In this document: piece after piece, positions 1 to 64,000 of the stretch
Numbering within the stretch: the first letter of the stretch is position 1
How the letters are laid out: each line of letters begins with the position of its first letter
Source of the DNA: Vulcanimicrobiota bacterium
Lineage (GTDB): Bacteria; Vulcanimicrobiota; Xenobia; Xenobiales; JADMJV01
Assembly: GCA_050250895.1 (NCBI GenBank)
Contig: JBFWNU010000001.1
Span: forward strand, 1-64,000
Reading direction: 5' to 3'
DNA: 64,000 nucleotides
The notes under the pieces: model-generated
Databases searched by the model: none
What the model saw: only the letters and a program-made list of their open reading frames with translations
What the model was told of the DNA's origin: nothing
Position numbers and translations under genes: made by a program

Positions 1-1102
1 GCCGAAGCAGCTGGACCGGGTCCAGGGCGTCCCGGACGACCTTCAACCGGTGCATCATCTCCGGGTCCAGGATGCTGCTTGCCAGCAGCCGTTGCAGGGG
101 CGTTTGAGCGCGGTCGTAGGAGCGCTGCTCCTTTCCTCCCGGGGCCCGACTCTTGCGTCGAAGCTTCATGGAAGGCTGGAAGATGTTGACGTAGTGGCGG
201 ACGGCCCTGTACAGCTCGGCAAGCTGGCGTCGTGCCTGAGAGCCTTCATAGCGGTCATAACCAACCAACTGCCGCACGACGGAGCCGTTCTTCTGCTCGA
301 CGAAACACTGATCGTTTTTCTTGTACGCGCGACCACGTGTGAACGTGATTTCGTTCCGGGCGCAGAAGTCGATCAGTGAATTGTTCAGGAACTCGCTGCC
401 GTTATCGGTATCCAGCCCAAGCAGCGGAAACGGAAGAGAGGCGATGGTCTTCTCGAGTCCTTGAATCACATTCCACTGGCTTCTGCACAAAAGAGCCTGG
501 CACTCTGTCCAGCCGGTGGCAACGTCGGTCAGGACTAGGCTACAGACAAAGGAGCCGTGTACGCGCGTCCCACAATGGGCGACCAGGTCCGCCTCAACGA
601 ATCCAGGCCGCTCGTCTTCCCAGTCAGTGAAGGTCCGCACCGGGACCTGTTTCTTGAGAAGCTTGCCCGCCTTCGTTGTGGAGATTCCCCGTCGAGAATC
701 TCGTCGATAGGGCCGTAGAATGCGGTCCGCAGTCGCGGCGCTCATCGAGAGCAACTGAGCCAGGAGTTCATCGCTCAGCTCGAGATGACCATGGCGCTCC
801 AGAGACCGCACCAGCTCTGGAAGGAAAGGAATCAGGCGCTTAGCACAGATGTAGTTGGAGGCTGCCCACGCGATGGCCAGCGCCGCCTCCACCTCCGGGC
901 CGTACGTCCGCGCCCGGGGCCTTCTTATGGCCGAAGGTGCTGAGTTTGGGACCGGCTTATTCAAGAGTCTAATGGCGTATTTACGGGCATAGCCCGTCGC
1001 CAGCACGAATTCATTTAGAATGGCGGTCTTCTGGTCCCCGCGCGCCTCCCGGTAACGGGGCGCCACCCGATACAACAGCTCTCTCCTGGACTGGCGACTC
1101 AT
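1..1102 (-). CDS. Integrase-core (rve/DDE) transposase, ISNCY-like; runs off the window edge, so absent from the ORF track
   Basis: Hand translation from ATG at 1102: MSRQSRRELLYRVAPRY...ILNEFVLATGYARKYAIRLL...PGFVEADLVAHCG...LTDVATGWTE...LDTDNGSEF...GRAYKKNDQCFVEQKN (D, D, E motifs of the integrase core). Confidence 0.9.
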   Translation of the reverse strand, partial: MSRQSRRELLYRVAPRYREARGDQKTAILNEFVLATGYARKYAIRLLNKPVPNSAPSAIRRPRARTYGPEVEAALAIAWAASNYICAKRLIPFLPELVRSLERHGHLELSDELLAQLLSMSAATADRILRPYRRDSRRGISTTKAGKLLKKQVPVRTFTDWEDERPGFVEADLVAHCGTRVHGSFVCSLVLTDVATGWTECQALLCRSQWNVIQGLEKTIASLPFPLLGLDTDNGSEFLNNSLIDFCARNEITFTRGRAYKKNDQCFVEQKNGSVVRQLVGYDRYEGSQARRQLAELYRAVRHYVNIFQPSMKLRRKSRAPGGKEQRSYDRAQTPLQRLLASSILDPEMMHRLKVVRDALDPVQLLR

Positions 1103-1235
1103 CCTTGATGTCCTAAACAAACTTCCCCCCGACCATCGAATGATATCGGGTTACTCTACTCGTGAGGCAACGGCCTCGCAAGAGTTTACATTCTAGGTGA
1201 GGCAAGGCGCCGGCAGTTATAATTGTCGCACATCA
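1..1235 (-). mobile_element. Insertion sequence (left part) inserted into the third RIT recombinase gene
   Basis: Transposase plus subterminal direct repeats GTGAGGCAA (1162-1170, 1197-1205) and a degenerate third copy ending ~1236; the RIT integrase ORF stops prematurely at this boundary. Exact end uncertain by a few bp. Confidence 0.7.
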
Positions 1236-1831
1236 ACCTCCTTGCTGAGAGGCGTACACCGCATCTTTCGTCCCTTGCCGTAGCACCGGACGAACGCCCC
1301 AGCGCCGAGTTCCACATCCAGCCAGCGAAGTGTTCGCAGTTCGGTGTTGCGCAGTCCGGTTTGGATCCCTAACAAAAGGATGGTTCGGTCTCTTTGGCCG
1401 ATCCAGGTTAGGGGACTCGGTGCGGCAACGATCGCCTTGGCCTCCTCCTCTGAGAGAAATTCCATGGGGCGGCGTTCGTGGCGCTTCCGGGGAATCGCGA
1501 GAATCCTCTGGCAATGAAGTGCCAGCGAGGGCTCCGTGATGGCCACATAGCGAAAGAAGGCGTGAAGCGCACTGAGACGGCTGTTTCGTGTTCGGACACT
1601 GTTGCCGCGCCCACGCTCAAGATACTCCAAGAACTTCTCCAGGAACGCGGAATCCAGTTCCTCGACAAGAAGTTTCGACGGTTCTCGTTCGAGTTCGGCA
1701 CCAGCAAAGCGAAGTAAGAGGCGAAACGTGTCCCTGTAAGCCGCCACCGTCTGTTGGCTAGCTCCGAATTGGCGAACCAGCCAATCCGTGAAGAAATATT
1801 GTATGAGGCGTGGTAGTTCTGGCGAATTCAT
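1217..1831 (-). pseudogene. RIT element tyrosine recombinase C, 3'-truncated
   Basis: SAM-like N-domain and first catalytic R (TGLRNTE) and GKG motif present; ORF ends at 204 aa before the HxLRH and catalytic Tyr motifs. Confidence 0.85.
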
Positions 1832-2766
1832 CGGTCACCCACCCTTTCAAGACGCTCGGTGGCCAAGCGAAGAAGCTCTGGCACGGCCTGGATATACCAG
1901 TAGGTGTCCACGGTTTGGCTGTGGCCGAGGTATCTTGAGAGCTTGGGCAGCTCTTGTTGGATGTCCAGACCGGCGCGGTACCACTCGATGATTTTCTTGG
2001 TGGCAAAGGTATGCCGAAAATCCTGAAGTCTCGGCCCCCTGCCAATGCCTGGTCGTGCGAGTGCCTCGCGAATGCCGATGGCGCGAGATATTCGCGCGAA
2101 GGTCCGTCGGGCTGAATGTCCCTTTAGTCTCGACCCCCGCTCCGACAGAAGAAAAGCATCATCCCGGGGGTGTGGGCAGAGTTCGTCCCGCCGCCGCGTG
2201 TATCTTCTGAAAGCCTCCTGCACAGAATGCTCGACGGGGACGAATCGGGATTTGCCGTGCTTTGTCTGCCTAACCGATAGGATGCCAGTCTGCAACTCGA
2301 CATCGGCTCTATTGAGCGCTAAAGCCTCCCCCGGGCGCAGACCAGTCGAGGCCAGCATCCCGATAAGAGCCTCGTAGGTTTGGCCCCTCAGTCCTGACGC
2401 CGATGGGAGAGCTGCGGCCTCGTTCATGAGTTTCTCGATCTCTTCATCGGCATAGATGTAAGGTCGATTTCTTCGATGGCCGATCCGGAGGAGGCCTCGA
2501 GGGGGAACCTCTGTGCGAGGCTCGATGGCGCTCAGCCATCTTGCAAATCCTCTCACCTGGCACAGACGCCGGGACCAGGTCGCGCGCTGGACAAACTGCG
2601 GCTTCGTCGCCCATCGAACGGCGTGCTCGATGGTAATAAACTCCGATCCACTGCCTTCAACAAAGTCGACGAATTGGCTAAGGGCCCCGGCCGGCTCAAG
2701 GAACTGACTGCCCAACGCTCGACGCACGGCCACGTACTGCTCTAAAGATTCGCGGATGGTGCTCAT
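1828..2766 (-). CDS. RIT element tyrosine recombinase B
   Basis: TGLRPGE, RLQDFRHTFAT, LGHSQTVDTYWY motifs; 4-bp overlaps with both neighbouring recombinase genes. Confidence 0.9.
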   Translation of the reverse strand: MSTIRESLEQYVAVRRALGSQFLEPAGALSQFVDFVEGSGSEFITIEHAVRWATKPQFVQRATWSRRLCQVRGFARWLSAIEPRTEVPPRGLLRIGHRRNRPYIYADEEIEKLMNEAAALPSASGLRGQTYEALIGMLASTGLRPGEALALNRADVELQTGILSVRQTKHGKSRFVPVEHSVQEAFRRYTRRRDELCPHPRDDAFLLSERGSRLKGHSARRTFARISRAIGIREALARPGIGRGPRLQDFRHTFATKKIIEWYRAGLDIQQELPKLSRYLGHSQTVDTYWYIQAVPELLRLATERLERVGDR

Positions 2767-3982
2767 GGATGGCCACCCGTCCGCTTTGGCCAGGGCCGAG
2801 CTACTTCTCTTAGGGTTTCAAAGGCCAGGTGGGTGTAGATCTCGGTGCTGGTCTCCACTCGATGCCGCAAGACCTGCGAGATTTCTGTGAGCGTTGCACC
2901 CGCTCGAATCATCTTGGTTGCCAACCCATGCCGAAAGAGATGAGCCGCGCCCCGGCGAGATGGACGTATGGCTGCCCGAGCAAGTGCAAGTCGCACGATG
3001 TGCCCAATCGCGGCGGGCCCTCGGAATCCACTTCGAGGCGCGTTTGTCCTGATAAAGACTCGTCTGGACTGGCTTTTCGGGCGACCCTCGCAGAGGTAAA
3101 CGGCCAAGGCATCCCCCACCTCAGAAAGCAGCGGCAGGCTCTCGAGCGTTCGTCCCTTGCCTCGAATGACGATGCACCCGTCTCGCCAGCCGATGTCGTC
3201 AAGTTCAAGATGGACGACCTCGCTCGCTCGCAGACCCAGACGAGCCAGGAGCAACAGGATGGCGAAGTCGCGTAGGCCGCGGGAAGTCGCCCGGTCAGGT
3301 GTAGCGAGAACAGTCTCCATTTCCTCGGGCGATAGAAAGGCGGGAATTATGTAGTTGTGCCCACGATAGGCTGGGACCGATACTGAGAGATCAAGTCCCA
3401 CCTGGCCCTTGTAGAAAAGAAATCGCAGAAAGGAACGTAGCGCAGCGACCAGTAGTCGCGAACGGGAGGCGGAGAGTTCAGGTATCCTGTCGAGGAGCGT
3501 GCTCTCGACTGCCGCGGCATCGAGCCGATCAGGATAAAAGTCACCATCCCGAGCGACGCAATCATCGACGAAGACCCGCACGCCGGGAAGGTATGCATTG
3601 ACAGAGTTCTCGGCCAGCCCCTTCTCATTGCGGAGGTAGGCCACGTAGGCTTCGACCGCCCTCATCTTAGCAGATGGGGTCGAAACTGAAGTGGCAGCCT
3701 CCAAACCGAGATAGTCACGTAGACTTCCTATCCCGCCGACTCAATCCGGCGCTGTTCTTGTCGTGCCAAGGGTATTCGCTCCAAGAAGGCAGTGAGCCGC
3801 TCTTCGGTGATAGCATCATCAGCATCGTTTTGCTCCAACCAATGAAGCAGAGCTCTGAGTGTTGTCCGCTTCTTCTTGAGAGTACTTTTGGAATAGCCGC
3901 TCGCCCGGACTTCCTCCCAGCACCCTTCGAGTTGGGCGCTGACCTTCGGCAAGCTGCTGCGCCCCTGCATCAACATGTTCAC
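2763..3982 (-). pseudogene. RIT element tyrosine recombinase A, split by a 1-nt frameshift near 3730 (pseudogene or assembly indel)
   Basis: The 84-aa ORF (3728-3982) and 313-aa ORF (2763-3704; LGLRASE, HLFRHGLAT, LRH...TEIY) join into ~406 aa if one base is restored in GCGGGATAGG. Confidence 0.8.
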
Positions 3983-4133
3983 GATCGTCCTCCTCTCTGG
4001 CTATCTGCCAGATGTAGGATTACGAGATTATGCCGCGCTTTGCTCTCGCAGATGGCGCAAATAGGGGCGTTGATCTGCTACGCGGCATAACCTGGAGGTC
4101 GGCATAACCTGGCTTATGCTGCCCGCGGCATAA

Positions 4134-5515
4134 GCCAGGTTATTGTCGATGGGGGCCCCTTCTTTCCGTAGAAAGAGGGTCAAAGGCTCCCAGTGCTTGA
4201 GCAAATAGCCGATGGCCTTCCCTAGGCCAGAGTTGGGTTCCACCAACTTCTCGTCTAGCTGGCCACGGAGCCAGGCCTTGAGAGCCGCCATCACCGGCGC
4301 GCTGTGACGCTGATGAAAAGCCAGACGTTGCTTTGGGTTGAGCTTCTCGGCCCGGGCCTGCTGGTCGAACTCGAATACCTGTCCCAGACTTTCGAGCACC
4401 TTGGTGCACTCCTGTGGAAAGTTGTCGAACTGGTCGACGAAGTATCGCCGGCCGTGGGCCAGGCAGTTGGCAGTGTTCACGTCCATGGGTTGACCGCTGG
4501 CTTCCTTGGGCCAGTTTCGCGACAGAGCGTCGTGCATCGTGGTCGGGGCCGACAGTTCAACGTTGCGACGGGCCAGCACCTCAGCGAGATTTTCGCCAGC
4601 ATGCTGGCGGCCGGTGAAGAACAGAGCGATGCGCCGCCCGTTCGAAGAGGACACAATGCCTGAAGTGAAGACCCCTGTGCGGGTGTCACCGTCGGGCCGT
4701 TCTAGCCTCAGAATTTTTCGGCTCGTGTCGTCGCTGTGAAGAACATCGCCCTGTGCCGCCTGGCGGATCAACTCTTCGTAGGCCGCGCCAACCACGGAAG
4801 CCGTTTTGTCGAGAAGATCCCATTGAGTGCTCTGCGGCATCGGGATTCCCAGCCTGCCCTGCAGGCCTTCCAAACGGTTTCGGGGCAACCCGCTGCCGTA
4901 GATGAGCATGGCCAGCATGCTGGCCACCGTAGCGTCATACTTCTCTTCGCCGATGCCTGCCGGAGGCTTGGCAACAAAGAGTTGGCCGCAGAGATTGCAG
5001 CGCAGCTTTTGTAGCTCGTAGGCGGTGGCCTGAATCGGCGGGCTACCCACAACTCGGAGGAGCACTTTCGGCTTCTTGGTGTCGTGAAGCTTGCCTCGGC
5101 TGCACTCGGGACAATCATCGCCCTTGTGCAGCTCCTGGTGCTCCACCGGGACTTTCTGGGCGCCCGTGAATTCTGAGGTCGGACGGCGACCGTGGCCTTT
5201 GCGCTTCCTCTTTGGGGGCGGCTGCTCTGCTCCGTCTTCAGACGAGGCACCTTCCTGCTGGTCTTCCAGAAGGTCTTTGACCAGGGTCTTCAGCTTCTCG
5301 GAGTTTCGAAATTCTGGCCGGACGTGCTCGAGTAGCAGGCGGACCGCCTGACGAAGCTTCTCCCGCTCATCGGAGGCCAACGGACCGGTTGCAGTCGCAT
5401 CGATGATGTCCTCGATTTCCTGGACATTGATCTCCACGACCTTTGGGTTGCGCCGTTTGCTCAAGAGAAACCTTTCCGCCGCGGGAGCCCCGTGACGGCG
5501 TGCAGACTTCTGCAA
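4134..5515 (-). pseudogene. tnpC: IS66 transposase TnpC, interrupted by the RIT element
   Basis: Zn finger (CPEC...CNLC), HSDDTS, MHDA, CLAHGRRYF, GKAIGYLLKHW, PIDNNLA; the expected following ER-x-LR motif is replaced by RIT sequence. Confidence 0.9.
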
Positions 5516-5544
5516 ACCTGGCGAGTTTCATGCTGACAAGGGCA

Positions 5545-5909
5545 CTAATTTCGGCCAGCTGGCGTGATGGGCCGCCAGACCCGCGCGTTAGGAATCGTCG
5601 GGCTCGCCGCCGCCGCCAGGAGAGCGTGGACCTGATGCGGTTCAAGCGACTGGCTCGGCGAGTTGGAGGTCGGCCACCACCCATATCGCCCTTTCGAGAG
5701 CCGCTTCTGTGCGAGCCAATAGCCCCCGCCATCGTAGCAGAGAACTCTCACGGCCGTCCGACGTCGATTGATGAACAGGAAGACGGCACCGGAGAACGGG
5801 TCCTCGAGAAGCTTCTGCCGGCACAGCGCAGCCAGCGAGTCGATCCCCTTACGCCCGTCGACCGGCTCCATGGCCACCAGATCCGCATGTGTGGCGTCAG
5901 CTGCAGCAC
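5545..5909 (-). pseudogene. tnpB: IS66 accessory protein TnpB with a 1-nt frameshift near 5880
   Basis: GTG at 5909 gives MLQLTPHMRI, then the frame shifts into LVAMEPVDGRKGIDSL...FLFINRRR...KRL (TnpB_IS66 signature); one C is missing in CGGAT(C)CTGGTG. Confidence 0.8.
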
Positions 5910-5911
5910 GC

Positions 5912-6262
5912 TCAGCCTGCGAAGGCCCGGAAGATGATGCCGAGGTCGGCGGCGGTGGCCCCGGAGATGCTAGCCCGGAGACCACCTCCCGGGGCAACTT
6001 CGAGCACGCAAGCGAGGTTCTGACCTGGTCGCAAGCCCGAGCGGACCTCAAGAAAAGCCGGTGCCGGCAACCGCTCCTCGCAGAGCCGCTTGAGCTTGGC
6101 GTGGTCCAGCCTCAAGGCCTTGGACACCGGCCCAACTCCCGCCTCGCAAGCCAGCTCGGTAGCCCCATCCCAGATCTCGTCCGGAATCGGTGCTGCCATC
6201 CAGGTTTTCTCTTGGCGCCAGAGCTCCAGGGCCTCTCTCAGTTTCTCCAGGCGGTCTAGCAT
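5912..6262 (-). CDS. tnpA: IS66 TnpA-like accessory protein
   Basis: ATG at 6262 preceded by GAGGAGG; IPDEIW...VSKALRLD HTH-like segment; first gene of the IS66 trio. Confidence 0.7.
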   Translation of the reverse strand: MLDRLEKLREALELWRQEKTWMAAPIPDEIWDGATELACEAGVGPVSKALRLDHAKLKRLCEERLPAPAFLEVRSGLRPGQNLACVLEVAPGGGLRASISGATAADLGIIFRAFAG

Positions 6263-6380
6263 TCGTCGGCCTCCTCGGTCAGATTTCGGCCACCATACCA
6301 CCCTCAACTCGCCTTTCCAAGCACGCTTGCCGACAGCTCACACTGCTCTTCCTCTCGCTGTGGGTCGTCTCTGGACGTAC

Positions 6381-6414
6381 AAAAAAAAAGAGACGAGAAG
6401 GACTCTCGTCTCTT
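6381..6414 (-). terminator. Rho-independent terminator of the 6436-7266 gene
   Basis: Stem AAGAGACGAGA/TCTCGTCTCTT, 5-nt loop, A9 run on + strand (U-tract on -). Confidence 0.85.
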
Positions 6415-6435
6415 ATCTTTCACTTCCTCGAAGTT

Positions 6436-7266
6436 TTACGGAGAAGCAGGAGTCACAAACTGATCCCCATCATCATCATTGCTGTTCGAGATAGCAACGA
6501 CGATACCAGCGATACCGGCGAGACCACCTAGAATAATGGCGGGATTGACACCGCCACCACCCACGTTCGTGGGAGCGGGGGCAGGGGCCGGAGCGGGCGC
6601 AGGAGCCGGAGCCGGCGCGGGGGCCGGAGCGGGCGCCGGTGCCGGAGCGGGCGCAGGTGCCGGAGCGGGTGCAGGCTGGCGAGGCGGACGAGGCGGTTGC
6701 TCGCCAGCGTCACGACCGGTGCCTTCTTCGCCACCGACGAACTCGTCGCGGTCACGATCACGAGCGCGAACGTCCGGACCTTCCAGGGCCAGCATCGCGT
6801 CGTCAGCCCAGATAGCAGCAAGCTCTGCTACAGGGGTAAAGGTACCTACTTCAGCAGCGACTTCGACAGCCGCCGTCGCGGCGCGCATGCTGGCGTTACC
6901 GCTGAACGTGGTCAACTGCAACTGCTCACCGCTGGCGTCCACGAGAAACTCGCCATTGCTGGCCGTCACTTCGTTTACGCCGTTAGAAACGGTGACGGCA
7001 GAGCCTTCACCGGTCAAGCTCACATAGACACGTCCGCTGGTAACGGCGATTTGAGTCGCGCCGTCAACGGTAGCGGTGGTCACCTGCGTCTCGGGAGCGA
7101 GTCGCAAGGTGGTGTTGTTATCTAGCTTAACGACTCCAGACGTTGCCTCATCGTAACGGATCACTTGGTGACCGTTACTGGGGCCGCTATTGGCCCATAC
7201 GGCAGGCGCAGGAATCGACATCAGCATGATGGCCGCTGTTAGGCTAGACGCCATAAACTTTTTCAT
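6436..7266 (-). CDS. Secreted/membrane-anchored FecR-like beta-domain protein with Pro-Ala linker
   Basis: Signal peptide (…AVWA), FecR-like segment (VKLDNNTTLRLAPETQV...VTSGRVYV), ~17 PA repeats, C-terminal hydrophobic helix; SD AAGGAG. Confidence 0.7.
   Translation of the reverse strand: MKKFMASSLTAAIMLMSIPAPAVWANSGPSNGHQVIRYDEATSGVVKLDNNTTLRLAPETQVTTATVDGATQIAVTSGRVYVSLTGEGSAVTVSNGVNEVTASNGEFLVDASGEQLQLTTFSGNASMRAATAAVEVAAEVGTFTPVAELAAIWADDAMLALEGPDVRARDRDRDEFVGGEEGTGRDAGEQPPRPPRQPAPAPAPAPAPAPAPAPAPAPAPAPAPAPAPAPAPTNVGGGGVNPAIILGGLAGIAGIVVAISNSNDDDGDQFVTPASP
6571..6675 (-). repeat. (Pro-Ala)n coding repeat, ~17 units
   Basis: CCN-GCN hexamers with varied third positions. Confidence 0.9.
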
Positions 7267-7292
7267 AGTCTTCTCCTTAGTCTATCTACCTC

Positions 7293-7335
7293 AGTCTAGC
7301 CTGACGGGACTCACCAGGCATCGCCAGAATGTTAA
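7293..7335 (-). promoter_or_regulatory. Shared promoter motif, copy 1 (TAACAT-TCTG-GC ... TAGACT)
   Basis: TAACAT starts at 7334 and TAGACT at 7298, 36 bp apart; same geometry at three other loci. Confidence 0.65.
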
Positions 7336-7454
7336 GACCGAGTCATTTCCAAGATGCCTTCGAGGGGCTCGAAGGCGATCCTCCATGGCTCAGAAATGTC
7401 TCTCGACAGATTTGAGCCAGGGGTAGGGATTCCTCCCCGAGCTTGTTAAATTTC

Positions 7455-8666
7455 CTAACCAGTTTTCTCACACCTTACTCGGTAGCGGACGGCATTCCAA
7501 TAAGGCTTCTCCCCCCGTCGCCCCGCGAAGATGGTCAAAATATATTCCCCTGTAGACTCCGGTTCCACCCGAAAGGCGTAGCCACCCACGCGAGCCTCGG
7601 CAGTGACCTGCTCTTCCCCCCGGGGTCCCGACAATTGAGCGGTCAATTCCACGCTCGAGGGACAATCCACCACGACGCTGGCACTGGGCGAGGCGCTCAC
7701 GATTCCCCCCGCGTGGCTCCTGAGCTGTAGTCCATAATTAAAGTAGGCATCCCAAAGCCGGGGGCGCTGGCTGAACTCGTCGGGACTCACAGGCCGGCTC
7801 GAGAGCTGCCAGCGACTCTCATCGGGCAGATGAGTAAAGCTCATCCGTCCCGGATCGGCTAGGAAATACTCTGGATTGAACCGCCGCTCGAACCGGCCGC
7901 TGGAATTCACGAATCCCGTGCCCCAGGTACAGTCGACCAGACGCCAGGCCCCGTCGATCATCACCGCATTCCAGGTATGGCGTGTGGGAGCCCCTTCGGA
8001 GTGATAGCCTTTAGCTACTCCGTGGATAATGCGGGTCTGAAGACCTGCGCGCCGGGCCAGGCTGTCAAAGAGATAGGCATACTCATCCTCGGTGGCGGTT
8101 CCCCTCTTGAGGATCCGCTCGTCGCTGTCTGAACCGACCACCGGGGCGTCGAGGGTGCCCTCGTCGTAACTGATATGGGCAGTCATCCAGCGAAAGATCG
8201 CTCGTGCCTTCAACTTTTCACCCGCCACGTTAGTGGTCAAGCTCCGAGCCAACTGGTCGACGTCTGTCGACGAAGAAACGGAGAGCGCCAGCGCGTCAAC
8301 CTGGGCAAGCGTGGTCAGTTTGGGCGCTCTGGGCGCGACCGGCTTTGAGGTGGGCCGGGCCTGAGGACGCGTGCGTTCACTTCGATGGGCCGCTCGACGG
8401 GGGGCTTCCCAATGGATGGCCCGAGGTGGCTCCCAGTCTACCAGGCCAGGGTCCCCAACGGGCGTCTCGCTGGCGCGGGGTGTGGGTCGTAAGGGCTCAT
8501 CCGCAGGCGTCACTTCGGGTGTGGGGGGTGGCACCGGGGTGACCGCCACCCGAGGGATGGGAACTGGCTGCCCCGGAGTTCGGAAGGCCGTCACCGGCCG
8601 GGGCGAGGGAGACTGCGAGCACGCGCACGAGAGCAGCAAAGCCACTACCATGAACCGTCTCTTCAC
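7455..8666 (-). CDS. Lipoprotein with transglutaminase-like (KY/Cyk3-type) domain
   Basis: Lipobox-like LSCAC, Pro-rich linker, KARAIFRWMTAHISYD, HTWNAV, VDCTWG; Cys site reads GTATEDEYA. Confidence 0.8.
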   Translation of the reverse strand: MKRRFMVVALLLSCACSQSPSPRPVTAFRTPGQPVPIPRVAVTPVPPPTPEVTPADEPLRPTPRASETPVGDPGLVDWEPPRAIHWEAPRRAAHRSERTRPQARPTSKPVAPRAPKLTTLAQVDALALSVSSSTDVDQLARSLTTNVAGEKLKARAIFRWMTAHISYDEGTLDAPVVGSDSDERILKRGTATEDEYAYLFDSLARRAGLQTRIIHGVAKGYHSEGAPTRHTWNAVMIDGAWRLVDCTWGTGFVNSSGRFERRFNPEYFLADPGRMSFTHLPDESRWQLSSRPVSPDEFSQRPRLWDAYFNYGLQLRSHAGGIVSASPSASVVVDCPSSVELTAQLSGPRGEEQVTAEARVGGYAFRVEPESTGEYILTIFAGRRGEKPYWNAVRYRVRCEKTG

Positions 8667-9766
8667 TACAGGTGTCTACGCGCTCCCAGGTAACGACTCT
8701 TGAAGTAGGGGTCCTCGAGGCTGCCGATGGTGACCTGTTTGGCCCCTGAAGAAGCGTGCAGAAACTTGTGCCGACCTACATAGATGCCTACATGAGACGC
8801 ACCGGGGGCGTAGGTCTCGAAAAAGACCAGATCGCCCGGCTGCTCCTTCCCTTTGCGAATGGGGCGGCCGACCTCGAACTGAATATCGGCGGTGCGAGGC
8901 AGACGAACTCCGCTGCGACCATAGACCAGCTGGACGTAACCCGAGCAGTCGGCACCGGTGACCGACTCGCCACCCCACACGTAGGGAATACCCAGCAAAC
9001 TGCGAGCGGTGCGTAGCAAGCCATAGATGCGGCGGCCACGGCGTGAGGCGAGAGCCTGGCGGTGAGGCCTGGCCCCGCGAGTGGGGACCTCGATCACTTC
9101 GTGGTCGCTAAAAATCATCAGATTGCGATGCTGGGTGAACTTGGGAATCTCTTTGCCGAGCACACCAAACCCGGTGAGCAGGTTCCACTCCTCGGAGGTG
9201 GGGTCTTCGCTCAGACGAGGCAGGGCCTCGAGACCATCCTGGATGTCCGCTGGCGACTCCGCCGCCAGCACCGGACTGGGCACCTCGGGCTCGGGCAACT
9301 TATAGATGGGGTTGCCTTTAATCTTCTCCCAGGCGTAGGCCAGCTGGGCGTTCTCGGGCTTGTATTCCGGATTGGGCACGAAGAGAACGGTGCCCGGCTC
9401 GATCGAGCCTGATCGAACGGTCGGATTCATTTCCAGCAACGTTCGTCGGTCGGTCCCATAGTTCTCGGCGATGAGAGTCAGGTTTTCGGTGGGTCCAACT
9501 CGATGATAAGTATAGTAGGGCTCGGGCTCTTTCTGAGAAGGATCTGGAACGCACAACACATCGCCAGCGACCACTCGGCCCCCGCGTTGGGAAATGGTCG
9601 GGTTCATAGCCAGCAACTCGCCTCGCTCCAGGCCGTAGCGCTTGGCTACGGACGCGAGCGTATCGCTACCGTTCACCCTATAGTATAGATAGTGGTCCTG
9701 GGCCAAGACTGGCTCGATAGCCAGAAAAATCAGGGCCAAAAGGCACCACATGCCATGCATTCTCAT
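8666..9766 (-). CDS. LysM-LysM-NlpC/P60 peptidoglycan endopeptidase
   Basis: Signal peptide, two LysM repeats, PYVWGG...DCSG, GDLVFF, HVGIY, HAS. Confidence 0.93.
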   Translation of the reverse strand: MRMHGMWCLLALIFLAIEPVLAQDHYLYYRVNGSDTLASVAKRYGLERGELLAMNPTISQRGGRVVAGDVLCVPDPSQKEPEPYYTYHRVGPTENLTLIAENYGTDRRTLLEMNPTVRSGSIEPGTVLFVPNPEYKPENAQLAYAWEKIKGNPIYKLPEPEVPSPVLAAESPADIQDGLEALPRLSEDPTSEEWNLLTGFGVLGKEIPKFTQHRNLMIFSDHEVIEVPTRGARPHRQALASRRGRRIYGLLRTARSLLGIPYVWGGESVTGADCSGYVQLVYGRSGVRLPRTADIQFEVGRPIRKGKEQPGDLVFFETYAPGASHVGIYVGRHKFLHASSGAKQVTIGSLEDPYFKSRYLGARRHL

Positions 9767-11154
9767 GAGTTTGCTTCCCGTTCGGTCTGGTTCATCGGAA
9801 CCCCTGGAGAATAATTTTCAACTGCCCGCCCCCTGGCCCAGACCGCTGGATACGCGTCCGTGGCCTTTCCAATGCAATAATAACGAAATCCCCGGCTGGC
9901 CATCCGGTCGGGGGCGAAGAGATTTCGTCCATCGAATATCGTCTGTTCTCGCATCAGTTCTTTCATTCGCCGAAAATCCGGACGGCGGAACTCGTTCCAC
10001 TCCGTCAAAATCACCAGCGCGTCCGCACCATCCAGAGCCTCATAGGCACTGCCGACGATCTGCGCCCCCGCAAACAGGTTGCGAGCCTTCTCGCCAGCTT
10101 TGGGGTCGAAACCCCGCACCACGAAACCTCGCTCCAAAAGAGCCGGAATCACAGTAAGACTTGGACTCTCACGTAGGTCATCTGTGTTGGGCTTAAAGGA
10201 TAACCCCCACACTGCGATGATCTTACCAGCCGGATCTGAAAAATGATTGAAGATCTTTTGTAAAAAGAATTGTGGTTGTTCGTGATTCACCCGGTCGACC
10301 GCTTCCATGATAGACAAGCCCTGGCCGCGCTCGTTGGCGACGTGAATCAAGGCTTTGACATCCTTCGGCAGACACGACCCCCCGTATCCGACGCCGGGAA
10401 ACATAAAGAGGCGGCCGATCCGGGGGTCCGAAGTCACTCCGTGACGGACGCTTTCCATATCAGCCCCCACGGCCTCACAGAGCCTGCTCATTTCGTTGAT
10501 GAAAGAAATCTTGGTGGCCAGGAACGCATTCGCCACGTATTTGGTCATTTCAGCCGACGCCGTGTCCATCGTGATGACTGGATTTCCTGTCCGCAGGAAA
10601 GGCTCGTAGAGTTCCCGCATGATGTTGAGCGCCTTAGAATCTTCACTGCCGACAACGATCCGGTCGGGCCTTAGAAAGTCCATCACGGCCGCCCCCTGCT
10701 TGAGAAACTCAGGGTTTGAAACCACCGCAAATGGCACCTTCGCCTGCCGGCCAAGAATCTCTGCGACCCTATGGGCGGTGCCCACGGGCACGGTGCTCTT
10801 GACCGCCACCACGGTATACCTGGTGATGAGTGCGCCGACATCCTCAGCAACCTTCAAGACCGCGGACACGTCGGCAGCCCCCGCAGCGTCCTGAGGGGTG
10901 CCGACTGCAATGAAGCAAATGATGGCGTCTCGGAGTCCCTCGGCCAGATCGGTGGTAAAGTGAAGCCGGCCCTCCTGCACGTTCATGTGAACGAGTTCCT
11001 CAAGTCCCGGCTCATGGATGGGCAGCACACCGCTGCGGATATTCTCGATATTCTCCGCCGAGATATCGACGCAGGTGACGCGGTTTCCCATCTCTGCAAG
11101 GCACGTGCCAGACACCAGCCCGACATAGCCTGTTCCCACCATGCAGACTTTCAT
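9763..11154 (-). CDS. ugd: UDP-glucose 6-dehydrogenase
   Basis: GTGYVG, KSTVPVGT, SNPEFLKQG, GYGGSCLPKD, FKPNTDDLRES; start placed at MKVCMVG (ATG 11154). Confidence 0.93.
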   Translation of the reverse strand: MKVCMVGTGYVGLVSGTCLAEMGNRVTCVDISAENIENIRSGVLPIHEPGLEELVHMNVQEGRLHFTTDLAEGLRDAIICFIAVGTPQDAAGAADVSAVLKVAEDVGALITRYTVVAVKSTVPVGTAHRVAEILGRQAKVPFAVVSNPEFLKQGAAVMDFLRPDRIVVGSEDSKALNIMRELYEPFLRTGNPVITMDTASAEMTKYVANAFLATKISFINEMSRLCEAVGADMESVRHGVTSDPRIGRLFMFPGVGYGGSCLPKDVKALIHVANERGQGLSIMEAVDRVNHEQPQFFLQKIFNHFSDPAGKIIAVWGLSFKPNTDDLRESPSLTVIPALLERGFVVRGFDPKAGEKARNLFAGAQIVGSAYEALDGADALVILTEWNEFRRPDFRRMKELMREQTIFDGRNLFAPDRMASRGFRYYCIGKATDAYPAVWARGRAVENYSPGVPMNQTEREANS

Positions 11155-11200
11155 CGGGGGCGGTTTGGGCCATTCACCCCCAACTCCTCCCGGCCGAGAT

Positions 11201-11243
11201 TTAACATTCCCGCCACAACCCGAAGTCCCAATTGTCATAGGCT
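11201..11243 (+). promoter_or_regulatory. Shared promoter motif, copy 2 (TAACAT-TCCC-GC ... TAGGCT)
   Basis: TAACAT at 11202 and TAGGCT at 11238, 36 bp apart. Confidence 0.65.
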
Positions 11244-11271
11244 TTCGGCGACCTCATCTCCAGGAGCAGAC

Positions 11272-11904
11272 ATGAACATCACGAGCCCTAACACCGCCCA
11301 GCGATTGGCCGCGGCCACCCGACCTCACCTGCCTGGCCAGGCCGACCCCAACGGTATCGGCGTAGCCCGGCTGGCCTCGGGCTGCGACGCCTTTCTGGCC
11401 GACGCCGGTGCGCCGAATCCCTACTCGAGCGACCTTCCCTCCGAGAAGACCAGGGACATCAGCGCAACCCTGAAAGAATTGGCCGAGTTGACCGCCGGCG
11501 GAGTCACCATCGGTCAACTGGGCGCAGCAACCATCGTCGTGGGCGGCCAGGCGCAACAGAAGGTCGACGAGCTCGACGCCGTCCGGCGCAGCCTGAAGAC
11601 CGCCTACAACAAATCGGTGGTGAAATCGATCGCCTGGATGGGAGCCACCGCGGGCGCCCTGGTGCTGGGCGGCATCCTTCCCAACCCGATTACCGGCCTG
11701 GTCATCGCAGGAGCGGCCGCTATGGCCATCCGTTCCATCACCAAAGCGCGCGCCAACCACAAAGAACTGGTCCAGCAACTGCCCCGCCTCGAGCAGGGCC
11801 TGGCGGTCAATCGCCAACTGGCGGCCGACTCGGTGTTTTTTGCCCCGCACTTGCAGGGCTGGAACGACCTGCTGGCCAGCCAGGATAGCGCCCGAGCAGC
11901 CTGA
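11272..11904 (+). CDS. Hypothetical protein, 210 aa, coiled coil plus two hydrophobic helices
   Basis: SD CAGGAG before ATG 11272 (MNITSPNTAQ...); hydrophobic hairpin SIAWMGATAGALVLGGIL/PITGLVIAGAAAMAI. Confidence 0.75.
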   Translation: MNITSPNTAQRLAAATRPHLPGQADPNGIGVARLASGCDAFLADAGAPNPYSSDLPSEKTRDISATLKELAELTAGGVTIGQLGAATIVVGGQAQQKVDELDAVRRSLKTAYNKSVVKSIAWMGATAGALVLGGILPNPITGLVIAGAAAMAIRSITKARANHKELVQQLPRLEQGLAVNRQLAADSVFFAPHLQGWNDLLASQDSARAA

Positions 11905-11906
11905 CC

Positions 11907-12770
11907 GTGCTGGCCGTAGTGGCCGCTGGTGAGGGGCCGAGCCTCGAGCAGGTACCCCCACCCGAACCGGCACCCGGCGAGGCGCTGTTAGAAGTCGAAC
12001 TGGTAGGCATCTGTCGCACCGACGCCCTGGCCGCCTACGGCCGCCTGCCGGTGCCTGGGGCAATGCCCCTCGGCCATGAGTTCTCGGCCAAGATCCTGAA
12101 GTCAGCATCCTGGCCTGTCGGTCAACGTGTGGCCGTGAATCCCTGGAGTTGGTGCGGGCATTGCCCTCGCTGCAGCTCTGGCCACCCCTACGCCTGCGCT
12201 GGGGCGCAGATGCTGGGGCTGCATCGACCCGGCGCCCTGGCCCCGCTGGTGGCGGTGCCCGAGAGGGCACTTTATCCGGTCGAGCTTGGGCCGCAACGCG
12301 CGGCCTATGTCGAACCCGTGGCCGCCACGCTGGCCTCGGCCGCCCTGTTGCCCGCGGGGGCCGACGTGCTGGTCCCCGGCCAGGGGCGCATCGCGGCTTT
12401 GACTCGACGGGTGCTGGGGGCGTTGGGTTATGCGCCCCATTCCTCGGGGCCCAGCCGCTATGCCGTCGAGACCGATCCCGACTCGCTGACCGCCTTGCTC
12501 GAGGCGGTCGAACCGGGGGGCACGGTGGTCATCAAGAGCCGGGTGCCGAGAGCCGAAGTCCCCCTTTTGCCCATCGCCCAGAAGCAACTGCAACTCAAAG
12601 GGGCCTGGTGTGGGAGCTACGAGCAGGCGATCGAACTGGTGCAGAGCCTGGAGGTCGAGGACCTGTTCGGGCCGACCTACCGCCTGGACCAGGCGCCGGC
12701 CCTGCTGGCGCTGGATCGCTCGGAGGCCCTTAAGGAGTTCGTCGATGTGCGGGATTGTCGCCTGTCTTAG
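11907..12770 (+). CDS. Zn-dependent medium-chain alcohol dehydrogenase family protein (short)
   Basis: GICRTD, LGHEF, structural-Zn CGHCPRC...C, EPVA, GQGRIA. Confidence 0.85.
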   Translation: MLAVVAAGEGPSLEQVPPPEPAPGEALLEVELVGICRTDALAAYGRLPVPGAMPLGHEFSAKILKSASWPVGQRVAVNPWSWCGHCPRCSSGHPYACAGAQMLGLHRPGALAPLVAVPERALYPVELGPQRAAYVEPVAATLASAALLPAGADVLVPGQGRIAALTRRVLGALGYAPHSSGPSRYAVETDPDSLTALLEAVEPGGTVVIKSRVPRAEVPLLPIAQKQLQLKGAWCGSYEQAIELVQSLEVEDLFGPTYRLDQAPALLALDRSEALKEFVDVRDCRLS

Positions 12771-14454
12771 CCGGGGGCCAATCGACCCCGAGCGGCTGGC
12801 CCGCGCCAGTCTGGCTCTGCAACACCGGGGCCCAGACGGAGATGGGCAGTGGATCTCGCCCGACGGAAAGGTCGGCCTGGCTCATCGGCTTTTGGCCCTG
12901 ACGGATCCGGGCGGCGGTCACCAGCCGCTGAGCAACGAAGACGGTTCGGTGATGGCTGTGGTCAACGGAGAATTCTACGACGACCAGCCCCTGCGGCGCG
13001 AATTGGTGGCACGCGGGCACCAATTCCGAACCCACAGCGACAGCGAGGTGCTGGTTCACCTTTATGAAGAGAGAGGGCCTGATTGCCTCGAGGCTTTGCG
13101 GGGGGAGTTCGCCTTCGTCCTCTGGGACGCGGCCCGAAGTCAGGTCCTGGCAGCGCGGGATCGGTTCGGCGTCAAGCCTCTGGTCTATCTGCAGTGGGGC
13201 GAGGAGCTGTGGTTTGCCTCGGAATCGAAAGCCTTGCTGGCCGCCGGATGGCCCGCTCGCTGGGACCTGGTTGCCTTTGCTCATGCGGCCGCGACCCAAT
13301 ACCCACCGCCCGACCGCACCTTCTTCGCCGGCATCCACCAGCTGCCACCGGGTCATCTCTACGGCCGGGCCGGCCCGAAGCGCTACTGGGATCTGCCTCA
13401 TTGGGTGGAGGAAGGAGCCGACATCGGGCCGCTGCTAGAAGATTCGGTCTGCTTGCGATTACGCGGCCTTCACAAGCCCTGCTTTGCCTTGAGCTCAGGT
13501 CTTGACTCGAGCACGGTGGTAGCCCTAGCGCGTCGCTCGGTCGAGCCGCATTGTTTTTGCGTCTCCTTTCCTGGCCACGACTGGGACGAGGCGGCCGCGG
13601 CCCGGTCATTCGCCCAGGACCTGGGGGCTAGAGTCGAAATGGTCGAGGTCTCGCCCCAAAGCCTGCTAGAAACTCTACCGGCCGCGGTGCGCGCCGCCGA
13701 AGGCGTGGCTGTCAACGGTCACTTGCCGGCCAAGTTCTTGTTGCACCAGGCGATGCGAAAGGCGGGCTTCAAAACGGTCTTGACCGGTGAAGGCTCGGAT
13801 GAGGTCTTTCTTGGCTATGCCCACTTCTTTGACCGCGAGGCGGGAGCCCACCCCTCATCGCTGGGAATCATGGAAACACGGCAACAGCAGCTGCCCCTGG
13901 AGGGCCTGGACCGGATCCTAGGACAGGTGCCGGGATTTGTGCAGGCCAAGACCGCCCTGGGCCTCAAGCTTACCGGCCTGTTGGCCGAAGGCAGGCCCGT
14001 CCGGCCGTTCTCCGGGTTGCTAGAAGAGACCGCCCGTCGCCAACAACCACTTGAGCAAGCCGCCTATCTTTGGACCAAGACGGCTTTGTGCCAGTACATC
14101 CTCAAGACCCTCTCGGATGCAACCGAGATGGCCCACGGCCTGGAAGGCCGTACTCCCTTTCTGGATCATCGACTTTGGGAGGCGGCAGCTCGGCTTCCGG
14201 TGGCCCAAAAGCAACACAAGTTGGCGCTGCGCGAGGCTATGCGGGGCCTGATGCCAGAGGACACCCGCCTGCGAACCAAGCAGCCTTTCATGACGCCCGC
14301 TCTGGATTGCCGCGAGATGCTGCTGGAGTCCGGCTCGCTTTTCAACCGCTCGCGGGTTCTCGCCGCTCTCGACCAGAGGGGGCCCGAATGGGCGCCCGCT
14401 TTGACCTGGGTGGCCACGGCCACTCTACTCGAGCAGGCCTACCGCCTCACCTGA
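12745..14454 (+). CDS. asnB: Asparagine synthase (glutamine-hydrolysing)-family amidotransferase
   Basis: MCGI Ntn N-terminus after SD AAGGAG, HRGPDG, NGEFY, RDRFGVKPL, LSSGLDSS, LTGEGSDE, RTPFLD. Confidence 0.92.
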   Translation: MCGIVACLSRGPIDPERLARASLALQHRGPDGDGQWISPDGKVGLAHRLLALTDPGGGHQPLSNEDGSVMAVVNGEFYDDQPLRRELVARGHQFRTHSDSEVLVHLYEERGPDCLEALRGEFAFVLWDAARSQVLAARDRFGVKPLVYLQWGEELWFASESKALLAAGWPARWDLVAFAHAAATQYPPPDRTFFAGIHQLPPGHLYGRAGPKRYWDLPHWVEEGADIGPLLEDSVCLRLRGLHKPCFALSSGLDSSTVVALARRSVEPHCFCVSFPGHDWDEAAAARSFAQDLGARVEMVEVSPQSLLETLPAAVRAAEGVAVNGHLPAKFLLHQAMRKAGFKTVLTGEGSDEVFLGYAHFFDREAGAHPSSLGIMETRQQQLPLEGLDRILGQVPGFVQAKTALGLKLTGLLAEGRPVRPFSGLLEETARRQQPLEQAAYLWTKTALCQYILKTLSDATEMAHGLEGRTPFLDHRLWEAAARLPVAQKQHKLALREAMRGLMPEDTRLRTKQPFMTPALDCREMLLESGSLFNRSRVLAALDQRGPEWAPALTWVATATLLEQAYRLT

Positions 14455-14461
14455 CCAGCCT

Positions 14462-14504
14462 CTAACATAGCGGCAACACACCCGCTGGGCGTGCGGGCTA
14501 TGGT
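14462..14504 (+). promoter_or_regulatory. Shared promoter motif, copy 3 (TAACAT-AGCG-GC ... TATGGT)
   Basis: TAACAT at 14463 and TATGGT at 14499, 36 bp apart. Confidence 0.65.
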
Positions 14505-14528
14505 GCCCTAAAGCAGGAGGTTCATCAA

Positions 14529-15002
14529 ATGAAGATTCAAAATTTCACGCCAACTCAGACTCTTACTCGTAAAGCGGCCCCCCCCGCCCAACCGCAAACC
14601 CTCGACGTATTCGAAGGTGGCTTTCGCGATGCGTCGCGCACGATGGGCATCTCGACCCTGGTGGGAGCGGCCGTTGGGGCTGCAGCCGTAGGGTTTGCCA
14701 CCTCGGGAATGTCGGGTGGAGCCGGCATGGCCGTGGGGGGCCTGGGCGGCGGACTGACGGCCGCCAGCGTCGTTGGCATCGGCACCGGAGCGGTAGCCGC
14801 GCACTTCACTCACGGTGACGGTTGGTCCAAGTTGGGCAGCTTCATGGTCGGCGCCATGGCCGGCGGCGCCGTGGGCGGCATCGCTGGAGCCATCGGTGGC
14901 GCTATGGTCGGCACGGGTGCTGGCAACGCTCTGGGATTCGCGGCCGGCGCGTTCGCTGGCGGAACCATCGGCTATTTTGTCGGTAAGGGCATTGCACGCT
15001 AA
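14529..15002 (+). CDS. Gly/Ala-rich glycine-zipper membrane protein
   Basis: SD AGGAGG; P/T/Q-rich N-terminus followed by repeated GxxxG helices. Confidence 0.75.
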   Translation: MKIQNFTPTQTLTRKAAPPAQPQTLDVFEGGFRDASRTMGISTLVGAAVGAAAVGFATSGMSGGAGMAVGGLGGGLTAASVVGIGTGAVAAHFTHGDGWSKLGSFMVGAMAGGAVGGIAGAIGGAMVGTGAGNALGFAAGAFAGGTIGYFVGKGIAR

Positions 15003-15486
15003 CGCCCAGACCATCGAACGCTTTTACGAAGCGTTCAGTCGGCGCGACCACGCCGGAATGGCCGCCTCCTATCACCGGGAGGTGGCCTTTTCCGATCCCG
15101 TCTTTCCCGCCCTCAGCGGCTGGCGTGCTTGCGCCATGTGGCGGATGCTGTGCGAGCGGGGCACCGATCTGATCGTCACCGCCAGCGGCATCGCAGCGAA
15201 TGACGGAGCCGGCAGAGCCTTCTGGGAAGCCCACTACACGTTCAGCCAGACCGGTCGCCCGGTCCACAACAAGATTCAGGCGGAATTCACCTTCCGCGAC
15301 GGTCTCATCCTGACCCATCGCGACACCTTCGACCTGCACCGCTGGGCCGGCCAGGCCATGGGCTTTCCCGGCAAACTGCTGGGCTGGGCGCCCTTCTTTC
15401 ACAAGAAGGTCCAGACCAACGCCAGTCTGGCCCTGGAGAAGTTCATCCAGAAGAACCAGCTGGCCGAGGCAGACTTTTTCTCTTAG
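14992..15486 (+). CDS. NTF2/SnoaL-like family protein
   Basis: TTG start; IERFYEAF...FSDPVF...WEAHYTFSQTGRPVHN...HRDTFD. Confidence 0.8.
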   Translation: MHANAQTIERFYEAFSRRDHAGMAASYHREVAFSDPVFPALSGWRACAMWRMLCERGTDLIVTASGIAANDGAGRAFWEAHYTFSQTGRPVHNKIQAEFTFRDGLILTHRDTFDLHRWAGQAMGFPGKLLGWAPFFHKKVQTNASLALEKFIQKNQLAEADFFS

Positions 15487-15493
15487 GTCGGCT

Positions 15494-16261
15494 ATGGTTG
15501 ACCGACACGTTTTCTATCGAGGGCAGACCCGAAGTTATCCGTTGGCAGCCCTGGCCCTGGCGAACACCGCCAGCCAGGTGGTCGAGCCGCTGCTGCCGCG
15601 CGAGAGCCTGGCGGGGTGGCCGAACGCAGCCTTTCTCGAAAGTCTATCCCTGGCCCGTCAACGGCTGCGAGACGACCCCACCGTGTCAGCCGCAGTAGCC
15701 GAGTTACTCCAGGCTCATCACGGACTCGAGCAGACCGTCGTCGACCCGCCGCGCCTGCGGGTCATCCTCCCCCGGGGCCACCAGCTCGAAGCCGCCAAGC
15801 CCGCCTACTACGCTCACCGGGACACGTGGTATGGCAATCCAAGAAGTCAACTAAACTGGTGGCTTCCCCTTCACGATGTCGAGCAGCAACAAACCTTCGT
15901 CATCTATCCCGAGGCCTTCAACCAACCTGTGGCCAACGACAGCCACGAGTTCGACTATGGCCACTGGCGCCAGCAAGTGGGATTTGCCAACTCGGCCGCC
16001 CCGAAAGGGGCTATCTATCCGCGTGCCCTCGGTAAGCTGACTCACTTGCAGACCCAGGGATTCGCGGCTCGGAAGGGTGACCTGCTGGTCTTTTCGGCCG
16101 CCCATCTGCATCAGACGCTGGCTTTCGACCACGGCCTACCCCGCTTTTCCATCGACTTTCGCACCGTCTACCTGCCCGACCACGAGGCGGGGCTGGGCGC
16201 GCCCGACCCCGACAATGCCAGCCGCGGGACTACCCTACCTGAATATCGCAGGTTGTCATGA
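15494..16261 (+). CDS. Putative Fe(II)/2-oxoglutarate dioxygenase (PhyH-like)
   Basis: HRD (HxD) motif, NWWLPL, GDLLVFSAAHLH (distal His), RFSIDFR. Confidence 0.7.
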   Translation: MVDRHVFYRGQTRSYPLAALALANTASQVVEPLLPRESLAGWPNAAFLESLSLARQRLRDDPTVSAAVAELLQAHHGLEQTVVDPPRLRVILPRGHQLEAAKPAYYAHRDTWYGNPRSQLNWWLPLHDVEQQQTFVIYPEAFNQPVANDSHEFDYGHWRQQVGFANSAAPKGAIYPRALGKLTHLQTQGFAARKGDLLVFSAAHLHQTLAFDHGLPRFSIDFRTVYLPDHEAGLGAPDPDNASRGTTLPEYRRLS

Positions 16262-18465
16262 TCCTGGAGAGGCTCGAAGCACTCTGTCGACGCCGACCGA
16301 CTCACCCGGCTATCGTTAGCGCCGAGGCCAGGTTGACCTATGACGAGCTCATGGTCGAAAGTCGCCGCCAGACCAAAAAAATCAGCGAACCGGTGGTGCT
16401 TGCCAAAGGCCGTTCCAGTGAGACGATCTGCCGGTGGTTGTCCGCCTGGATGGTCGGCAAGCCCTTTGTCACTCTCGATCCCACCTGGCCCAGAGCCCGT
16501 CAGCAACAATTGTGCTCGCTGCTCGAGCCGCCGCCGACGGAGCAACTTGCTTATCTGGTCTTCACCTCCGGGTCGACTGGGGGCCCCAAATTGGTCAAGG
16601 TGCCTCACACAGGCCTCTTGCCCGTGCTCGAGCACCAGATTGAGGTGTTTCAGATTCAACCTGAAAGCCGCTGCCTCTGGCTTCTCTCACCGGCTTTTGA
16701 CGCCTCGCTGTCGGACGTGTTCACAGCCCTGCTGGCCGGGGCCACGCTCTACATCGACGAACTCGGGTCTTTGCGCGAGCGACTCGCACGCCACCACATC
16801 ACTCACCTCGACCTGCCACCGGCATTGCTCAGCGCCCACGACAGCCTGCCCCCCCACCTGAAGACGCTGGTCATCGGGGGTGAGGTGTGTCCGCCGAATA
16901 CAGTGCGGCGGTTTGCCGGCCACCACCGCCTGTTGAACGTCTATGGCCCCAGCGAGGCCACCATCTGCACCAGCATTTCGTTGGGCACGCCCGATTGGGA
17001 CCGGGCTCTGCTGGGCCAACCCATACCCGGCGTCGAGTATCGAATCGTCGATGACGAACTCTTCGTCGGGGGCGACCACCTGGCCACCGGCTATCACCTG
17101 GCCCCCGAGCTGACGAACCGCAAATTCGTCGAACTCGATGGTTCGCGCTATTTCCGGACCGGGGACCGGGTGCGTCAACTCGACGGAGACTATGAGTTCC
17201 TCGGGCGCACCGACAGGCAGGTCAAGATCCGTGGCTGTCTGGTGGCCCTCGAGGAAGTAGAAACCCACCTGCGCCAGGCCCCGGGGGTGGGCCGGGCCGC
17301 CGTCGGCCTGAACGGCGACCAATTGGTGGCCCAACTCGAGGGTTGCCCGCTGGCTGCCGAGCGCTATCTTCGTGACCGCCTGCCCGACTTCATGATCCCG
17401 ACTCGTTTTGAAAGCTACCGAGGCGACGGCTCCAAAAGCACCTTCGTGGTGGAGCCGAATTCGCTCGACATCCTCAAGCGCTGTGCCGAGGCCCAGCAAA
17501 ACGGCCAGCGCCTGTCCCCGAGCGACTTCTTCCCACGCCTTGCCCAAGACCGTCCCTGCCCGGCCCGGCGCAAGCTTCGCCTCGGTCCGGCGGGACGGAC
17601 CTTGCTGACGGGCGGTTCGGGCTTTCTCGGAAGCCAATTGAGGAAACATCTCGGCAGCTGCCAACTCTATGCGCCCTCCCGAGCCGAAATGGACCTCGAG
17701 ACTCCCTTTGTTCCACCCCGGGTCGACACGATCATCCACTGTGCTGGACGGACCGCCCTGACCCTCTCGCGCTGGCAGCACGATCAACTCAACCTGGAAG
17801 GCACACGGCGACTATTGGAACTCGAAGCCCGTTTTCATTACATCTCGACGCTGGCCGTGCTGGTGGCCGGCCCCCGCTCCGGCGTCATCGACGAGACCAG
17901 CTCACCTCTGAGCCGGCCCCACGGCGCCTACGCCCGGAGCAAGCTGGCCGCCGAGCGCCTGGTGATGGCCAGCGGCCCGACCTGGGTCTATCGGCCTGGG
18001 CTGTTGGTTGGTGGCGCCCCTCGGCGTGACGACCAATTTCTAGCCTTCCTACGTGGCCTGGTCCGCTGGCGCTGCCTGCCCGACGGAGACTTCGAGAGAC
18101 TTCGGCTCGATCTGACTCCGGTCGACTTTGCGGCCCGCTCGATTGCCAGCCTGGCCGCGGTCGCTCCCCCGGGCGTCTACCACCTGGCCAACCGCCGCCC
18201 CCTGAGTCTGGCCGAGATCGTGGCATCGGCCCAGCGGCGGGGCTATTCCATCGCCAGAGTCCCCGCAACCCTATGGCTCGAGACCGTACGCGGCGACGAC
18301 CTGTTCCGCCTGAGCGTGCCTCGCTTGCTCGGCAACCCCGACCGGAGCCTCGATCTCTTTCTGGCCAGCGAGGTCGAGTTCGATTGTAGCCTGACCGAAA
18401 GCCTGACAGGCCTGCGCTGCCCTCCGCCCGAAGACCTGCTGGAGGCTTGTTGGCGCGATGTCTAA
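16258..18465 (+). CDS. NRPS-like adenylation-(vestigial carrier)-thioester reductase protein
   Basis: YLVFTSGSTGGPK, FDAS, NVYGPSE, FRTGD, GRTDRQVKIRG; NSL carrier-like Ser at 17461; LTGGSGFLG and YARSK SDR motifs. Confidence 0.85.
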   Translation: MILERLEALCRRRPTHPAIVSAEARLTYDELMVESRRQTKKISEPVVLAKGRSSETICRWLSAWMVGKPFVTLDPTWPRARQQQLCSLLEPPPTEQLAYLVFTSGSTGGPKLVKVPHTGLLPVLEHQIEVFQIQPESRCLWLLSPAFDASLSDVFTALLAGATLYIDELGSLRERLARHHITHLDLPPALLSAHDSLPPHLKTLVIGGEVCPPNTVRRFAGHHRLLNVYGPSEATICTSISLGTPDWDRALLGQPIPGVEYRIVDDELFVGGDHLATGYHLAPELTNRKFVELDGSRYFRTGDRVRQLDGDYEFLGRTDRQVKIRGCLVALEEVETHLRQAPGVGRAAVGLNGDQLVAQLEGCPLAAERYLRDRLPDFMIPTRFESYRGDGSKSTFVVEPNSLDILKRCAEAQQNGQRLSPSDFFPRLAQDRPCPARRKLRLGPAGRTLLTGGSGFLGSQLRKHLGSCQLYAPSRAEMDLETPFVPPRVDTIIHCAGRTALTLSRWQHDQLNLEGTRRLLELEARFHYISTLAVLVAGPRSGVIDETSSPLSRPHGAYARSKLAAERLVMASGPTWVYRPGLLVGGAPRRDDQFLAFLRGLVRWRCLPDGDFERLRLDLTPVDFAARSIASLAAVAPPGVYHLANRRPLSLAEIVASAQRRGYSIARVPATLWLETVRGDDLFRLSVPRLLGNPDRSLDLFLASEVEFDCSLTESLTGLRCPPPEDLLEACWRDV

Positions 18466-19450
18466 AGGAGTCGTCCTGGGCAAATTCATGCCGGTCCACA
18501 ACGGCCACCGCTATCTCATCGACTTTGCCCGCCACTACTGTGACGAGCTCACCATCCTGATCGGAAGCCTGCCCGGCGAACCCATCCCTGGCGAACTCCG
18601 GGTGGCCTGGCTGCGAGAACTCTTTCCAAATCAGCGGGTCGTGCACATCACCGATGAGAATCCCCAACTGCCTCACGAACACCCCGACTTCTGGGCGATC
18701 TGGCGCCGCAGCCTCGAACGCGCTCTAGGAGGAGAGCAGCCCGACTTTCTGTTCGCCTCGGAAGAATACGGCCAGCGGTTGGCCGAAGAACTGGGCGCAA
18801 CCTTCGTGGCCACCAGCGGCTGGCGCGAAATCGTGCCCGTCAGTGCCACCCAGATTCGCGAAGATCCCGCAGCTTATTGGGACCACATCCCCAGTTGCGT
18901 GCGGCCCCATTTTGTCAAGAAGATCTGTCTCTTCGGGCCCGAGTCGACCGGGAAGACGACCCTGGCCCGCGCTCTGGCCGAGCACTATCAGACAGTAGCC
19001 GTACCGGAATATGCTCGCGGCTTTCTTGAGTGCAAAGGCGCCTTTGAAGCATCCGATCTCGAAGCGATCGGGCGTGGTCAACTAGCTTCTGAGCAGGCCC
19101 TGGCCAGACGAGCCCGCCACCTGCTCTTCTGCGATACCGACCTGCTCACCACCAGGATCTGGGGTCGCTGGCTGCTAAACACGACCAATCCCTGGCTCGA
19201 GAGCATGCTTGACGAGGCAGCCTATGACCTGACCCTGCTGACGGATGTGGATCTGGCCTGGCAGCCTGACGCCGTGCGGTATCTACCTCACCAGGGACCG
19301 GCTTTTCTCGACTGCTGTATCCAAGAACTCGAAAAGCACAACCGCCCCTACGTAATGATTCGTGGGGCGGGAGAAGAGCGCTTCGCGGCGGCCCTGGCGG
19401 CGGTAGAAGAGTGGCTTAGAGACGCCAGTAAACAGCGCCGGTCTGGCTGA
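18458..19450 (+). CDS. nadR: NadR-like NMN adenylyltransferase / ribosylnicotinamide kinase without HTH
   Basis: GKFMPVHNGH (HxGH), SATQIR, GPESTGKTT, EYAR, CDTD. Confidence 0.85.
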   Translation: MSKGVVLGKFMPVHNGHRYLIDFARHYCDELTILIGSLPGEPIPGELRVAWLRELFPNQRVVHITDENPQLPHEHPDFWAIWRRSLERALGGEQPDFLFASEEYGQRLAEELGATFVATSGWREIVPVSATQIREDPAAYWDHIPSCVRPHFVKKICLFGPESTGKTTLARALAEHYQTVAVPEYARGFLECKGAFEASDLEAIGRGQLASEQALARRARHLLFCDTDLLTTRIWGRWLLNTTNPWLESMLDEAAYDLTLLTDVDLAWQPDAVRYLPHQGPAFLDCCIQELEKHNRPYVMIRGAGEERFAAALAAVEEWLRDASKQRRSG

Positions 19451-20705
19451 CGACCTCTCGGTCGAGCACACCCGGAACGTCGACGACCACGTCCGAGCTG
19501 CCGTTCGTTCGCAGCAACCGGCAGAAGTCATCGGACGGACGCTTCAAGAAAGCTCGATGGGGCACAGCCAGGATCAGGCAGTCGAAGCGGTCCTCGCCAG
19601 CAAACGCATCGGACAGCAGGTCGAAACCGTGGCCATCACGTTCGACCAGAGGGTCAAAGACCGAAACCTGAACCCCATAGCTCTCGAGTTCTCGAATCAT
19701 GTCGAAGACTCTAGAGTTCCTGGTATCCCTCACGTTCGGCTTGAAGGCGAGACCCAGCACCAAGACGCGGCAGCCCGAGATGACCTTGCCAGCTTGAATC
19801 AACAACTTGATGGCTTGTTGAGCCACAAACTCGCCCATGCCATCGTTGACGCGGCGCCCGGCCAGCAGCACGTCGGTGTGAAAGCCAACCTGGCGAGCCT
19901 TATAAGCTAGATAGAACGGGTCGACGGGGATGCAGTGACCACCCACCAGGCCTGGCCGAAAGTGCAGAAAGTTCCACTTCGTACCGGCAGCCTCGAGCAC
20001 CTCGATGGGGTCGAGTCGCAGCTTGTGAAAAAGCATGGCCCACTCGTTGGTCATGGCGATGTTGAGGTCACGCTGGATATTCTCGATGACCTTGGCGGCC
20101 TCGGCAGTGGCCAGATTGGAGGCTTTGTGCATGCCGGCGTGGGCCACCAGGCCGTAGACATCGCACACCTTCTCGAGGGTGGCATCGTCATAGCCCGAGA
20201 CGATCTTGATCACCTTATCCAGCGAGTGCTCGGGGTCGCCCGGGTTGAGACGCTCTGGCGAGTAGCCGATGGAAAAATCCTCGGGACACTTCCAGCCCGA
20301 AGCCTGCTCCAACTCGGGTAGACAAACCTCTTGCGTGCATCCCGGATACACCGTCGATTCATACACGACGATGGCGCCTTTGGGCATATGCTTACCGACC
20401 ATCTGACTGGCCCTCACCAGGTAAGAGCAATCGGGTTGCTTGGCCTCATCAATGGGAGTTGGCACAGCCACCACGATGAAATCGCAGTCACCCAGATCGC
20501 GCGGGTCGCAACTAAAGGCTATAGAGTCTTGTCCAAGCTCTTCGGCCGAAATTTCGCCGTTGCGGTCCTCTCCGCTCCGGAGTTCTTCGATGCGTCGCTG
20601 CTGGGTATCGAAACCCAGCACCTGCAAATGTCGGGCAAACGCCACGGCCAGAGGCAGCCCCACATAACCAAGTCCAATCACCGCGAGCCGTTTTGGTTTA
20701 TACAT
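19416..20705 (-). CDS. Nucleotide-sugar dehydrogenase (UDP-GlcNAc/GalNAc C6 dehydrogenase, WbpO/TviB-like)
   Basis: GLGYVGLP, YESTVYPG, SPERLNPG, PGLVGGHCIPVDP, FKPNVRDTRNS. Confidence 0.9.
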   Translation of the reverse strand: MYKPKRLAVIGLGYVGLPLAVAFARHLQVLGFDTQQRRIEELRSGEDRNGEISAEELGQDSIAFSCDPRDLGDCDFIVVAVPTPIDEAKQPDCSYLVRASQMVGKHMPKGAIVVYESTVYPGCTQEVCLPELEQASGWKCPEDFSIGYSPERLNPGDPEHSLDKVIKIVSGYDDATLEKVCDVYGLVAHAGMHKASNLATAEAAKVIENIQRDLNIAMTNEWAMLFHKLRLDPIEVLEAAGTKWNFLHFRPGLVGGHCIPVDPFYLAYKARQVGFHTDVLLAGRRVNDGMGEFVAQQAIKLLIQAGKVISGCRVLVLGLAFKPNVRDTRNSRVFDMIRELESYGVQVSVFDPLVERDGHGFDLLSDAFAGEDRFDCLILAVPHRAFLKRPSDDFCRLLRTNGSSDVVVDVPGVLDREVVSQTGAVYWRL

Positions 20706-20813
20706 TGTTTTAGTTTCTCCAATTAACAAGAACAAGCCAGCCGTTCACGGCCGGAGACAAGGATCCTTCCACCCATTCCAGGAGAGAAAACCGAATATCC
20801 AGAAGGATATACG

Positions 20814-22232
20814 ATGAGTCCGCCCGATGGCGCGGTTCCCACAAAGTTGAAGAAACTTCTTCCCCTGGCGCTTTTGCTGCTAGGCACAGTTCTTCGAGCC
20901 TGGGAACTGGGCGGCCCGAGCCTCACCGTCGACGAAGCCACCACCGTCTACTTCTCGGCATTTCCACCCGGTCAGCTCGCTCAGGTGCTGCTTGCCACTC
21001 ATGAGGTCCACCCCCCGGGCTACCTGACGTTCCTTCACGGCCTGATGCAGGTGGGGCTCAGCGAGACCTGGCTGCGGCTGCCATCTCTTCTGTTTGGTAT
21101 CCTGACGCTGATAGCCGGCTACTGGTTGTTCGGGCTGCTAGAGGACGCGTACGAGATCAAAGTGGCGGCGCTCTGCCTTCTCGCCTTTTCAAGCTATCAC
21201 GTCGCGGCCTGTCGTGAGTTGCGCATGTATAGCCTGCTGACCTTGCTGGTGACGTTGGGTCTGGCCGGTCTGCTTTACTGGCTCAAAACCGAAGACCATC
21301 GCGGGCTGGTCGCCTACTGCGCGTGCTTCGCCGGCAGCTACTGGGTGCACTATCTATCCTTCTTTTGCCTGCCTGTGGCCCTCGTCTGGCTCTGGTTGGT
21401 TCGCCCCCAAGCCTGGAAGTGGTGGTTGGGAGCCACCGCCACCTCGTTCCTTCCTTTCCTGGCCTGGGTCCCGGTTCTTCTGGGCCAGGTCGGCGGTCAG
21501 GATCTCTTGCTGCGTCAGGCCCCTTCCCTCTCGCTGTTGCTGGAACTCTTTGGCCGGATGGCTCTGGGCGATGTGGGGCCGGCCGGAGTTGCGGGCTGGA
21601 TGGCGGCCGGCGTGCTGGTGCTGGGCGCTCTCGGATTGGCCGCGCGGGAGGCCCCACAGTCGGGCGCCCGCCTGTGTCTGAGCTGGCTGCTGGTGCCGAT
21701 TCTAGCGGTGTTCACCGTCTCGAGCCTGACCTCGATTCGGATCTTCGAGTTCAAGTACTTCGTTTTCACCACTCCTGCTCTTTGCTGGCTCATAGCGAGC
21801 CTGCAGCCACGACGCCTGGTGGTACCCGGCATGGTGCTGGTCAATCTGGTGACCTGCGGCATCGTGTTCGAGGCCGGCAGCCGCTATGGCGGCGACTGGA
21901 GGACGGTGGCCAACTATCTTCGTGCGGTGCCCAGGCCCGACGACGCCATCCTCGTGCATCCGTCGATGATGGCTACACCGCTGCTCTACTACGGTATCTC
22001 TCCCCATCGCCTGCAACCCACCGACCAGCTCGATGAGGGGCAGTTGAGTGCGCTGGCCCAGAAACCAGCGGTCTACCTGGTCACCACCCCCTTTCATCCA
22101 TTCGTGTTACAGGAAAAGCTCGACTCACGGTTCGCCCACTGGACGAGAACCGCGTCAGAACAGTCACCGGCTTATCTACCCTCGGGCATCATCCGCATCG
22201 AGAGGTTTGTGCCACCAGCAAGCGGTGATTAA
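20814..22232 (+). CDS. GT-C membrane glycosyltransferase (family 39 / ArnT-PMT-like)
   Basis: DE motif after TM1, HPPGY, LRLPSLLFG, ELRMYSL, many TM helices. Confidence 0.8.
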   Translation: MSPPDGAVPTKLKKLLPLALLLLGTVLRAWELGGPSLTVDEATTVYFSAFPPGQLAQVLLATHEVHPPGYLTFLHGLMQVGLSETWLRLPSLLFGILTLIAGYWLFGLLEDAYEIKVAALCLLAFSSYHVAACRELRMYSLLTLLVTLGLAGLLYWLKTEDHRGLVAYCACFAGSYWVHYLSFFCLPVALVWLWLVRPQAWKWWLGATATSFLPFLAWVPVLLGQVGGQDLLLRQAPSLSLLLELFGRMALGDVGPAGVAGWMAAGVLVLGALGLAAREAPQSGARLCLSWLLVPILAVFTVSSLTSIRIFEFKYFVFTTPALCWLIASLQPRRLVVPGMVLVNLVTCGIVFEAGSRYGGDWRTVANYLRAVPRPDDAILVHPSMMATPLLYYGISPHRLQPTDQLDEGQLSALAQKPAVYLVTTPFHPFVLQEKLDSRFAHWTRTASEQSPAYLPSGIIRIERFVPPASGD

Positions 22233-22235
22233 CGC

Positions 22236-23423
22236 CTAGAACAAGAAATTTCTGGCCAGCAAGATGAGCTGCAAAATATTGCTTCCGCCCAGAAGTCCAC
22301 CGTTGCTATCAGCTTTCGCCGGGATGTACACCAGATCCCCGTCGTTGATCGGCACGGGTTCGATGACCTTGTCCTTGTTCTCAAAGAACTCCTTGAGATT
22401 ATATTGCTCTTTGGTGTTGTTGCCAGCGGCTACATCCTTGGCCCTCACCACGGTGATCTTATCCAACTCGCCTTCTTTGTTGACCCCGGCAGCCGAGACG
22501 ATGTCGAGCAAGGTCTCGCCGCCTTTGAGGTCCACCGGCCCCTGCTTGCCCACCGCGCCTAGCAAGACGGCCTGCAGAGGAGGCACCACCAGCGTGTCGC
22601 CATCCTCCAGATTGCGGGCTACATCCGAAATCTGTCCCTGGTCATCCGGCAAAATATCGACGATCAACGGCCTGGGAAGGGTGGGGCGCACCAGCATCAC
22701 CCGTCGAAGGGCGGCGGTTTCTTTCGGCCCGCCGGCGGCTTTGATGGCCTCGGCCACGGGATTTGCCGAGTTACGCGAGACCGCGAACACCCCCGCCTTC
22801 TGCACTTCACCAGCCACACTGATCCGCTTGCCGGCGTAGACATATAAGATGTCGCCGTCGCGAATCTCAAGACTTTGTTGACCGGAGGAAGGTAGCAAAT
22901 CGACCGGAATCTGCGTCTCGCCTCGCATCAAGATGGCATCGCGAGGGTCGGCCTTCTCGCTCAGACCTCCCGCCATCGCGACGACATCGAAGATGGTAGA
23001 GCCCGGCACGATCGGGAAGCGACCCTGACTTTTGACCTCCCCCAAAACGGCAATCTCGCTCTTGGCGTATCCGAGCAAGCCCAGACGAAAACCAGGATTA
23101 CGCAACTCGGCTGCCAATCGCTTGGCGATGGCGGCCTGGACCTGGGGCAGAGTCTTGCCCGCTGCCTCGATCTCTCCGGCCACCGGGTGATAAAAATTAC
23201 CGTCTACCCGAACGACATACTTCTTCTCGATCTCGGGCAGAGCAAAAATCTGAATCTCGAGTTCGTCGCCGACCCGCAGTTGACGTCCGGGTGCGCCGCT
23301 GGTTCCGGCCTCAAGACTTCTAGGAGAAGCTGTCTCGGGAACCAACGGGCGGTCCATGGGGTCGGTCCAACCGACGCGCACCAGCGCTAGCAAAAGCAGA
23401 GAGATTGTCAGGCGGAAGCTCAT
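22236..23423 (-). CDS. Polysaccharide export protein (Wza-like; Poly_export plus SLBB repeats)
   Basis: LRVGDELEI...VRVDG...AAGKT, repeated VLGEV...G / DGDILYV SLBB units. Confidence 0.85.
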   Translation of the reverse strand: MSFRLTISLLLLALVRVGWTDPMDRPLVPETASPRSLEAGTSGAPGRQLRVGDELEIQIFALPEIEKKYVVRVDGNFYHPVAGEIEAAGKTLPQVQAAIAKRLAAELRNPGFRLGLLGYAKSEIAVLGEVKSQGRFPIVPGSTIFDVVAMAGGLSEKADPRDAILMRGETQIPVDLLPSSGQQSLEIRDGDILYVYAGKRISVAGEVQKAGVFAVSRNSANPVAEAIKAAGGPKETAALRRVMLVRPTLPRPLIVDILPDDQGQISDVARNLEDGDTLVVPPLQAVLLGAVGKQGPVDLKGGETLLDIVSAAGVNKEGELDKITVVRAKDVAAGNNTKEQYNLKEFFENKDKVIEPVPINDGDLVYIPAKADSNGGLLGGSNILQLILLARNFLF

Positions 23424-23479
23424 AGGAATACTCCGTATACGATTTGCTTGATATTTCTCTTACCACGGTTCCTCGTGGA

Positions 23480-25120
23480 TTATTCCTCACCAGCTCCTTC
23501 GAGAGCAGATGGGGACCGAGTGGCCATCTTCTTCTTGATATCCCAGTCTCTGACAAAGCGGCGGGGGAGAGCTGGCATCTCTATGATCACTTGAGTGTCC
23601 AGCATATTCTCCACCCGAGCGGAGAAGTCGAAGTACTTTCTCAGCGCTTCTATCACCACTACCGCGCCAACCGAGAGGAGCATGCACAAGGGCACTACCG
23701 AGAGGGCCTTCCATACCGGGGCTGCGACAGCCTGAGGAGTCTGTAGAAGCACCCCATCATGGGGCTCTTCGAGTACGAAGAGAGTACCCTTCTCAAGACT
23801 CTGTTGCTCTTCGATGCGCGCCACATACAACTTGCCCATCAAATTCAGATAGTTTGTGTGCCATATCTGAGCTTCGCGCAGCAATTGGCTGCGGTCACGA
23901 GTCACCTGCATGAGAGCATGCAGGCGGGCTCGAGCGGCTTCTAGTTCGTTCGATGAGCTACTAATATTGATTCTCAAAGCCTCGGCGTGAGTTTCTTTCT
24001 CACCCAGGAGAGACTCTGCGCTGGAGCGGGCGGTCGCCATTTCAAGCTCTTTGAGTCTGGCCAGGTGACGCTTGGCATCTTGAACGCGCCGACTCTCGGG
24101 AGTGAAGGTGTCCTCGAGCGCGGCCAACTCGACGACTCTCTGCGAGACTTCACGCGCCATCAGGTTGACAGCCTGACTGGACACGTTGCCCGGGAGTTCG
24201 CCGCCCTCGCGCATATAGTCTGCGATCGCGTCGGCCTCGGCCTCAACCAATCGCAGTTCACTCTGATAGCGAGCTACCTCGCTCTGCAGCCGATTGACCT
24301 CACCCAACAATTCGGGCTCTTCGGCCGGCAATCCACGCAACAACTTCTCGGCGCGCTCAGAGCGCTTACGGGCGTCCTCGACCAGACCCTCTATCGTCAC
24401 GCGACGTTGAGTGAATTCTTTGGAAACGCGCTTGCGGGCTTCGTCTAAGAATTGTGCAACGATGCCGATCAACTGGCTCTTCGCGTCCTCGGGCGTCTGG
24501 GCCATCGAGGTCAACACGATCATCTCCAACATTCGCTTCTGCTGAGTGACTCCGGCGCGATAGTCGTCAACCTCAAAGGTGTAGGGATCGGCCGCCTCCT
24601 GATTGACCAGCCACACCCAGAGCGAAGTCTCGCGTTTGATGGGCGCCCCCATGGGACCCTCCACTTGCTCGAACTTAGAATCGAGAAGAGCCGCACCCTG
24701 CTCTTTGGCTTGCTCCTGCATTAGACTAACCTGGTCGAGGCTGACCGAGCGCGGGTAGACAGCCATACGCCCGGCAAGACTGTCCGCGTCCAGTCCTTGT
24801 ATCTTGGTGGGAAGATGCTCCATGACCCCGCTAGCGAAACTCGGCTCGCGGAGAATTTCACGCACCTGGTCGAAATCCTGAAACCACAAGTCAGTGGTTT
24901 GGGAAGCGCCCGCGTCGGGCCCCGTTTGGTCGCCCATGACGATCAAATCCCCTCGCTCGGGCCTCACCATCAGCTTGGCCGTGGACACGTAGGTTGTGGG
25001 CCCCTGCTGCGGGCCCTTCTTCTTCGCCATCTTGTAGAGCGGAATGAAGCTCAGCACGAAAACCAGGACCAGCACGAGTTTCCAGCGGCGGAGAGCACCT
25101 ATGAGATCCTGAAGCGTCAT
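23480..25120 (-). CDS. Polysaccharide co-polymerase / chain-length determinant (Wzc/GumC-like, no kinase domain)
   Basis: N- and C-terminal TM helices around a long coiled coil; adjacent to wza-like gene. Confidence 0.75.
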   Translation of the reverse strand: MTLQDLIGALRRWKLVLVLVFVLSFIPLYKMAKKKGPQQGPTTYVSTAKLMVRPERGDLIVMGDQTGPDAGASQTTDLWFQDFDQVREILREPSFASGVMEHLPTKIQGLDADSLAGRMAVYPRSVSLDQVSLMQEQAKEQGAALLDSKFEQVEGPMGAPIKRETSLWVWLVNQEAADPYTFEVDDYRAGVTQQKRMLEMIVLTSMAQTPEDAKSQLIGIVAQFLDEARKRVSKEFTQRRVTIEGLVEDARKRSERAEKLLRGLPAEEPELLGEVNRLQSEVARYQSELRLVEAEADAIADYMREGGELPGNVSSQAVNLMAREVSQRVVELAALEDTFTPESRRVQDAKRHLARLKELEMATARSSAESLLGEKETHAEALRINISSSSNELEAARARLHALMQVTRDRSQLLREAQIWHTNYLNLMGKLYVARIEEQQSLEKGTLFVLEEPHDGVLLQTPQAVAAPVWKALSVVPLCMLLSVGAVVVIEALRKYFDFSARVENMLDTQVIIEMPALPRRFVRDWDIKKKMATRSPSALEGAGEE

Positions 25121-25176
25121 GACCTTCGCAGCCTCTTATCCCTGACGCCTTCTAAATCCTGGCAAACGGCGCCAGG

Positions 25177-26595
25177 TCAGAACTGAAAGTAGATGAACGG
25201 CACGTCGTCACCACCCGAAAAGAGCATGATCTCAAGCACTAGAAAAGCGATCAACACTCCTCGCCAGACCCAGGGCCAGCGATTGACCACCGTGTGGTCG
25301 TCGGCCGCGGCGATGGGGATGTCGAGCATCAGCAAGCAGAAGGTCAACAACACCAGGGAAACGGCCGGTTCGAGAATCAAGGTTGGCTCGCCCAGAGCCA
25401 ACCAGGGGCCACGCAGAGCCATCATCCCGGTCAGATAGGACCAGGCGTGGGCAAAATCAGCGGCCCGGAAGAAGATCCAGGTGAGAGCCACCAGGTTGAA
25501 GGTGACCACCATCTTCGCAAAGCTCACCAGCCAGTGGTCCTTGACCTCTTGCACCCAGCCCATCAGCCACTTATGCACGGCCAGATAGGTACCGTGCATC
25601 CCGCCCCAGACCACGAAGGTCCAGTTGGCTCCATGCCAGAGGCCGCCCAGCAGCATGGTCAGCATCAAGTTGACATAAGTGCGCCGCACTCCTTTGCGAT
25701 TGCCACCCAGGCTGATGTAGAGATAGTCGCGCAGCCATGAAGACAACGAAATGTGCCAGCGCCGCCAGAACTCGGTGATATTCTTGGAGAAATAGGGCTG
25801 GCGGAAATTGACCACCAGCTCGACTCCCAGCAATAGTGCGGTTCCCCGGGCGATTTCAGAATAGCCGGCGAAGTCAGCGTAAATCTGGAGCGAGAACAGG
25901 TAGAGCCCGATCAATAGGGCGATGGAAGAATGCTGCTCGGGAGCCGAAAAGCACTTGGTCGCAAAGCCTGCCGCGGTGTCGGCAATAACCACCTTGCGAA
26001 ACATTCCCATCAAGATTAGCCAGGCCCCGTCGCGCAGGTTTTGGCGAGTGACGGTGCGAGGGTTCTCGAGAGCGCCCAGCAAGCGACCGGCCCGCTCGAT
26101 CGGACCGGCCACGAGCTGGGGAAAGAAGGCCACGTAGAGGGCAAAGGAGAGCAGGTCCTGGGCAGGCTTCTCGCCCCGATACACGTCAATCGTGTACGAC
26201 AGGGTTTGAAACGTGTAGAACGAGATACCCATCGGCAGGATGATATGAAGGGTCGGCCAGTCGGCCGTCCAGCCCAACAGTTGAAAGAGCCCCTGGAACG
26301 AGTCGATGAAGAAATTGAAGTATTTGAAGAACCCCAGCACGCCCAGGTTCACGACCAGGCTGATCATAAGCCAGCGCTGGCGGTGCTCTGGCTCGGCCCT
26401 GGGTATCCTGGAGGCAACGAAGTAGTCGACCCCGGTCGATAGGGCCAGCAGGCTGCAGAAGCGCCAGTCCCACCACCCGTAGAAGATGTAGCTCGCCACC
26501 AGCAGCATTCCGTTTTGGGCGCGATGGGGCAGTAGATAGTAGAGCGGCAGAACGATGAGAAGAAAGGCCGCGTAGTCGAGGGAGTTGAAGATCAT
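25177..26595 (-). CDS. MBOAT O-acyltransferase (AlgI/DltB family)
   Basis: LPMGISFYTFQ, FFPQLVAGPIER, FWRRWHISLSSWLRDYLY, GLWHGA, PFIYFQF. Confidence 0.95.
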   Translation of the reverse strand: MIFNSLDYAAFLLIVLPLYYLLPHRAQNGMLLVASYIFYGWWDWRFCSLLALSTGVDYFVASRIPRAEPEHRQRWLMISLVVNLGVLGFFKYFNFFIDSFQGLFQLLGWTADWPTLHIILPMGISFYTFQTLSYTIDVYRGEKPAQDLLSFALYVAFFPQLVAGPIERAGRLLGALENPRTVTRQNLRDGAWLILMGMFRKVVIADTAAGFATKCFSAPEQHSSIALLIGLYLFSLQIYADFAGYSEIARGTALLLGVELVVNFRQPYFSKNITEFWRRWHISLSSWLRDYLYISLGGNRKGVRRTYVNLMLTMLLGGLWHGANWTFVVWGGMHGTYLAVHKWLMGWVQEVKDHWLVSFAKMVVTFNLVALTWIFFRAADFAHAWSYLTGMMALRGPWLALGEPTLILEPAVSLVLLTFCLLMLDIPIAAADDHTVVNRWPWVWRGVLIAFLVLEIMLFSGGDDVPFIYFQF

Positions 26596-27563
26596 GGCGC
26601 GAGCCGCTGGCGAAGCTCTTGCCCGAAGACTTGGGTAAACTGTTGTCGGCCCCGCGCGTTCAGGTGATAGACATCTTTGAAGAGGGTGGTATCGGAAGGA
26701 TAGAGTTCAGAAAAATCAAGTAGTTGCACGCCGGCCTGGTCGCACTCGAGTTCGAGCCGGGTTTTCACGGCGGGCCAGTCAAGGCGGGGGCAGAATTCTT
26801 TCTGCCAGCGGACTGGGGCCCCGGTGATGGGTGGGAGCACCACCAACAGGCATACGTCGGGATAGGCCCGATGAAGCTGGCGTAGCTGTTCGAAGCCGCG
26901 CGCCTCGAGTTCGTAGTTCTCACCCAGATCGGCCAGATACGCGGTACGATAGTCGTTGCTCAGATCACGAAGCGGCGTGTCGAGAGCGGGCTCCGCCTGG
27001 GCCTGCTCACGACTGCCGGTGAGGCGCTTTTTGAGGCGAAACAGCACGCCCTTGGCCTCGAGCCGAATGCTGGCACGGCAAGAATGCACGGGGAGTCTTG
27101 CTGCTAGCAAGTCTTTCCAGGTGGGTCGCTCGATGGCTTTGAAATACTCCCGCGAGACGCGGGCGCGGCTGCCGTTGAGATTGAAGTCGTCCTTGGTGAC
27201 GAAAAAATAGATAGCCTGGGGCTTCTCTTTCGTCTGCTCGAGACAGTGCTGGGCCAGCAAAGTCTGGGCGCCGAAGACTGCGCTTCCGAGGGTCAGTTCA
27301 TGAATCGACCAGCCAGTCTCTTTCTCGAGGGTGTCGAGGTCGGTCGAATCGGCCAGGGTGCTGTTGCCGATGAGCCAGACCTTCGCTGGCTCACGGGTGG
27401 TACGGTCAAACTCGCGAATGAGCGCGCGGGGAACACCCTCCGACAGATATCCGGCTCGTTGCCCCCCCAAAACCAACAAATTGGCCAGGACCACCAGCAC
27501 CAGCGCCAGGGTCCAAGCTTTTCCGGGCAGGATATCGGCCGGGCGAAAGGTCCCAGGCGGCAT
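26592..27563 (-). CDS. SGNH-like extracytoplasmic acyltransferase partner (AlgJ/DltD-like)
   Basis: N-terminal TM, IGNS, FKDVYHLN (DxxH); 4-bp overlap with the MBOAT gene; start uncertain. Confidence 0.7.
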   Translation of the reverse strand: MPPGTFRPADILPGKAWTLALVLVVLANLLVLGGQRAGYLSEGVPRALIREFDRTTREPAKVWLIGNSTLADSTDLDTLEKETGWSIHELTLGSAVFGAQTLLAQHCLEQTKEKPQAIYFFVTKDDFNLNGSRARVSREYFKAIERPTWKDLLAARLPVHSCRASIRLEAKGVLFRLKKRLTGSREQAQAEPALDTPLRDLSNDYRTAYLADLGENYELEARGFEQLRQLHRAYPDVCLLVVLPPITGAPVRWQKEFCPRLDWPAVKTRLELECDQAGVQLLDFSELYPSDTTLFKDVYHLNARGRQQFTQVFGQELRQRLAP

Positions 27564-27589
27564 GACGCAACAGCATATCAAGTGCGATC

Positions 27590-28957
27590 GTGGGTGTCAA
27601 CGCAGCAGGTTTGGGAAAGAAGAACTCGAAACAGCGGCGCCCTATGGGAACTGGGACCTTGGAGGCAGAGGAAACGAAGACAGAGGCAAGGCCCCTGGGT
27701 GCGATTCGCCAGCACCTACAAGGGTACGGCGGTTCGATTACCAAGCTGGCCGGGCTGGCCACAATCAGCCAATCCATTGCTTTTTTGCTTTCCCCGATCA
27801 TCACCCGCCTCTACTCACCCAACGACTTCGGCGTCCTGGCAGCCTTTGCCTCAGTGCTCACTATTCTCACGGTGGTGGCTTGCCTGCGCTTCGAATTGGC
27901 CATTCCAGTCGCCCCGAAGGACGAGGAGGCTTCTGGTCTGGTCTACCTGTCTCTGGCCTGCGTCGGGGGTTGGCTTATAGCCCTGTTTGGGATGCTCGCC
28001 TTCGTGGGATCGAGACTCGACCGGCTCAAGGATCTCCACCAGCTGATTTGGCTGGTCCCGGTCGCCGTCGGAGCGGCCGGCGTCTTCCGCACCGTCGAGG
28101 CCTGGACCGTACGCAAAGCGGCCTATGGCCGATTGGGGCTCAACCGACTCTATCAGACTTCTAGCTCGCTCACCTGCCAGATAGCCGCTGGCGGCCTGGG
28201 AATGGGTCCTCTCGGACTAGTCGGGGGCCTCATCACCGGTTATGTGACCGGCGCTTGCGTACTGGCTCGCCACGCGCTGGCCCAGAGACCGCCGTCGGCT
28301 CGTGCTCTAATGCAGCTGGCCCGTGTTTACCGACGCTTTCCTCTCTTCACCACCTGGGCTTCTTTGCTCAAAGCAGGTGGAATGCAAACGCCCATCCTGC
28401 TGATTCTGGGCTCTTTCGGTTCGCATGTGGCCGGTCTGTTGGGACTAGCGCAGAAGATTGTGGCCACCCCGATGAATCTAATCGGCGAGGCGGTGGCGAG
28501 GGTGTTTCTGGGCGATGCGGCCCGACAGTTCCATCAGGACCCGGCCAGCCTTCGCACGTTCTTCTGGAAGACCGCCAAGCTTCAGGCCCTGATCGGTGCA
28601 ATCACCATCGTTCCCCTGGCCCTGTGCGCGCCGCCGCTGTTCTCTTTCCTGTTCGGAAAGGAATGGTACGACGCCGGGCGATACGTGCAAATGTTGGCGC
28701 CGATGTTCTTCTGCCAATTCGTCTCCAACCCCCTCGAGCCATCGGTCGACATCCTGCAGCGCCAGGAACTGTACGCCCTGCGCGAGTTTCTGCGCTTCTC
28801 GCTGATGGTGGGTCCCCTCTGGTACTTCATCGTCCATCACTCGGTGAAAGCCGAACAGGCCATCAAGGTGCTCTCGCTCTCGGGCACGGTGACGGCCCTG
28901 GCCGGGTTCGCGATCTCGTGGATCGCTATCATGACGCGCCAGGCCGACCCGACCTAG
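27590..28957 (+). CDS. Oligosaccharide flippase (Wzx family)
   Basis: PIITRLYSPNDFG, LRFELAIP, multi-TM; start may be 27644. Confidence 0.85.
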   Translation: MGVNAAGLGKKNSKQRRPMGTGTLEAEETKTEARPLGAIRQHLQGYGGSITKLAGLATISQSIAFLLSPIITRLYSPNDFGVLAAFASVLTILTVVACLRFELAIPVAPKDEEASGLVYLSLACVGGWLIALFGMLAFVGSRLDRLKDLHQLIWLVPVAVGAAGVFRTVEAWTVRKAAYGRLGLNRLYQTSSSLTCQIAAGGLGMGPLGLVGGLITGYVTGACVLARHALAQRPPSARALMQLARVYRRFPLFTTWASLLKAGGMQTPILLILGSFGSHVAGLLGLAQKIVATPMNLIGEAVARVFLGDAARQFHQDPASLRTFFWKTAKLQALIGAITIVPLALCAPPLFSFLFGKEWYDAGRYVQMLAPMFFCQFVSNPLEPSVDILQRQELYALREFLRFSLMVGPLWYFIVHHSVKAEQAIKVLSLSGTVTALAGFAISWIAIMTRQADPT

Positions 28958-29020
28958 CGCAACAGCCAGGCGGCCTCCTGACACGAAGGCATCTCCTTAG
29001 ACCGGGCGAACGCCCTACCC

Positions 29021-30193
29021 GTGTCAGAAAGAATCGTCATCGTGGGTGGAGGCATCGTGGGTCTGGCCACCGCCTATCAGCTTCACCAGGCTCACCCCGA
29101 GGCCCAAATCACCATCCTCGAGAAAGAACTCGAGCCGGCGCTTCACCAGACTGGACGCAACTCGGGCGTCATCCACTCAGGAATCTACTACAAACCCGGC
29201 TCGACCAAGGCCCTCAATTGCCGGGCCGGACGAGCAGAACTGCTCGAGTTTTGTCAGACTCACGATATCCCCCACGAACTGTGCGGCAAGGTGATCGTGG
29301 CCTGCAGCCCCGAGGAGATTCCTCGGCTGGAAGAACTCCATCGGCGCGGCCAGGCCAACGGCGTAGATTGCCGCCGCATCAACCCGGCCGAACTGGCCGA
29401 GATCGAGCCTCACGCCCAGGGCATCGCAGCCCTGTGGGTGGCCGATGCCGGCATCATCGACTATCGGGCCGTCTGTTCGGCCCTGCGAGAGAGATTTGCC
29501 GGCGAGCTTCACCGCCACACCGAGGTGGTGAGCATCCGCTCAGGTTCCACCATCGTGCTCGAGACCAGTAGTGGCACTTTCGAGGCCGATTGGCTCATCA
29601 ACTGTGCCGGCTTGCAGAGCGACCGCGTTTGCCGGCTCTCCGGAGCCCGCCCGGGCCTGAAGATCGTTCCCTTCAAGGGCGAGTACTATTGCCTGAAGCC
29701 CCAGGCCGTCCATCTCTGCAAGACCCTCATCTACCCGGTGCCCGACCCGGCGTTTCCGTTCCTCGGGGTCCACCTGACCCGCATGATCGGTGGCGGTGTC
29801 GAGGTCGGCCCCAACGCGGTGCTGGCCCTCGGCCGCGAGGCCTACAAAAAGACCGACCTCAATCTCGCCGATCTGGCCGAAACCTTGACCTATCCAGGCT
29901 TTCTCAGACTGGCCGCCAAGCACTGGCGCATGGGCCTGGGAGAAGTCCATCGCTCGCTTTCCAAGGCCGCTTTCGTCAAGGCCCTCAACCGGCTCTGTCC
30001 CGCCCTGACCGAGGCCGACCTGGTGGCCGCTCCCTGCGGCATCCGAGCTCAGGCGGTCAAAGCCGACGGCAGCCTGGAGGATGACTTCAATATCCTGCGC
30101 CAGGGCAAGATCATCAACGTCCTCAATGCGCCCTCGCCGGCCGCCACCGCCTCCCTGGCTATCGGCAAAAGCATCGCAGCCCTGCTTGACTAA
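29021..30193 (+). CDS. lhgO: L-2-hydroxyglutarate oxidase
   Basis: GGGIVG, HQTGRNSGVIHSGIYYKPGS, PFKGEY, PFLGVH, NAPSPAATASL. Confidence 0.92.
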   Translation: MSERIVIVGGGIVGLATAYQLHQAHPEAQITILEKELEPALHQTGRNSGVIHSGIYYKPGSTKALNCRAGRAELLEFCQTHDIPHELCGKVIVACSPEEIPRLEELHRRGQANGVDCRRINPAELAEIEPHAQGIAALWVADAGIIDYRAVCSALRERFAGELHRHTEVVSIRSGSTIVLETSSGTFEADWLINCAGLQSDRVCRLSGARPGLKIVPFKGEYYCLKPQAVHLCKTLIYPVPDPAFPFLGVHLTRMIGGGVEVGPNAVLALGREAYKKTDLNLADLAETLTYPGFLRLAAKHWRMGLGEVHRSLSKAAFVKALNRLCPALTEADLVAAPCGIRAQAVKADGSLEDDFNILRQGKIINVLNAPSPAATASLAIGKSIAALLD

Positions 30194-30215
30194 CGTGCAT
30201 TTGCCGGATGTTACA

Positions 30216-30941
30216 CTAGCCGTCGATTTGGCGTAGCCGCTCTTCCAGCGCCCGGCATTTGCGCTCAGCTTCGGCCAGAGCCGCATCCTTCTCGGCCAGA
30301 GCAGTGTCCTTCTCTGCCAGAGCCGTGTCCTTCTCGGCCAGAGCGGCATCCTTCTCGACCAGAGCCGTGTCCTTCTCGGCCGAAGCCTCCCGGGGGGTCG
30401 GCAAGAGTTTGCCGTCAGGTCCAACCAGGCGGAGCTGCTCATCCACCACCACGAGCTCCAGGCCGATGGTCTCGAGAAAGAGCTTGCCCACCACGGGAAC
30501 GTAGCTGTCACCGGCCAGCCGTAACAGGCGCAGGCGCGGGTCGAGATACTCCTGGCGGGGGTCGAACAGCACATACTCTTGCACGCCCATCATAGCGTAG
30601 AGGCGCTGCTTCTTGCCCAGGTCCTCGTTGCGGGTCGAGGCCGAGGTAACCTCGAAGACCACATCGGGCGCCTTGCCCTCGCGCCAGAGCAGATAGTGGT
30701 TGCGTGGCCGCTTCTCGATGCCCAGAACGACCAGCACGTCGGGAGCGAGATGCTTGCGTTTGTCGCCCTGCTGGTAAAACAGCAAAATGTTGCCGGAGAC
30801 GTAAACCTGCGGGTCGTCGCGAAAGTAGTCTGAAAGCGTCTCGATGAGCAGGAACATCTGATCCCGATGGAGGTCAGTCTCGGCCATCGGCTTGCCGTCG
30901 CTGGTGGGATATTCGAGATCGTCTGGGTGGATGTCTAGCAT
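30216..30941 (-). CDS. Uma2 family (PD-(D/E)XK) endonuclease-like protein with heptad-repeat tail
   Basis: YPTSDGKPMAET, APDVLVV, PDVVFEVTS, EYVLFDP; AEKD(T/A)AL heptad repeats. Confidence 0.9.
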   Translation of the reverse strand: MLDIHPDDLEYPTSDGKPMAETDLHRDQMFLLIETLSDYFRDDPQVYVSGNILLFYQQGDKRKHLAPDVLVVLGIEKRPRNHYLLWREGKAPDVVFEVTSASTRNEDLGKKQRLYAMMGVQEYVLFDPRQEYLDPRLRLLRLAGDSYVPVVGKLFLETIGLELVVVDEQLRLVGPDGKLLPTPREASAEKDTALVEKDAALAEKDTALAEKDTALAEKDAALAEAERKCRALEERLRQIDG

Positions 30942-31071
30942 CGCTCTTCCTCGCTCTGGTAGCTTTCATCCTACCACAATAGGGACCCGATGGCGAACGA
31001 GTCTGCCCTCATAGGCGATCGAATTGAAAACTCCTGTTGACCATTACGGCCGTCAGGCAAATCTCGTCGCT

Positions 31072-31635
31072 CTAGCCTTCGAGCTGGCGTAGCCGCTCTT
31101 CCAGCGCCCGGCATTTGCGCTCAGCTTCGGCCAGAGCCGCATCCTTCTCGGCCAGAGCAGTGTCCTTCTCGGCCAGAGCGGCATCCTTCTCCGCCAAAGC
31201 CGTGTCCTTCTCCGCCAAAGCCGTGTCCTTCTCGGCCGAAGCCTCCCGGGGGGTCGGCAAGAGTTTGCCGTCAGGTCCAACCAGGCGGAGCTGCTCATCC
31301 ACCACCACGAGCTCCAGGCCGATGGTCTCGAGAAAGAGCTTGCCCACCACGGGAACGTAGCTGTCACCGGCCAGCCGTAACAGGCGCAGGCGCGGGTCGA
31401 GATACTCCTGGCGGGGGTCGAACAGCACATACTCTTGCACGCCCATCATAGCGTAGAGGCGCTGCTTCTTGCCCAGGTCCTCGTTGCGGGTCGAGGCCGA
31501 GGTAACCTCGAAGACCACATCGGGCGCCTTGCCCTCGCGCCAGAGCAGATAGTGGTTGCGTGGCCGCTTTCGCTCTTCCTCGCTCTGGTAGCTTTCATCC
31601 TACCACAGTAGGGATCCGATGGCGAACGAGTCTGC
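31072..31635 (-). pseudogene. Second near-identical Uma2 copy lacking the start codon and ~76 N-terminal codons
   Basis: Near-identical to copy 1 including the upstream region, but the equivalent of 30714-30940 is deleted (junction at 31569/31570). Confidence 0.85.
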
Positions 31636-32480
31636 TAGCGCAAATCCACCGAGATCGGATAATGGTCGCTGAGCCCCTTCACCCCATCCCGCCAGACCTG
31701 GCGCTCTACCACCCGGCCGGCCAACTCCGCATCGAGGAAGATATGGTCGATAGCGAGCGTTCTCTTGCGGTAGAGGTGGGTGTAGCGCTTCTCCATCGGC
31801 CAGGCGGCGAAGCTGTCGAGCAGACCGCCTCGCAACGGCTCGAGAGCCCACGAGTCGGCATCGTCGTTGAAGTCGCCCAATACAGCCACCCGGCCCTGCA
31901 AGCCGCTCACCAGCCGAGCCACGCCCAGGGCCTGGGCGCGGCGCTTGGCGTCTGAGGTCACTCCGGGCTCGCGCTTGCTGATGAAGTGATTGACCAACAC
32001 CGTCAGCGGCAGGTCGCCTCCCAGGCGAACCTCAAGGCAATCGCGCGAGAAGCGATAGTGCTCGGGCGCTCCGTCGACATGCGGCAGGGCCATCTCGGTG
32101 TGGCTTTTGATGTGCTGAATCGGCAAGCGGGTCAGAACGGCCACATCGATGCCGCGCCCATGGTCGTTCCCCTCCACCAGAATCGCGCGATAGCCGGGCA
32201 GACGGCGAGCCAGGCGCTCGGCCAGCGTAACGTGCTCGATCTCTTGCAGGCCCACGAAGTCGGGCTCGATCTGGCCGATTACTCGGGCCAACCGGTTCAG
32301 CTTGGTCCTGACCTCGGCCGGCGTGAAGACATCATCGTTATAGGTGTCGTCAATCTCGTCAAAGAGGTTGTGGACATTCCAGGTAGCCAACCGAATCCCC
32401 CGCCCGGCACGGGGTCCCTCCTCGGGCTGCGGCACCGAGGCGCAACCGACCAAAATCAAGCTCAGCCATAACCATCGCAT
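31635..32480 (-). CDS. Endonuclease/exonuclease/phosphatase family lipoprotein
   Basis: Lipobox LVGC, ATWNVHN, LQE, GDFND, IDHIF, SDHYP. Confidence 0.9.
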   Translation of the reverse strand: MRWLWLSLILVGCASVPQPEEGPRAGRGIRLATWNVHNLFDEIDDTYNDDVFTPAEVRTKLNRLARVIGQIEPDFVGLQEIEHVTLAERLARRLPGYRAILVEGNDHGRGIDVAVLTRLPIQHIKSHTEMALPHVDGAPEHYRFSRDCLEVRLGGDLPLTVLVNHFISKREPGVTSDAKRRAQALGVARLVSGLQGRVAVLGDFNDDADSWALEPLRGGLLDSFAAWPMEKRYTHLYRKRTLAIDHIFLDAELAGRVVERQVWRDGVKGLSDHYPISVDLR

Positions 32481-32545
32481 ATCACCAGTCTAGCCGGTCG
32501 ATAGCGAACGAAGGATTGCGCTCGGCTTAACTTGTCGAGCGTCGG

Positions 32546-32574
32546 TTGACGGACGATCCCAGGCGTGCTAGCCT
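32546..32574 (+). promoter_or_regulatory. Sigma70-type promoter of vapBC
   Basis: TTGACG-17bp-TAGCCT with TG extension. Confidence 0.6.
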
Positions 32575-32610
32575 AAAGGCAGAAGGTGGATTTTTTCACA
32601 GAAGGTGGAC

Positions 32611-32874
32611 ATGGCGCTCAATATCAAAAACAGTCGAACCGAGGAATTAGCGCGGCAGGTGGCTCTCGAAACCGGAGAAAATCTAACCACAGCAGTAACC
32701 GTTGCGCTCGAGGAAAGGCTGGAAAGGCTCCGTGGCAGGCGGCGAACCCCCGACCTGCGTCAGGTCCTTAACGAGATCTCCCAGCGTTGCGCAGCCCTAC
32801 CAGACTTGGACGCTCGCTCTACGGACGAGATTCTCGGCTACGATGACGTGGGAGGCTTCGACGATGATTATTGA
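32611..32874 (+). CDS. vapB: VapB antitoxin (Rv0623-like)
   Basis: MALNIKN...LARQVA...GENLTTAVTVALEERL...DEILGYD; overlaps PIN toxin gene. Confidence 0.88.
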   Translation: MALNIKNSRTEELARQVALETGENLTTAVTVALEERLERLRGRRRTPDLRQVLNEISQRCAALPDLDARSTDEILGYDDVGGFDDDY

Positions 32875-33253
32875 TGCCTCAGCGCTGGTGGCAATCTTGC
32901 TTGGCGAACCCGAGGCCGCCATCTTTATTCAGGCTATCGCGACAGCGGGCAAGCGCCTGGTTGCAGCAGTTTCGGTTCTCGAGACCGCTATCGTGGTGGA
33001 GACCAAGAAAGGCCCCGCTGGCGGACGTGAACTCGACTTGTTCCTTCACGCCGCTCAAATCGACGTAGCGGCCATGACCTATGAGCAGACGGAGTTGGCC
33101 AGATGGGCGTATCGGCAGTTTGGAGAAGGACGACACCCGGCTCGCCTGAACCTGGGTGACTGCTGTTCTTATGCGCTGTCAAAGCACTCTGGGGAGCCCT
33201 TGCTGTACAAGGGCAAAGACTTTACGCTGACCGATGTCGACTCGGCGCTGTAG
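32864..33253 (+). CDS. vapC: VapC PIN-domain toxin
   Basis: MIIDASALVAIL, LNLGDC, LLYKGKDF. Confidence 0.92.
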   Translation: MIIDASALVAILLGEPEAAIFIQAIATAGKRLVAAVSVLETAIVVETKKGPAGGRELDLFLHAAQIDVAAMTYEQTELARWAYRQFGEGRHPARLNLGDCCSYALSKHSGEPLLYKGKDFTLTDVDSAL

Positions 33254-33266
33254 ACGGCCACGATCT

Positions 33267-34086
33267 CGTCCCAGAACCGCCACCAACCCATAAAAACGCC
33301 ACCCGCTCCTCCGTGGCCCCCCCGCGGACCTCCGCGGCTTCCACCAGGTCGAGCACCCTTCAAAATGCACGGCCCCCACCCATTGCTACTATTACTATTC
33401 TAACGTGGGGTCCCCACCAAGCCTGAACCAGGCTGGTCCCGGTCAGCCGACCACGGTCTCGTCCAAAGCCCTCAACTTCTTAAATCCGTCCCAGAACCGC
33501 CACCAACCCATAAAAACGCCACCCGTGCCGGCAACCGCCCCCTCCTCCGTACCCCCCCGCGGACCTCCGCGGTTTCCACCAGGTCGAGCGCCCTTCAAAA
33601 TGCACGGCCCATTGCTACTATTACTATTCTAACGTGGGGTCCCCACCAAGCCTGAACCAGGCTGGTCCCGGTCAGCCGACCACGGTCTCGTCCAAAGCCC
33701 TCAACTTCTTAAATCCGTCCCAGAACCGCACCAACCCATAAAAACGCCACCCGCGCCGCAACGCCCACTCCTCCGTGGCCCCCGCGGACCTCCGCGGTTT
33801 CCACCAGGTCGAGCGCCCTTCAAAATCCGCCCCCCCCACCCATTGCTACTATTACTATTCTAACGTGGGGTCCCCACCAAGCCTGAACCAGGCTGGTCCC
33901 GGTCAGCCGACCACGGTCTCGTCCAAGGCCCTCAACTTCTTAAATCCGTCCCAGAACCGCCACCAACCCATAACCACGCCACCCGCGCCGCAACGCCCAC
34001 TCCTCCGTGGCCCCCCGCGGACCTCCGCGGTTTCCCCAAAGTCGAGCGCCTTCTGCCCCTCGGCGCCTCTGCGCCTTTGCGGTTTC
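33267..34086. repeat. Non-coding tandem array, ~3.4 copies of a 220-231 bp unit
   Basis: Unit starts CGTCCCAGAACCGC at 33267, 33487, 33716, 33947; internal palindromes CCGCGGACCTCCGCGG, GTGGGGTCCCCAC, AGCCTGAACCAGGCT. Confidence 0.92.
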
Positions 34087-34101
34087 CACAACCAAAGCCG
34101 A

Positions 34102-34689
34102 CTAAAACTCCGAGAATTGACCCCGAGACTTCTTCTCGACATGAGAGATGGCCATGCCGGCCAGGGCGCCGAAAGTGCTCCACCACCAGAAGAAGCGAAA
34201 CAGGTCAAAGTGGATTAGGCCCATCACCGCCCCGAAGAAGCCGCCGATGCGAGCCGAATCGGATTGATAGCAGAGGCTGTTGGTGGCCCCGAGGATGGCG
34301 CCCAAAATCAGGCCGTAGACCAGGTTCCAGCCTAGAAAATAGCCGAAGGCCGTGGCCGTGATCGCGCCCACCTGGCTGGCCGATTCGGCATAGGCTCCCC
34401 ACAGCATGCTGGCAAAGAAAGTGTGATAGATGGCCGAGGGGATGCCCCAGCACAAGGAAGCGATCAGGCCGGCCTTGATGCCCTGGCCGAGGTTCGAGTC
34501 GCGGTCTTTGTTGATGGGTTTGGGGGCCGGCGGCCCCGAGGGGGCCATCACGGCGCCGTTGACCACCCCGGCGGCCATCGAAGGGTGGGCGGCCACGGCC
34601 ACCTCGTCAAAGGTCTGTTCGCAACTGTAGCAGGTAGGATCGGTGGCTCGATTGGAGGAGCCGCAGTGGGGACAATTTCGGTAGGCCAA
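34102..34689 (-). CDS. Zinc-ribbon membrane protein (hypothetical)
   Basis: CPHC...CYSC followed by several TM helices; likely TTG start at 34689. Confidence 0.7.
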   Translation of the reverse strand: MAYRNCPHCGSSNRATDPTCYSCEQTFDEVAVAAHPSMAAGVVNGAVMAPSGPPAPKPINKDRDSNLGQGIKAGLIASLCWGIPSAIYHTFFASMLWGAYAESASQVGAITATAFGYFLGWNLVYGLILGAILGATNSLCYQSDSARIGGFFGAVMGLIHFDLFRFFWWWSTFGALAGMAISHVEKKSRGQFSEF

Positions 34690-34781
34690 GACAACTTCTC
34701 TTTTCTGCAAAATGAGCTGGAATGATATTTCCCCGGAAGAAATGTCGACTCCTTTCGCGTTCGCGAGGTTTCACCCGGGCT

Positions 34782-34790
34782 TGTGGATAA
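34782..34790 (-). promoter_or_regulatory. Single perfect DnaA-box consensus
   Basis: TGTGGATAA (reverse complement TTATCCACA) in the divergent intergenic region. Confidence 0.35.
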
Positions 34791-34801
34791 CTCCTAAGCC
34801 T

Positions 34802-37800
34802 ATGGATCTAGCCCAATTCTCGGGCCTCACTCTCGAGCGACAACTGGCCTACCTTGACGAGGCCCTGGCCGAGGGGCAACGGGGCCAACTGCTAGAGATG
34901 GCGGCGGCCCTGCGGGATGGCGCGCCGATCAGCTGGCTGGTGGGTCGACTGCGCCAGCTGGGGTGGTTTGGCCAGCCGGCCAACCAGCAGTCTTTCGGCC
35001 ATTTCCTGACGGGTCTTGAGGACACCGCCATCCAGGCCAGCCTCAAAGGGGCGGCCGGCGACCCGGGCGTGGCCGCGGCCGTGTTCGAAGCCCTGCGCTC
35101 CATCGAGCTGGCCAAGCTCTCGGCCATGTGCTTGCTAGACCGCTTTCTCAAGCACAACGACCCCGACCGGCGCGACCGATACCTGGGGCAGTTGGTCGAG
35201 GAGTGCTGCAACTTGCTCGAGGGCGGCCAGTGCCCAAGCCTAGAACAACTGGTGCGCCTGCCGGCCCGGGCGCTGCACCGGCTGCAACAGGCGGCCCAGC
35301 AGGGCGGGGTGACGGACCGGTTTGAACAAGCCCGGCAACAGCTGGCTCGCCAGGTCATCAGCATTCTCGAAGCCGCCCCTAAGGGCGTCTCGCAGTCCAA
35401 CGCCGAAGAGCTGCTGTCGCGCCGGGTCTACACCGACCCCGGGCACTTTCTCATCGAGCTGCTGCAGAACGCCGACGATGCCGAGGCCCGCACCTTCCGG
35501 GTCGAGTTCTCGACCCAGCACGTGCTGGTCTGGCACGACGGCCTGCCCTTTGACGCCCGCGACCTGGTCGGGGTGACCTCGATTGGCCAGACCACCAAGC
35601 GCAAGCAGCAGATCGGCTTCTTCGGAGTCGGCTTCAAGTCGGTCTACGAGGTGACCGACCGGCCCCGCATCTATTCCGATGTCTATCAGTTTGAAATCGC
35701 CGACGTGTCCATTCCTCGCTACCTGCACCAGCGACCCGAGTGGCTGCCGGCCGAAGGCACCGCTCTCATCTTGCCGTTACGGGCCCCTGACGATCCCGAC
35801 CGCTCACCGGAAGGGCTGTTCCAGCGGGCCCGCCGCCTCGACCCCTGCGTGCTGTTGACGCTCCGAGAGCTGCGTTGTATCGAGTTTCGGCTGGCTGACG
35901 AGAGCTATCGCCTGGAGCGTTTTGATCAGGGCGAACTGAGCGCCATCCAGGTCGGGTCGACCCGCCGGGTCTTTGCCCTGGAACGACGCCGTTATAGCTA
36001 CCAGGGCGCCCGCGAGCAGAATCGGCCCGACAACACCGAGGTGTGCGTGGGCCTCTTGCTGAGCGAGCCCGGCCGGCCGCTGGCCTTTCCGCCCAAAGCG
36101 GCCACCGTCTACAGCTATCTACCCACCGACGAACATACCGGGCTGAAGTTCTTCATCCAGGGCCATTTCGATGTCCCTGTCGACCGTGAGCGCATTTCGC
36201 ACGAGTCTGACTGGAACCGCTGGATCCTGGCCCAGGTGCCCGAGCTGGTCGAGGCCCTGGCCCGGCGCTTCGGAGCCGGCATCCTCGAGGTGTTGCCTCT
36301 GGCTGAAGAGATGCTTTCGCCGCTATTCTCCGGTCTGCCCGAGGCCATTTATGCCCGTCTGCAAGAGGTCGAGTTGCTGCCCGGGCACGACGGCCAGCTG
36401 CACCCGCCCCGGCGGGTGGTGCTGGCCCGGCCAGAAGTGGTCTCGCTTTTCGCCGACCACTCGCAGCGTTACTGTTTTCTCTCGCCCGAGGTGGGCGAAC
36501 GCCCGCGCAAACTGGCTCAGGCCCTGGGTTGCCGCGAGTTTGGGGTGGAAGAGTTGGTGTCCGACCTGGAACAGGGTCTGCTACCGCCAGCGGTGGACTG
36601 GCCTCACTTCTACGATCTGTTGCTCGAGGAGCTCGAGCGCCTCGAGCGCCAGCAAAGCGGCCTGGACGAGTGGGTAACCCGACTGCAGGCCTGCCTGCTG
36701 GTGCCCGATCGTGACCAGCAGTTGCGCCCCCTGAATCAGGTGGCCCGAGCCGAGGGGCACCTGGCTGAGCTGTATGCCGGACTCGTGCCGCTGGTCTGGC
36801 CAGAACTGGTGGGCCGTCCGCGGGTCGAGACCCTGTTTGACCGGCTGGGGATGCGGCGTCTGGACGGGGAACGCCTGCTCGACGACCTGGCCCGCGACGT
36901 GACCCCCTTTCTGGCCCGTTTCGAGGCGCTCTATGCCTATCTCACCGAGGCTCCCTGGACGGTCACCGAAAGGGCCTGCCTGCTGCCCATCTTCCCCGCG
37001 GCCGGCGGCGGATTTGGCCGGCTGGCTCGCAACCCCGACGATGTGGAAGGCCTGTTTCGGGCCGACCCTCCCGAGGTGGTCGAGCTGCTCGAGGCACGCC
37101 GCTATCTGGCTCACCATTTTGCCGACCATCCCGTCCTCGAGACCATCCGGGTCGAGTCCACCGGCCTCAGCGAGGTGCTACTGGCCATGGCGCGGGGCCA
37201 CTGGCAGCCCGACGACGGCCAGAAAACCAAGCTGCTCGAGTTGCTCTTGTCCCACGGCCAGAGGCTGACAGCGGCCAATCTGGGGCTGCTGTTCGAGCTG
37301 CCGCTCTTCGCCAATCAGGCCGGAGCCTTCTGCCGACTGTCCGGCCTCTACCGTCCGGCCTCGCCGGCCCTGGTCGAGCTGCTCGGGCCCCAGTTCTTTC
37401 TTGACGCCGAGGCCCTTTCAGGCCAGGTGGCCGCCCGCCTCAACCTCTTGCCCTATCTAGAGCAGGCCACTCCCGAGTTGCTGGTGGCCTGGCTGGCCGA
37501 AAGGAAGTTGCCGCCCACCCAGACCCTGGCCTATCTGGCCAGCCAGGTCCAGAGCCTCAACCAGGATGTGCTCGAGCGCCTTTTGAGCCTGCCCCTGTTC
37601 GACGGGCTGCCGCTGGGCCGCCGGCCCCAGGCTGGCGTCTTGTGCCGCTGCCAGCCCGGTTTCGAGCAAGTCTTTGCGTGCCTGGGCGTCAACGTGCTTG
37701 AACCTGAGCAATCGCAACTGGTGGCGCCGCTGCTCGAGGCGGCCGGCTGGACCCCTCTGGGCCTCGAAGAGCTGGTCTCGACCCTGGCCGACCGCCAGCC

Positions 37801-40800
37801 CCAGCTCGAGCAGTTAGAAGTGGTGCAATCGGCCCTGCTGGCTCATCGACAGGCCTTGCTCGAGCGCTTTTCCACCTCGCTGCTGGGCAGCCTGGCCGTA
37901 TGGCGAAACGCAGCCGACCAGGTGGTGTCGGCGAGCCGACTGGTCGATGATCCCGAGCTGCTCGAGCTGTTGCCCGATCCAGGCGCCACTCCCGTCGAAC
38001 AGCTTTTACTGCCGGCGCTAGACGACTATCAGACCTGCAAGCCCCAGGTCTATCTCAACGACTGGCTGCGCCGCAAGGCCCGCCTGGGTCAGCCCCTAGA
38101 AGCCCAGCCCGTGCCCCTCAACGAGCTCGAAGGGGTGATGGCCGTGGCCCGCCGTCTGCCCGAGGGGCAGTTGCTGGTGGTCACTGCCGACCAGCGGCTG
38201 GGCGACCAGTTGTTGCCCATGGCCGCACCGACCACCATCGCACTTTTACCCGACCAGGATTTTCTTCATCCCGACTGGCCCCCCGAACTCGCTCCGGGAG
38301 CGCGCCGCTTGCCGGCCTACGCCGTGCTGGCCAGGCTGATCGACCTGGAACAGCCAGAAGTGCGCCAGCGTTTCTACGGCTGGTTGCTCGAGTGCCAGGG
38401 CGAGATATTCACCGACCCCGAGGCCCGCCGCAGCCTGGCCGAAGACAAGCTGTTTCTCTCGTCAGGTGGACGCTGGCTGGCCGCCCAGGAGCTGGTGCTC
38501 GACCCCGACTTTCCCGATCTCGACATCGACTGGCTGCCTCACCCCGAGATCCCGGCCGAATGTCTCGAGCTGTTGCGGCGCCAACTCGACGTGGGCAGCC
38601 CCGACCCTGAAGAGGTGTTGCAGGCCCACCTGCTGCCCGCCTATCACGCTCGCCTCAAGCAAGGCCGCGAAGGGCCGCTGCTCGACTATATCATCAAGCT
38701 GACCACCCGGCTGCCGGCCCGCCTGCTGCGCGCGCTCGTGGGCTCTTTGCCGGTGCGCGACATCAGCGGGCTGGTCCAGCCCTTCGAGGCGCTGGTTCTG
38801 CCGCCAGCCCACTGCCCGCCGCTGGTCACTATCCCGTGCCCGGATGGCTATCAAGAACGCCGCGAATTCTTCGAAAAACTGGGCATGGCCCGGGTGCCCA
38901 GCCGCCATCACCTGGAGGCCGCCTTGCGAGTGACGGGGCTGGCCGACTGCGCGGCCCTGGTCACAAGTCTGGCTGCCTGGCTGCGCGAGCACGACCTATC
39001 CGAGCTGCGAACGCTGGCCCGAGACACGGCCTGGCTCTTCGATGGCCAGGCTAAAAAGCGTTATCCCACCGAGCTGTTGAGCCCCCACCCCGAAGTCGAG
39101 GCCCTGGCCGGCACCTTCCCCGAACTGTATCCCCATCCCGACCTGTCGGCCTTGCTCGACGCGCGCCTGCTCGAGTGGCTGGGGCTGCGCACGGCCAAAG
39201 ACCTCGATTTTCCTGATGTGGTGCGCAATCTGCTGGAGCGGGTCAAGGCTGGTCAGGCGGTCGGCCAGCATCTCTATCGCTTTCTCGAAGAGGGTCTGAC
39301 CCGCGGCTCGATCGACCCCGACCAGTTGCACCGAGCCCTGGCCGACCAGGCCTTCATTTACTGCGACGACGGCCGCTATCGCCGTCCCGATCAGGTCTTT
39401 GCGGTCCCGGTCTTTCGCTGGTTTGGCGACCGGCGCGGGTGTTGGGAGTCGGCCCGCGACTTTCCCCGCCTTTGCCAGCTCTTCTCCATCTCCGACCGCC
39501 TCGAGCCCTCGGCCATCCTCTCGTTTCTCGAAGAGATCGCCCGCGCCCCCGCGGCTTCGCTCGAAGAAGAACCAGCTCTGCCCCGCATGCTGCGAGCCTG
39601 TTACGCCGAACTGGTGGCCACCGGGTCGACGGTGCCCACCGCCTGGCCGGTCATCCTGGCCCGCGGCCCGCGCCTGGTGGCCAGCCACCGTCCGGGCCTG
39701 GTGCGCAGCGATACGCCGACGCTCGAGGCGCTTTTCGCCGAGGTCGGCGAGCTGTTGGTGGCCGAACCCGGCGGTCCGCAAGACGCGGTGGCCCTCGACA
39801 TCTTCTATGCTCGCCAGGGCATTCGCCGCCTGCGCGATGCCTATCGGGTCAGCGTCGACGGCCGTTCGGGCCGGGACGTGACCGAGCAGGCCGCGGCCGA
39901 ATTACTGGCCGTGCGCTCGCTCTTGCGGGCCCTGCTCGAGGTGGCTCCTCGCGTCAGGCTGCAACGGAGCGGCCTGGAAAATGGCGGCTGGCTCTACAAA
40001 GAGCGTCTCGGCGGTCTGGCGGGCACGGCCACGATTCGCCTCATCGACGGCCTCCAGGTGGTTTATCAACTCGACGGAGTGGGCTCGGTGTCGCGCCGGG
40101 CGGCGGCCGCCTATGACCCGGGTAAACCTGCTCTGCTGCTGGATCTGGCCAGCGCGCGCGAGCCGGGCCAGGCGGCCGTGGGCCTGGCCGAAGCCCTGGT
40201 GAGTTGCCTCTATGAGGGGCCGGGCCAGGAGCAGCTCGTCGACATCCTCGAGCTACTCATCCCGCTGGGTCGGGCCGAGGCCATGCACGCTTATCTCGAC
40301 CGCCGGCACTTTCCCGCCAGCGCCTCGGCGCGGCGTCCGGTGGATCTGCTGCTCGAGCGCCTGGGCGAGATTCTCGACTATCGCCTGCATGAGCGGCTGG
40401 CCCAGGTCTTTCCCCAACTGGCCGAGGCCGACTTCGGCCGTTGGCGAGGCGACGGCCTGGCCCCGCGCCTCGAGCCCCTGCTCGGCCAGCCGAGTTGGCC
40501 CCGCCAGGTGGCCACCCGCCTGCTCGACGAGCTGGGCCTCAAAGCGCCCGATGGCGAGTTGATTAGCGCCCTGGCCGAGATGCTGAGCCAGCCGCAGCTG
40601 TCCCTGCCCAGCCAGTTAGCGCCCAGCCAGCCGGCCCCGGCACCGGTGGCTCCCAGCCAGGAAGAACCCGAGATGGTGCCCGCCCCGGTGGCCGACGAGC
40701 CCGAACGACCGGCCTTTTGGGACCGCCTGCTCTCCTGGGTGCCGGCCGCTCGCCAGCCGGAAGAAGCCGGCCCCATCCAATTCCCCGACAACAGCCTGGT

Positions 40801-42043
40801 CCCGATGCCGGGGGTCTTGCCCCAACTGGGTCTACGCCCCGAGCATATGCGGCAAATGCTAGAAAACCCTCCCGAAACCCGTCTGACCCATCACCCGGCG
40901 CGGCTGTCGAGCCCTCACATCTACGGCCTGCAGGGAGTAGGCGGAAGGTTCGATCCGGCCGACCAGACCTATCTGCCGGTGGCCTTGAAACTGGGCAAAG
41001 GCACCGGCGTGTCGACCCGCCCCCTCACCCTCCGGGGGCGGGTGCTGCCCGGTCTGAGCCTTTTGCCGGTGCCCCTCTATAGCCGAATGAAAGAGCGTCC
41101 CCGCGTCTTTGGCCGAGCCGGCAGCGTGCGCATCAGCGGCCCCGACCCGCTGGGCCAGTGGTATCTCGAAGTGAAGGGCGAGCAATCGGTGGGAGTCCGC
41201 TACGAAGTCGAGCTGACCGAGATTCCGCTGCTCGAGGGCCGAGGCCTTCCCAGCCACGACCCTGCCCTGGTCGAGCCCACTATGCCTCTGGCCGAGCTGC
41301 CCCAGCGAGCCCAGCGCTGGATCGAACAAACCGGCCAGGCAGGTCTGGCCCCATGGCGGGCCGCCCAGCTGGCCTGCGAGTTCGTGCGCACTCACTATCT
41401 CTATGACGAAAGCTATTCGCTGCGACCCGAAGTAGAAAAAGCCCGCCGTCGCTTGCGCAGCGGGCAGGGCAACCACCATCTACAGCTTCTTCACGCTTCG
41501 GCCGACGAGGTACACCTGGGACGCGGCATCTGCTACGAGCTCAACCTGATGGTGGCCGAACTGTTGCGGCATCTCGAACTCCCTTCGCTGGTAGCCACCT
41601 GCTGGGTGTTCGACCAGGGAGCCCTGGATCGGGCCGACCATCTGGTCTGCCTGGCCCTGCTCGACTCGTCGAGCGGGCCCTGCCTGGTGCCGCTGGACGC
41701 CTGCGCCGACCGCCGCGGCCCGCGCCACATTCTGGGCCACGACCCCGAGCCTTCGCCCTGGGGAAGCGACCTCGCCTCGGAGCGCGAGCGCCTCGAGCAA
41801 GAGCTGGAAGTGCTGGCCCGGGTCTATCACCTGGTCTTCGACCGCCATCCCCCCTCCCCCGCCGCCGCTCGCGGCGAGCTCGCTCAGAAACTGGGCGAAA
41901 CGGCGCTAGGCCTCATGCTGGCAGCCGTGCGCGGCGACCTGAAAAAACTCGACCAGGTTCCGGAAGGCGTGGCGGACCTGGTCGTGCGGGGCTGGCTCAA
42001 AGTGCTCGAGCAGCCCGAATATTCGGTTGTGCCTAACGACTAG
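34802..42043 (+). CDS. Giant (~2410 aa) sacsin/NOV-like GHKL ATPase protein with C-terminal transglutaminase-like domain
   Basis: ELLQNADDA, HDGLPF, IGFFGVGFKSVY, FIQGHFDVPVDRE; C-terminal YLYD...GICYELN...DHLV...LDAC; start 34802 preferred over 34712. Confidence 0.85.
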   Translation: MDLAQFSGLTLERQLAYLDEALAEGQRGQLLEMAAALRDGAPISWLVGRLRQLGWFGQPANQQSFGHFLTGLEDTAIQASLKGAAGDPGVAAAVFEALRSIELAKLSAMCLLDRFLKHNDPDRRDRYLGQLVEECCNLLEGGQCPSLEQLVRLPARALHRLQQAAQQGGVTDRFEQARQQLARQVISILEAAPKGVSQSNAEELLSRRVYTDPGHFLIELLQNADDAEARTFRVEFSTQHVLVWHDGLPFDARDLVGVTSIGQTTKRKQQIGFFGVGFKSVYEVTDRPRIYSDVYQFEIADVSIPRYLHQRPEWLPAEGTALILPLRAPDDPDRSPEGLFQRARRLDPCVLLTLRELRCIEFRLADESYRLERFDQGELSAIQVGSTRRVFALERRRYSYQGAREQNRPDNTEVCVGLLLSEPGRPLAFPPKAATVYSYLPTDEHTGLKFFIQGHFDVPVDRERISHESDWNRWILAQVPELVEALARRFGAGILEVLPLAEEMLSPLFSGLPEAIYARLQEVELLPGHDGQLHPPRRVVLARPEVVSLFADHSQRYCFLSPEVGERPRKLAQALGCREFGVEELVSDLEQGLLPPAVDWPHFYDLLLEELERLERQQSGLDEWVTRLQACLLVPDRDQQLRPLNQVARAEGHLAELYAGLVPLVWPELVGRPRVETLFDRLGMRRLDGERLLDDLARDVTPFLARFEALYAYLTEAPWTVTERACLLPIFPAAGGGFGRLARNPDDVEGLFRADPPEVVELLEARRYLAHHFADHPVLETIRVESTGLSEVLLAMARGHWQPDDGQKTKLLELLLSHGQRLTAANLGLLFELPLFANQAGAFCRLSGLYRPASPALVELLGPQFFLDAEALSGQVAARLNLLPYLEQATPELLVAWLAERKLPPTQTLAYLASQVQSLNQDVLERLLSLPLFDGLPLGRRPQAGVLCRCQPGFEQVFACLGVNVLEPEQSQLVAPLLEAAGWTPLGLEELVSTLADRQPQLEQLEVVQSALLAHRQALLERFSTSLLGSLAVWRNAADQVVSASRLVDDPELLELLPDPGATPVEQLLLPALDDYQTCKPQVYLNDWLRRKARLGQPLEAQPVPLNELEGVMAVARRLPEGQLLVVTADQRLGDQLLPMAAPTTIALLPDQDFLHPDWPPELAPGARRLPAYAVLARLIDLEQPEVRQRFYGWLLECQGEIFTDPEARRSLAEDKLFLSSGGRWLAAQELVLDPDFPDLDIDWLPHPEIPAECLELLRRQLDVGSPDPEEVLQAHLLPAYHARLKQGREGPLLDYIIKLTTRLPARLLRALVGSLPVRDISGLVQPFEALVLPPAHCPPLVTIPCPDGYQERREFFEKLGMARVPSRHHLEAALRVTGLADCAALVTSLAAWLREHDLSELRTLARDTAWLFDGQAKKRYPTELLSPHPEVEALAGTFPELYPHPDLSALLDARLLEWLGLRTAKDLDFPDVVRNLLERVKAGQAVGQHLYRFLEEGLTRGSIDPDQLHRALADQAFIYCDDGRYRRPDQVFAVPVFRWFGDRRGCWESARDFPRLCQLFSISDRLEPSAILSFLEEIARAPAASLEEEPALPRMLRACYAELVATGSTVPTAWPVILARGPRLVASHRPGLVRSDTPTLEALFAEVGELLVAEPGGPQDAVALDIFYARQGIRRLRDAYRVSVDGRSGRDVTEQAAAELLAVRSLLRALLEVAPRVRLQRSGLENGGWLYKERLGGLAGTATIRLIDGLQVVYQLDGVGSVSRRAAAAYDPGKPALLLDLASAREPGQAAVGLAEALVSCLYEGPGQEQLVDILELLIPLGRAEAMHAYLDRRHFPASASARRPVDLLLERLGEILDYRLHERLAQVFPQLAEADFGRWRGDGLAPRLEPLLGQPSWPRQVATRLLDELGLKAPDGELISALAEMLSQPQLSLPSQLAPSQPAPAPVAPSQEEPEMVPAPVADEPERPAFWDRLLSWVPAARQPEEAGPIQFPDNSLVPMPGVLPQLGLRPEHMRQMLENPPETRLTHHPARLSSPHIYGLQGVGGRFDPADQTYLPVALKLGKGTGVSTRPLTLRGRVLPGLSLLPVPLYSRMKERPRVFGRAGSVRISGPDPLGQWYLEVKGEQSVGVRYEVELTEIPLLEGRGLPSHDPALVEPTMPLAELPQRAQRWIEQTGQAGLAPWRAAQLACEFVRTHYLYDESYSLRPEVEKARRRLRSGQGNHHLQLLHASADEVHLGRGICYELNLMVAELLRHLELPSLVATCWVFDQGALDRADHLVCLALLDSSSGPCLVPLDACADRRGPRHILGHDPEPSPWGSDLASERERLEQELEVLARVYHLVFDRHPPSPAAARGELAQKLGETALGLMLAAVRGDLKKLDQVPEGVADLVVRGWLKVLEQPEYSVVPND

Positions 42044-42387
42044 CGGTGGCGACGCCGCTCGCTGTGATAGTGGCGGAAGTGGCGCGGCTGCTGGGGCGTG
42101 ACGATCACCGGGCCGACGCCGTAACCCTGGTTGTTGTAGTAACCGTAGTTGGTCTGGCCGTATCCGTAGTAATAAGAGTTGTCGTAGTAGTTGCCGTTGG
42201 CATAGAAGCCCTGGTTGCCGTAGTACGGCGGCACCTGAACGGTGACGGTGGTACGCGAGGCCGAAACGGGCGGTCCCATAGCGCTCGAGGGCCCGACCAT
42301 CACTTTCGAGCCGGGAGCGTCCAGGGTCTGGGCGGCAGCCGGACCGATGAGGGCGAGTAGAATTGTCAGTGCTAGTAAATGTCTCAT
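42040..42387 (-). CDS. Small secreted Tyr/Gly/Asn-rich hypothetical protein
   Basis: Signal peptide ending AAA, SD GGAGG, low-complexity YGN segment. Confidence 0.75.
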   Translation of the reverse strand: MRHLLALTILLALIGPAAAQTLDAPGSKVMVGPSSAMGPPVSASRTTVTVQVPPYYGNQGFYANGNYYDNSYYYGYGQTNYGYYNNQGYGVGPVIVTPQQPRHFRHYHSERRRHR

Positions 42388-42402
42388 TTTGCCTCCGGTT
42401 CC

Positions 42403-42445
42403 ATCCTATCCTATTGTCATTATGAAACCATTGCTAAAATGTTAA
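42403..42445 (-). promoter_or_regulatory. Shared promoter motif, copy 4 (TAACAT-TTTA-GC ... TAGGAT)
   Basis: TAACAT starts at 42444 and TAGGAT at 42408, 36 bp apart. Confidence 0.65.
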
Positions 42446-42489
42446 ACCGCACGATAGGCCAACAAGTTCCGCCTAGCGAAGCGGTGTAG

Positions 42490-42918
42490 GTGAGCTTCAA
42501 TCAGGAACTCCTGCGCCACAGGGCAGCGGAGATCAGAGAAAACGCTGCTTTGCTCGAGAAAGCCGCGCTCGGTGGCGTCGACGACTTTCTCGCCGACCGG
42601 GACAAGCAAGATGCGACGATGTTCCGCCTGATAGTTGCCATCGAAGCTTGCCAAGCCATCTGCGCCCATCTGGCCGCCAGGCTCGCCACAGCAGCTCCGA
42701 GTTCTATGAGCGATTGTTTCGAGCGACTCGCTGCCGCGGGCGTCTACAGTGAAGACCTGGCTCAGCGCCTGGCTCAAATGGCGCGCTTTCGCAACTTGCT
42801 GGTGCACCGGTATTGGGTGGTGGATCTAGGGATGGTCCACGATTTTCTGGCCACCGGGTTGAGTGATTTCAGCGAATATCTCGAGGCCGTTGCCAAGGTT
42901 GTAGGAGAGGACCTGTGA
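42490..42918 (+). CDS. hepT: HepT-like HEPN ribonuclease toxin (DUF86)
   Basis: RNLLVHRY = R-X4-H-X-Y motif. Confidence 0.88.
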   Translation: MSFNQELLRHRAAEIRENAALLEKAALGGVDDFLADRDKQDATMFRLIVAIEACQAICAHLAARLATAAPSSMSDCFERLAAAGVYSEDLAQRLAQMARFRNLLVHRYWVVDLGMVHDFLATGLSDFSEYLEAVAKVVGEDL

Positions 42919-43307
42919 GCTACCCGTCAGAGGTTCTGGGCCCGGCTCTTACGCGGCTCGGGCCGGTGTTGGAGGAATGTCCCTTCCCTATCGTCATTTT
43001 GATGGGCTCGGCCGCTGAGGGTCGGCCCTTTCGCGACCTGGATCTCGCCTTTCTGTCAACAGGCTCGCCGTCGCTTACGGAAGTGCTGGTCTGGGGTGGC
43101 CGATTCGAGCGAGCGGCTGGTGTGCCGGTGGACCTGACTCCCCTCTCGGCGAGTTCGCTGGGCTTTCAATACGAGGCTACAAAGGGTCGAGTACTGCTCT
43201 GTCGCGACCCTGAGATGCTAGCCGATTGGAAGGAGCGTACCTGGCGCACTTACTTCGACCAGGAGCATCATTTCAGGGCTCACGCCCGCGATATCCTTAC
43301 TCGATGA
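42915..43307 (+). CDS. mntA: MntA-like minimal nucleotidyltransferase antitoxin
   Basis: GS-x8-DLD motif, VDL; 4-bp overlap with the HEPN gene. Confidence 0.82.
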   Translation: MSYPSEVLGPALTRLGPVLEECPFPIVILMGSAAEGRPFRDLDLAFLSTGSPSLTEVLVWGGRFERAAGVPVDLTPLSASSLGFQYEATKGRVLLCRDPEMLADWKERTWRTYFDQEHHFRAHARDILTR

Positions 43308-43553
43308 GTGGCCTCTAGCCCCACATGCTGGCGCCGAGGATAGCTAGCTCGACATCATTGGTCGAAGGCCCTGCCTGGCTTCCATCGCGGCTGGCCGTCC
43401 ACAGGTCGACGTGTTTGTAGTCGCTCAACATTGGGCCACCTTACCTTCCACGCCGAGCCGAATCAGTGATCATGGTCACCGAAGGGGTGGTTCGAGGAGT
43501 GGCTTCGGGAGCTTTTGCGAGGCTTGCCTCGGCGCGCGGGGGGCCGGGCTCGT

Positions 43554-43678
43554 GGGGTTCACCCCGAGAATCGCGGTGTGAAGGTCGAATTCGGGGGTTC
43601 ACCCCGAGAAATCGCGGTGTGAAGGTCGGTTTCGGGGGTTCACCCCGAGAATCGCGGTGTGAAGCGGGTTTCGGGGGG
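43554..43678. repeat. Tandem repeat, 3 x 40-41 bp
   Basis: GGGGTTCACCCCGAGAA(A)TCGCGGTGTGAAG at 43554, 43594, 43635. Confidence 0.9.
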
Positions 43679-43809
43679 GCTTTGCCAGGCGGAGCGCCGG
43701 GGGCCTGGGCTCTGCCTCGCTCGCGTCAGGCTGGGCTGGGACTGAGCTTGCCGGGCTGTGGCCGGGCGCGCCGGCTCGCGGCTCTAGCCAGGCTGGGCCG
43801 GGGCCGGCC

Positions 43810-45663
43810 CTAGAGCGCCTCGGCGAGCAGCGCCAGCACCCGCTCCACCGCCTCCTCGACGCTCAGCGCGCGGGTATCGAGGCGAAGTTCGGGGTGACTG
43901 GGAACCTCATAGGGCGAACTCACGCCGGTGAACTCTTGGATCACGTTCTGGTCGACCAGTTTGTAGAGGCCCTTAGGATCCCGCTGGCGGCAGGTCTCGA
44001 GGTCACAATCTACGTGAATCTCGACAAAGCGCCCCTCGGGCACCAGGCTGCGCGCAAAGGCGCGGTCAGCCGCGAAGGGAGAGATCAGGCTGCATAGCAC
44101 GATCTGCCCGTGCAGATAAGCCAATCGAGCCACTTCGGCAACTCGCCGGATGTTCTCGCTGCGGTCCTCGGGTGAAAAACCGAGGTCGCTATTGAGACCG
44201 TGCCGCAAGTTATCTCCATCCAGGAACATAGTCGAACGACCGGCCTCGAACAGACGGCGTTCCAGGCCTCGTGCGATGGTCGACTTGCCCGAGCCCGACA
44301 GGCCCGTAAACCAGACCACGGCGGCCCGATGCCCATAACGGTGCTCGCGGTCGTGCAGCGGCACGGCGCCCGCTTGATAGATCACGTTAGTGGCCCGCTG
44401 CACCCTATGCGGAGTAACATCCTCGATGGAAGACGCGGCCCCGCGAATCATGCCGGCGGCCACCGTCGAGTTGGTATCGAGGTCGACCAGCACGAAGTTG
44501 CCCGTGGCGCGGTTGGTGCGGTAGTGGTCGAAGAAAAGAGGGGCCGTGGTCACCAGTTGGGCCCGGCCGATCTCGTTGAGGCCCAGGGTCGGCGACTGCA
44601 CCCGATGCATGCTATTGACGTCGATTTGATAGGTGAGTTCCTCGACGTAGCACCGCACCTCGCGAGTGGTGTGCATCAACCGATACGGGCTGCCCAGCTT
44701 CATCGGGTGCTCGCTCAGCCAGCACAGGGTCACATCGAGGTGAGAACTCACCTGAGGAAGGTTTCTTGTCCGCACCAGCATCGACCCGCGACTGACATCA
44801 AGCTCGTCTTCGAGGGTCAACACCACCGAGTCGCCAGCCACGGCCTCTTGCAAAGGGCCATCGTAGGTCATGACCGATTTCACCCGGGTGCGTTGACCGG
44901 TGGGCAGCTCGACCACATCGTCTCCGGGTCGAATGCGCCCCGAGCTGACCTGACCTGCAAAGCCGCGAAAATCCTGGTTCGGTCGCAGCACCGTCTGAAC
45001 GGGAAAGCGAAAATCCACGATGTTGCGCGAGACTCCGACACTGACGCGCTCGAGAAAGTTGAGCAGCGTGGGGCCGTCATACCAGGGCGTGTTCTGACTG
45101 CGATGAGCCACGTTGTCGCCGCGCAGGGCCGAAATGGGGACATAAGTGACGTTGGCGGCCTCGAGGCGCGAAGCGAACGCCTGGAACTCTTCGCTGATGG
45201 AGTTGAAGACACGCTGATCAAAGTCGAGCAGGTCCATCTTGTTGATGGCCACGAGCAGGTGAGGTATGCCCAGCAAGGTCGAAATAAAGGCGTGGCGCCG
45301 GGTTTGGGTGGTGATGCCTTTGCGAGCGTCCACCAACAAAATGGCAAGCTCGGCCGTCGAGGCGCCCGTCACCATGTTGCGAGTGTACTGCTCGTGGCCC
45401 GGCGTGTCGGCAATGATGAACTTGCGCCGCGGTGTGCTGAAATAGCGATAGGCGACGTCGATGGTGATCTTTTGCTCGCGCTCGGCCCGCAGGCCATCGG
45501 TCACCAGGGCCAGGTCGATCTCCTCGTCGCCACGCGAACGGCTGGCCTCCTCCACCGCCTCCCAGGTATCCTCGAAAAGCGATTTGGTATCGTGCAGCAG
45601 CCGCCCGATGAGGGTGCTCTTGCCGTCGTCGACACTGCCGGCCGTGGTGAAACGAAGAAACAT
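43810..45663 (-). CDS. cysNC: Bifunctional sulfate adenylyltransferase subunit 1 / APS kinase
   Basis: GSVDDGKST, DTPGHEQY, NKMD; C-terminal TGLSGSGKST, LDGDNLR, DPKGLY. Confidence 0.95.
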   Translation of the reverse strand: MFLRFTTAGSVDDGKSTLIGRLLHDTKSLFEDTWEAVEEASRSRGDEEIDLALVTDGLRAEREQKITIDVAYRYFSTPRRKFIIADTPGHEQYTRNMVTGASTAELAILLVDARKGITTQTRRHAFISTLLGIPHLLVAINKMDLLDFDQRVFNSISEEFQAFASRLEAANVTYVPISALRGDNVAHRSQNTPWYDGPTLLNFLERVSVGVSRNIVDFRFPVQTVLRPNQDFRGFAGQVSSGRIRPGDDVVELPTGQRTRVKSVMTYDGPLQEAVAGDSVVLTLEDELDVSRGSMLVRTRNLPQVSSHLDVTLCWLSEHPMKLGSPYRLMHTTREVRCYVEELTYQIDVNSMHRVQSPTLGLNEIGRAQLVTTAPLFFDHYRTNRATGNFVLVDLDTNSTVAAGMIRGAASSIEDVTPHRVQRATNVIYQAGAVPLHDREHRYGHRAAVVWFTGLSGSGKSTIARGLERRLFEAGRSTMFLDGDNLRHGLNSDLGFSPEDRSENIRRVAEVARLAYLHGQIVLCSLISPFAADRAFARSLVPEGRFVEIHVDCDLETCRQRDPKGLYKLVDQNVIQEFTGVSSPYEVPSHPELRLDTRALSVEEAVERVLALLAEAL

Positions 45664-46568
45664 CAGAAATAGCCCAGCCGCTTGCGGTCTTCCATGGCCG
45701 CCGACGAGCGCCGATCGTCGGCCCGCCCGCCACGCTCGGTGAGGCGAGCCTGGGCAACCTCAGCCACGATCTCTTCGATGGTAGACGCCGTCGACTCGGT
45801 GGCCCCGGTGCACGTAATGTCGCCGATGGTGCGAAAGCGAATGGTCACCAGTTCGACCTCTTCGCCCGCCAGCGGCCTCACCCACTCGCTATGGGCCAGA
45901 ATCGTTCCCCCGGTGCGAACGACCTCGCGCTGGTGGGAGAAATACAAAGAGGGAAGCTCGATCTGCTTGGCCTGAATGTAGCGCCAGACGTCGAGTTCGG
46001 TCCAGTTGCTCAGAGGAAACACCCGAAAATGCTCGCCGGGAGCCTTGTGTCCGTTGTAAAGGCTCCACAACTCGGGTCGCTGGTTCTTGGGGTCCCACTG
46101 GCCGAACCGGTCGCGGTGCGAGAACACCCGCTCCTTGGCCCTGGCCTTCTCCTCATCCCGACGTCCTCCACCGAAACAGGCATCGAAACGAAACTCGGCC
46201 ACAGCGTCAAGCAAAGTCACCGTTTGGGCGGCATTGCGGCTGGGCCGCGCGCCCCCTTCCTCGGCCACTCGCCCTTTGTCGATAGAGTCCTGGACCGTCC
46301 TGACGATCAGGTCCACCCCCAACTCGTGGGCGAAGCGGTCGCGAAAGGCGATGGTCTCGTCGAAATTGTGGCCGGTGTCGATATGCATCATGGGAAAGGG
46401 CAAGCGGGCGGGAAAGAAAGCCCGGCGGGCCAGATGGGCCATCAAGATGGAGTCTTTGCCTCCCGAGAACAACAGCACCGGCCGCTCGAACTGGGCGACC
46501 GCCTCGCGAAAGATGTAGATGGCCTCGGACTCGAGCTGCTCGAGGTCGCCACGCACGGTCAACTGCAT
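45663..46568 (-). CDS. cysD: Sulfate adenylyltransferase subunit 2
   Basis: LESEAI, FSGGKDS, RRDEEKARAKER, WDPKNQRPELW, RVFPLSNWTE. Confidence 0.95.
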   Translation of the reverse strand: MQLTVRGDLEQLESEAIYIFREAVAQFERPVLLFSGGKDSILMAHLARRAFFPARLPFPMMHIDTGHNFDETIAFRDRFAHELGVDLIVRTVQDSIDKGRVAEEGGARPSRNAAQTVTLLDAVAEFRFDACFGGGRRDEEKARAKERVFSHRDRFGQWDPKNQRPELWSLYNGHKAPGEHFRVFPLSNWTELDVWRYIQAKQIELPSLYFSHQREVVRTGGTILAHSEWVRPLAGEEVELVTIRFRTIGDITCTGATESTASTIEEIVAEVAQARLTERGGRADDRRSSAAMEDRKRLGYF

Positions 46569-46633
46569 GCGGCCCCCGTTCCTGACACCTGCTGGCACTC
46601 CTCCCCCGAAGGCGTAGCCTCTCGTGCCCCGAA

Positions 46634-47119
46634 GTGAAAGCGATGATCCGCCGCCTGCAAGCCGACGAAGTCGAGGCCCTCAAGGCTATCCGCCTCGAGT
46701 CGCTGGCCACCGACCCGGCCGCCTTCTGCTCGACCTTCGACGGCGAATCGGCCCTGCCCGAGGCCGAGTGGGAGGCCCGCGCCCTTCGCGGGGCCGAGTC
46801 CGAGAGCCAGGCCGTCTTCGTGCTCGACCTCGGGCAGCTACGCGGAATCCTGGGCGTGGTGCTGGTCGAACCCGACCACGCCGACCTCTGGGGAGTGTTC
46901 GTCGCCCCCGACGCCCGCGGCCACGGCTGGGCCCGTCAACTGGTCGAGGCCGGCCTGGCCTGGGCCCGTCAGGCCGGCGCCACCCACATCACCCTCGAAG
47001 CCAACGCCGCCCTGGCGCCAGCCCTGGCCCTCTACCACGCCACCGGCTTCCAGCTCGACGGCCGCCGCCGCCAACTGGGGGACAAAGACCTGGTCGGCTT
47101 CACCAGAACCTTTCCCTAG
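46634..47119 (+). CDS. GNAT family N-acetyltransferase
   Basis: VFVAPDARGHG motif A, ALALYHATGF motif B. Confidence 0.85.
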   Translation: MKAMIRRLQADEVEALKAIRLESLATDPAAFCSTFDGESALPEAEWEARALRGAESESQAVFVLDLGQLRGILGVVLVEPDHADLWGVFVAPDARGHGWARQLVEAGLAWARQAGATHITLEANAALAPALALYHATGFQLDGRRRQLGDKDLVGFTRTFP

Positions 47120-47260
47120 GCTCGCTCAGTTCGAGGCTACAGGTCGATGGCGAACGAATCTGTCTAGAAAGTTCACAATTCCATCGACGGGAGCCCCGGA
47201 GCCCTCCGAGAAGAGGCACCAATTCCGGTTGTCGACACTGACGACCGTGATTGGAGCGCC

Positions 47261-48262
47261 ATGTCAAAACGTCACGATCGCTTGTTCAAAGAGCTGCTGA
47301 CCCTCTTTCTCTACGAATTCCTCGAGTTGTTCCTGGCCGAAATCGCCGAGGCCATCGACCCGGCCTGGATCGAGTTCTTCGACAAGGAAATGTTCACGGA
47401 ACTTGGCCTTGGTGACCGCCGCGAGGCCGATCTGGTGGCTCGTGTCGCTATCGACGGAAGACCCGCCTTCTGCCTGGTTCACGTCGAGCACCAGGCTCAG
47501 CACGACGAGGTCTTCGCCCGCCGGATGTTTCGCTACTGGAACATCCTCTACGAGCGCTACGACCTGCCGGTCTATCCCATCGCCGTTTTCTCATACTCCA
47601 CCAGGCTGGCTATTCCAGAAGGATACGAAGTTACCACCCTTGGCTTCACCCCAGTTGCATTCAGGTTCCGGGCGATTCACCTCAAGCGGCTTGCTTGGCG
47701 TGACTTCGCCCGCCACGAGAACCCCGTGGCAGCCGCTCTCATGGCCAGAATGAAAATACCCAAACGCGAGCGTGCGAGGGTGAAGCTGGCCTGTTTACGG
47801 CTGCTGGCCAACCTCAATATTGACAGGGCTCGTTCCTTCTACGTGGCCCACTTCGTGGAACAGTATCTACGACTCAATCCGCAGGAAGAACAAGAATTCT
47901 CTGCCGAAATAGAGAGTATCGCTCCTCAAGAAAGGGAGGCAGTCAGGAAGGTTACCAACAGTTGGTTCGAGCGCGGGCTTGAACAAGGCCTCGAGCAGGG
48001 ACGAGCACAAGGCCTGGAGCAGGGCCGTGAACAAGGCCTGGAGCAGGGTCTTCAAAAGGGACTCGAACGGGGCCGTCAGGCCATGCGTGAGTCTGCCTCG
48101 AAAATCCTCGAGAAGCGGTTCGGACCAATTCACCCCGACCTAAGAAGAGCGCTCGAGGCAGTGAAAGACGACGCCCAGCTCTCTTTGGCCATCGTGGCCG
48201 CGACCGAGGTGACCTCGTCAGCGGAGTTCCTGAAGCGTCTCTCGACGAGCAACCTCGACTGA
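47261..48262 (+). CDS. Rpn family (PD-(D/E)XK) protein
   Basis: HDRLFKELL, EADLV, VHVEHQ, RMFRY; C-terminal GLEQ repeats. Confidence 0.88.
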   Translation: MSKRHDRLFKELLTLFLYEFLELFLAEIAEAIDPAWIEFFDKEMFTELGLGDRREADLVARVAIDGRPAFCLVHVEHQAQHDEVFARRMFRYWNILYERYDLPVYPIAVFSYSTRLAIPEGYEVTTLGFTPVAFRFRAIHLKRLAWRDFARHENPVAAALMARMKIPKRERARVKLACLRLLANLNIDRARSFYVAHFVEQYLRLNPQEEQEFSAEIESIAPQEREAVRKVTNSWFERGLEQGLEQGRAQGLEQGREQGLEQGLQKGLERGRQAMRESASKILEKRFGPIHPDLRRALEAVKDDAQLSLAIVAATEVTSSAEFLKRLSTSNLD

Positions 48263-48277
48263 ATGGGCTTCGATACC

Positions 48278-48880
48278 GCGCCTCGGCGGTTTCCAAGATC
48301 GAGCGCCCACCCCACGCCCCACGCGACCCTCTCCGTGGCCTCCTAATCTCCGCGTTCATCCCCCAAGCGCCCACTGGCGAGCCACCCCAACTCGACGGGT
48401 ATCCAACCTCCGTCGCACTCGATGAGCCAGCCACGCCGTCGCCCCACGCCCCTCCACCCAAACCCTCAAGCCGTCTCACGACCGGCCACCGATCATCAGA
48501 GAGGCCGCCGCGCCGCAACCCCTACAACCTCTGCGTCTCGGCGCCTCGGCGGTTTCCAAGATCGAGCGCCCACCCCACGCCTCCTGATCTCCGTGTTCAT
48601 CCCCCAAGCGCCCACTGGCGAGCCACCCCGACCCGACGGGTATCCAACCTTAGTCGCACCTCGATGAGCCCGCCACGCCGTCGCCCCACCACCCAAACCC
48701 TCAAGCCGCCTCACGACAGGCCACCCAACATCAAGGAGGTCCCCGCCCAGCAACCCATACAACCTCGGCGCCTCGGCGGTAAAACCAACGGCGCCACCCC
48801 CAACCAACTCGAAGCGTTCCAGCCCCAAGCCACCCAGGTCGGCCCGACGCTCACCCCCCCCGCGGAACTCCGCGGTTAAC
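48278..48880. repeat. Non-coding C-rich repeat region: two diverged ~230-260 bp units plus terminal motifs
   Basis: GCGCCTCGGCGGT(TTCCAAGATCGAGCGCCC) at 48278, 48541 and (partial) 48768; CCGCGGAACTCCGCGG near 48860. Confidence 0.85.
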
Positions 48881-48909
48881 CTCATCGCCCCCTCGGCCGT
48901 AAAGCCCCC

Positions 48910-50232
48910 CTAAAGGAGCAAAGCCACCCCAAAGACCACCCCCGTCGTGAACAACACCGGGATGGTATAGCCGATGAGCTGGCGCGCTTCCAGGCCGGTA
49001 ATCGCTAGCAGAGGTAGGGCCCAGAAGGGCTGCAGCAGGTTGGTCCACTGATCGCCGTAAGCGATGGCCATGATCGCCTCGGGCTGGGCCAGGCCCAGGC
49101 GCGAGGCGGCCTCGACCACGATGGGGCCCTGGACGATCCACTGGCCGCCCCCGCTGGGGACGAACATGTTGACCAGCCCCGCCGACAGGAAGGTCAATAG
49201 GTAGAACACCTGGACACCGGTGGCCTGAAAGACCGACTGCGAGATGGTCACAAAAGCCGAAGCGATCAGCATGATCAGGCCGGCCGACTTCATGATGCCC
49301 ATGATGCCGGCGTAAAACGGAAACTGCAGCACGATACCGGCCACGCCTCCCGCGCCATCGGCGATGGCCTCGGCATAGGCTTTAGGCGAAGCGTGCAGGG
49401 CCAGGCCCAGCACCAGAAAGGCTAGATTGACCGTATTCAAGCCCGGGCTGAAGGGGCGGCTCAAGAGCCAGATGGTGCCGAGAAGGACGACCGCGAAAGC
49501 CAGCAACGGCGAGTGCTCGAGGCGCTCGGCCGGGGTTTGCTCGACCTGGGCGGGGGCCGGTGGCTCGGGTGGAGCCGCAGGGCACTCTTCGGGGTCTTCG
49601 GGCTGGAGATAGACCAGGGTCAGCGGGATCACTACCAGCAACACCAGCGTCACCACCAGGTTGCGAGGGGAGAGGATGGTCTGGCTGATAGGCACGACGC
49701 CTAAAATGTCGACCATCGAGTGTTGGGCCTCGGCCACCGTCAGCGGCGCCGAGCCCGACAGCCCGCCGTGCCAGATGCCCAGACCCGTATAGCCGGCGGC
49801 CCCCAGCAGGGGGTAGTGCACGGCCACTCCCCGGCGGCGGCAGTCGCGGCCAACATCGCGGGCCAGCAGGGCTCCGACGATCAGGCCGAAGCCCCAGTTG
49901 ACCCAGGCGGCAAGACATGCCGACACTGCCACCAACGCGATGGCCTGCGAAGAAGTGCGAGGCACTCCCACCAGCGCGGCCAGCAGTTTGCGGACCGGGC
50001 CGGCCTGAGTCAGCGCGTGACCGGTGACCAGAATCACGCACATCTGCATGCTAAAAGAGAGGAACTCCCAGAAGCCGTCGCCCCAGAAGCCGATCACCTC
50101 GACCAGGCCGTGGCCGGTTGCCACCAGGGCGGCCAGCAGGGTGACCAGGGTCAGCAGGATCGCGAATACGAAGGGGTCGGGCATGAATCGCCGGGCGAAC
50201 CGGTCGAAAAGCTGACCGACCCGGGCGATCAC
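48910..50232 (-). CDS. atoE: Short-chain fatty acid transporter (AtoE family)
   Basis: MPDPFVFA, FSMQM, WHGGLSGS, QFPFYAGI, VPSGGGQW, QPFWALP. Confidence 0.92.
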   Translation of the reverse strand: MIARVGQLFDRFARRFMPDPFVFAILLTLVTLLAALVATGHGLVEVIGFWGDGFWEFLSFSMQMCVILVTGHALTQAGPVRKLLAALVGVPRTSSQAIALVAVSACLAAWVNWGFGLIVGALLARDVGRDCRRRGVAVHYPLLGAAGYTGLGIWHGGLSGSAPLTVAEAQHSMVDILGVVPISQTILSPRNLVVTLVLLVVIPLTLVYLQPEDPEECPAAPPEPPAPAQVEQTPAERLEHSPLLAFAVVLLGTIWLLSRPFSPGLNTVNLAFLVLGLALHASPKAYAEAIADGAGGVAGIVLQFPFYAGIMGIMKSAGLIMLIASAFVTISQSVFQATGVQVFYLLTFLSAGLVNMFVPSGGGQWIVQGPIVVEAASRLGLAQPEAIMAIAYGDQWTNLLQPFWALPLLAITGLEARQLIGYTIPVLFTTGVVFGVALLL

Positions 50233-51071
50233 TTCAATTCGACCACTTCGCCCTCACGGGCGATGAAGGCGTCCAAATCGAGGGATTGTAGCTCGGCGGC
50301 GATGCGATCCAGGGCGGCGTCCTCGCGCCCCGGGTCATGGTGGTAAATGGCCAGACGGCGTGCCTGGGCCAGACGAGCCATCTCGACCGCCTCGCCGCAG
50401 GTTGAGTGGCCCCAATCGCGCTTGGACTCTCGCTCTTCGTCGAGAAATTGACCATCGTGAATGAGCAGGTCGACGCCCCGCACGAAATCGGCCACCTCGG
50501 GCCATCGCGACGGCCCTCCGGCATACTCGACATCGGTCAAATAACCCAGCGAAAGGTCGCCACATTCGACCCGATAGCCAGCCACCACGTTGTCGCTGCT
50601 GCGCGGCACCAGCATGGCCTTGACACGGACCGAGCCGAAGACGAGGTCGTGCTCGGGATATTCGTGCAGGGCCACGGTAGCCCCGATGTCGTCGCGCAAG
50701 AAGAAATTGGGCACCGGGCAATAGTCGGTCTCCATCTGGCGCAAGAGATTGTCGCGCAGAGAGAGGGTGCGACCGCCATAGCCCCAGATGTCGACCCGAT
50801 TCCCGGGGATGTACATGAGTGGAGCGAAGGGGATGCCCTGGATATGGTCCCAGTGGCAGTGGGCCAGGAACAACGCCAGGTGGTGCGATTTTCCGGGTTC
50901 GCTCTCGAGCAGATGGCTGCCCAGCCAGCGAAAGCCCATGCCAGCGTCGAGCACGATCGCGGGTGCTCCCGGGCAGCGCAGTAGCACGCACAAAGTGTTG
51001 CCGCCGTAGCCCAGATAGGCCTCGTCCGGGGTGGAGATCATTCCCCGGACCCCCCAGAACTCTACGCGCAC
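50229..51071 (-). CDS. MBL-fold metallo-hydrolase
   Basis: FWGVRG, GGNT, DAGMG, HCHWDH, WGHS, HHDP. Confidence 0.88.
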   Translation of the reverse strand: MRVEFWGVRGMISTPDEAYLGYGGNTLCVLLRCPGAPAIVLDAGMGFRWLGSHLLESEPGKSHHLALFLAHCHWDHIQGIPFAPLMYIPGNRVDIWGYGGRTLSLRDNLLRQMETDYCPVPNFFLRDDIGATVALHEYPEHDLVFGSVRVKAMLVPRSSDNVVAGYRVECGDLSLGYLTDVEYAGGPSRWPEVADFVRGVDLLIHDGQFLDEERESKRDWGHSTCGEAVEMARLAQARRLAIYHHDPGREDAALDRIAAELQSLDLDAFIAREGEVVELK

Positions 51072-51967
51072 CGCTCCACCCCCCCTGGGCGAATCTTCCA
51101 GCGACTGCCCTCCTGCGCGGCGTAAAGCGCCAGCGGCTTGTTGGTCAGCTTTTGACGGTAGTCGGCCACCTGTTCATCGAGCCCCTCGTCCGTCATCTCG
51201 GGGTTGTGGTGAAAGAGGAACAGGCTCGACGACTTGCAGCGCAGGCAGACCTCGATGCCGTCGTCAGGGGTCGAATGGCCCCAGTGCTTGCGTTCCCTGT
51301 ATTCCTGCGGAGTGAACATGGTGTCGTAGACGACCATGTCGGCGCCGTCGGCCAGGCGCAACTGATTGTCGTAGAGGCGTGCCAGCAACTCTTGCTCGTC
51401 ACCCTCGAGATATTCGGCCATGAGCAGGTCGCGCGAGGGGGCCACGTCGCTCACGTAGGCAAACACTCCCTCGCTGGTCTCGACGCGGAAGCCGGTCGAG
51501 ACCCCCGGGTGGTTCAGGCGCAGGCACATGACTTTGAAGGGGCCGATCTGATAGTGGGACTCTTCTTCGAGGATCGAAAACTCGATCTTGGACTTGAGCT
51601 GTTCGAGGGGGACAGGAAAAAAGTGGCTGTCCTGCTGCCAGCTGAGCAGGCGCTCGAGGGAATGCCGCGGACGATCGACCGAGTGTAGCATGAGCTTGTA
51701 TTCTTCGGAATAGGCGGGAGCGAAGAACGGAAAGCCCTGGATGTGGTCCCAGTGAGTGTGGCTGATGAGCAAGTGGAGCGGCTGGTCCTGGCCCAACCCG
51801 TGGGCGGTCAGATGCTGACCCAGGGCCCGAATGCCCGTGCCCGCGTCGATGATGAGATGAGACCCTTGAGACTGCAACTCCAAGCACGACGTGTTGCCGC
51901 CAAAACGCCGCACATGAGGCCTGGCCACGGGAAAGGAACCCCGGACGCCCCAGAAGGTCAGCTCCAC
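51062..51967 (-). CDS. MBL-fold metallo-hydrolase (paralogue)
   Basis: FWGVRGS, GGNTSC, HTHWDH, HPG, WGHS, HHNP. Confidence 0.9.
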   Translation of the reverse strand: MELTFWGVRGSFPVARPHVRRFGGNTSCLELQSQGSHLIIDAGTGIRALGQHLTAHGLGQDQPLHLLISHTHWDHIQGFPFFAPAYSEEYKLMLHSVDRPRHSLERLLSWQQDSHFFPVPLEQLKSKIEFSILEEESHYQIGPFKVMCLRLNHPGVSTGFRVETSEGVFAYVSDVAPSRDLLMAEYLEGDEQELLARLYDNQLRLADGADMVVYDTMFTPQEYRERKHWGHSTPDDGIEVCLRCKSSSLFLFHHNPEMTDEGLDEQVADYRQKLTNKPLALYAAQEGSRWKIRPGGVERCA

Positions 51968-52048
51968 CAGTGACTCCCCTCAGGTGAAAATAATTCTACT
52001 CAGCTTCTCCGGAAAGCGCCCCTGGCCTGCTGGGGAAGAGTAGAGCGC

Positions 52049-53722
52049 TCAGCGCAGGATTTCGGCGCGGGCTATAACCCCTTCGCAGTCGGTCACTCGC
52101 ACCTCGAGGGTCTCGCCGATCTTGTCGCCGGCGCCCATGACCTCGATCAGGTTGCCGTCGAGCACAGCCAGCGCGCTGCGACTGTCTTTGCCGAATCCGT
52201 CCTCTAGATAAACCCGCTCGCGGCGCCCTTTGCTCAAAGGTCGCAGCGAACGGGACAGGTCCTTGCGGCGGCCCGTGCTCACCGAATAGTCCTCTTGATG
52301 GAAGTCCTCGTCGACGGCCACCAGAATCAGCTTGCCCGTCTGGGACTCGAGAGCCTCGATGCCTTCTCCGTCCTGACCCACCAGGTCGATGCCCACGCGC
52401 GGGTGCAGGCGCACCAGCATCGCCTCTTCTTTGGAGTCGGCCGCCTGGCGAATGATCTCGCGGCGGGCTCGCAAGGCCACGGTGCCTGGCGAAAAGATGC
52501 GTCCGCGGCCAGTGCAATAGGGGCACTCTTCGCGGATGACGAGATCCAGGTCTTTGCCCTCGCGCTTGCGGGTGAGTTGCACCAGACCCAGCTCGGTCAT
52601 GCCCACCAGATGGGTGCGAGTGCGGTCCTTCTTGAGTTCTTCCACCAGCTCGGAGAGCAGGCGGCGGCGGTCGGAAGCCGACTCCATATCGATGAAGTCG
52701 ATGATGATGATGCCGCCGATGTCGCGCAAGCGCAACTGGCGACAGATCTCGGTGACGGCCTCGAGGTTGGTTTTGAGAATGGTGTCGGCCAGACTGGTCT
52801 TGCCGGTGTATTTTCCGGTGTTGACGTCGATGACCCAGAGGGCCTCGGTGCGGTCGATGATGAGATAACCGCCCGATTCGAGCCAGACCTTGCGATCGAG
52901 AGCCTTTTCAATCTCTTGATCGATGCCGTGAAACTCGAACAGCGGCAGCCGGTCGCTGTAGAGAAAGACCTTGTCGGCCATGGTGGGAGCGGTCGACTCG
53001 AGCCGCTCGACGATCTTGGCGTGCTCCTCGGCGTTGTCGATAATCAGCCGGCTGACGTCGGGGGTGAGGATGTCGCGCAGGATCTTATCGATCAGGGCCA
53101 ATTCTTGGTGGACGATGCAGGGCGCTTTGCGCCGCTTGGCGTTGCGCTGGATACGCTGCCAGGAACGCACCAGAAAGTCTAGCTCGCGCTTGAGGTCCTC
53201 GAGGGGGCGACCGCAGGAAGAGGTACGCACGATGACCCCCATGCCCTCGGGCTGGATCTTTTCGGCGATAGCGCGTAGGCGGACCCGCTCCTGATCGTCT
53301 TCGACCCGCCGCGACACGCCTACGTAGTTGGCCGAAGGGATCAAGACCAGATAGCGGCCGGGCAGGGTGACATAGGTAGTGACCCGAGCCCCTTTGGTGC
53401 CGACGGCCTCTTTGACCACCTGGACCAGGGCCTCTTCGTTTACCCTCAAAATGTCGCGAATGTCTGGCTTCTTGAGGCTGGCGGCCGCCTCGTCGCCCAG
53501 ATGGGCGGCGGCATCGTCGGCGCAAAGAAAGGCGTTGCGCTCGAGTCCCACGTCGACGAACGCGGCGTTCATGCCGGGCAGCACGTTGGCCACGCGGCCT
53601 TTGTAGACGCTACCGACCTGGCGCTCCTCGCGCGCGATCAAGAATTCCGAGAGAACGCCGTCCTCTAGCACGGCTGCTCGGCCCTCCCGCTCGTCGCGGG
53701 TGATTAAAATCTCTTTGTACAT
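52049..53722 (-). CDS. rng: Ribonuclease E/G family (RNase G-like) with C-terminal extension
   Basis: S1 domain VLPGMNAAFVD, IDVNTG, LRDIGGIIIIDFIDM, CPYC Zn-link. Confidence 0.92.
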   Translation of the reverse strand: MYKEILITRDEREGRAAVLEDGVLSEFLIAREERQVGSVYKGRVANVLPGMNAAFVDVGLERNAFLCADDAAAHLGDEAAASLKKPDIRDILRVNEEALVQVVKEAVGTKGARVTTYVTLPGRYLVLIPSANYVGVSRRVEDDQERVRLRAIAEKIQPEGMGVIVRTSSCGRPLEDLKRELDFLVRSWQRIQRNAKRRKAPCIVHQELALIDKILRDILTPDVSRLIIDNAEEHAKIVERLESTAPTMADKVFLYSDRLPLFEFHGIDQEIEKALDRKVWLESGGYLIIDRTEALWVIDVNTGKYTGKTSLADTILKTNLEAVTEICRQLRLRDIGGIIIIDFIDMESASDRRRLLSELVEELKKDRTRTHLVGMTELGLVQLTRKREGKDLDLVIREECPYCTGRGRIFSPGTVALRARREIIRQAADSKEEAMLVRLHPRVGIDLVGQDGEGIEALESQTGKLILVAVDEDFHQEDYSVSTGRRKDLSRSLRPLSKGRRERVYLEDGFGKDSRSALAVLDGNLIEVMGAGDKIGETLEVRVTDCEGVIARAEILR

Positions 53723-53884
53723 ACGGAGTGCGAAGTTCTATTCCGAAGCTGAAGATCCTGGTCTGTCCCCCCGCCCCCTCAATTCCAATGATTACAACAT
53801 TTCCACCAATCTCAAACGTATCCCCTGGCGTGGTTGCCCACGTTCGGCAGGAAACTCCCCTACGAGCCTCCAATTCCGCGGGAT

Positions 53885-54838
53885 ATGCGGCCGTTGTTGT
53901 GGCTCGGATGGGGGGGGCTACTGTTGCTGGCGGGTTGTGGCTTGACCAAACCCGACGCCACCGCAACGCCTTCCCACCTGCGTTCGATCGGCCTGGTGGC
54001 CACTCCCACCGCCCCCGCTTCGCCCTCCCCTGAAGACCCTCGCAGCCACAAGCTCGAAGCCGTACGCAAAGTGCTGGACAAAGCAGCCGAAGACTTTCCC
54101 GGCCAGTCCGCCCTGGTCTTCTACGATCTCGAACTGGGTCAGACTATCGCGGTTCACGGCGACGAGCAGTTCGAGGCCGCCAGTCTCATCAAGATTCCTA
54201 TCCTGGTCGAACTCTATCGTCAATTCGAGACCGGAGAACTGTCGATCGAAGAAGAGATGGTCTATGAAGCGCGGTTTAGGGTCGAGGGGTCAGGCTTGCT
54301 CAAGGCCGAAAAGCCCGGCCGCAAATACAAGCTGACCGAATTGGCCCGGCTGATGGTCCAGGAGAGCGACAACGTGGCTACGGACATGCTCATCGAGCGT
54401 CTCGGCATGGACAAGATCAATCAGGAGATGGGCCTGCTCGGCCTGACCCACACCGTGCTGGCCCGGCGGATCTATGATTTTGACGAGATCGAACGCGGGC
54501 ACGACAACCTCACCAGCGCTAACGACGTTGCCTTACTCTTTAAAGAGTTAGGGGAGGGGCGTCTGCCCGGAGCCACGGCCATGCACGAGATTCTCGAAGG
54601 CCAGAAGCGCAACGACATGCTGCCGGCCAAGCTGCCCAAAGGGACGCGCGTGGCCCATAAGACGGGCGAGCTTTTGCGGGTCTTACACGACGCCGGACTG
54701 ATCTATACCGACCACGGCTCTTACGTGTTGGTACTGCTCGGACAGGGGTTCGAACACCCCGACGAGGTACAGAAGTTCTGGGCCGAGGTTTCGAGCCAGG
54801 TTCACGAAGCCTATATGGGCGGCCCCAGCACCCGATAA
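53885..54838 (+). CDS. Class A beta-lactamase-related serine hydrolase lipoprotein
   Basis: Lipobox LAGC, SLIK (SxxK), SDN, HKTG. Confidence 0.85.
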   Translation: MRPLLWLGWGGLLLLAGCGLTKPDATATPSHLRSIGLVATPTAPASPSPEDPRSHKLEAVRKVLDKAAEDFPGQSALVFYDLELGQTIAVHGDEQFEAASLIKIPILVELYRQFETGELSIEEEMVYEARFRVEGSGLLKAEKPGRKYKLTELARLMVQESDNVATDMLIERLGMDKINQEMGLLGLTHTVLARRIYDFDEIERGHDNLTSANDVALLFKELGEGRLPGATAMHEILEGQKRNDMLPAKLPKGTRVAHKTGELLRVLHDAGLIYTDHGSYVLVLLGQGFEHPDEVQKFWAEVSSQVHEAYMGGPSTR

Positions 54839-54856
54839 AACGGGCGAAAAGAGCGG

Positions 54857-54886
54857 TTGACAGGGCTCCCACCGGGCCCCTATACT
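54857..54886 (+). promoter_or_regulatory. Sigma70 promoter of ffh
   Basis: TTGACA-18bp-TATACT, ending 10 nt before the ATG. Confidence 0.75.
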
Positions 54887-54896
54887 ACGTCGGACT

Positions 54897-56282
54897 ATGT
54901 TCGAATCGCTCTCAGAGAGAATCAGCGGCGTAATCAAGAAGCTGAGGGGCCGCGGCAAACTCACCGAGGCCGATGTCAAGGAAGCCTTGCGCGAAGTTCG
55001 CCGCGCCATGCTCGAAGCCGACGTCAGCCTGCCGGTGGTGCGCGACTTTGTCAAAAAAGTCGAAGAGCGCGCCATTGGTGAAGAGCTGTGGAAGAGCCTC
55101 ACCCCCGGCCAACTGGTGGTCAAGCACGTTCGCGACGAACTGACCGAGCTGATGGGCGGCGACACCTCTGAACTGAGCTATGCCGAAGAAGGTCCCACCG
55201 TGATCATGCTGGTGGGCCTCAACGGTTCGGGTAAAACCACCTCTTCGGGCAAGCTGGCCAACTTTCTCAAGAAGAACGGCAAGAAGCCCCTGCTGGCCGC
55301 TACCGACGTGTATCGTCCGGCGGCCATCAAACAGCTCGAGATTCTGGGTAAACAGATCGGGGTTCCGGTCTTTGCCATGGGCGACAAGAACGACCCCGTC
55401 AACATCAGTAAAGCCGCCGTGGCCCACGCCGAACGCGAGGGCAACGATGTGGTGGTGGTCGATACCGCCGGTCGCCTCACGCTCAATGAAGAGCTGATGC
55501 AAGAACTGCAGAAGACCCACGAGGCGCTCAAGCCCCACGAGTGCTTGCTAGTGGTCGACGCCATGACCGGTCAAGACGCGGTCAACATCGCCGAGCAGTT
55601 CTCGCAGCGCATCAAGGTCACCGGCATCGTGATGACCAAGCTCGACGGCGACGCCCGCGGAGGCGCCGCCCTGTCGGTGCGCCACGTGACCGGCAGCCCC
55701 ATCAAGTTCGTGGGTATGGGCGAGAAGATCTCGGCTCTCGAACTGTTCCATCCCGACCGCATGGCCTCACGGATCTTGGGAATGGGCGACGTGCTGGGCC
55801 TGATCGAAAAGGCCGAGCAGGCCATGGATGAAGAAGAGGCGGCCCTGCTGGAAAAGAAAATCCGCGAGGACAACTTCACCCTCAACGACTTTCTAGGTCA
55901 GATGCAGCAGATCAAGAAGCTGGGCCCCTTGCAAGACATCATCAAGATGATCCCCGGCATGGGCGGAAATGCCGCCCTCAAGGATCTGCAGGTCGACGAG
56001 AAGCGCTTCAGCCGGATGGAGGCCATCATCCGATCCATGACGATGGAAGAGCGGCGCCACCCCGACATTCTCAACGCCTCCCGCAAAAAGCGTGTTGCCA
56101 AAGGATCCGGCAACGAGGTGTCCGAAGTGAATCAGCTTCTCAAGCAATTTGAAATGCTCCGCAAAATGATGCGCCAACTTACGGGTGGTGGCGGTCCAGG
56201 CGGGGGCAAGAAAAATAAAAAGAAAAACAAGAAGGGCCGCCGCAAGATCAAGGGTATACCTTTCCGGCTGCCCTTCAAGTAG
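54897..56282 (+). CDS. ffh: Signal recognition particle protein
   Basis: GLNGSGKTT, DTAGR, TKLDGDARGG, M domain. Confidence 0.98.
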   Translation: MFESLSERISGVIKKLRGRGKLTEADVKEALREVRRAMLEADVSLPVVRDFVKKVEERAIGEELWKSLTPGQLVVKHVRDELTELMGGDTSELSYAEEGPTVIMLVGLNGSGKTTSSGKLANFLKKNGKKPLLAATDVYRPAAIKQLEILGKQIGVPVFAMGDKNDPVNISKAAVAHAEREGNDVVVVDTAGRLTLNEELMQELQKTHEALKPHECLLVVDAMTGQDAVNIAEQFSQRIKVTGIVMTKLDGDARGGAALSVRHVTGSPIKFVGMGEKISALELFHPDRMASRILGMGDVLGLIEKAEQAMDEEEAALLEKKIREDNFTLNDFLGQMQQIKKLGPLQDIIKMIPGMGGNAALKDLQVDEKRFSRMEAIIRSMTMEERRHPDILNASRKKRVAKGSGNEVSEVNQLLKQFEMLRKMMRQLTGGGGPGGGKKNKKKNKKGRRKIKGIPFRLPFK

Positions 56283-56322
56283 ATTTTGTTCATAGGTAGC
56301 ATACAGGAGGAACGGATCACTC

Positions 56323-56679
56323 ATGGTTAAGTTAAGACTCACTCGAGTTGGTAAGAAGAAACAACCGAGCTATCGTCTCGTGGCGGCCAATTCTCGCTCG
56401 CCCCGAGACGGTCGTTTCATCGAGATTCTTGGGCACTACAATCCCTTGACAGACCCCCCCACGGTGGTCTTCAAGGAAGAACGCATCCTCGACTGGCTGG
56501 CCAAAGGCGCGCAGCCAACCGAGGCCATGAAACGTCTGCTCGTCAACGGTGGTATCTGGCAAAAGCACACCGGCAAACCCCACAAATGGCCTGAAGCTCC
56601 GGCTGCTGAAGTCGAAGAGCCGGCCAAAGCCGAAGAAGCCGCCGCCGAGCGCGAAAAAGAACCCGTCGAGACCGCCTGA
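56323..56679 (+). CDS. rpsP: 30S ribosomal protein S16
   Basis: [18 protein letters not shown]...[14 protein letters not shown]. Confidence 0.98.
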
Positions 56680-56762
56680 AGCGGCACGGACGGCGTAGTT
56701 CATTTGGGTGGAGCCGCAAAGGCCCGCTATTGCGGCCATTTGGCGGCCAGGAAGGTCGTTTC

Positions 56763-56993
56763 GTGAAAGAACTCCTGCGATATTTGGCCAAACAACTGGT
56801 CGAAGAGCCCGAGGCTGTAGAAGTCAAAGAGATCGACGAAGACAGCTCGACGGTCATTCTCGAGCTGCGCGTGGCCCCCAAGGACATGGGCAAGGTCATC
56901 GGCAAGAACGGCAAGATCGCCCAGGCGCTGCGCACGCTGGTGAAAGCTGCCGGCATGCGCGACGGCAAGCGCGTCACGGTGGAGATCCTGTGA
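56763..56993 (+). CDS. khpA: KH-domain RNA-binding protein KhpA/YlqC
   Basis: DMGKVIGKNG, synteny after rpsP. Confidence 0.92.
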   Translation: MKELLRYLAKQLVEEPEAVEVKEIDEDSSTVILELRVAPKDMGKVIGKNGKIAQALRTLVKAAGMRDGKRVTVEIL

Positions 56994-57394
56994 AGGTCAC
57001 TCTGCAGCAGCCGATCGCCATCAAGGTCATCGTCACCGAAGACTTTCGGCGTCAACTGGTGCAAGAAGCCGAGCAATCCATCCAGAAGATCGACGACAAT
57101 CTCGCTCGCCTGACGGACATGACCCCCGAATCCGAGTCCTCCGATCAGACCGACCCCCACGAGGTCGAGTTCAACCGTCAGCGAATCGAAAGCGAGCGAA
57201 GCCGGCTTTACCAGATGCGTAAAGAGCTTGAGTGGCGTATCAAAGAAGCCCAATCGATCAGGGACGGAGCGGAACTGCCCCTGCAGACCGTGCAGGGCAC
57301 CGTCGAACTGGCCGTCGGCGACAACTATCTGGACAAAGTCTCAACGGAAGTGATCCTCAAGGATTGGACCGTGGTCGAGATTCGTCAGGGCTAG
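56990..57394 (+). CDS. ylqD: YlqD family protein
   Basis: VKVIVTE-like start, coiled coil, VGDN...EVILKD..VVEIR; position between khpA and rimM. Confidence 0.8.
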   Translation: MKVTLQQPIAIKVIVTEDFRRQLVQEAEQSIQKIDDNLARLTDMTPESESSDQTDPHEVEFNRQRIESERSRLYQMRKELEWRIKEAQSIRDGAELPLQTVQGTVELAVGDNYLDKVSTEVILKDWTVVEIRQG

Positions 57395-57399
57395 CCGAC

Positions 57400-57906
57400 T
57401 TGCACTGGGGCGACCTGGTAGCCATCGGCAAGTGCCTCAAACCCCACGGGATCCGCGGTGAGCTGAAGGTCGCCATTCTGACCGATTTTCCCGAGCGCTT
57501 CGAAGAGACCGAGTCGGTCTATCTGCACAATAATCAAGACCCCGTCCACGAAGTGCCCGTGGAGGCGGCCCGCTTTCATCACGGCAGTATCTTGCTCAAG
57601 CTGGTAGGGGTCGACACCATCGAACAGGCCGAGCGCTGGCGCAACTATATTCTGGCCGTGCCCGAAGACGACCTGGTCGAGCTTGAAGAGGACGAATACT
57701 GGCATTTCGAGCTCGAGGGACTCGAAGCGCGCAAGCCCGATGGCCAGGTCATCGGCAAGGTCAGCCAGGTGCTCAACACCCCGGGTCACGATCTTTACGT
57801 GGTCCAGGGTCCGGGCGGAGAGGTGCTCATTCCGGCGGTGAGCGAGTACGTCGGCGAAATCAACCTCGAAGAGGGCTTCATGGTGGTCACTCCGCCCGAG
57901 TTCTGA
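57400..57906 (+). CDS. rimM: Ribosome maturation factor RimM
   Basis: [28 protein letters not shown]; probable TTG start. Confidence 0.93.
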
Positions 57907-58586
57907 TGCGCATCGACATCCTCACCCTGTTTCCCGAAGTCTTCTCGCCTCTATTCGCCAGCATTCCCGCCCGAGCCCAGCAGGCCGGAGCCGTAGAACT
58001 CGAGCTGCACTACCTGAGAAAATGGGGTATTGGTAAGCATCGTCAGGTAGATGACGTGCCTTTCGGGGGTGGCCCCGGCATGCTGCTCAAGCCCGAACCG
58101 CTGTTTGCCGCCATTCGCGACATCCAGAGCCAGAGCGAGCAGCCCGCCTGTGCGATCTTTCTAACCCCCCAGGGCCAGCCCCTGACTCAGCCCCTGGTCA
58201 ACGAGCTGGCCGTCCTGCCTCGCCTGCTGCTGATCTGCGGTCACTATGAAGGCATCGACGAGCGCGTGCGCGAGGCCCTCATCGACCGCGAGATCTCGCT
58301 GGGCGATTTCGTGCTCTCCGGAGGCGAGCTGCCGGCCATGGTCCTGGCCGATGCCGTCATCCGCCTGCAACCAGGAGTGATCGCCCAGGAGTCGTATGAG
58401 CAGGACAGTTTCTATTCGGGTCTGCTGGACCATCCCCACTATACCCGCCCGGCCGAGTTCGAGGGCATGAAAGTGCCCGAGGTGCTACTCTCGGGTCATC
58501 ACGAGAAGATCGAGAAATGGCGCCATCAAGCGGCTCGCCAGCGAACCCTCGAACGGCGGCCCGACCTGATCAAGGAGGACCAATGA
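57906..58586 (+). CDS. trmD: tRNA (guanine-N1)-methyltransferase
   Basis: [38 protein letters not shown]. Confidence 0.97.
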
Positions 58587-59563
58587 ACGTACTCGTCACC
58601 GGCGGAGCCGGCTATATCGGCAGCCATACCGCCAAAGCCCTGGCCGCCGCCGGCCATCAACCGATCGTCTATGACAACCTCTCGACCGGGCACCGTTGGG
58701 CCTGCCAATGGGGACCGCTGGTCGAGGCGGACATTCTCGACACCGAGCGCCTGCGTCAGGCCCTCAAAGAGCACGGCATCAAAGCCGTCATCCACTTTGC
58801 CGCCTCGGCCTACGTCGGCGAGTCGATGGCCAACGCCCGCGCCTATTACCGCAACAACGTGGTGGGAAGCCTGTCGCTGCTCGACGCCATGGTCTCGGAA
58901 GGGGTCGAGGCGATCGTCTTCTCCTCGTCTTGCGCCACCTATGGCGTGCCCGACCAATTGCCCATCACCGAGTCGACCGTGCAGCGGCCCATCAACACTT
59001 ACGGCGAGACCAAACTGGCCACCGAGCGCGCTCTGCACTGGCACCACGTGGCCCACCGTCTGCGCTATGCCGCTTTGCGTTACTTCAACGCTTCGGGAGC
59101 CTCCAAAGACGGCGACCTGGGCGAAGCGCACGACCCCGAGACCCACCTCTTACCGTTGGCCATCGACGCCGCCCTGGGAGTGCGCGACCCTCTCAAGGTG
59201 TTCGGCAGCGACTATCCCACCCGCGACGGCACCTGCGAGCGCGACTATGTCCACGTCGAAGACCTGGCCAGCGCTCATCTAGCCGCGCTCGACAAGCTGG
59301 CCTCGGGAACGGAAACCATCGCCTGCAACATCGGCACCGGCCAGGGCCAGACCGTCCAGGAGTGCTGCTCGGTCATCGAAGCATGCTGCGGACGCCCGGT
59401 GCCCACCGTCCCCTCCCCCCGCCGGGCCGGCGACCCACCCAGCCTGGTGGCCGACGTCTCGCTTGCCTCGACCCTGCTGGGCTGGCAAGCCGCCAACGGC
59501 ATCACCGAGATCGTGGCCGACGCGGTGGCCTGGCACCAACGCCAACTTTCCGCCCGTTCTTAG
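58583..59563 (+). CDS. galE: UDP-glucose 4-epimerase
   Basis: [36 protein letters not shown]. Confidence 0.93.
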
Positions 59564-59579
59564 TTGGGCGCTGGTTCGA

Positions 59580-59860
59580 TGAAACCGCCGAGATACCGCC
59601 GAGAGGGTTAGAGCCCGTAGAGGCAACCGCGGAGGTCCGCAGGGAAGCGCGGGGAGGGTGGTGTGACTGGGAAGTTTGGGCTTGATGGGTTGAAGGTGGA
59701 AACACGGAGGAGGATTCGAGGATTCCGAGCTACCCAGGCTGGCCGGCGGCGGTACGGCACCAGATGGTGCCGTACTCGGGCGAGCCCCGCGGTTTCATCT
59801 CATCATCTCATCCGCTGAGCATACACTCCAAACGCCTAACCCTCTCGGCGCCTCTGCGCC
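59580..59860. repeat. Intergenic region with members of the dispersed repeat family and a 24-bp palindrome
   Basis: AAACCGCCGAG, AACCGCGGAGGTCCGC (reverse complement of the 33-kb motif), GTACGGCACCA-GA-TGGTGCCGTAC (59752-59775), CTCGGCGCCTCTGCGCC. Confidence 0.65.
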
Positions 59861-59973
59861 TGATATGATCATCTTGCCTTCACGAACCGGTCGAGCAAGC
59901 GCAACCTAGAGGAATGGTCTGCCCGCCCGACTAACAGGGCAATCCAAAATCAAATCCCCCCAGGAGTTCGCCG

Positions 59974-62544
59974 ATGGCTCGCAAGCAAACCGAAGAAAAG
60001 ACACAAAACAAGAACGCAAAACCACGCAAACCCAAGGCGCCCGCCAAAAAGAAGCCTGCCGCTCCCAAGCCACCCAAGCCCACCGTGATCGTCGAAGACG
60101 ACCGGACCGGGATGAGCGCCGAGGTGCTCGAGCGCGCCTTCGAAGACAACCTGCGCTATCTGCAGTGCCGCGAACTCGACACGGCCACTCCTCACGACCT
60201 GTTTCGGGCCGAGGCCTATACGGTGCGCGACCGGCTGATCCGGCGCTGGATCGACACCCAGCGGGTCTATTACGATAAGAACGTCAAGCGGGTTTATTAC
60301 CTGTCGGCCGAGTTCCTGATTGGGCGACTGTTGCGCAGTAACCTCCAGAGCCTGGGCATTCACGGCGAGATGGAGAAGGCTCTCAAAGGACTCAATGTCG
60401 ATCTGGCCGACATCGAAGAGACCGAGAACGATGCCGGCCTTGGCAACGGTGGTCTGGGACGCCTGGCGGCCTGCTTTCTCGACTCGGCGGCCACCCTCGG
60501 CCTGCCGGTGATGGGTTATGGCATCCGCTACGAGTTCGGCATCTTCCAGCAGAAAGTCGAGAACGGCTATCAGGTCGAGGCTCCCGACCACTGGCTCGAG
60601 CACGGCAATCCCTGGGAGATCGCCCGCCCGGAGTACACCGTGAAGGTTCGCTTCGGTGGCCGCACCGAGGCTTTTCTCGACAGCACCGGCGACTATCGCA
60701 TTCGCTGGGTCGACACCGATGACGTGCTCGGAGTGCCCTACGACACCCCCATCGCCGGCTACCAGAACAACACGGTCAACAATCTGCGTCTGTGGAGCGC
60801 GGCCTCTGACCACGAGTTCGATTTCAAGAAGTTCGACCAGGGCGACTATGAAGAGGCGGTTCGGGCCAAGACCGAGTCCGAGAACATCTCGAAGGTGCTC
60901 TATCCCAACGACAACTCGATGCAGGGCAAAGAGTTGCGCCTCAAGCAGCAGTATTTCTTCGTGTCTTGCTCGCTGCAAGATCTGGTGCGTCGCTATCTCA
61001 AGACCAACGATACCTTCGAGCGCTTTGCCGACAAAGTGTCCATTCAGCTCAACGACACCCACCCGGCCCTGGCGATTCCCGAACTGCTGCGCATTCTGCT
61101 CGACGAGAACCGGCTGCCCTGGGCCAACGCCTGGGAAACGGTCCAGCAGACCTTTGCCTACACCAACCACACCCTCTTGCCCGAGGCCCTCGAGCGCTGG
61201 CCGGTCAGCTTCTTCGAGCGATTGCTACCGCGCCACCTCGAGCTGATCTACGAGATCAACTCGCGCTTTCTCGACGCCGTGCGCAAACGCTACTATGGCG
61301 AACTCGACCGGCTGCGCCGCATGTCGATTGTGGAAGAGCATCCCAAGATGATCCGAATGGCCCACCTGGCTGTGGTCGGGTCGTTCTCGGTCAACGGTGT
61401 GGCCGAGTTGCACACCGAACTGCTGCGAACCCGGGTGCTCAAGGATTTCGCCGACATGTTTCCCGAGCGCTTCAACAACAAGACCAACGGAGTCACTCCC
61501 CGTCGCTGGATTCTCAGCTCGAATCCGGGATTGGCCGAGCTCTTGACCCGCACCATCGGCAAAGGCTGGGAGACCGACCTCGAGAAGCTCGAAGGCCTGG
61601 AAGAATTCGTCGAAGACAGGGCTTTCGGCAACGAGTTTCGCAAGGTCAAACTGCAGAACAAGCAGCGTCTGGCTGACTTCATCAGCCGCACCCAGGGGCT
61701 CGAGGTCAACACCGATTCGATCTTCGACGTTCAGATCAAGCGCTTCCACGAGTACAAGCGCCAACACCTGAACGTGCTGCACATCATTCATCTCTATAAT
61801 CAGCTCAAGAAGAACCCGGCTGCGGAGATCGTGCCTCGGACCTTTGTCTTCGCCGGCAAGGCGGCTCCCGGCTACTTCCTGGCCAAGCGCATCATCAAGA
61901 TGATCAATGCCGTGGCCGATGTGGTCAACAACGACCCTGACGTCGACGGACGCCTGCAGGTCGTCTTCTTGCCCAACTACAGCGTCTCGCAGGCCGAATT
62001 GTTGGTGCCAGCGGCCGACCTCTCCGAGCAGATCTCGACGGCCGGCTACGAAGCCTCGGGCACCGGCAACATGAAGTTCGCCCAGAACGGGGCTGTCACC
62101 ATCGGCACCCTCGACGGTGCCAACGTCGAAATCCGCCAGTGCGTCGGCCTCGAGAACTTCTTCTTGTTCGGCCTGACGGCCAACGAAGTGAGCGAGATGA
62201 AGGCCAGCCGCTACAACCCATATCGCGAGTACGAGAGCAATCGCGAATTACGTGAGGTCATCGACCTGTTGGCCCACAACCACTTCTCGCCCGAAGAGCC
62301 CGGCATCTTCCACCCCATCCTCGACGAGCTCCTGAGTTCGGACCGGTTCATGGTGATGGCCGACTTCGGAGCCTACGTGCGCTGTCAAGAGAAGGTCAGC
62401 AAAGCCTTCAAAGACCGCCAGGAGTGGACCCGCATGGCCATTCGCAATGTAGCTCGCACCTCGAAGTTCTCGTCGGACCGAACGATCGGCGAGTATGCCG
62501 AAGAGATTTGGGACATCGAACCGGTGCGGGTGACCACCAAGTGA
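59974..62544 (+). CDS. glgP: Glycogen/alpha-glucan phosphorylase
   Basis: GNGGLGRLAACF, QLNDTHP, YTNHT, KRFHEYKRQ, EASGTGNMK. Confidence 0.97.
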   Translation: MARKQTEEKTQNKNAKPRKPKAPAKKKPAAPKPPKPTVIVEDDRTGMSAEVLERAFEDNLRYLQCRELDTATPHDLFRAEAYTVRDRLIRRWIDTQRVYYDKNVKRVYYLSAEFLIGRLLRSNLQSLGIHGEMEKALKGLNVDLADIEETENDAGLGNGGLGRLAACFLDSAATLGLPVMGYGIRYEFGIFQQKVENGYQVEAPDHWLEHGNPWEIARPEYTVKVRFGGRTEAFLDSTGDYRIRWVDTDDVLGVPYDTPIAGYQNNTVNNLRLWSAASDHEFDFKKFDQGDYEEAVRAKTESENISKVLYPNDNSMQGKELRLKQQYFFVSCSLQDLVRRYLKTNDTFERFADKVSIQLNDTHPALAIPELLRILLDENRLPWANAWETVQQTFAYTNHTLLPEALERWPVSFFERLLPRHLELIYEINSRFLDAVRKRYYGELDRLRRMSIVEEHPKMIRMAHLAVVGSFSVNGVAELHTELLRTRVLKDFADMFPERFNNKTNGVTPRRWILSSNPGLAELLTRTIGKGWETDLEKLEGLEEFVEDRAFGNEFRKVKLQNKQRLADFISRTQGLEVNTDSIFDVQIKRFHEYKRQHLNVLHIIHLYNQLKKNPAAEIVPRTFVFAGKAAPGYFLAKRIIKMINAVADVVNNDPDVDGRLQVVFLPNYSVSQAELLVPAADLSEQISTAGYEASGTGNMKFAQNGAVTIGTLDGANVEIRQCVGLENFFLFGLTANEVSEMKASRYNPYREYESNRELREVIDLLAHNHFSPEEPGIFHPILDELLSSDRFMVMADFGAYVRCQEKVSKAFKDRQEWTRMAIRNVARTSKFSSDRTIGEYAEEIWDIEPVRVTTK

Positions 62545-63002
62545 GATGGGGGCTGCTCTGCCTGTTGCTGCTGACCCTGCCGGGCCTGGCGGGAGAGAAA
62601 GACAACCTAAAATGCGAGATCGTCTTCTCTAACCAGGTGACCTATTACGACCCCAACCTGGTCAATCAGGACCAGTATGGTCAACGTTATGCCAGGGTTT
62701 TCGGCACCTACAGGATCGGCAATCCTACCAGAAAGCGAGTCACCAAAGTCAAGCTTCGCCTCTATTTCATCTCTCCCAAGAACGAGCCGATGGAAACCCA
62801 GGAGAAGGCTTTCGCAGAACTCTGGGCTTCGCGAAAAGAGACCGGTGAGTTCAACTGGCAGAGCCAGCCCGTCTATGGAGAAATGCCAAAATACAAGGTC
62901 ATCGGCAAGCTCTCCTGGACCGACGAACGCGGCCAGGAGCACGAGATCGAGGTCGACGGCATCGAGCAAGAACCCAAAGAAGACAATCCAGTCAAATACT
63001 AG
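62541..63002 (+). CDS. Hypothetical secreted protein
   Basis: GTG overlapping the glgP stop; signal peptide MRWGLLCLLLLTLPGLA. Confidence 0.7.
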   Translation: MRWGLLCLLLLTLPGLAGEKDNLKCEIVFSNQVTYYDPNLVNQDQYGQRYARVFGTYRIGNPTRKRVTKVKLRLYFISPKNEPMETQEKAFAELWASRKETGEFNWQSQPVYGEMPKYKVIGKLSWTDERGQEHEIEVDGIEQEPKEDNPVKY

Positions 63003-63076
63003 ACGGCGTTTACAAACTCTTAACAAACTTAAGGCACGCCGGAGGAGTTTGGCTTACCAAGCGGAATTTGTTAAGT

Positions 63077-63409
63077 ATGGCCATAGAAGTTCTTCCTTCA
63101 ATTTACGAGGACCAGGAAGAAGCAGCTAAAACTAAGACGATGCCTTTGTGGAACGTTGTCCTGTTGGACGACAACGACCACACCTATGAGTATGTCATCG
63201 AGATGCTGCATCGGCTTTTCGGGCATCCTGTCCCCGATTGCTATCTGATGGCCCGAGAGGTTGACACGGCCGGGCGCGTGATTGTCTTATCGACGCATCG
63301 CGAACGGGCCGAGTTAGAAAGGGATCGAATTCATGCCTATGGCGCCGATCCCCGGCTAGAGCGATGCAAAGGCTCGATGTCCGCTATCATTGAGCCGGCT
63401 TTCGGCTAA
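63077..63409 (+). CDS. clpS: ATP-dependent Clp protease adaptor ClpS
   Basis: VVLLDDNDHTYEYVIEML...VDTAG. Confidence 0.88.
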   Translation: MAIEVLPSIYEDQEEAAKTKTMPLWNVVLLDDNDHTYEYVIEMLHRLFGHPVPDCYLMAREVDTAGRVIVLSTHRERAELERDRIHAYGADPRLERCKGSMSAIIEPAFG

Positions 63410-63420
63410 GGAGGAGAAAC

Positions 63421-63903
63421 GTGCCCCACTATCCCTGCCGTCAGTGCGAGGCCCTCTACGACCCGGTCACCAACGTGGCGTGTCCGAGCTGTGGTGAAAA
63501 ACATCCTCTGAACTGCTCGAAGTGCGACAAGCAAATCAATCATCACGACATTTTCGGGATCGAGAAGCTGAAGACCAAAAAGCCGCTTCTGTGTGCCGAC
63601 TGCGGCTTTGCCAACGAGGTGGTCAAGTGTCCCATCTGCAAACTCCACCTCGTGCGATCCAAGGGCTTTTCACCCAGTTCGTCTCCCAACGCCAAAGTCT
63701 ATCATCGGCCCTGCTACGAAAAGCGTCTCGAGACGATCACCTTCGCCAAGAAGTGGGCCGGCCCATCGGTGGCGGCCCTGGGCCTGATCGGCGGCTTTGT
63801 CGCCTATGGCTTCTCTATCAAAGGTCTGCTGGCCTCGCTGGGCACTGGCGCCGTGCTCTTTGCCGCGGTCATGATGCTGGCCGAGGTCATCAAGCCCCGC
63901 TAA
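63421..63903 (+). CDS. Multi-CxxC zinc-binding protein with two C-terminal TM helices
   Basis: SD AAGGAGG; five CxxC plus HxxC; hydrophobic C-terminus. Confidence 0.75.
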   Translation: MPHYPCRQCEALYDPVTNVACPSCGEKHPLNCSKCDKQINHHDIFGIEKLKTKKPLLCADCGFANEVVKCPICKLHLVRSKGFSPSSSPNAKVYHRPCYEKRLETITFAKKWAGPSVAALGLIGGFVAYGFSIKGLLASLGTGAVLFAAVMMLAEVIKPR

Positions 63904-64000
63904 TCAGACGGTAGTCTTCAGACGGTAGCAGTGGTTGAACTGGCCGGGGGTGCTCCCTGCTTTTGTGGGAGCAACGGCCCAGGCCCGGTTGGAAGCGAGC

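Follow-up and report, generated by a model that had tools for sequence, protein, structure and literature searches.

What do four otherwise unrelated intergenic regions have in common if each of them carries a TAACAT box at one and the same distance from a -10-like hexamer? The regions lie within the window, a stretch of 64,000 nucleotides of DNA from a Vulcanimicrobiota bacterium, and the initial annotation ascribed them to a large, dispersed, lineage-specific programme of orphan exported proteins driven by an OmpR/PhoB-type activator. The four TAACAT sites are situated where it placed them, with the T at 7334 (-), 11202 (+), 14463 (+), and 42444 (-), and at all four a TAnnnT hexamer (TAGACT, TAGGCT, TATGGT, and TAGGAT) begins exactly 36 nt after the T, while a Shine–Dalgarno sequence and an ATG follow 68, 70, 66, and 57 nt past the T, respectively. 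The full pattern originally drawn up is matched four times in the window, 100 dinucleotide shuffles yielding 0.00 matches, a comparison that is post hoc because the pattern was derived from these same four sites; in the whole 9.5-Mb genome it is matched six times. Analysis of the entire genome and of its relatives shows that all four boxes do belong to a promoter class spread over the genome, and that a single two-component response regulator most probably turns this class on.

Box 1 (7319..7335, minus strand) comprises a strong distal unit, TTAACA, and a weak proximal one, GGCGATG; scoring 7.8 bits against the position weight matrix (PWM) of the motif, with half-site scores of 10.5 and -3.4, respectively, it is a weak member of the class. 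Its -10 hexamer TAGACT (7293..7298, minus strand) predicts, by the leaderless-gene rule explained below, a transcription start near 7286, and the target gene (6436..7266, minus strand) codes for a 276-aa protein with a FecR domain (Pfam FecR, 1.2e-06) and a Sec-like N-terminus. Box 2, TTAACA-N5-GCCACA (11201..11217, plus strand, 17.5 bits), is followed by the hexamer TAGGCT (11238..11243, plus strand; start predicted near 11250) and by a gene (11272..11904, plus strand) whose 210-aa product, with the M-x-I type N-terminus MNITSPNT..., belongs to no Pfam family and has a single faint NCBIfam match, far under the cut-off. Box 3, CTAACA-N5-GCAACA (14462..14478, plus strand, 15.6 bits), with the hexamer TATGGT (14499..14504, plus strand; start predicted near 14511), precedes a gene (14529..15002, plus strand) for a 157-aa protein without a Pfam family, beginning with MKIQNFTPTQ.... 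Box 4, TTAACA-N5-GCAATG (42429..42445, minus strand, 15.9 bits), with the hexamer TAGGAT (42403..42408, minus strand; start predicted near 42396), precedes a gene (42040..42387, minus strand) coding for a 115-aa protein with a Sec-like N-terminus and, again, no Pfam family. A reading of genes 14529-19450 as flgM, flgN, flgK, and flgL, based on their size and N-termini, was rejected, as Pfam places them with SnoaL, AMP-binding reductase, and others. The top scorer of the window is a fifth box, absent from the initial annotation, GTTTACA-N4-TTAACA (63008..63025, plus strand, 24.1 bits), located upstream of a gene encoding ClpS (63077-63409); it has no TAnnnT at a phased position.

Iteration of the PWM over the genome settles on an 11-bp direct repeat, tGTTAACA-nnn-tG(G/T)(T/C)AACA. 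The 11-bp period, which had been proposed from the window, is apparent from the same-strand distances between AACA tetramers, 87 of which equal 11 nt against ca. 8-10 at neighbouring distances, with a smaller rise also at 20-22 nt. TAACA-N5-GCAA is found 51 times genome-wide, 40 of these being intergenic, compared with 30, 8, 19, and 11 occurrences for the N3, N4, N6, and N7 spacers, respectively. The predicted enrichment upstream of genes is likewise seen: 4990 upstream regions, delimited by a crude gene caller that sets some start codons wrongly, contain 1298 PWM matches of at least 8 bits against 262 +/- 13 in shuffles. The sites favour promoters and have a preferred orientation. Of the 812 unique ones scoring at least 13 bits, most fall into divergent (326) or tandem (335) intergenic regions, only 21 being found in convergent ones and 128 within genes; per kb of intergenic DNA, the divergent regions contain 1.2 sites, the tandem regions 0.74, and the convergent regions 0.135. 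In the tandem regions the better-scoring strand is that of the gene for 246 of the 335 sites.

The spacing noted at the four sites recurs across the genome. TAnnnT starts at column 37 of the aligned boxes (36 nt after the T of TAACA) in 145 cases and at column 38 (37 nt after) in 49, against ca. 10 per other column, with additional peaks in helical phase at columns 26, 48-49, 57-59, and 68-70. A box combined with TAnnnT at column 37 or 38 precedes 193 genes, compared with 2.3 +/- 1.8 in shuffles, so that a large dispersed regulon, as originally extrapolated, is borne out, 193 being the minimum number of promoters with the strict architecture. The position of the transcription start is fixed by leaderless genes, since TAnnnT lies exactly 12 nt before the start codon in 234 cases genome-wide against 20-50 at other distances, and a C followed by A or G is present at the expected start site of the aligned promoters. 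The box overlaps the -35 region, as had been claimed, with its centre near -41.5; the proximal unit ends 20 bp and the distal unit, conserved as well as or better than the proximal one, 31 bp before the -10 box, and some promoters carry arrays of three to four units in 11-bp steps. There is no -35 element in this class, and the alignment of the box promoters shows no TTG at -35 to -33. Ordinary TTGACA-N17-TAnnnT promoters do exist in the genome (42 of 152 TTGACA have TAnnnT at +23), while of 292 TTAACA only four have TAnnnT at +23, against 27 at +37 and 24 at +38.

These distances bear on the idea that the box is itself the -35 element of an alternative sigma factor, e.g., one of the two sigma-28-like factors adjoining flagellar genes. 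TTAACA is one mismatch off TTGACA, and of the two FliA-like sigma genes one lies inside a box-controlled operon; nevertheless, the spacers to the -10 box (20 bp from the proximal and 31 bp from the better-conserved distal unit) fall outside the 16-19 bp expected of a -35 element, the -10 box and the start spacing match those of housekeeping and leaderless promoters, units are repeated up to four times in helical phase, and the motif is unlike the sigma-28 consensus, which makes this the least probable of the readings weighed here. Neither the sigma-54 pattern GG-N10-GC nor the sigma-28 pattern TAAA-N15-GCCGATAA fits the aligned sites.

The idealised consensus is its own reverse complement, a perfect palindrome. 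The 19-bp palindrome TGTTAACA-N3-TGTTAACA, centred at -41.5, could accordingly be occupied by a symmetric dimer or tetramer of some activator outside the OmpR/PhoB family, such as a CRP/FNR-like or another class II protein with a helix-turn-helix. The centre near -41.5, the classical class II position, suits such an activator, and 103 of 915 matches score on both strands. The actual sites are less symmetric than their idealised form: the best-kept positions are A3 (0.96), C4 (0.90), and A14 (0.94), and AAC is kept in both units, whereas the mirror positions 11 and 12 have T in just 0.32 and 0.45 of sites, which indicates a direct and not an inverted repeat. Also speaking against the palindrome are the arrays in which three or four units follow one another every 11 bp, the agreement of the best strand with the gene strand, and the identity of the motif with known OmpR-family sites, and we consider it improbable as the unit of recognition.

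It is quite probable that the boxes are OmpR-type activator sites of some kind. The reading that we prefer, with a probability of roughly 0.55, is that they represent tandem sites of a winged-helix OmpR/PhoB-family response regulator, the likeliest binder being the MtrA/WalR-like protein encoded at contig C4:483019-483717. We infer the binding, its activating effect, and the identity of the binder from the features described above and below. Two regulator molecules, and up to four at some promoters, would bind head-to-tail to the 11-bp-spaced tGTTAACA units, of which the distal one has the T of its TAACA at -48 while the proximal one occupies -38 to -33, and the bound regulator would recruit the housekeeping RNA polymerase to TAnnnT promoters devoid of a -35 hexamer, in the mode of class II activation with the centre near -41.5. 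Such a mechanism is already of a known kind; what is new is the scale and the content of the regulon.

At the sequence level the motif matches the published sites of MtrA and WalR. The C. glutamicum MtrA site is described as the 19-bp (A/G)TAACAATttn(A/G)TAACAAT, and MtrA, an OmpR-family protein that dimerises on phosphorylation, activates from sites upstream of the -35 region (PMC3353115); the boxes share with this site the 8-bp direct repeat, the 3-bp linker, and the TAACA core. The WalR/VicR (YycF) box of Firmicutes is given as TGTWAH-N5-TGTWAH (PMC4168254), a consensus fitted by TGTTAA-N5-TGTTAA with its 11-bp period. Unlike MtrA, which acts in osmoprotection and on few cell-wall genes, the regulator considered here would serve hundreds of promoters at one rigid distance from the -10 box, its targets would include a flagellar-type operon and many peptidases, and its partner kinase is a short PAS kinase and not an MtrB-like protein. 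Cell-wall hydrolases are found among the targets as in the case of WalR, although the peptidoglycan hydrolases, represented in the top-scoring 80 by two SLT plus amidase_3 proteins, are a small minority, and the regulon is far larger than that of WalR and consists mostly of genes unrelated to wall turnover. The same geometry, TTAA-N7-(T/G)(T/C)AAC here, is displayed by the CtrA box of Alphaproteobacteria, described as TTAA-N7-TTAAC, and CtrA is described as an OmpR-family regulator of early flagellar operons and a broad programme, as is proposed here. The Pho boxes of PhoB (E. coli) and PhoP (B. subtilis) likewise mediate class II activation of promoters without a -35 element; as in the present class, the -35 hexamer gives way to two to four TT(A/T)ACA-like tandem direct repeats spaced by one helical turn. 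They differ in that here 20 bp separate the proximal unit from the -10 box and that the content of the regulon has no relation to phosphate.

The best solved relative of the C4 regulator is MtrA (8.7e-68), followed by RegX3 (8.2e-62) and then PhoP, and YycF receiver domains match it at 1e-43; no chain named CtrA is present among its 31 solved relatives at E <= 1e-30. The neighbouring kinase gene codes for a 348-aa PAS-HisKA-HATPase protein without a HAMP domain, genes for a laccase-like oxidase and a luciferase-like oxygenase also lie nearby, and neither a WalK-type kinase nor yycHI genes were seen beside the regulator; the gene context thus differs from MtrA and WalR operons with their membrane kinase (MtrB or WalK) and accessory genes (lpqB, yycHI). 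Its gene has no box of at least 8 bits upstream, and hence there is no sign of autoregulation. The choice of this protein as the particular binder is about an even bet or marginally better. There are 19 canonical OmpR-type regulators in the genome, and the same mechanism could be operated by another of them, i.e., the two-component system C1:3127947-3129987 or one of the other 17, the more so as the recognition helices of the OmpR family are too alike for specificity to be assigned by sequence. The C1 regulator (C1:3129316-3129987) and its kinase are encoded downstream of a 329-aa gene whose phased box scores 21.8 bits, an arrangement that fits positive autoregulation; it is, however, the most divergent Trans_reg_C match among the 19, and it lacks a close counterpart in the genomes of family f3, which have three OmpR-type regulators each and yet retain the flgB box array. 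One of these three is an orthologue of the C4 regulator (76-79% identity). An alternative binder from the same family is thus unlikely, and the C4 regulator is retained as the preferred candidate.

An orthologue of the C4 regulator with at least 72% identity occurs in 40 of 61 genomes of the phylum, and exact motif matches are found in 34 of these 40; six f3 genomes have no exact match to the strict pattern despite possessing the orthologue. In the other 21 genomes the best match to the regulator is at most 55% identical, and exact motif matches number zero. This co-occurrence is weak evidence for a link: the 21 genomes without the motif belong to three families, so that the co-occurrence may rest on one or two evolutionary events, and their composition also suppresses a control pattern (0-1 matches).

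The motif is kept before homologous genes of other genera and families. Of the lineage-specific programme proposed in the initial annotation, the large dispersed regulon stands, while the box is not lineage-specific, being in use across much of the phylum. Among the 20 loci scanned upstream of flgB, the box array is present at the same place in the source genome and in 18 of the 19 relatives, family f3 included, the only miss being a locus cut 223 nt before flgC. Seven loci homologous to that of the third target gene were scanned (six in relatives and one paralogue in the source genome), and in five of them the box is accompanied by a -10 hexamer starting in column 37 or 38.

Peptidases account for 15 of the 80 top-scoring targets, and 41 of the 80 belong to no Pfam family; lipases, cell-wall hydrolases, two PTP-like phytases, and one PLD-domain protein are also represented, and the box-controlled set includes genes for SecA-like, CarD, and ClpS proteins. 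The phytases and the PLD-domain protein, the rank of RegX3 as second-best solved relative of the C4 regulator, and the resemblance of the units to the B. subtilis PhoP box, i.e., TT(A/T)ACA at 11-bp spacing, would suit a Pho box and a phosphate-starvation response of the PhoB/PhoP/RegX3 type. This is very improbable, since neither PhoU nor a PstS-type (PBP_like_2) gene was found in the 99.6%-complete genome, so that a Pho regulon would lack its core here, and since a set of at least 193 promoters with a flagellar-type operon, the peptidases, and the SecA-like, CarD, and ClpS genes is far wider than the familiar Pho regulons.

To call the targets exported proteins is too simple, as Sec-like N-termini are rarer among them (5%) than in the background (15%), although many targets are typical extracellular enzymes; of 39 subtilase paralogues, only one has a Sec-like N-terminus. 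N-termini resembling type III secretion signals (I/V at position 3, no early D/E, polar-rich, no hydrophobic run) are enriched among the targets, with an odds ratio of 6-10. A profile HMM of the N-terminus, weak owing to low complexity, has 55 matches, 20 of them new, with a box before two of the new ones and none before the other 18, which indicates that this type of N-terminus is not confined to the regulon. In 25 proteins compared with NCBIfam, the N-terminus lies outside every model. Homology of the shared N-termini to FlgM was rejected, as none of 12 N-terminal 90-aa pieces matches the FlgM model at E <= 10, while the true FlgM of this genome scores 2e-16.

The promoter class is predicted to drive a flagellum-like export machine together with many degradative enzymes devoid of ordinary export signals. 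A second flagellar-type apparatus is encoded by a flgB-flhA operon that has a conserved array of four box units in front of it; boxes of 24.2 and 18.7 bits lie before flgB and before the flgE-like gene of this operon, respectively, and the FliK-like/sigma-28-like operon is preceded by a 19.3-bit box; the apparatus operon and the candidate substrates thus carry the same box. The flgB-flhA apparatus is conserved across the order, and in four small-genome, 96-98%-complete relatives that have it no match was found to flagellin, FlgK, or MotA. Eight further proteins of the genome consist of the FlhA cytoplasmic domain only. All 20 relatives have at least one full FHIPEP copy, and the number of FHIPEP genes does not discriminate motif presence.

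Flagellar type III export kept without a filament has been described for the basal bodies of Buchnera (PMC8109811) and for the FT3SS of Lysobacter enzymogenes (PMC7688988). As in these systems, basal-body and export genes are kept and flagellin was not found in the four relatives; unlike the systems as described in those two reports, the apparatus coexists with a complete second flagellum in large genomes and has the promoter box in common with many enzyme genes, export of the enzymes being hypothetical. It is conceivable, if rather doubtful, that the box acts as master switch for a protein-export system derived from a flagellum, in which the apparatus no longer serves motility and exports more than 100 box-controlled proteins. 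The cargo would comprise subtilases, clostripains, carboxypeptidases, lipases, phosphatases, and many orphans, whose N-termini (M-x-I/V, then a polar proline/alanine-rich stretch, often with D-x-V-x-L-S/G) would replace the Sec signal peptide, and the eight FlhA-cytoplasmic-domain-only proteins could act as substrate receptors. Should this hold, a flagellum would here have been turned independently into an apparatus for secretion, with a large set of cargo proteins and a regulator of the MtrA/WalR type.

Large-genome members of the phylum have been suggested to be predatory, and their secretion systems and degradative enzymes are reported to be differentially expressed across transcriptional states (PMC9259500). 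The promoters described here form a rigid, easily recognised class, consisting of the box, 20 bp, TAnnnT, and a transcription start 12 nt further on, which allows ca. 200 to 400 transcription starts to be predicted and the regulon to be mapped in a phylum about whose gene control, to our knowledge, almost nothing is known. As the C4 regulator is 72-98% identical across the phylum, the result of one binding experiment would be transferable to many genomes. Finally, the class places many orphan genes alongside a flagellar-type export operon and extracellular-type enzymes lacking signal peptides, and thereby turns the function of the orphans into testable questions, namely whether they are cargo of the apparatus and which signal is read by the kinase.

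The four sites of the initial annotation, in which a TAACAT-N4-GC box precedes a -10 element by 36 bp, lie exactly as stated, with the T of TAACAT at 7334 (-), 11202 (+), 14463 (+), and 42444 (-), and the full pattern is matched four times in the window versus 0.00 times in 100 shuffles. As these same sites gave rise to the pattern, the test is circular, and independent support was therefore sought in the whole genome (9.50 Mb in 17 contigs, 63% G+C), for which our own rough caller gave 8412 genes that together span 91% of its length. The core TAACA-N5-GCAA occurs 51 times genome-wide, compared with 8, 19, 30, and 11 times with spacers of 4, 6, 3, and 7 nt, respectively; intergenic DNA holds 40 of the 51 matches, and 26 are followed by a start codon on the same strand at a distance of 30-120 nt. 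An iterated weight matrix converged on the direct repeat tGTTAACA-nnn-tG(G/T)(T/C)AACA, with an 8-bp unit and a 3-bp linker. In upstream regions the same-strand spacing of 11 nt between two AACA is found 87 times, against ca. 8-10 at neighbouring distances, with a lesser rise at 20-22 nt. The consensus is palindromic, which would suit a symmetric dimer, but this reading is disfavoured by the direct-repeat pattern of conservation (A3, C4, and A14 are the best-kept positions of the aligned sites, at 0.96, 0.90, and 0.94, while T occupies the mirror positions 11 and 12 in just 0.32 and 0.45 of them) and by the multi-unit arrays.

Altogether, 812 unique sites score at least 13 bits. Divergent intergenic regions contain 326 of them (1.2 per kb), tandem ones 335 (0.74 per kb), and convergent ones 21 (0.135 per kb), and a further 128 lie within genes. 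In the tandem regions the gene strand is the better-scoring one for 246 of the 335 sites. The 4990 upstream regions contain 1298 matches of at least 8 bits versus 262 +/- 13 in ten dinucleotide shuffles, and 579 versus 25 at 13 bits or more. Among the window boxes, sites 2, 3, and 4 score 17.5, 15.6, and 15.9 bits, and site 1, with a good distal and a poor proximal unit, only 7.8 bits. A stronger box (24.1 bits), overlooked earlier, is located at 63008-63025, upstream of a ClpS gene; it lacks a phased -10 box.

The 36-bp rule holds throughout the genome. When column 1 is the T of the distal TAACA, TAnnnT begins at column 37 for 145 of the 1297 gene-oriented matches and at column 38 for 49, with ca. 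10 at each other column and lesser peaks at columns 26, 48-49, 57-59, and 68-70, which are spaced by helical turns. The combination of a box and a -10 element at one of columns 37 and 38, termed here a strict promoter, is found upstream of 193 genes versus 2.3 +/- 1.8 in shuffles, and the total rises to 417 genes when all phased positions are counted. Ordinary promoters are also present, TAnnnT lying at +23 of TTGACA in 42 of 152 cases, while for TTAACA it lies at +23 in only 4 of 292, versus 27 at +37 and 24 at +38; the box is thus not a -35 hexamer. Its recognition by an alternative sigma factor is disfavoured as well, given the -10 box of the housekeeping type, the spacers of 20 bp and 31 bp, and the arrays. 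The aligned strict promoters show ACAnnn in the -35 window and C followed by A/G at the expected start site.

TAnnnT is located exactly 12 nt upstream of the called start codon in 234 cases genome-wide, compared with 20-50 at other distances, and leaderless mRNAs appear to be common in this organism; 20 strict promoters have TAnnnT at this distance. Leaderless genes thereby provide an independent anchor for the start site, by which the distal TAACA spans -48 to -44 and the proximal unit -38 to -33, with the box centred near -41.5. From this anchor, transcription from window promoters 1-4 is predicted to start near 7286, 11250, 14511, and 42396, respectively. The 210-aa product of the site-2 target (11272-11904) shows a faint match to subunit A of the alpha-xenorhabdolysin binary toxin (E 1.6e-4; 21 bits, far under the cut-off of 125), which is a lead only. 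An IS66-family transposase gene (4028-5437) lies near site 1. Divergent from promoter 4, a HepT-like RNase gene adjoins a Pol-beta-type nucleotidyltransferase gene (42490-43307), likely a HepT/MNT toxin-antitoxin pair. The 2413-aa protein encoded at 34802-42043 has one sacsin-type domain (residues 210-301) as its sole Pfam match.

The initial annotation suggested an OmpR/PhoB-family type of site, and the sequence agrees with this in unit, period, and position. The MtrA site of Corynebacterium glutamicum, (A/G)TAACAATttn(A/G)TAACAAT, is described as a direct repeat of 8 bp whose copies are separated by a 3-bp linker, and at promoters activated by MtrA it lies upstream of the -35 region (PMC3353115); the WalR consensus is described as TGTWAH-N5-TGTWAH (PMC4168254). 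The present motif equals the MtrA site in one register and the WalR site in the other. A Pho regulon, also governed by a regulator of this family, is disfavoured by the breadth of the target set and by the lack of any detected PhoU or PstS-type protein in this 99.6%-complete genome; PhoU and PstS-type (PBP_like_2) proteins were both matched in nearly all control genomes.

The motif is widely kept among relatives. In two families of relatives, f1 and f2, each genome has 8-27 exact matches to TTAACA-N5-KYAACA, the backwards-pattern control giving 0-5. An array of three or four units is found at the same place upstream of flgB here and at 18 of the 19 loci scanned in relatives, including those of a third, small-genome family, f3; the sole exception is a locus truncated 223 nt upstream of flgC, and one more locus lay outside the scan. 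The homologues of the site-3 protein are only 36-42% identical to it, and five of the seven loci scanned show the strict arrangement of box and -10 element (column 37 or 38). In a phylum sample of 61 genomes, many families are rich in the motif (at most 211 matches versus 13 for the control, in one 2.5-Mb genome), and no match was found in any of the 21 genomes of three families.

The canonical OmpR-type regulators number 19 in this genome and three in each of the f3 genomes, which retain the flgB box. The counterparts of these three here are encoded at 483019-483717 of contig C4 (76-79% identity), at 2077072-2077785 of C1, the contig whose positions 1-64000 form the window (KdpE-like, 68-70%), and at 281648-282331 of C3 (47-51%). 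The first, for which MtrA is the best solved relative (8.7e-68) and whose gene adjoins that of a 348-aa PAS-HisKA kinase, is the favoured candidate binder, with a probability of about 0.5-0.55. Its orthologue, at 72% identity or more, occurs in 40 genomes of the phylum sample, 34 of which have exact motif matches, and no motif match was found in the 21 whose best match is at most 55% identical. This co-occurrence is supportive only, because the relatives are not independent, and it may reflect one or two evolutionary events. Two points count against the C4 regulator: no box lies upstream of its own gene, and the adjacent kinase does not resemble MtrB or WalK. A rival putative binder is encoded by a two-component operon (C1:3127947-3129987) that itself sits behind a 21.8-bit phased box, but its regulator is without a close f3 counterpart.

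Two full FlhA genes are present in the genome, which has two complete sets of flagellar genes and, besides these, one small operon. The first flagellar set (C1:555000-595000) codes for flagellin, FliD, FliS, FlgK, FlgL, FlgM, FlgH, FlgI, a sigma-28-like factor, and MotAB, and has no boxes; all the flagellin, FlgK, and MotA_N matches above the curated cut-off in this genome fall within it. The second, the flgB-flhA operon (C1:1459000-1476200), has boxes of 24.2 bits upstream of flgB and 18.7 bits upstream of an flgE-like gene, and a third operon, extending from a FliK-like gene as far as a second sigma-28-like one (C1:1290000-1295300), has a 19.3-bit box. Four f3 genomes (G014, G016, G018, and G020; 2.4-2.6 Mb, 96-98% complete) carry FlgC, FliG, and FlhA of the box-controlled type and gave no match to the flagellin, FlgK_D1, and MotA_N models, a pattern suggestive of a flagellar-type basal body or export apparatus that lacks filament and stator. 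Eight further proteins of the present genome resemble FlhA only in its cytoplasmic C-terminal half (FHIPEP positions ca. 260-656) and differ in their N-termini (C6:529281-530666, C1:2013805-2014935, C1:2473679-2476609, C7:121829-122929, C1:1126937-1128199, C7:117220-118743, C1:2008491-2009819, and C8:31611-33212); only one of them has a box. To our knowledge, no paralogue family comprising just this half of FlhA has been described.

A Pfam run on the 80 best-scoring strict targets, the window's own genes left out, gave 15 peptidases (seven S8, two C11, two M14, and one each of M13, M64, M36, and C2), two GDSL lipases, two PTP-like phytases, two wall hydrolases with SLT and amidase_3 domains, two PilZ proteins, and three flagellar-type proteins (FlgB, an FlgE/F/G-like protein, and a FliK-like protein). 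Found once each were a PLD protein, an amylase, a GHL10 hydrolase, a haem peroxidase, an amine oxidase, a microviridin-type precursor, a SecA-like protein, and CarD, and 41 of the 80 have no Pfam family. A box-controlled 206-aa protein (C1:2826510-2827130) has a protease-inhibitor core of the microviridin/marinostatin type (NCBIfam, 1.5e-15) and an N-terminus of the M-x-I type.

Many targets begin with M-x-I/V-x-S/T/P followed by a proline/alanine/glutamine-rich stretch, often with D-x-V-x-L-S/G. A simple rule based on descriptions of type III signals (I/V at position 3, residues 1-11 free of D/E, an S/T/P/Q/A/N content of 50% or more, and no hydrophobic run) is fitted by 167 of 4990 proteins; 93 of these carry a box scoring 8 bits or more versus 814 of the other 4823 (odds ratio 6.2, p = 1.5e-28), and the odds ratio is 10.4 in the strict class. 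Sec-like N-termini are rarer in targets (5% versus 15%). Of 39 subtilase (S8) paralogues, 19 have a box, and a crude rule assigns a Sec-like N-terminus to only one; the majority of the 39 begin with M-x-I/V or M-I-x and a polar, proline/alanine-rich stretch. None of 12 target N-termini tested showed FlgM homology, no NCBIfam model covers N-termini of this type, only two of the 20 further members found with their profile have a box, and many of them run on into glycine-rich membrane segments. Export of the targets by the flagellar-type apparatus is therefore a hypothesis, and one to which we give rather low odds.

Among the titles and abstract openings listed for Eremiobacterota and flagella, none refers to a promoter motif, and the main text of PMC9259500 mentions neither type III secretion nor a flagellum. 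In its mechanism the box would belong to a familiar class, that of OmpR-family activator sites built as direct repeats, here with an MtrA/WalR consensus. What is out of the ordinary is its scale (at least 193 strict promoters), its rigid geometry, the breadth of its use in the phylum, and its association with a flagellar-type operon, whose filament is apparently absent in some relatives, together with many extracellular-type enzymes and orphans without Sec signals.

Follow-up and report, generated by a model that had tools for sequence, protein, structure and literature searches.

A giant bacterial protein with a sacsin/Tiamat-type GHKL ATPase, a repeat array and a predicted transglutaminase-fold enzyme

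A giant protein encoded in the window, the 64,000-nucleotide stretch of a Vulcanimicrobiota genome analysed here, was found to carry one Bergerat ATPase of the sacsin clade, with the ATP-binding motifs I and III intact as judged from sequence. Its C-terminal module is modelled as a TgpA-like beta-sandwich followed by a transglutaminase fold whose Cys-His-Asp triad is conserved and follows the canonical topology. The molecular description, namely an ATPase, repeats, a tether and a transglutaminase-fold enzyme, is held with high confidence, and the combination may be a new single-gene defence or protein-remodelling machine. The giant-protein family is real but small, comprising 174 representative clusters, mostly from Myxococcota; one homologue, P0022, carries the name of a cultured myxobacterium, Paraliomyxa miuraensis. 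A preliminary description of this DNA had proposed the fusion of a sacsin-like, stand-alone GHKL ATPase with a transglutaminase-like domain. This proposal was borne out by domain HMMs above their cut-offs, the structural model, Foldseek and VIA comparisons and the conservation of the triad. We read the protein as a Tiamat-like ATP-gated clamp in which a thiol peptidase or a transglutaminase has taken the place of the nuclease as effector.

The layout of the protein is given in the table, and residues are numbered from the first ATG of the frame throughout. The likely start is at 34802 (M31), giving a protein of 2413 aa that matches the database copy P0002 (2413 aa, 100% identical); residues 1−50 were occupied in just 43% of the homologues (n=67). 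In the N-terminal region D69, P72 and R144 were kept in 66−67 of 67 homologues, residues 1−243 gave no Pfam match at E ≤ 10, and scores in the ESM Atlas were all below 0.8. Apart from sub-threshold matches to PF01841 and DUF5632, no non-ATPase Pfam domain was found on the whole protein (E ≤ 1) or on its segments (E ≤ 10), and the sole match within residues 331−1096 was the non-significant one to DUF5632 (E 0.053). No membrane segment was seen, the highest hydropathy over 19 residues being 1.38, and scans for a promoter and a terminator at the two ends of the gene found nothing. Among sequencing runs, no RNA run was listed, and five DNA runs were listed with small shares (0.04−0.06). With moderate confidence the protein is regarded as soluble and cytoplasmic, a machine made by one gene and belonging to the Tiamat/sacsin branch of the GHKL ATPases.

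Table. Positions in the window of the giant gene, its parts and the two flanking loci
Feature	Position	Strand	Residues and remarks
VapB/PIN flank	32605-33253		
Whole open frame of the giant protein	34712..42043	+	2443 aa counted from first ATG
N-terminal region, family-conserved, matching no known family	34802..35419	+	~31-236
GHKL (Bergerat) ATPase of the sacsin/Tiamat clade with transducer-like segment	35420..36220	+	~237-503
Alpha/beta repeat array, unit ~99 aa	36221..39430	+	504-1573
Conserved post-repeat region	39431..40579	+	1574-1956; column conservation 0.47-0.54
Pro-rich linker, probably disordered (from sequence)	40580..40786	+	~1957-2025
Beta-sandwich domain, predicted N-terminal half of TgpA-like module	40787..41251	+	~2026-2180; strands at model residues 57-170
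Predicted transglutaminase/papain-like core	41252..41746	+	~2181-2345, with C2274, H2310, D2329
C-terminal helical tail (model)	41747..42040	+	2346-2443; helices at model residues 354-376, 383-394, 396-407, 419-425
HepT/MntA flank	42490-43307		

The assignment of the ATPase was based on two domain models, Pfam SACS (PF25794; 52.9 bits against a cut-off of 32.8) and NCBIfam P_loop_sacsin (NF047352; 80.1 bits against 50), and on matches to the sequences of the sacsin crystal structures 5v44−5v47 at E 4e-5 to 1e-4 (5v47 at 4.4e-5). GHKL ATPases are characterized by motif I (E-x3-N-x2-D), motif II (D-x-G-x-G), which contacts adenine, and the Gly-rich motif III (G-x2-G-x-G). Motif I (E249, N253, D256) and motif III (G302-F-F-G305-V-G307) were both present, within the stretches ELLQNADDA and GFFGVGFKS that had been picked out beforehand and that begin at residues 249 (nt 35456) and 302 (nt 35615). 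A third proposed motif, 'DG', held in part: the motif II site reads H275-D276-G277-L-P-F, in which G277 is invariant, but D276 is less than 90% conserved and the second Gly is missing. In the alignment, the sacsin structure sequences likewise deviate at this position. All 67 full-length homologues shared E249, N253, D256, G277, K296, G302, G305, G307, K309 and the run D491-R492-E493-R494, and column conservation across the ATPase was 0.71−0.78.

The same part of the protein was matched by nine PADLOC models of the Tiamat protein TmtA, the best being PDLC03968 (E 7.1e-52, residues 237−746), with another extending to residue 896. These models have no curated cut-off, and the matches cover only profile positions 69−586 of 1486 or 94−754 of 1563, roughly the first third of the TmtA profiles. 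According to the available part of the Tiamat preprint (bioRxiv 10.64898/2026.09.30.754977), defence depends on the ATPase, and the middle region is variable and built of repeated folds. Tiamat and the giant protein share an overall plan. Each is encoded by a single large gene and has a sacsin-clade GHKL ATPase and a transducer-like segment in its N-terminal part; the middle is variable and made up of repeated folds, and a disordered tether leads to the effector at the C-terminus. The match to TmtA and the Tiamat literature, as far as consulted, also agree with the preliminary statement that the relatives serve in defence and carry a DUF3883-type nuclease at their end.

The middle region consists of a repeat array in which each unit holds a beta-hairpin with the motif h-h-P/F/W...G...P/L. 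The hairpin motifs were located at residues 555, 662, 757, 863, 960, 1061, 1154, 1246, 1346, 1440, 1547 and 1645, a period of ~99 aa. When family profiles of 15 units were compared by hhalign, 10 were interrelated (504−1086 and 1179−1573), many pairs reaching 80−98% probability; units 1087−1178 and 1574−1668 and three control units gave ~0%. Residues 1087−1178 represent a divergent insert within the array. An independently iterated HMM recovered 7 copies at i-E ≤ 1e-3. Twelve repeats had been estimated at first; hhalign lowered the count to 10 and the iterated HMM lowered it to 7, so that sequence comparison supports 7 to 10 homologous copies, for which the earlier wording of 'about ten' degenerate repeats was fair. 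The number of repeats did not track protein length (r = 0.31), and the repeat region was the least conserved part of the protein, with column conservation of 0.31−0.46.

An AF2 model of residues 602−986 had a pLDDT of 92.9 and placed the repeat motif on the hairpins. When this model was compared with solved folds, no credible relative emerged: the lowest Foldseek E was 0.43, and the highest VIA Z among 48,161 chains was 4.7. The rows suggesting a likeness to the Hsp90 middle domain were weak (Z 3.6, probability 0.18−0.33) and were not counted as evidence. Since the unit is confidently modelled and has no solved relative, it is a target for structural work. Beyond the array, the post-repeat region was unrelated to the repeats by hhalign and gave no Pfam match (residues 1097−2003, E ≤ 10); in the ESM Atlas it found hypothetical clusters and a weak, low-recognition lead to fungal DUF8348/DUF3684. 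It is followed by the Pro-rich linker that had been noted before, and the start of the C-terminal model (residues 2001−2020) was of low confidence, with a pLDDT of 49−59.

By sequence, the C-terminus of the window protein scored below the Pfam gathering threshold for the transglutaminase family PF01841 (12.9 bits against 23, E 0.14). PF01841 matched 28 of 34 homologous C-terminal pieces at E ≤ 0.01, the best at E 2.8e-12, and precomputed matches were present on 10 of 71 full-length homologues. Searches of the PDB by sequence only, whether by phmmer from the C-terminal 443 aa or from a profile of 34 sequences, turned up no transglutaminase and no E below 0.3, so a fold comparison was needed; the assignment of the window protein rests on its homologues and on the predicted structure. 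The AF2 model of the C-terminal module had a pLDDT of 88.4, and Foldseek placed TgpA first (E 3e-7), followed by 3isr and 3kd4. VIA superposed the model (residues 26−345) on TgpA 6g49 (chain residues 195−482) with Z 16.3 over 259 residues and an rmsd of 3.9. The next Z values were 10.1 for 3isr, 6.6 for factor XIII and 6.0 for a LapG complex, TgpA being the best by a wide margin ahead of a putative cysteine protease and protein transglutaminases. Sequence identity between TgpA and the module was 8−15%. The fold of the C-terminus had been named beforehand as a point on which the proposal could fail, and the region does model as a transglutaminase fold.

The intact Cys-His-Asp order that had been reported corresponds to C2274 (nt 41531−41533), H2310 (nt 41639−41641) and D2329 (nt 41696−41698), which were conserved in 62, 62 and 56 of 63 homologues, respectively. 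In the model, the Cys opens helix 274−287, the His opens strand 310−317 and the Asp lies directly after strand 324−328. Of the residues near the triad, Y2229, at the head of the YLYD motif (nt 41396), H2261, E2283 and R2286 were present in 63/63 homologues, and E2276 and W2298 in 62/63. The near invariance of the triad and its neighbours argues for catalysis, and the module is apparently an active cysteine enzyme of the transglutaminase type. Because fold and conservation both support it, this assignment goes beyond chance. The helical tail that closes the model was found in only part of the family.

TgpA (PA2873 of Pseudomonas aeruginosa, PDB 6g49) shares with the giant protein both the two-domain module and the Cys-His-Asp triad, and transglutaminase activity of its periplasmic domain was measured in vitro, as described in PMC3507681. 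However, TgpA is described there as a six-helix inner-membrane protein with the domain in the periplasm, whereas the module of the giant protein, which lacks a membrane segment, would be cytoplasmic. In place of Tiamat's PD-(D/E)xK (DUF3883) nuclease, the giant protein carries the predicted TgpA-like beta-sandwich and transglutaminase fold, and no Pfam match to DUF3883/NOV_C was found on the whole protein (E ≤ 1) or on its C-terminal 443 aa (E ≤ 10). It is also ~1.5−2 times the length of the TmtA profiles (1063−1782 positions), and its 7−10 repeats compare with 1−6 TPR-like folds reported for Tiamat in the available part of bioRxiv 10.64898/2026.09.30.754977. That source further describes 'Tiamat-like' proteins with helicases, peptidases or other effectors in place of the nuclease. 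One of these, the peptidase type V-A, is paired there with a Schlafen-like domain, which was not detected in the giant protein. The main text of the preprint never uses the word 'transglutaminase', and the supplements might list the type.

The ATPase clade is also shared with eukaryotic sacsin (SACS) and plant NO VEIN. Sacsin is described in PMC3710099 as having three ATPase-containing repeating regions with DnaJ and HEPN domains, whereas the giant protein has one ATPase and neither domain; Pfam searches for DnaJ, HEPN and ubiquitin-like domains gave no match (whole protein E ≤ 1, segments E ≤ 10). The DUF3883 nuclease given as the C-terminus of NO VEIN in the same Tiamat preprint is likewise missing. 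It could still be argued that the protein is a canonical Tiamat nuclease or a true sacsin orthologue that merely looks unusual, given the match to TmtA (E 7e-52) and the sacsin domain scores above cut-off. This reading was rejected on the single ATPase, the missing nuclease, DnaJ, HEPN and ubiquitin-like domains and the TgpA-like C-terminus. In addition, PF13020 was present on 1 of 71 homologues, the most distant one (P0072, 14% coverage), and the reading is considered highly improbable. In other bacterial conflict systems, transglutaminase-like peptidases have already been predicted as effectors (PMC8195603, PMC3710099). Predicted conflict proteins such as the giant HEPN-transglutaminase-helicase proteins and those with BTLCP-type effectors likewise join a papain/transglutaminase-fold cysteine enzyme to a giant protein with an NTPase. 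However, their partners are SF-I helicase, HEPN, Vsr, STAND and MoxR-vWA, and sacsin-type GHKL ATPases are not described in the available parts of those two papers.

The gene stands alone, with no conserved neighbour. Its position between VapBC and HepT/MntA loci had been offered as an argument from context, but these flanks are specific to the window genome: when 16 neighbour proteins from the window were sought in five related genomes, none lay beside the giant gene. As conserved neighbour genes are lacking, the two flanks add little. For the partner-gene search, 3,510 flanking ORFs from 81 loci were clustered. The largest cluster comprised Ser/Thr kinases in 12 of the 81 loci, no family recurring in more, and these were rejected as a conserved partner, being found on both strands and at varied distances. 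Among 101 neighbour ORFs from 18 loci, six had PADLOC matches (E ≤ 1e-10), namely a Cas3, a type II methyltransferase, two generic kinases, an AAA protein and a partial DolB-like protein; four of the six were counted as generic kinase or AAA domains. The immediate neighbours were housekeeping-like or of unknown kind, and, in contrast to Tiamat, helicase, methyltransferase or nuclease neighbours do not recur. The context for defence is weak, the neighbours being mostly not defence genes; searches of plasmids and phages gave no match to the giant protein.

These observations bear on the main rival to a defence role, which is housekeeping proteostasis or remodelling. The protein would then be a sacsin/Hsp90-like ATP-dependent chaperone scaffold whose repeats bind endogenous clients, and the transglutaminase-fold domain would trim, deamidate or cross-link them, for example when bacteria with large genomes develop or come under stress. 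The ATPase does belong to a sacsin/Hsp90-related clade, sacsin is described as a chaperone in PMC3710099, and both the heterogeneous, mostly non-defence neighbours and the failure to find the gene on plasmids or phages suit such a role. In two related families with genomes of 5−9 Mb the gene occurred in single copy, in 8 of 15 genomes of one and 4 of 5 of the other, which also fits a cellular function; none was detected among 19 smaller genomes of a third family. On the other hand, the strongest matches outside the family were the TmtA defence models. Distribution was patchy inside genera (2 of 8 genomes in one genus), the gene tree was incongruent with taxon labels, and no DnaJ or other co-chaperone domain was detected by Pfam. 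The copy from a genome of the same genus was just 55% identical, indicating fast divergence, which together with the poor conservation of the repeats is unusual for a core chaperone. On balance we regard proteostasis as rather unlikely.

A second rival holds that proteins are not what the transglutaminase-fold domain acts on. The domain could serve in structure or dimerization with its triad retained; alternatively, its substrate could be of another kind, for instance a small-molecule or polysaccharide amide, or it could catalyse acyl transfer like the arylamine N-acetyltransferases and amide synthases of that fold. The fold list contained both kinds of enzyme, with Z 4.8 for the arylamine N-acetyltransferase 1w4t and Z 5.5 for the amide synthase GdmF (8osv). 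The periplasmic member WbmE is described in PMC3507681 as deamidating O-antigen, and the C-terminal domain of Tiamat was proposed to double as a constitutive dimer interface (bioRxiv 10.64898/2026.09.30.754977, as far as available). The near invariance of the triad and the surrounding residues speaks against this rival, as does the ranking of folds, in which TgpA was by far the best match, followed by a putative cysteine protease and protein transglutaminases. It is judged unlikely.

The Tiamat-like clamp acting in defence was taken as the best explanation overall, a reading that we hold with middling confidence. By analogy with Hsp90, MutL and the proposed Tiamat model, the giant protein would dimerize, and its N-terminal gate would shut on ATP binding, enclosing a ligand bound by the fast-diverging array of repeats. 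The cycle of conformations would control the tethered C-terminal thiol enzyme, which would form an acyl-thioester on a protein substrate. The thioester might then be hydrolysed, as by a peptidase or deamidase, which is rated somewhat more likely, or passed to an amine to give a cross-link. Dimerization and the coupling of ATPase to effector are inferred purely by analogy. A defence role is plausible, and the likeliest biological function, tentatively assigned, is in conflict or anti-phage defence, as a Tiamat-like sensor in which the PD-(D/E)xK nuclease is swapped for a protein-modifying effector. It is a more doubtful proposal that the family is the first immune-type GHKL clamp with covalent protein chemistry as its output, a phage or cellular protein being captured by the ATP-gated repeat-array sensor and then cleaved, deamidated or cross-linked by the tethered transglutaminase-fold enzyme. 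Such a defence logic would be one not yet demonstrated among the relatives of Tiamat and sacsin.

The mechanism of the defence gene Tiamat was unknown before the 2026 preprint, and its eukaryotic relatives sacsin and NO VEIN are relevant to human disease and plant development. If the proposed reading is true, the ATPase-plus-repeat chassis would drive a protein-modifying enzyme and not a nuclease, and the chassis would be a general sensor and actuator. The outputs known for bacterial immune or remodelling machines made by a single gene would then include transglutaminase-fold chemistry. E249 and C2274 offer clean separation-of-function mutants, and the family would provide a tractable bacterial model for the coupling between client binding and effector in sacsin-type ATPases.

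The giant gene was found as a single unbroken frame at 34712-42043 (+), giving 2443 aa when counted from the first ATG. The identical protein in the public collection is 2413 aa long and has M31 (34802) as its first residue, in agreement with the start chosen in the preliminary description. Since residues 1-50 were occupied in only 43% of the homologues (n = 67 aligned), 34802 is likelier to be the true start than 34712. Neither end of the gene showed a sigma-70-like promoter or an intrinsic terminator in simple scans. The protein contained no hydrophobic stretch of membrane-helix strength (top 19-residue Kyte-Doolittle mean, 1.38) and was therefore taken to be cytoplasmic. The G+C content of the gene (34001-42000) was 0.64-0.69 compared to 0.61-0.63 in the flanking 2-kb bins, which may reflect its Leu/Ala/Arg/Pro-rich composition or an origin unlike that of the small flanking genes.

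The sole Pfam match on the whole protein was the sacsin domain PF25794 (residues 240-331, 52.9 bits, cut-off 32.8), and the NCBIfam model NF047352, for a sacsin N-terminal ATP-binding-like domain, scored 80.1 bits against a cut-off of 50. Matches to the sequences of solved sacsin Hsp90-like domains (5v44-5v47) had E values of 4e-5 to 1e-4. A sacsin orthologue was rejected as the identity of the protein. When 67 full-length homologues were aligned with MAFFT, E249, N253, D256, G277, K296, G302, G305, G307 and K309 were invariant, as was the tetrad D491-R492-E493-R494, which we infer to lie at the position of the transducer arginine of the Tiamat preprint. TmtA is the one protein that makes up the Tiamat anti-phage system, and nine of its PADLOC models matched strongly; the top model (E 7.1e-52) aligned residues 237-746 with profile positions 69-586 of 1486, and the match to another model reached residue 896. 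The window's own genome also encodes a canonical HtpG and three short sacsin-type ATPases (521, 510 and 797 aa), which may be effector-less Tiamat-like proteins.

The C-terminal region is preceded by a Pro-rich stretch (residues ~1957-2025). Its own match to PF01841 was below the Pfam threshold (E 0.14, 12.9 bits versus 23), and PDB sequence searches with it gave no match. It is, however, 30-48% identical to the C-termini of other family members, and 28 of 34 homologous C-terminal pieces matched PF01841 at E <= 0.01 (best 2.8e-12). An AlphaFold2 model built with the family alignment (pLDDT 88.4, pTM 0.84) was searched against the PDB with Foldseek, where the top match was the periplasmic domain of TgpA of Pseudomonas aeruginosa (6g49, E 3e-7), followed by 3isr and 3kd4, both structural-genomics 'putative cysteine proteases'. 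With VIA-align, TgpA gave Z 16.3 over 259 residues (rmsd 3.9, model 26-345 versus chain 195-482); 3isr gave Z 10.1, factor XIII Z ~6.5 and the LapG complex Z 6.0. Based on the TgpA superposition, the beta-sandwich and catalytic core correspond to the two-domain module of TgpA, a domain with measured transglutaminase activity (PMC3507681). In the model, C2274 opens a helix and H2310 opens a strand, with D2329 placed after the strand that comes next; this predicted arrangement matches the layout canonical for the papain/transglutaminase fold. Of 63 aligned C-termini, 62 retain the Cys, 62 the His and 56 the Asp, so that the transglutaminase-like C-terminus first proposed from sequence motifs was borne out by both fold and conservation. 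All 63 also have Y2229, H2261, G2270, G2272, E2283 and R2286; E2276 and W2298 are each present in 62.

Between the two ends, the previously noticed hairpin motif recurred at 12 positions (residues 555, 662, 757, 863, 960, 1061, 1154, 1246, 1346, 1440, 1547 and 1645). The family alignment was split into 15 units of ~97 aa, 12 with the motif and three downstream controls, and all pairs were compared with hhalign. Links joined ten units (504-1086 and 1179-1573), with probabilities of 80-98% for many of the pairs. The remaining two motif units (1087-1178 and 1574-1668), like the three controls, gave ~0% against every unit. An independent count by three rounds of hmmbuild/hmmsearch seeded with one unit (i-E <= 1e-3) found seven copies in the giant protein and a median of seven (range 3-8) across the 67 homologues. 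AlphaFold2 modelled residues 602-986 with a pLDDT of 92.9 from a 30-row alignment, each unit comprising a few helices followed by the motif-bearing beta-hairpin. No solved relative of this fold was found by Foldseek (best E 0.43) or VIA-align (best Z 4.7, 48,161 chains). Mean column conservation of the repeat region, 0.31-0.46, was the lowest in the family, compared to 0.71-0.78 for the ATPase.

A word-indexed search with the whole protein returned 71 homologues, nearly all of 2,300-3,100 aa, with source names including 'sacsin N-terminal ATP-binding-like domain-containing protein' and 'transglutaminase domain-containing protein'. An exhaustive HMMER search of 1.84 billion representatives with the C-terminal 443 aa matched 174 proteins at E <= 1e-3. 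Among the 150 of these that were listed, 87 were at least 1,880 aa long with the match at the C-terminal end and 63 were shorter (131-1,699 aa); many of the latter start partway through the domain and resemble fragments cut off at contig edges. An extra PF14446 domain was present in two of the homologues P0008, P0015 and P0060, and one shorter relative among these (1694 aa) is a fusion with histidine-kinase (PF00512, PF02518) and response-regulator (PF00072) domains. In some lineages, therefore, other modules are connected to the chassis.

The 80 loci, from species-representative genomes that were all metagenome bins, were titled Myxococcota-type (42), Deltaproteobacteria (10), Obscuribacterales-type (6), Vulcanimicrobiota/Eremiobacteraeota (5), Planctomycetota-type (4), unspecified Proteobacteria (5), 'bacterium' (6), Thermoleophilia (1) and Burkholderiales (1). 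A maximum-likelihood tree was built from 70 rows of the TgpA-like module, with ten short-match loci excluded; it divided into clades of 24 and 46 rows, both supported at 100/100. The window grouped with L001 (100/100). Within a 19-row set (95/93) this pair stood with rows from Planctomycetota, Myxococcota and Melainabacteria, and the five Vulcanimicrobiota-type rows lay elsewhere in the tree. Taxon labels and tree are incongruent; due to the risk of binning error and the unknown root, no transfer scenario was drawn. L001, the closest module copy (54-58% identical), comes from a contig of 2.2 kb with the title 'uncultured Burkholderiales bacterium'. The CysNC of the window shares 92% identity with a protein whose name assigns it to a 'Candidatus Eremiobacteraeota bacterium'. 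These labels conflict, and a binning or naming error probably lies behind one of them. Similarly, a Thermoleophilia (Actinomycetota)-titled copy was nested beside a Polyangia copy on short branches (L044/L059, 100/100), reflecting either a recent transfer or a mis-binned contig.

Among the window's own genome and 40 relatives, 13 of 41 carried the module. It was present in 8/15 and 4/5 members of two families whose genomes measure 5-9 Mb, and was found neither in the 19 members of a family with genomes mostly of 2-4.7 Mb nor in the single member of a fourth family. One copy is present in the window's own genome (9.5 Mb), and the copy from the same genus was only 55% identical. By tblastn, no copy of the giant gene was found in 72,556 plasmids or 50,697 phage records.

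Features near the giant gene, in a related locus and elsewhere in the window's own genome (G000)
Feature	Coordinates	Strand	Remark
Uma2-family gene (putative restriction endonuclease-like)	30216-30941	-	upstream
Second, adjacent Uma2-family gene	31072-31518	-	upstream; only C-terminal part of Uma2 model matched
EEP-family phosphatase/nuclease			upstream
VapB (PSK_trans_fac) and PIN toxin	32605-33253		upstream
Zinc-ribbon membrane protein	34102-34710	-	upstream, divergent
HepT	42490-42918		downstream
MntA-type nucleotidyltransferase	42915-43307		downstream; 4-base overlap with HepT
CysNC/CysH	43810-45663 (CysNC)	- (CysNC)	downstream
Type I-E-like Cas3 gene (Myxococcales)	L041:13406-16594	+	~2 kb downstream of the giant gene there
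Sacsin-type/HATPase_c_3 ATPase (L082)	G000:C6:137377-137619	-	over NF047352 cut-off
Sacsin-type/HATPase_c_3 ATPase (L083)	G000:C1:3261693-3261932	-	over NF047352 cut-off
Sacsin-type/HATPase_c_3 ATPase (L084)	G000:C1:2000776-2001036	+	over NF047352 cut-off
HtpG (L085)			canonical

A defence role had been argued from the VapBC and HepT/MntA flanks. When the 20-kb stretches that surround the gene in five related genomes were searched by tblastn (E <= 1e-5), none of 16 neighbour proteins from the window had a match, and neither VapB/PIN nor HepT/MntA was found beside the gene there; the context is not conserved and this argument fell. Both Uma2 genes carry a weak RNase_Y_N-like tail. When 3,510 flanking ORFs from 81 loci were clustered, the biggest family was Ser/Thr kinases, at 12 loci. 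Of 101 neighbour ORFs from 18 of 23 well-flanked loci (five dropped for size), six matched PADLOC models at E <= 1e-10: a Cas3 and a type II methyltransferase (one locus each), two kinases, an AAA ATPase and a partial DolB-like protein. Clear defence-system neighbours in these 18 loci were only the Cas3 at L041, besides the methyltransferase at L029. Pfam matches at E <= 1e-8 were found for 12 of 32 immediate neighbours, all different, including alcohol dehydrogenase, a ClpB-like AAA protein, LysR, GATase, astacin, trypsin, TetR and a TonB receptor.

No paper describing the fusion of a sacsin-type ATPase to a transglutaminase-fold domain came up in full-text literature searches. Tiamat of B. 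cereus is reported to be an ATPase and ssDNase with its nuclease tethered by a disordered linker, and 'Tiamat-like' proteins to have helicases, peptidases or other domains instead (10.64898/2026.09.30.754977). Neither 'Transglutaminase' nor 'Myxococc' occurs in the main text of that preprint; its supplements may list this type. In contrast to Tiamat, the giant protein lacks a nuclease and is therefore not a Tiamat in the strict sense. Transglutaminase-like peptidases are predicted effectors in other conflict systems (PMC3710099, PMC8195603).

The fusion of a sacsin-like ATPase to a transglutaminase-fold domain is thus real and as initially observed, and the part of the preliminary description that did not stand is the neighbourhood argument for defence. 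The giant protein is read as a Tiamat-like GHKL clamp, in which ATP-driven closure of the N-terminus would act around a ligand held by the fast-evolving repeat array and would be coupled to the tethered thiol enzyme. Bacterial cytoplasmic members of the transglutaminase fold are mostly predicted peptidases, and for this reason peptidase or deamidase chemistry seems somewhat more likely than cross-linking; as a counterpoint, TgpA, the closest solved relative, is a measured transglutaminase. As to biological role, the main rival to defence is that the giant protein serves as a cellular proteostasis or remodelling factor, and the gene neighbourhoods do not favour defence. A defence role for this clamp is favoured instead by its homology to TmtA, its rapid divergence and its patchy distribution.
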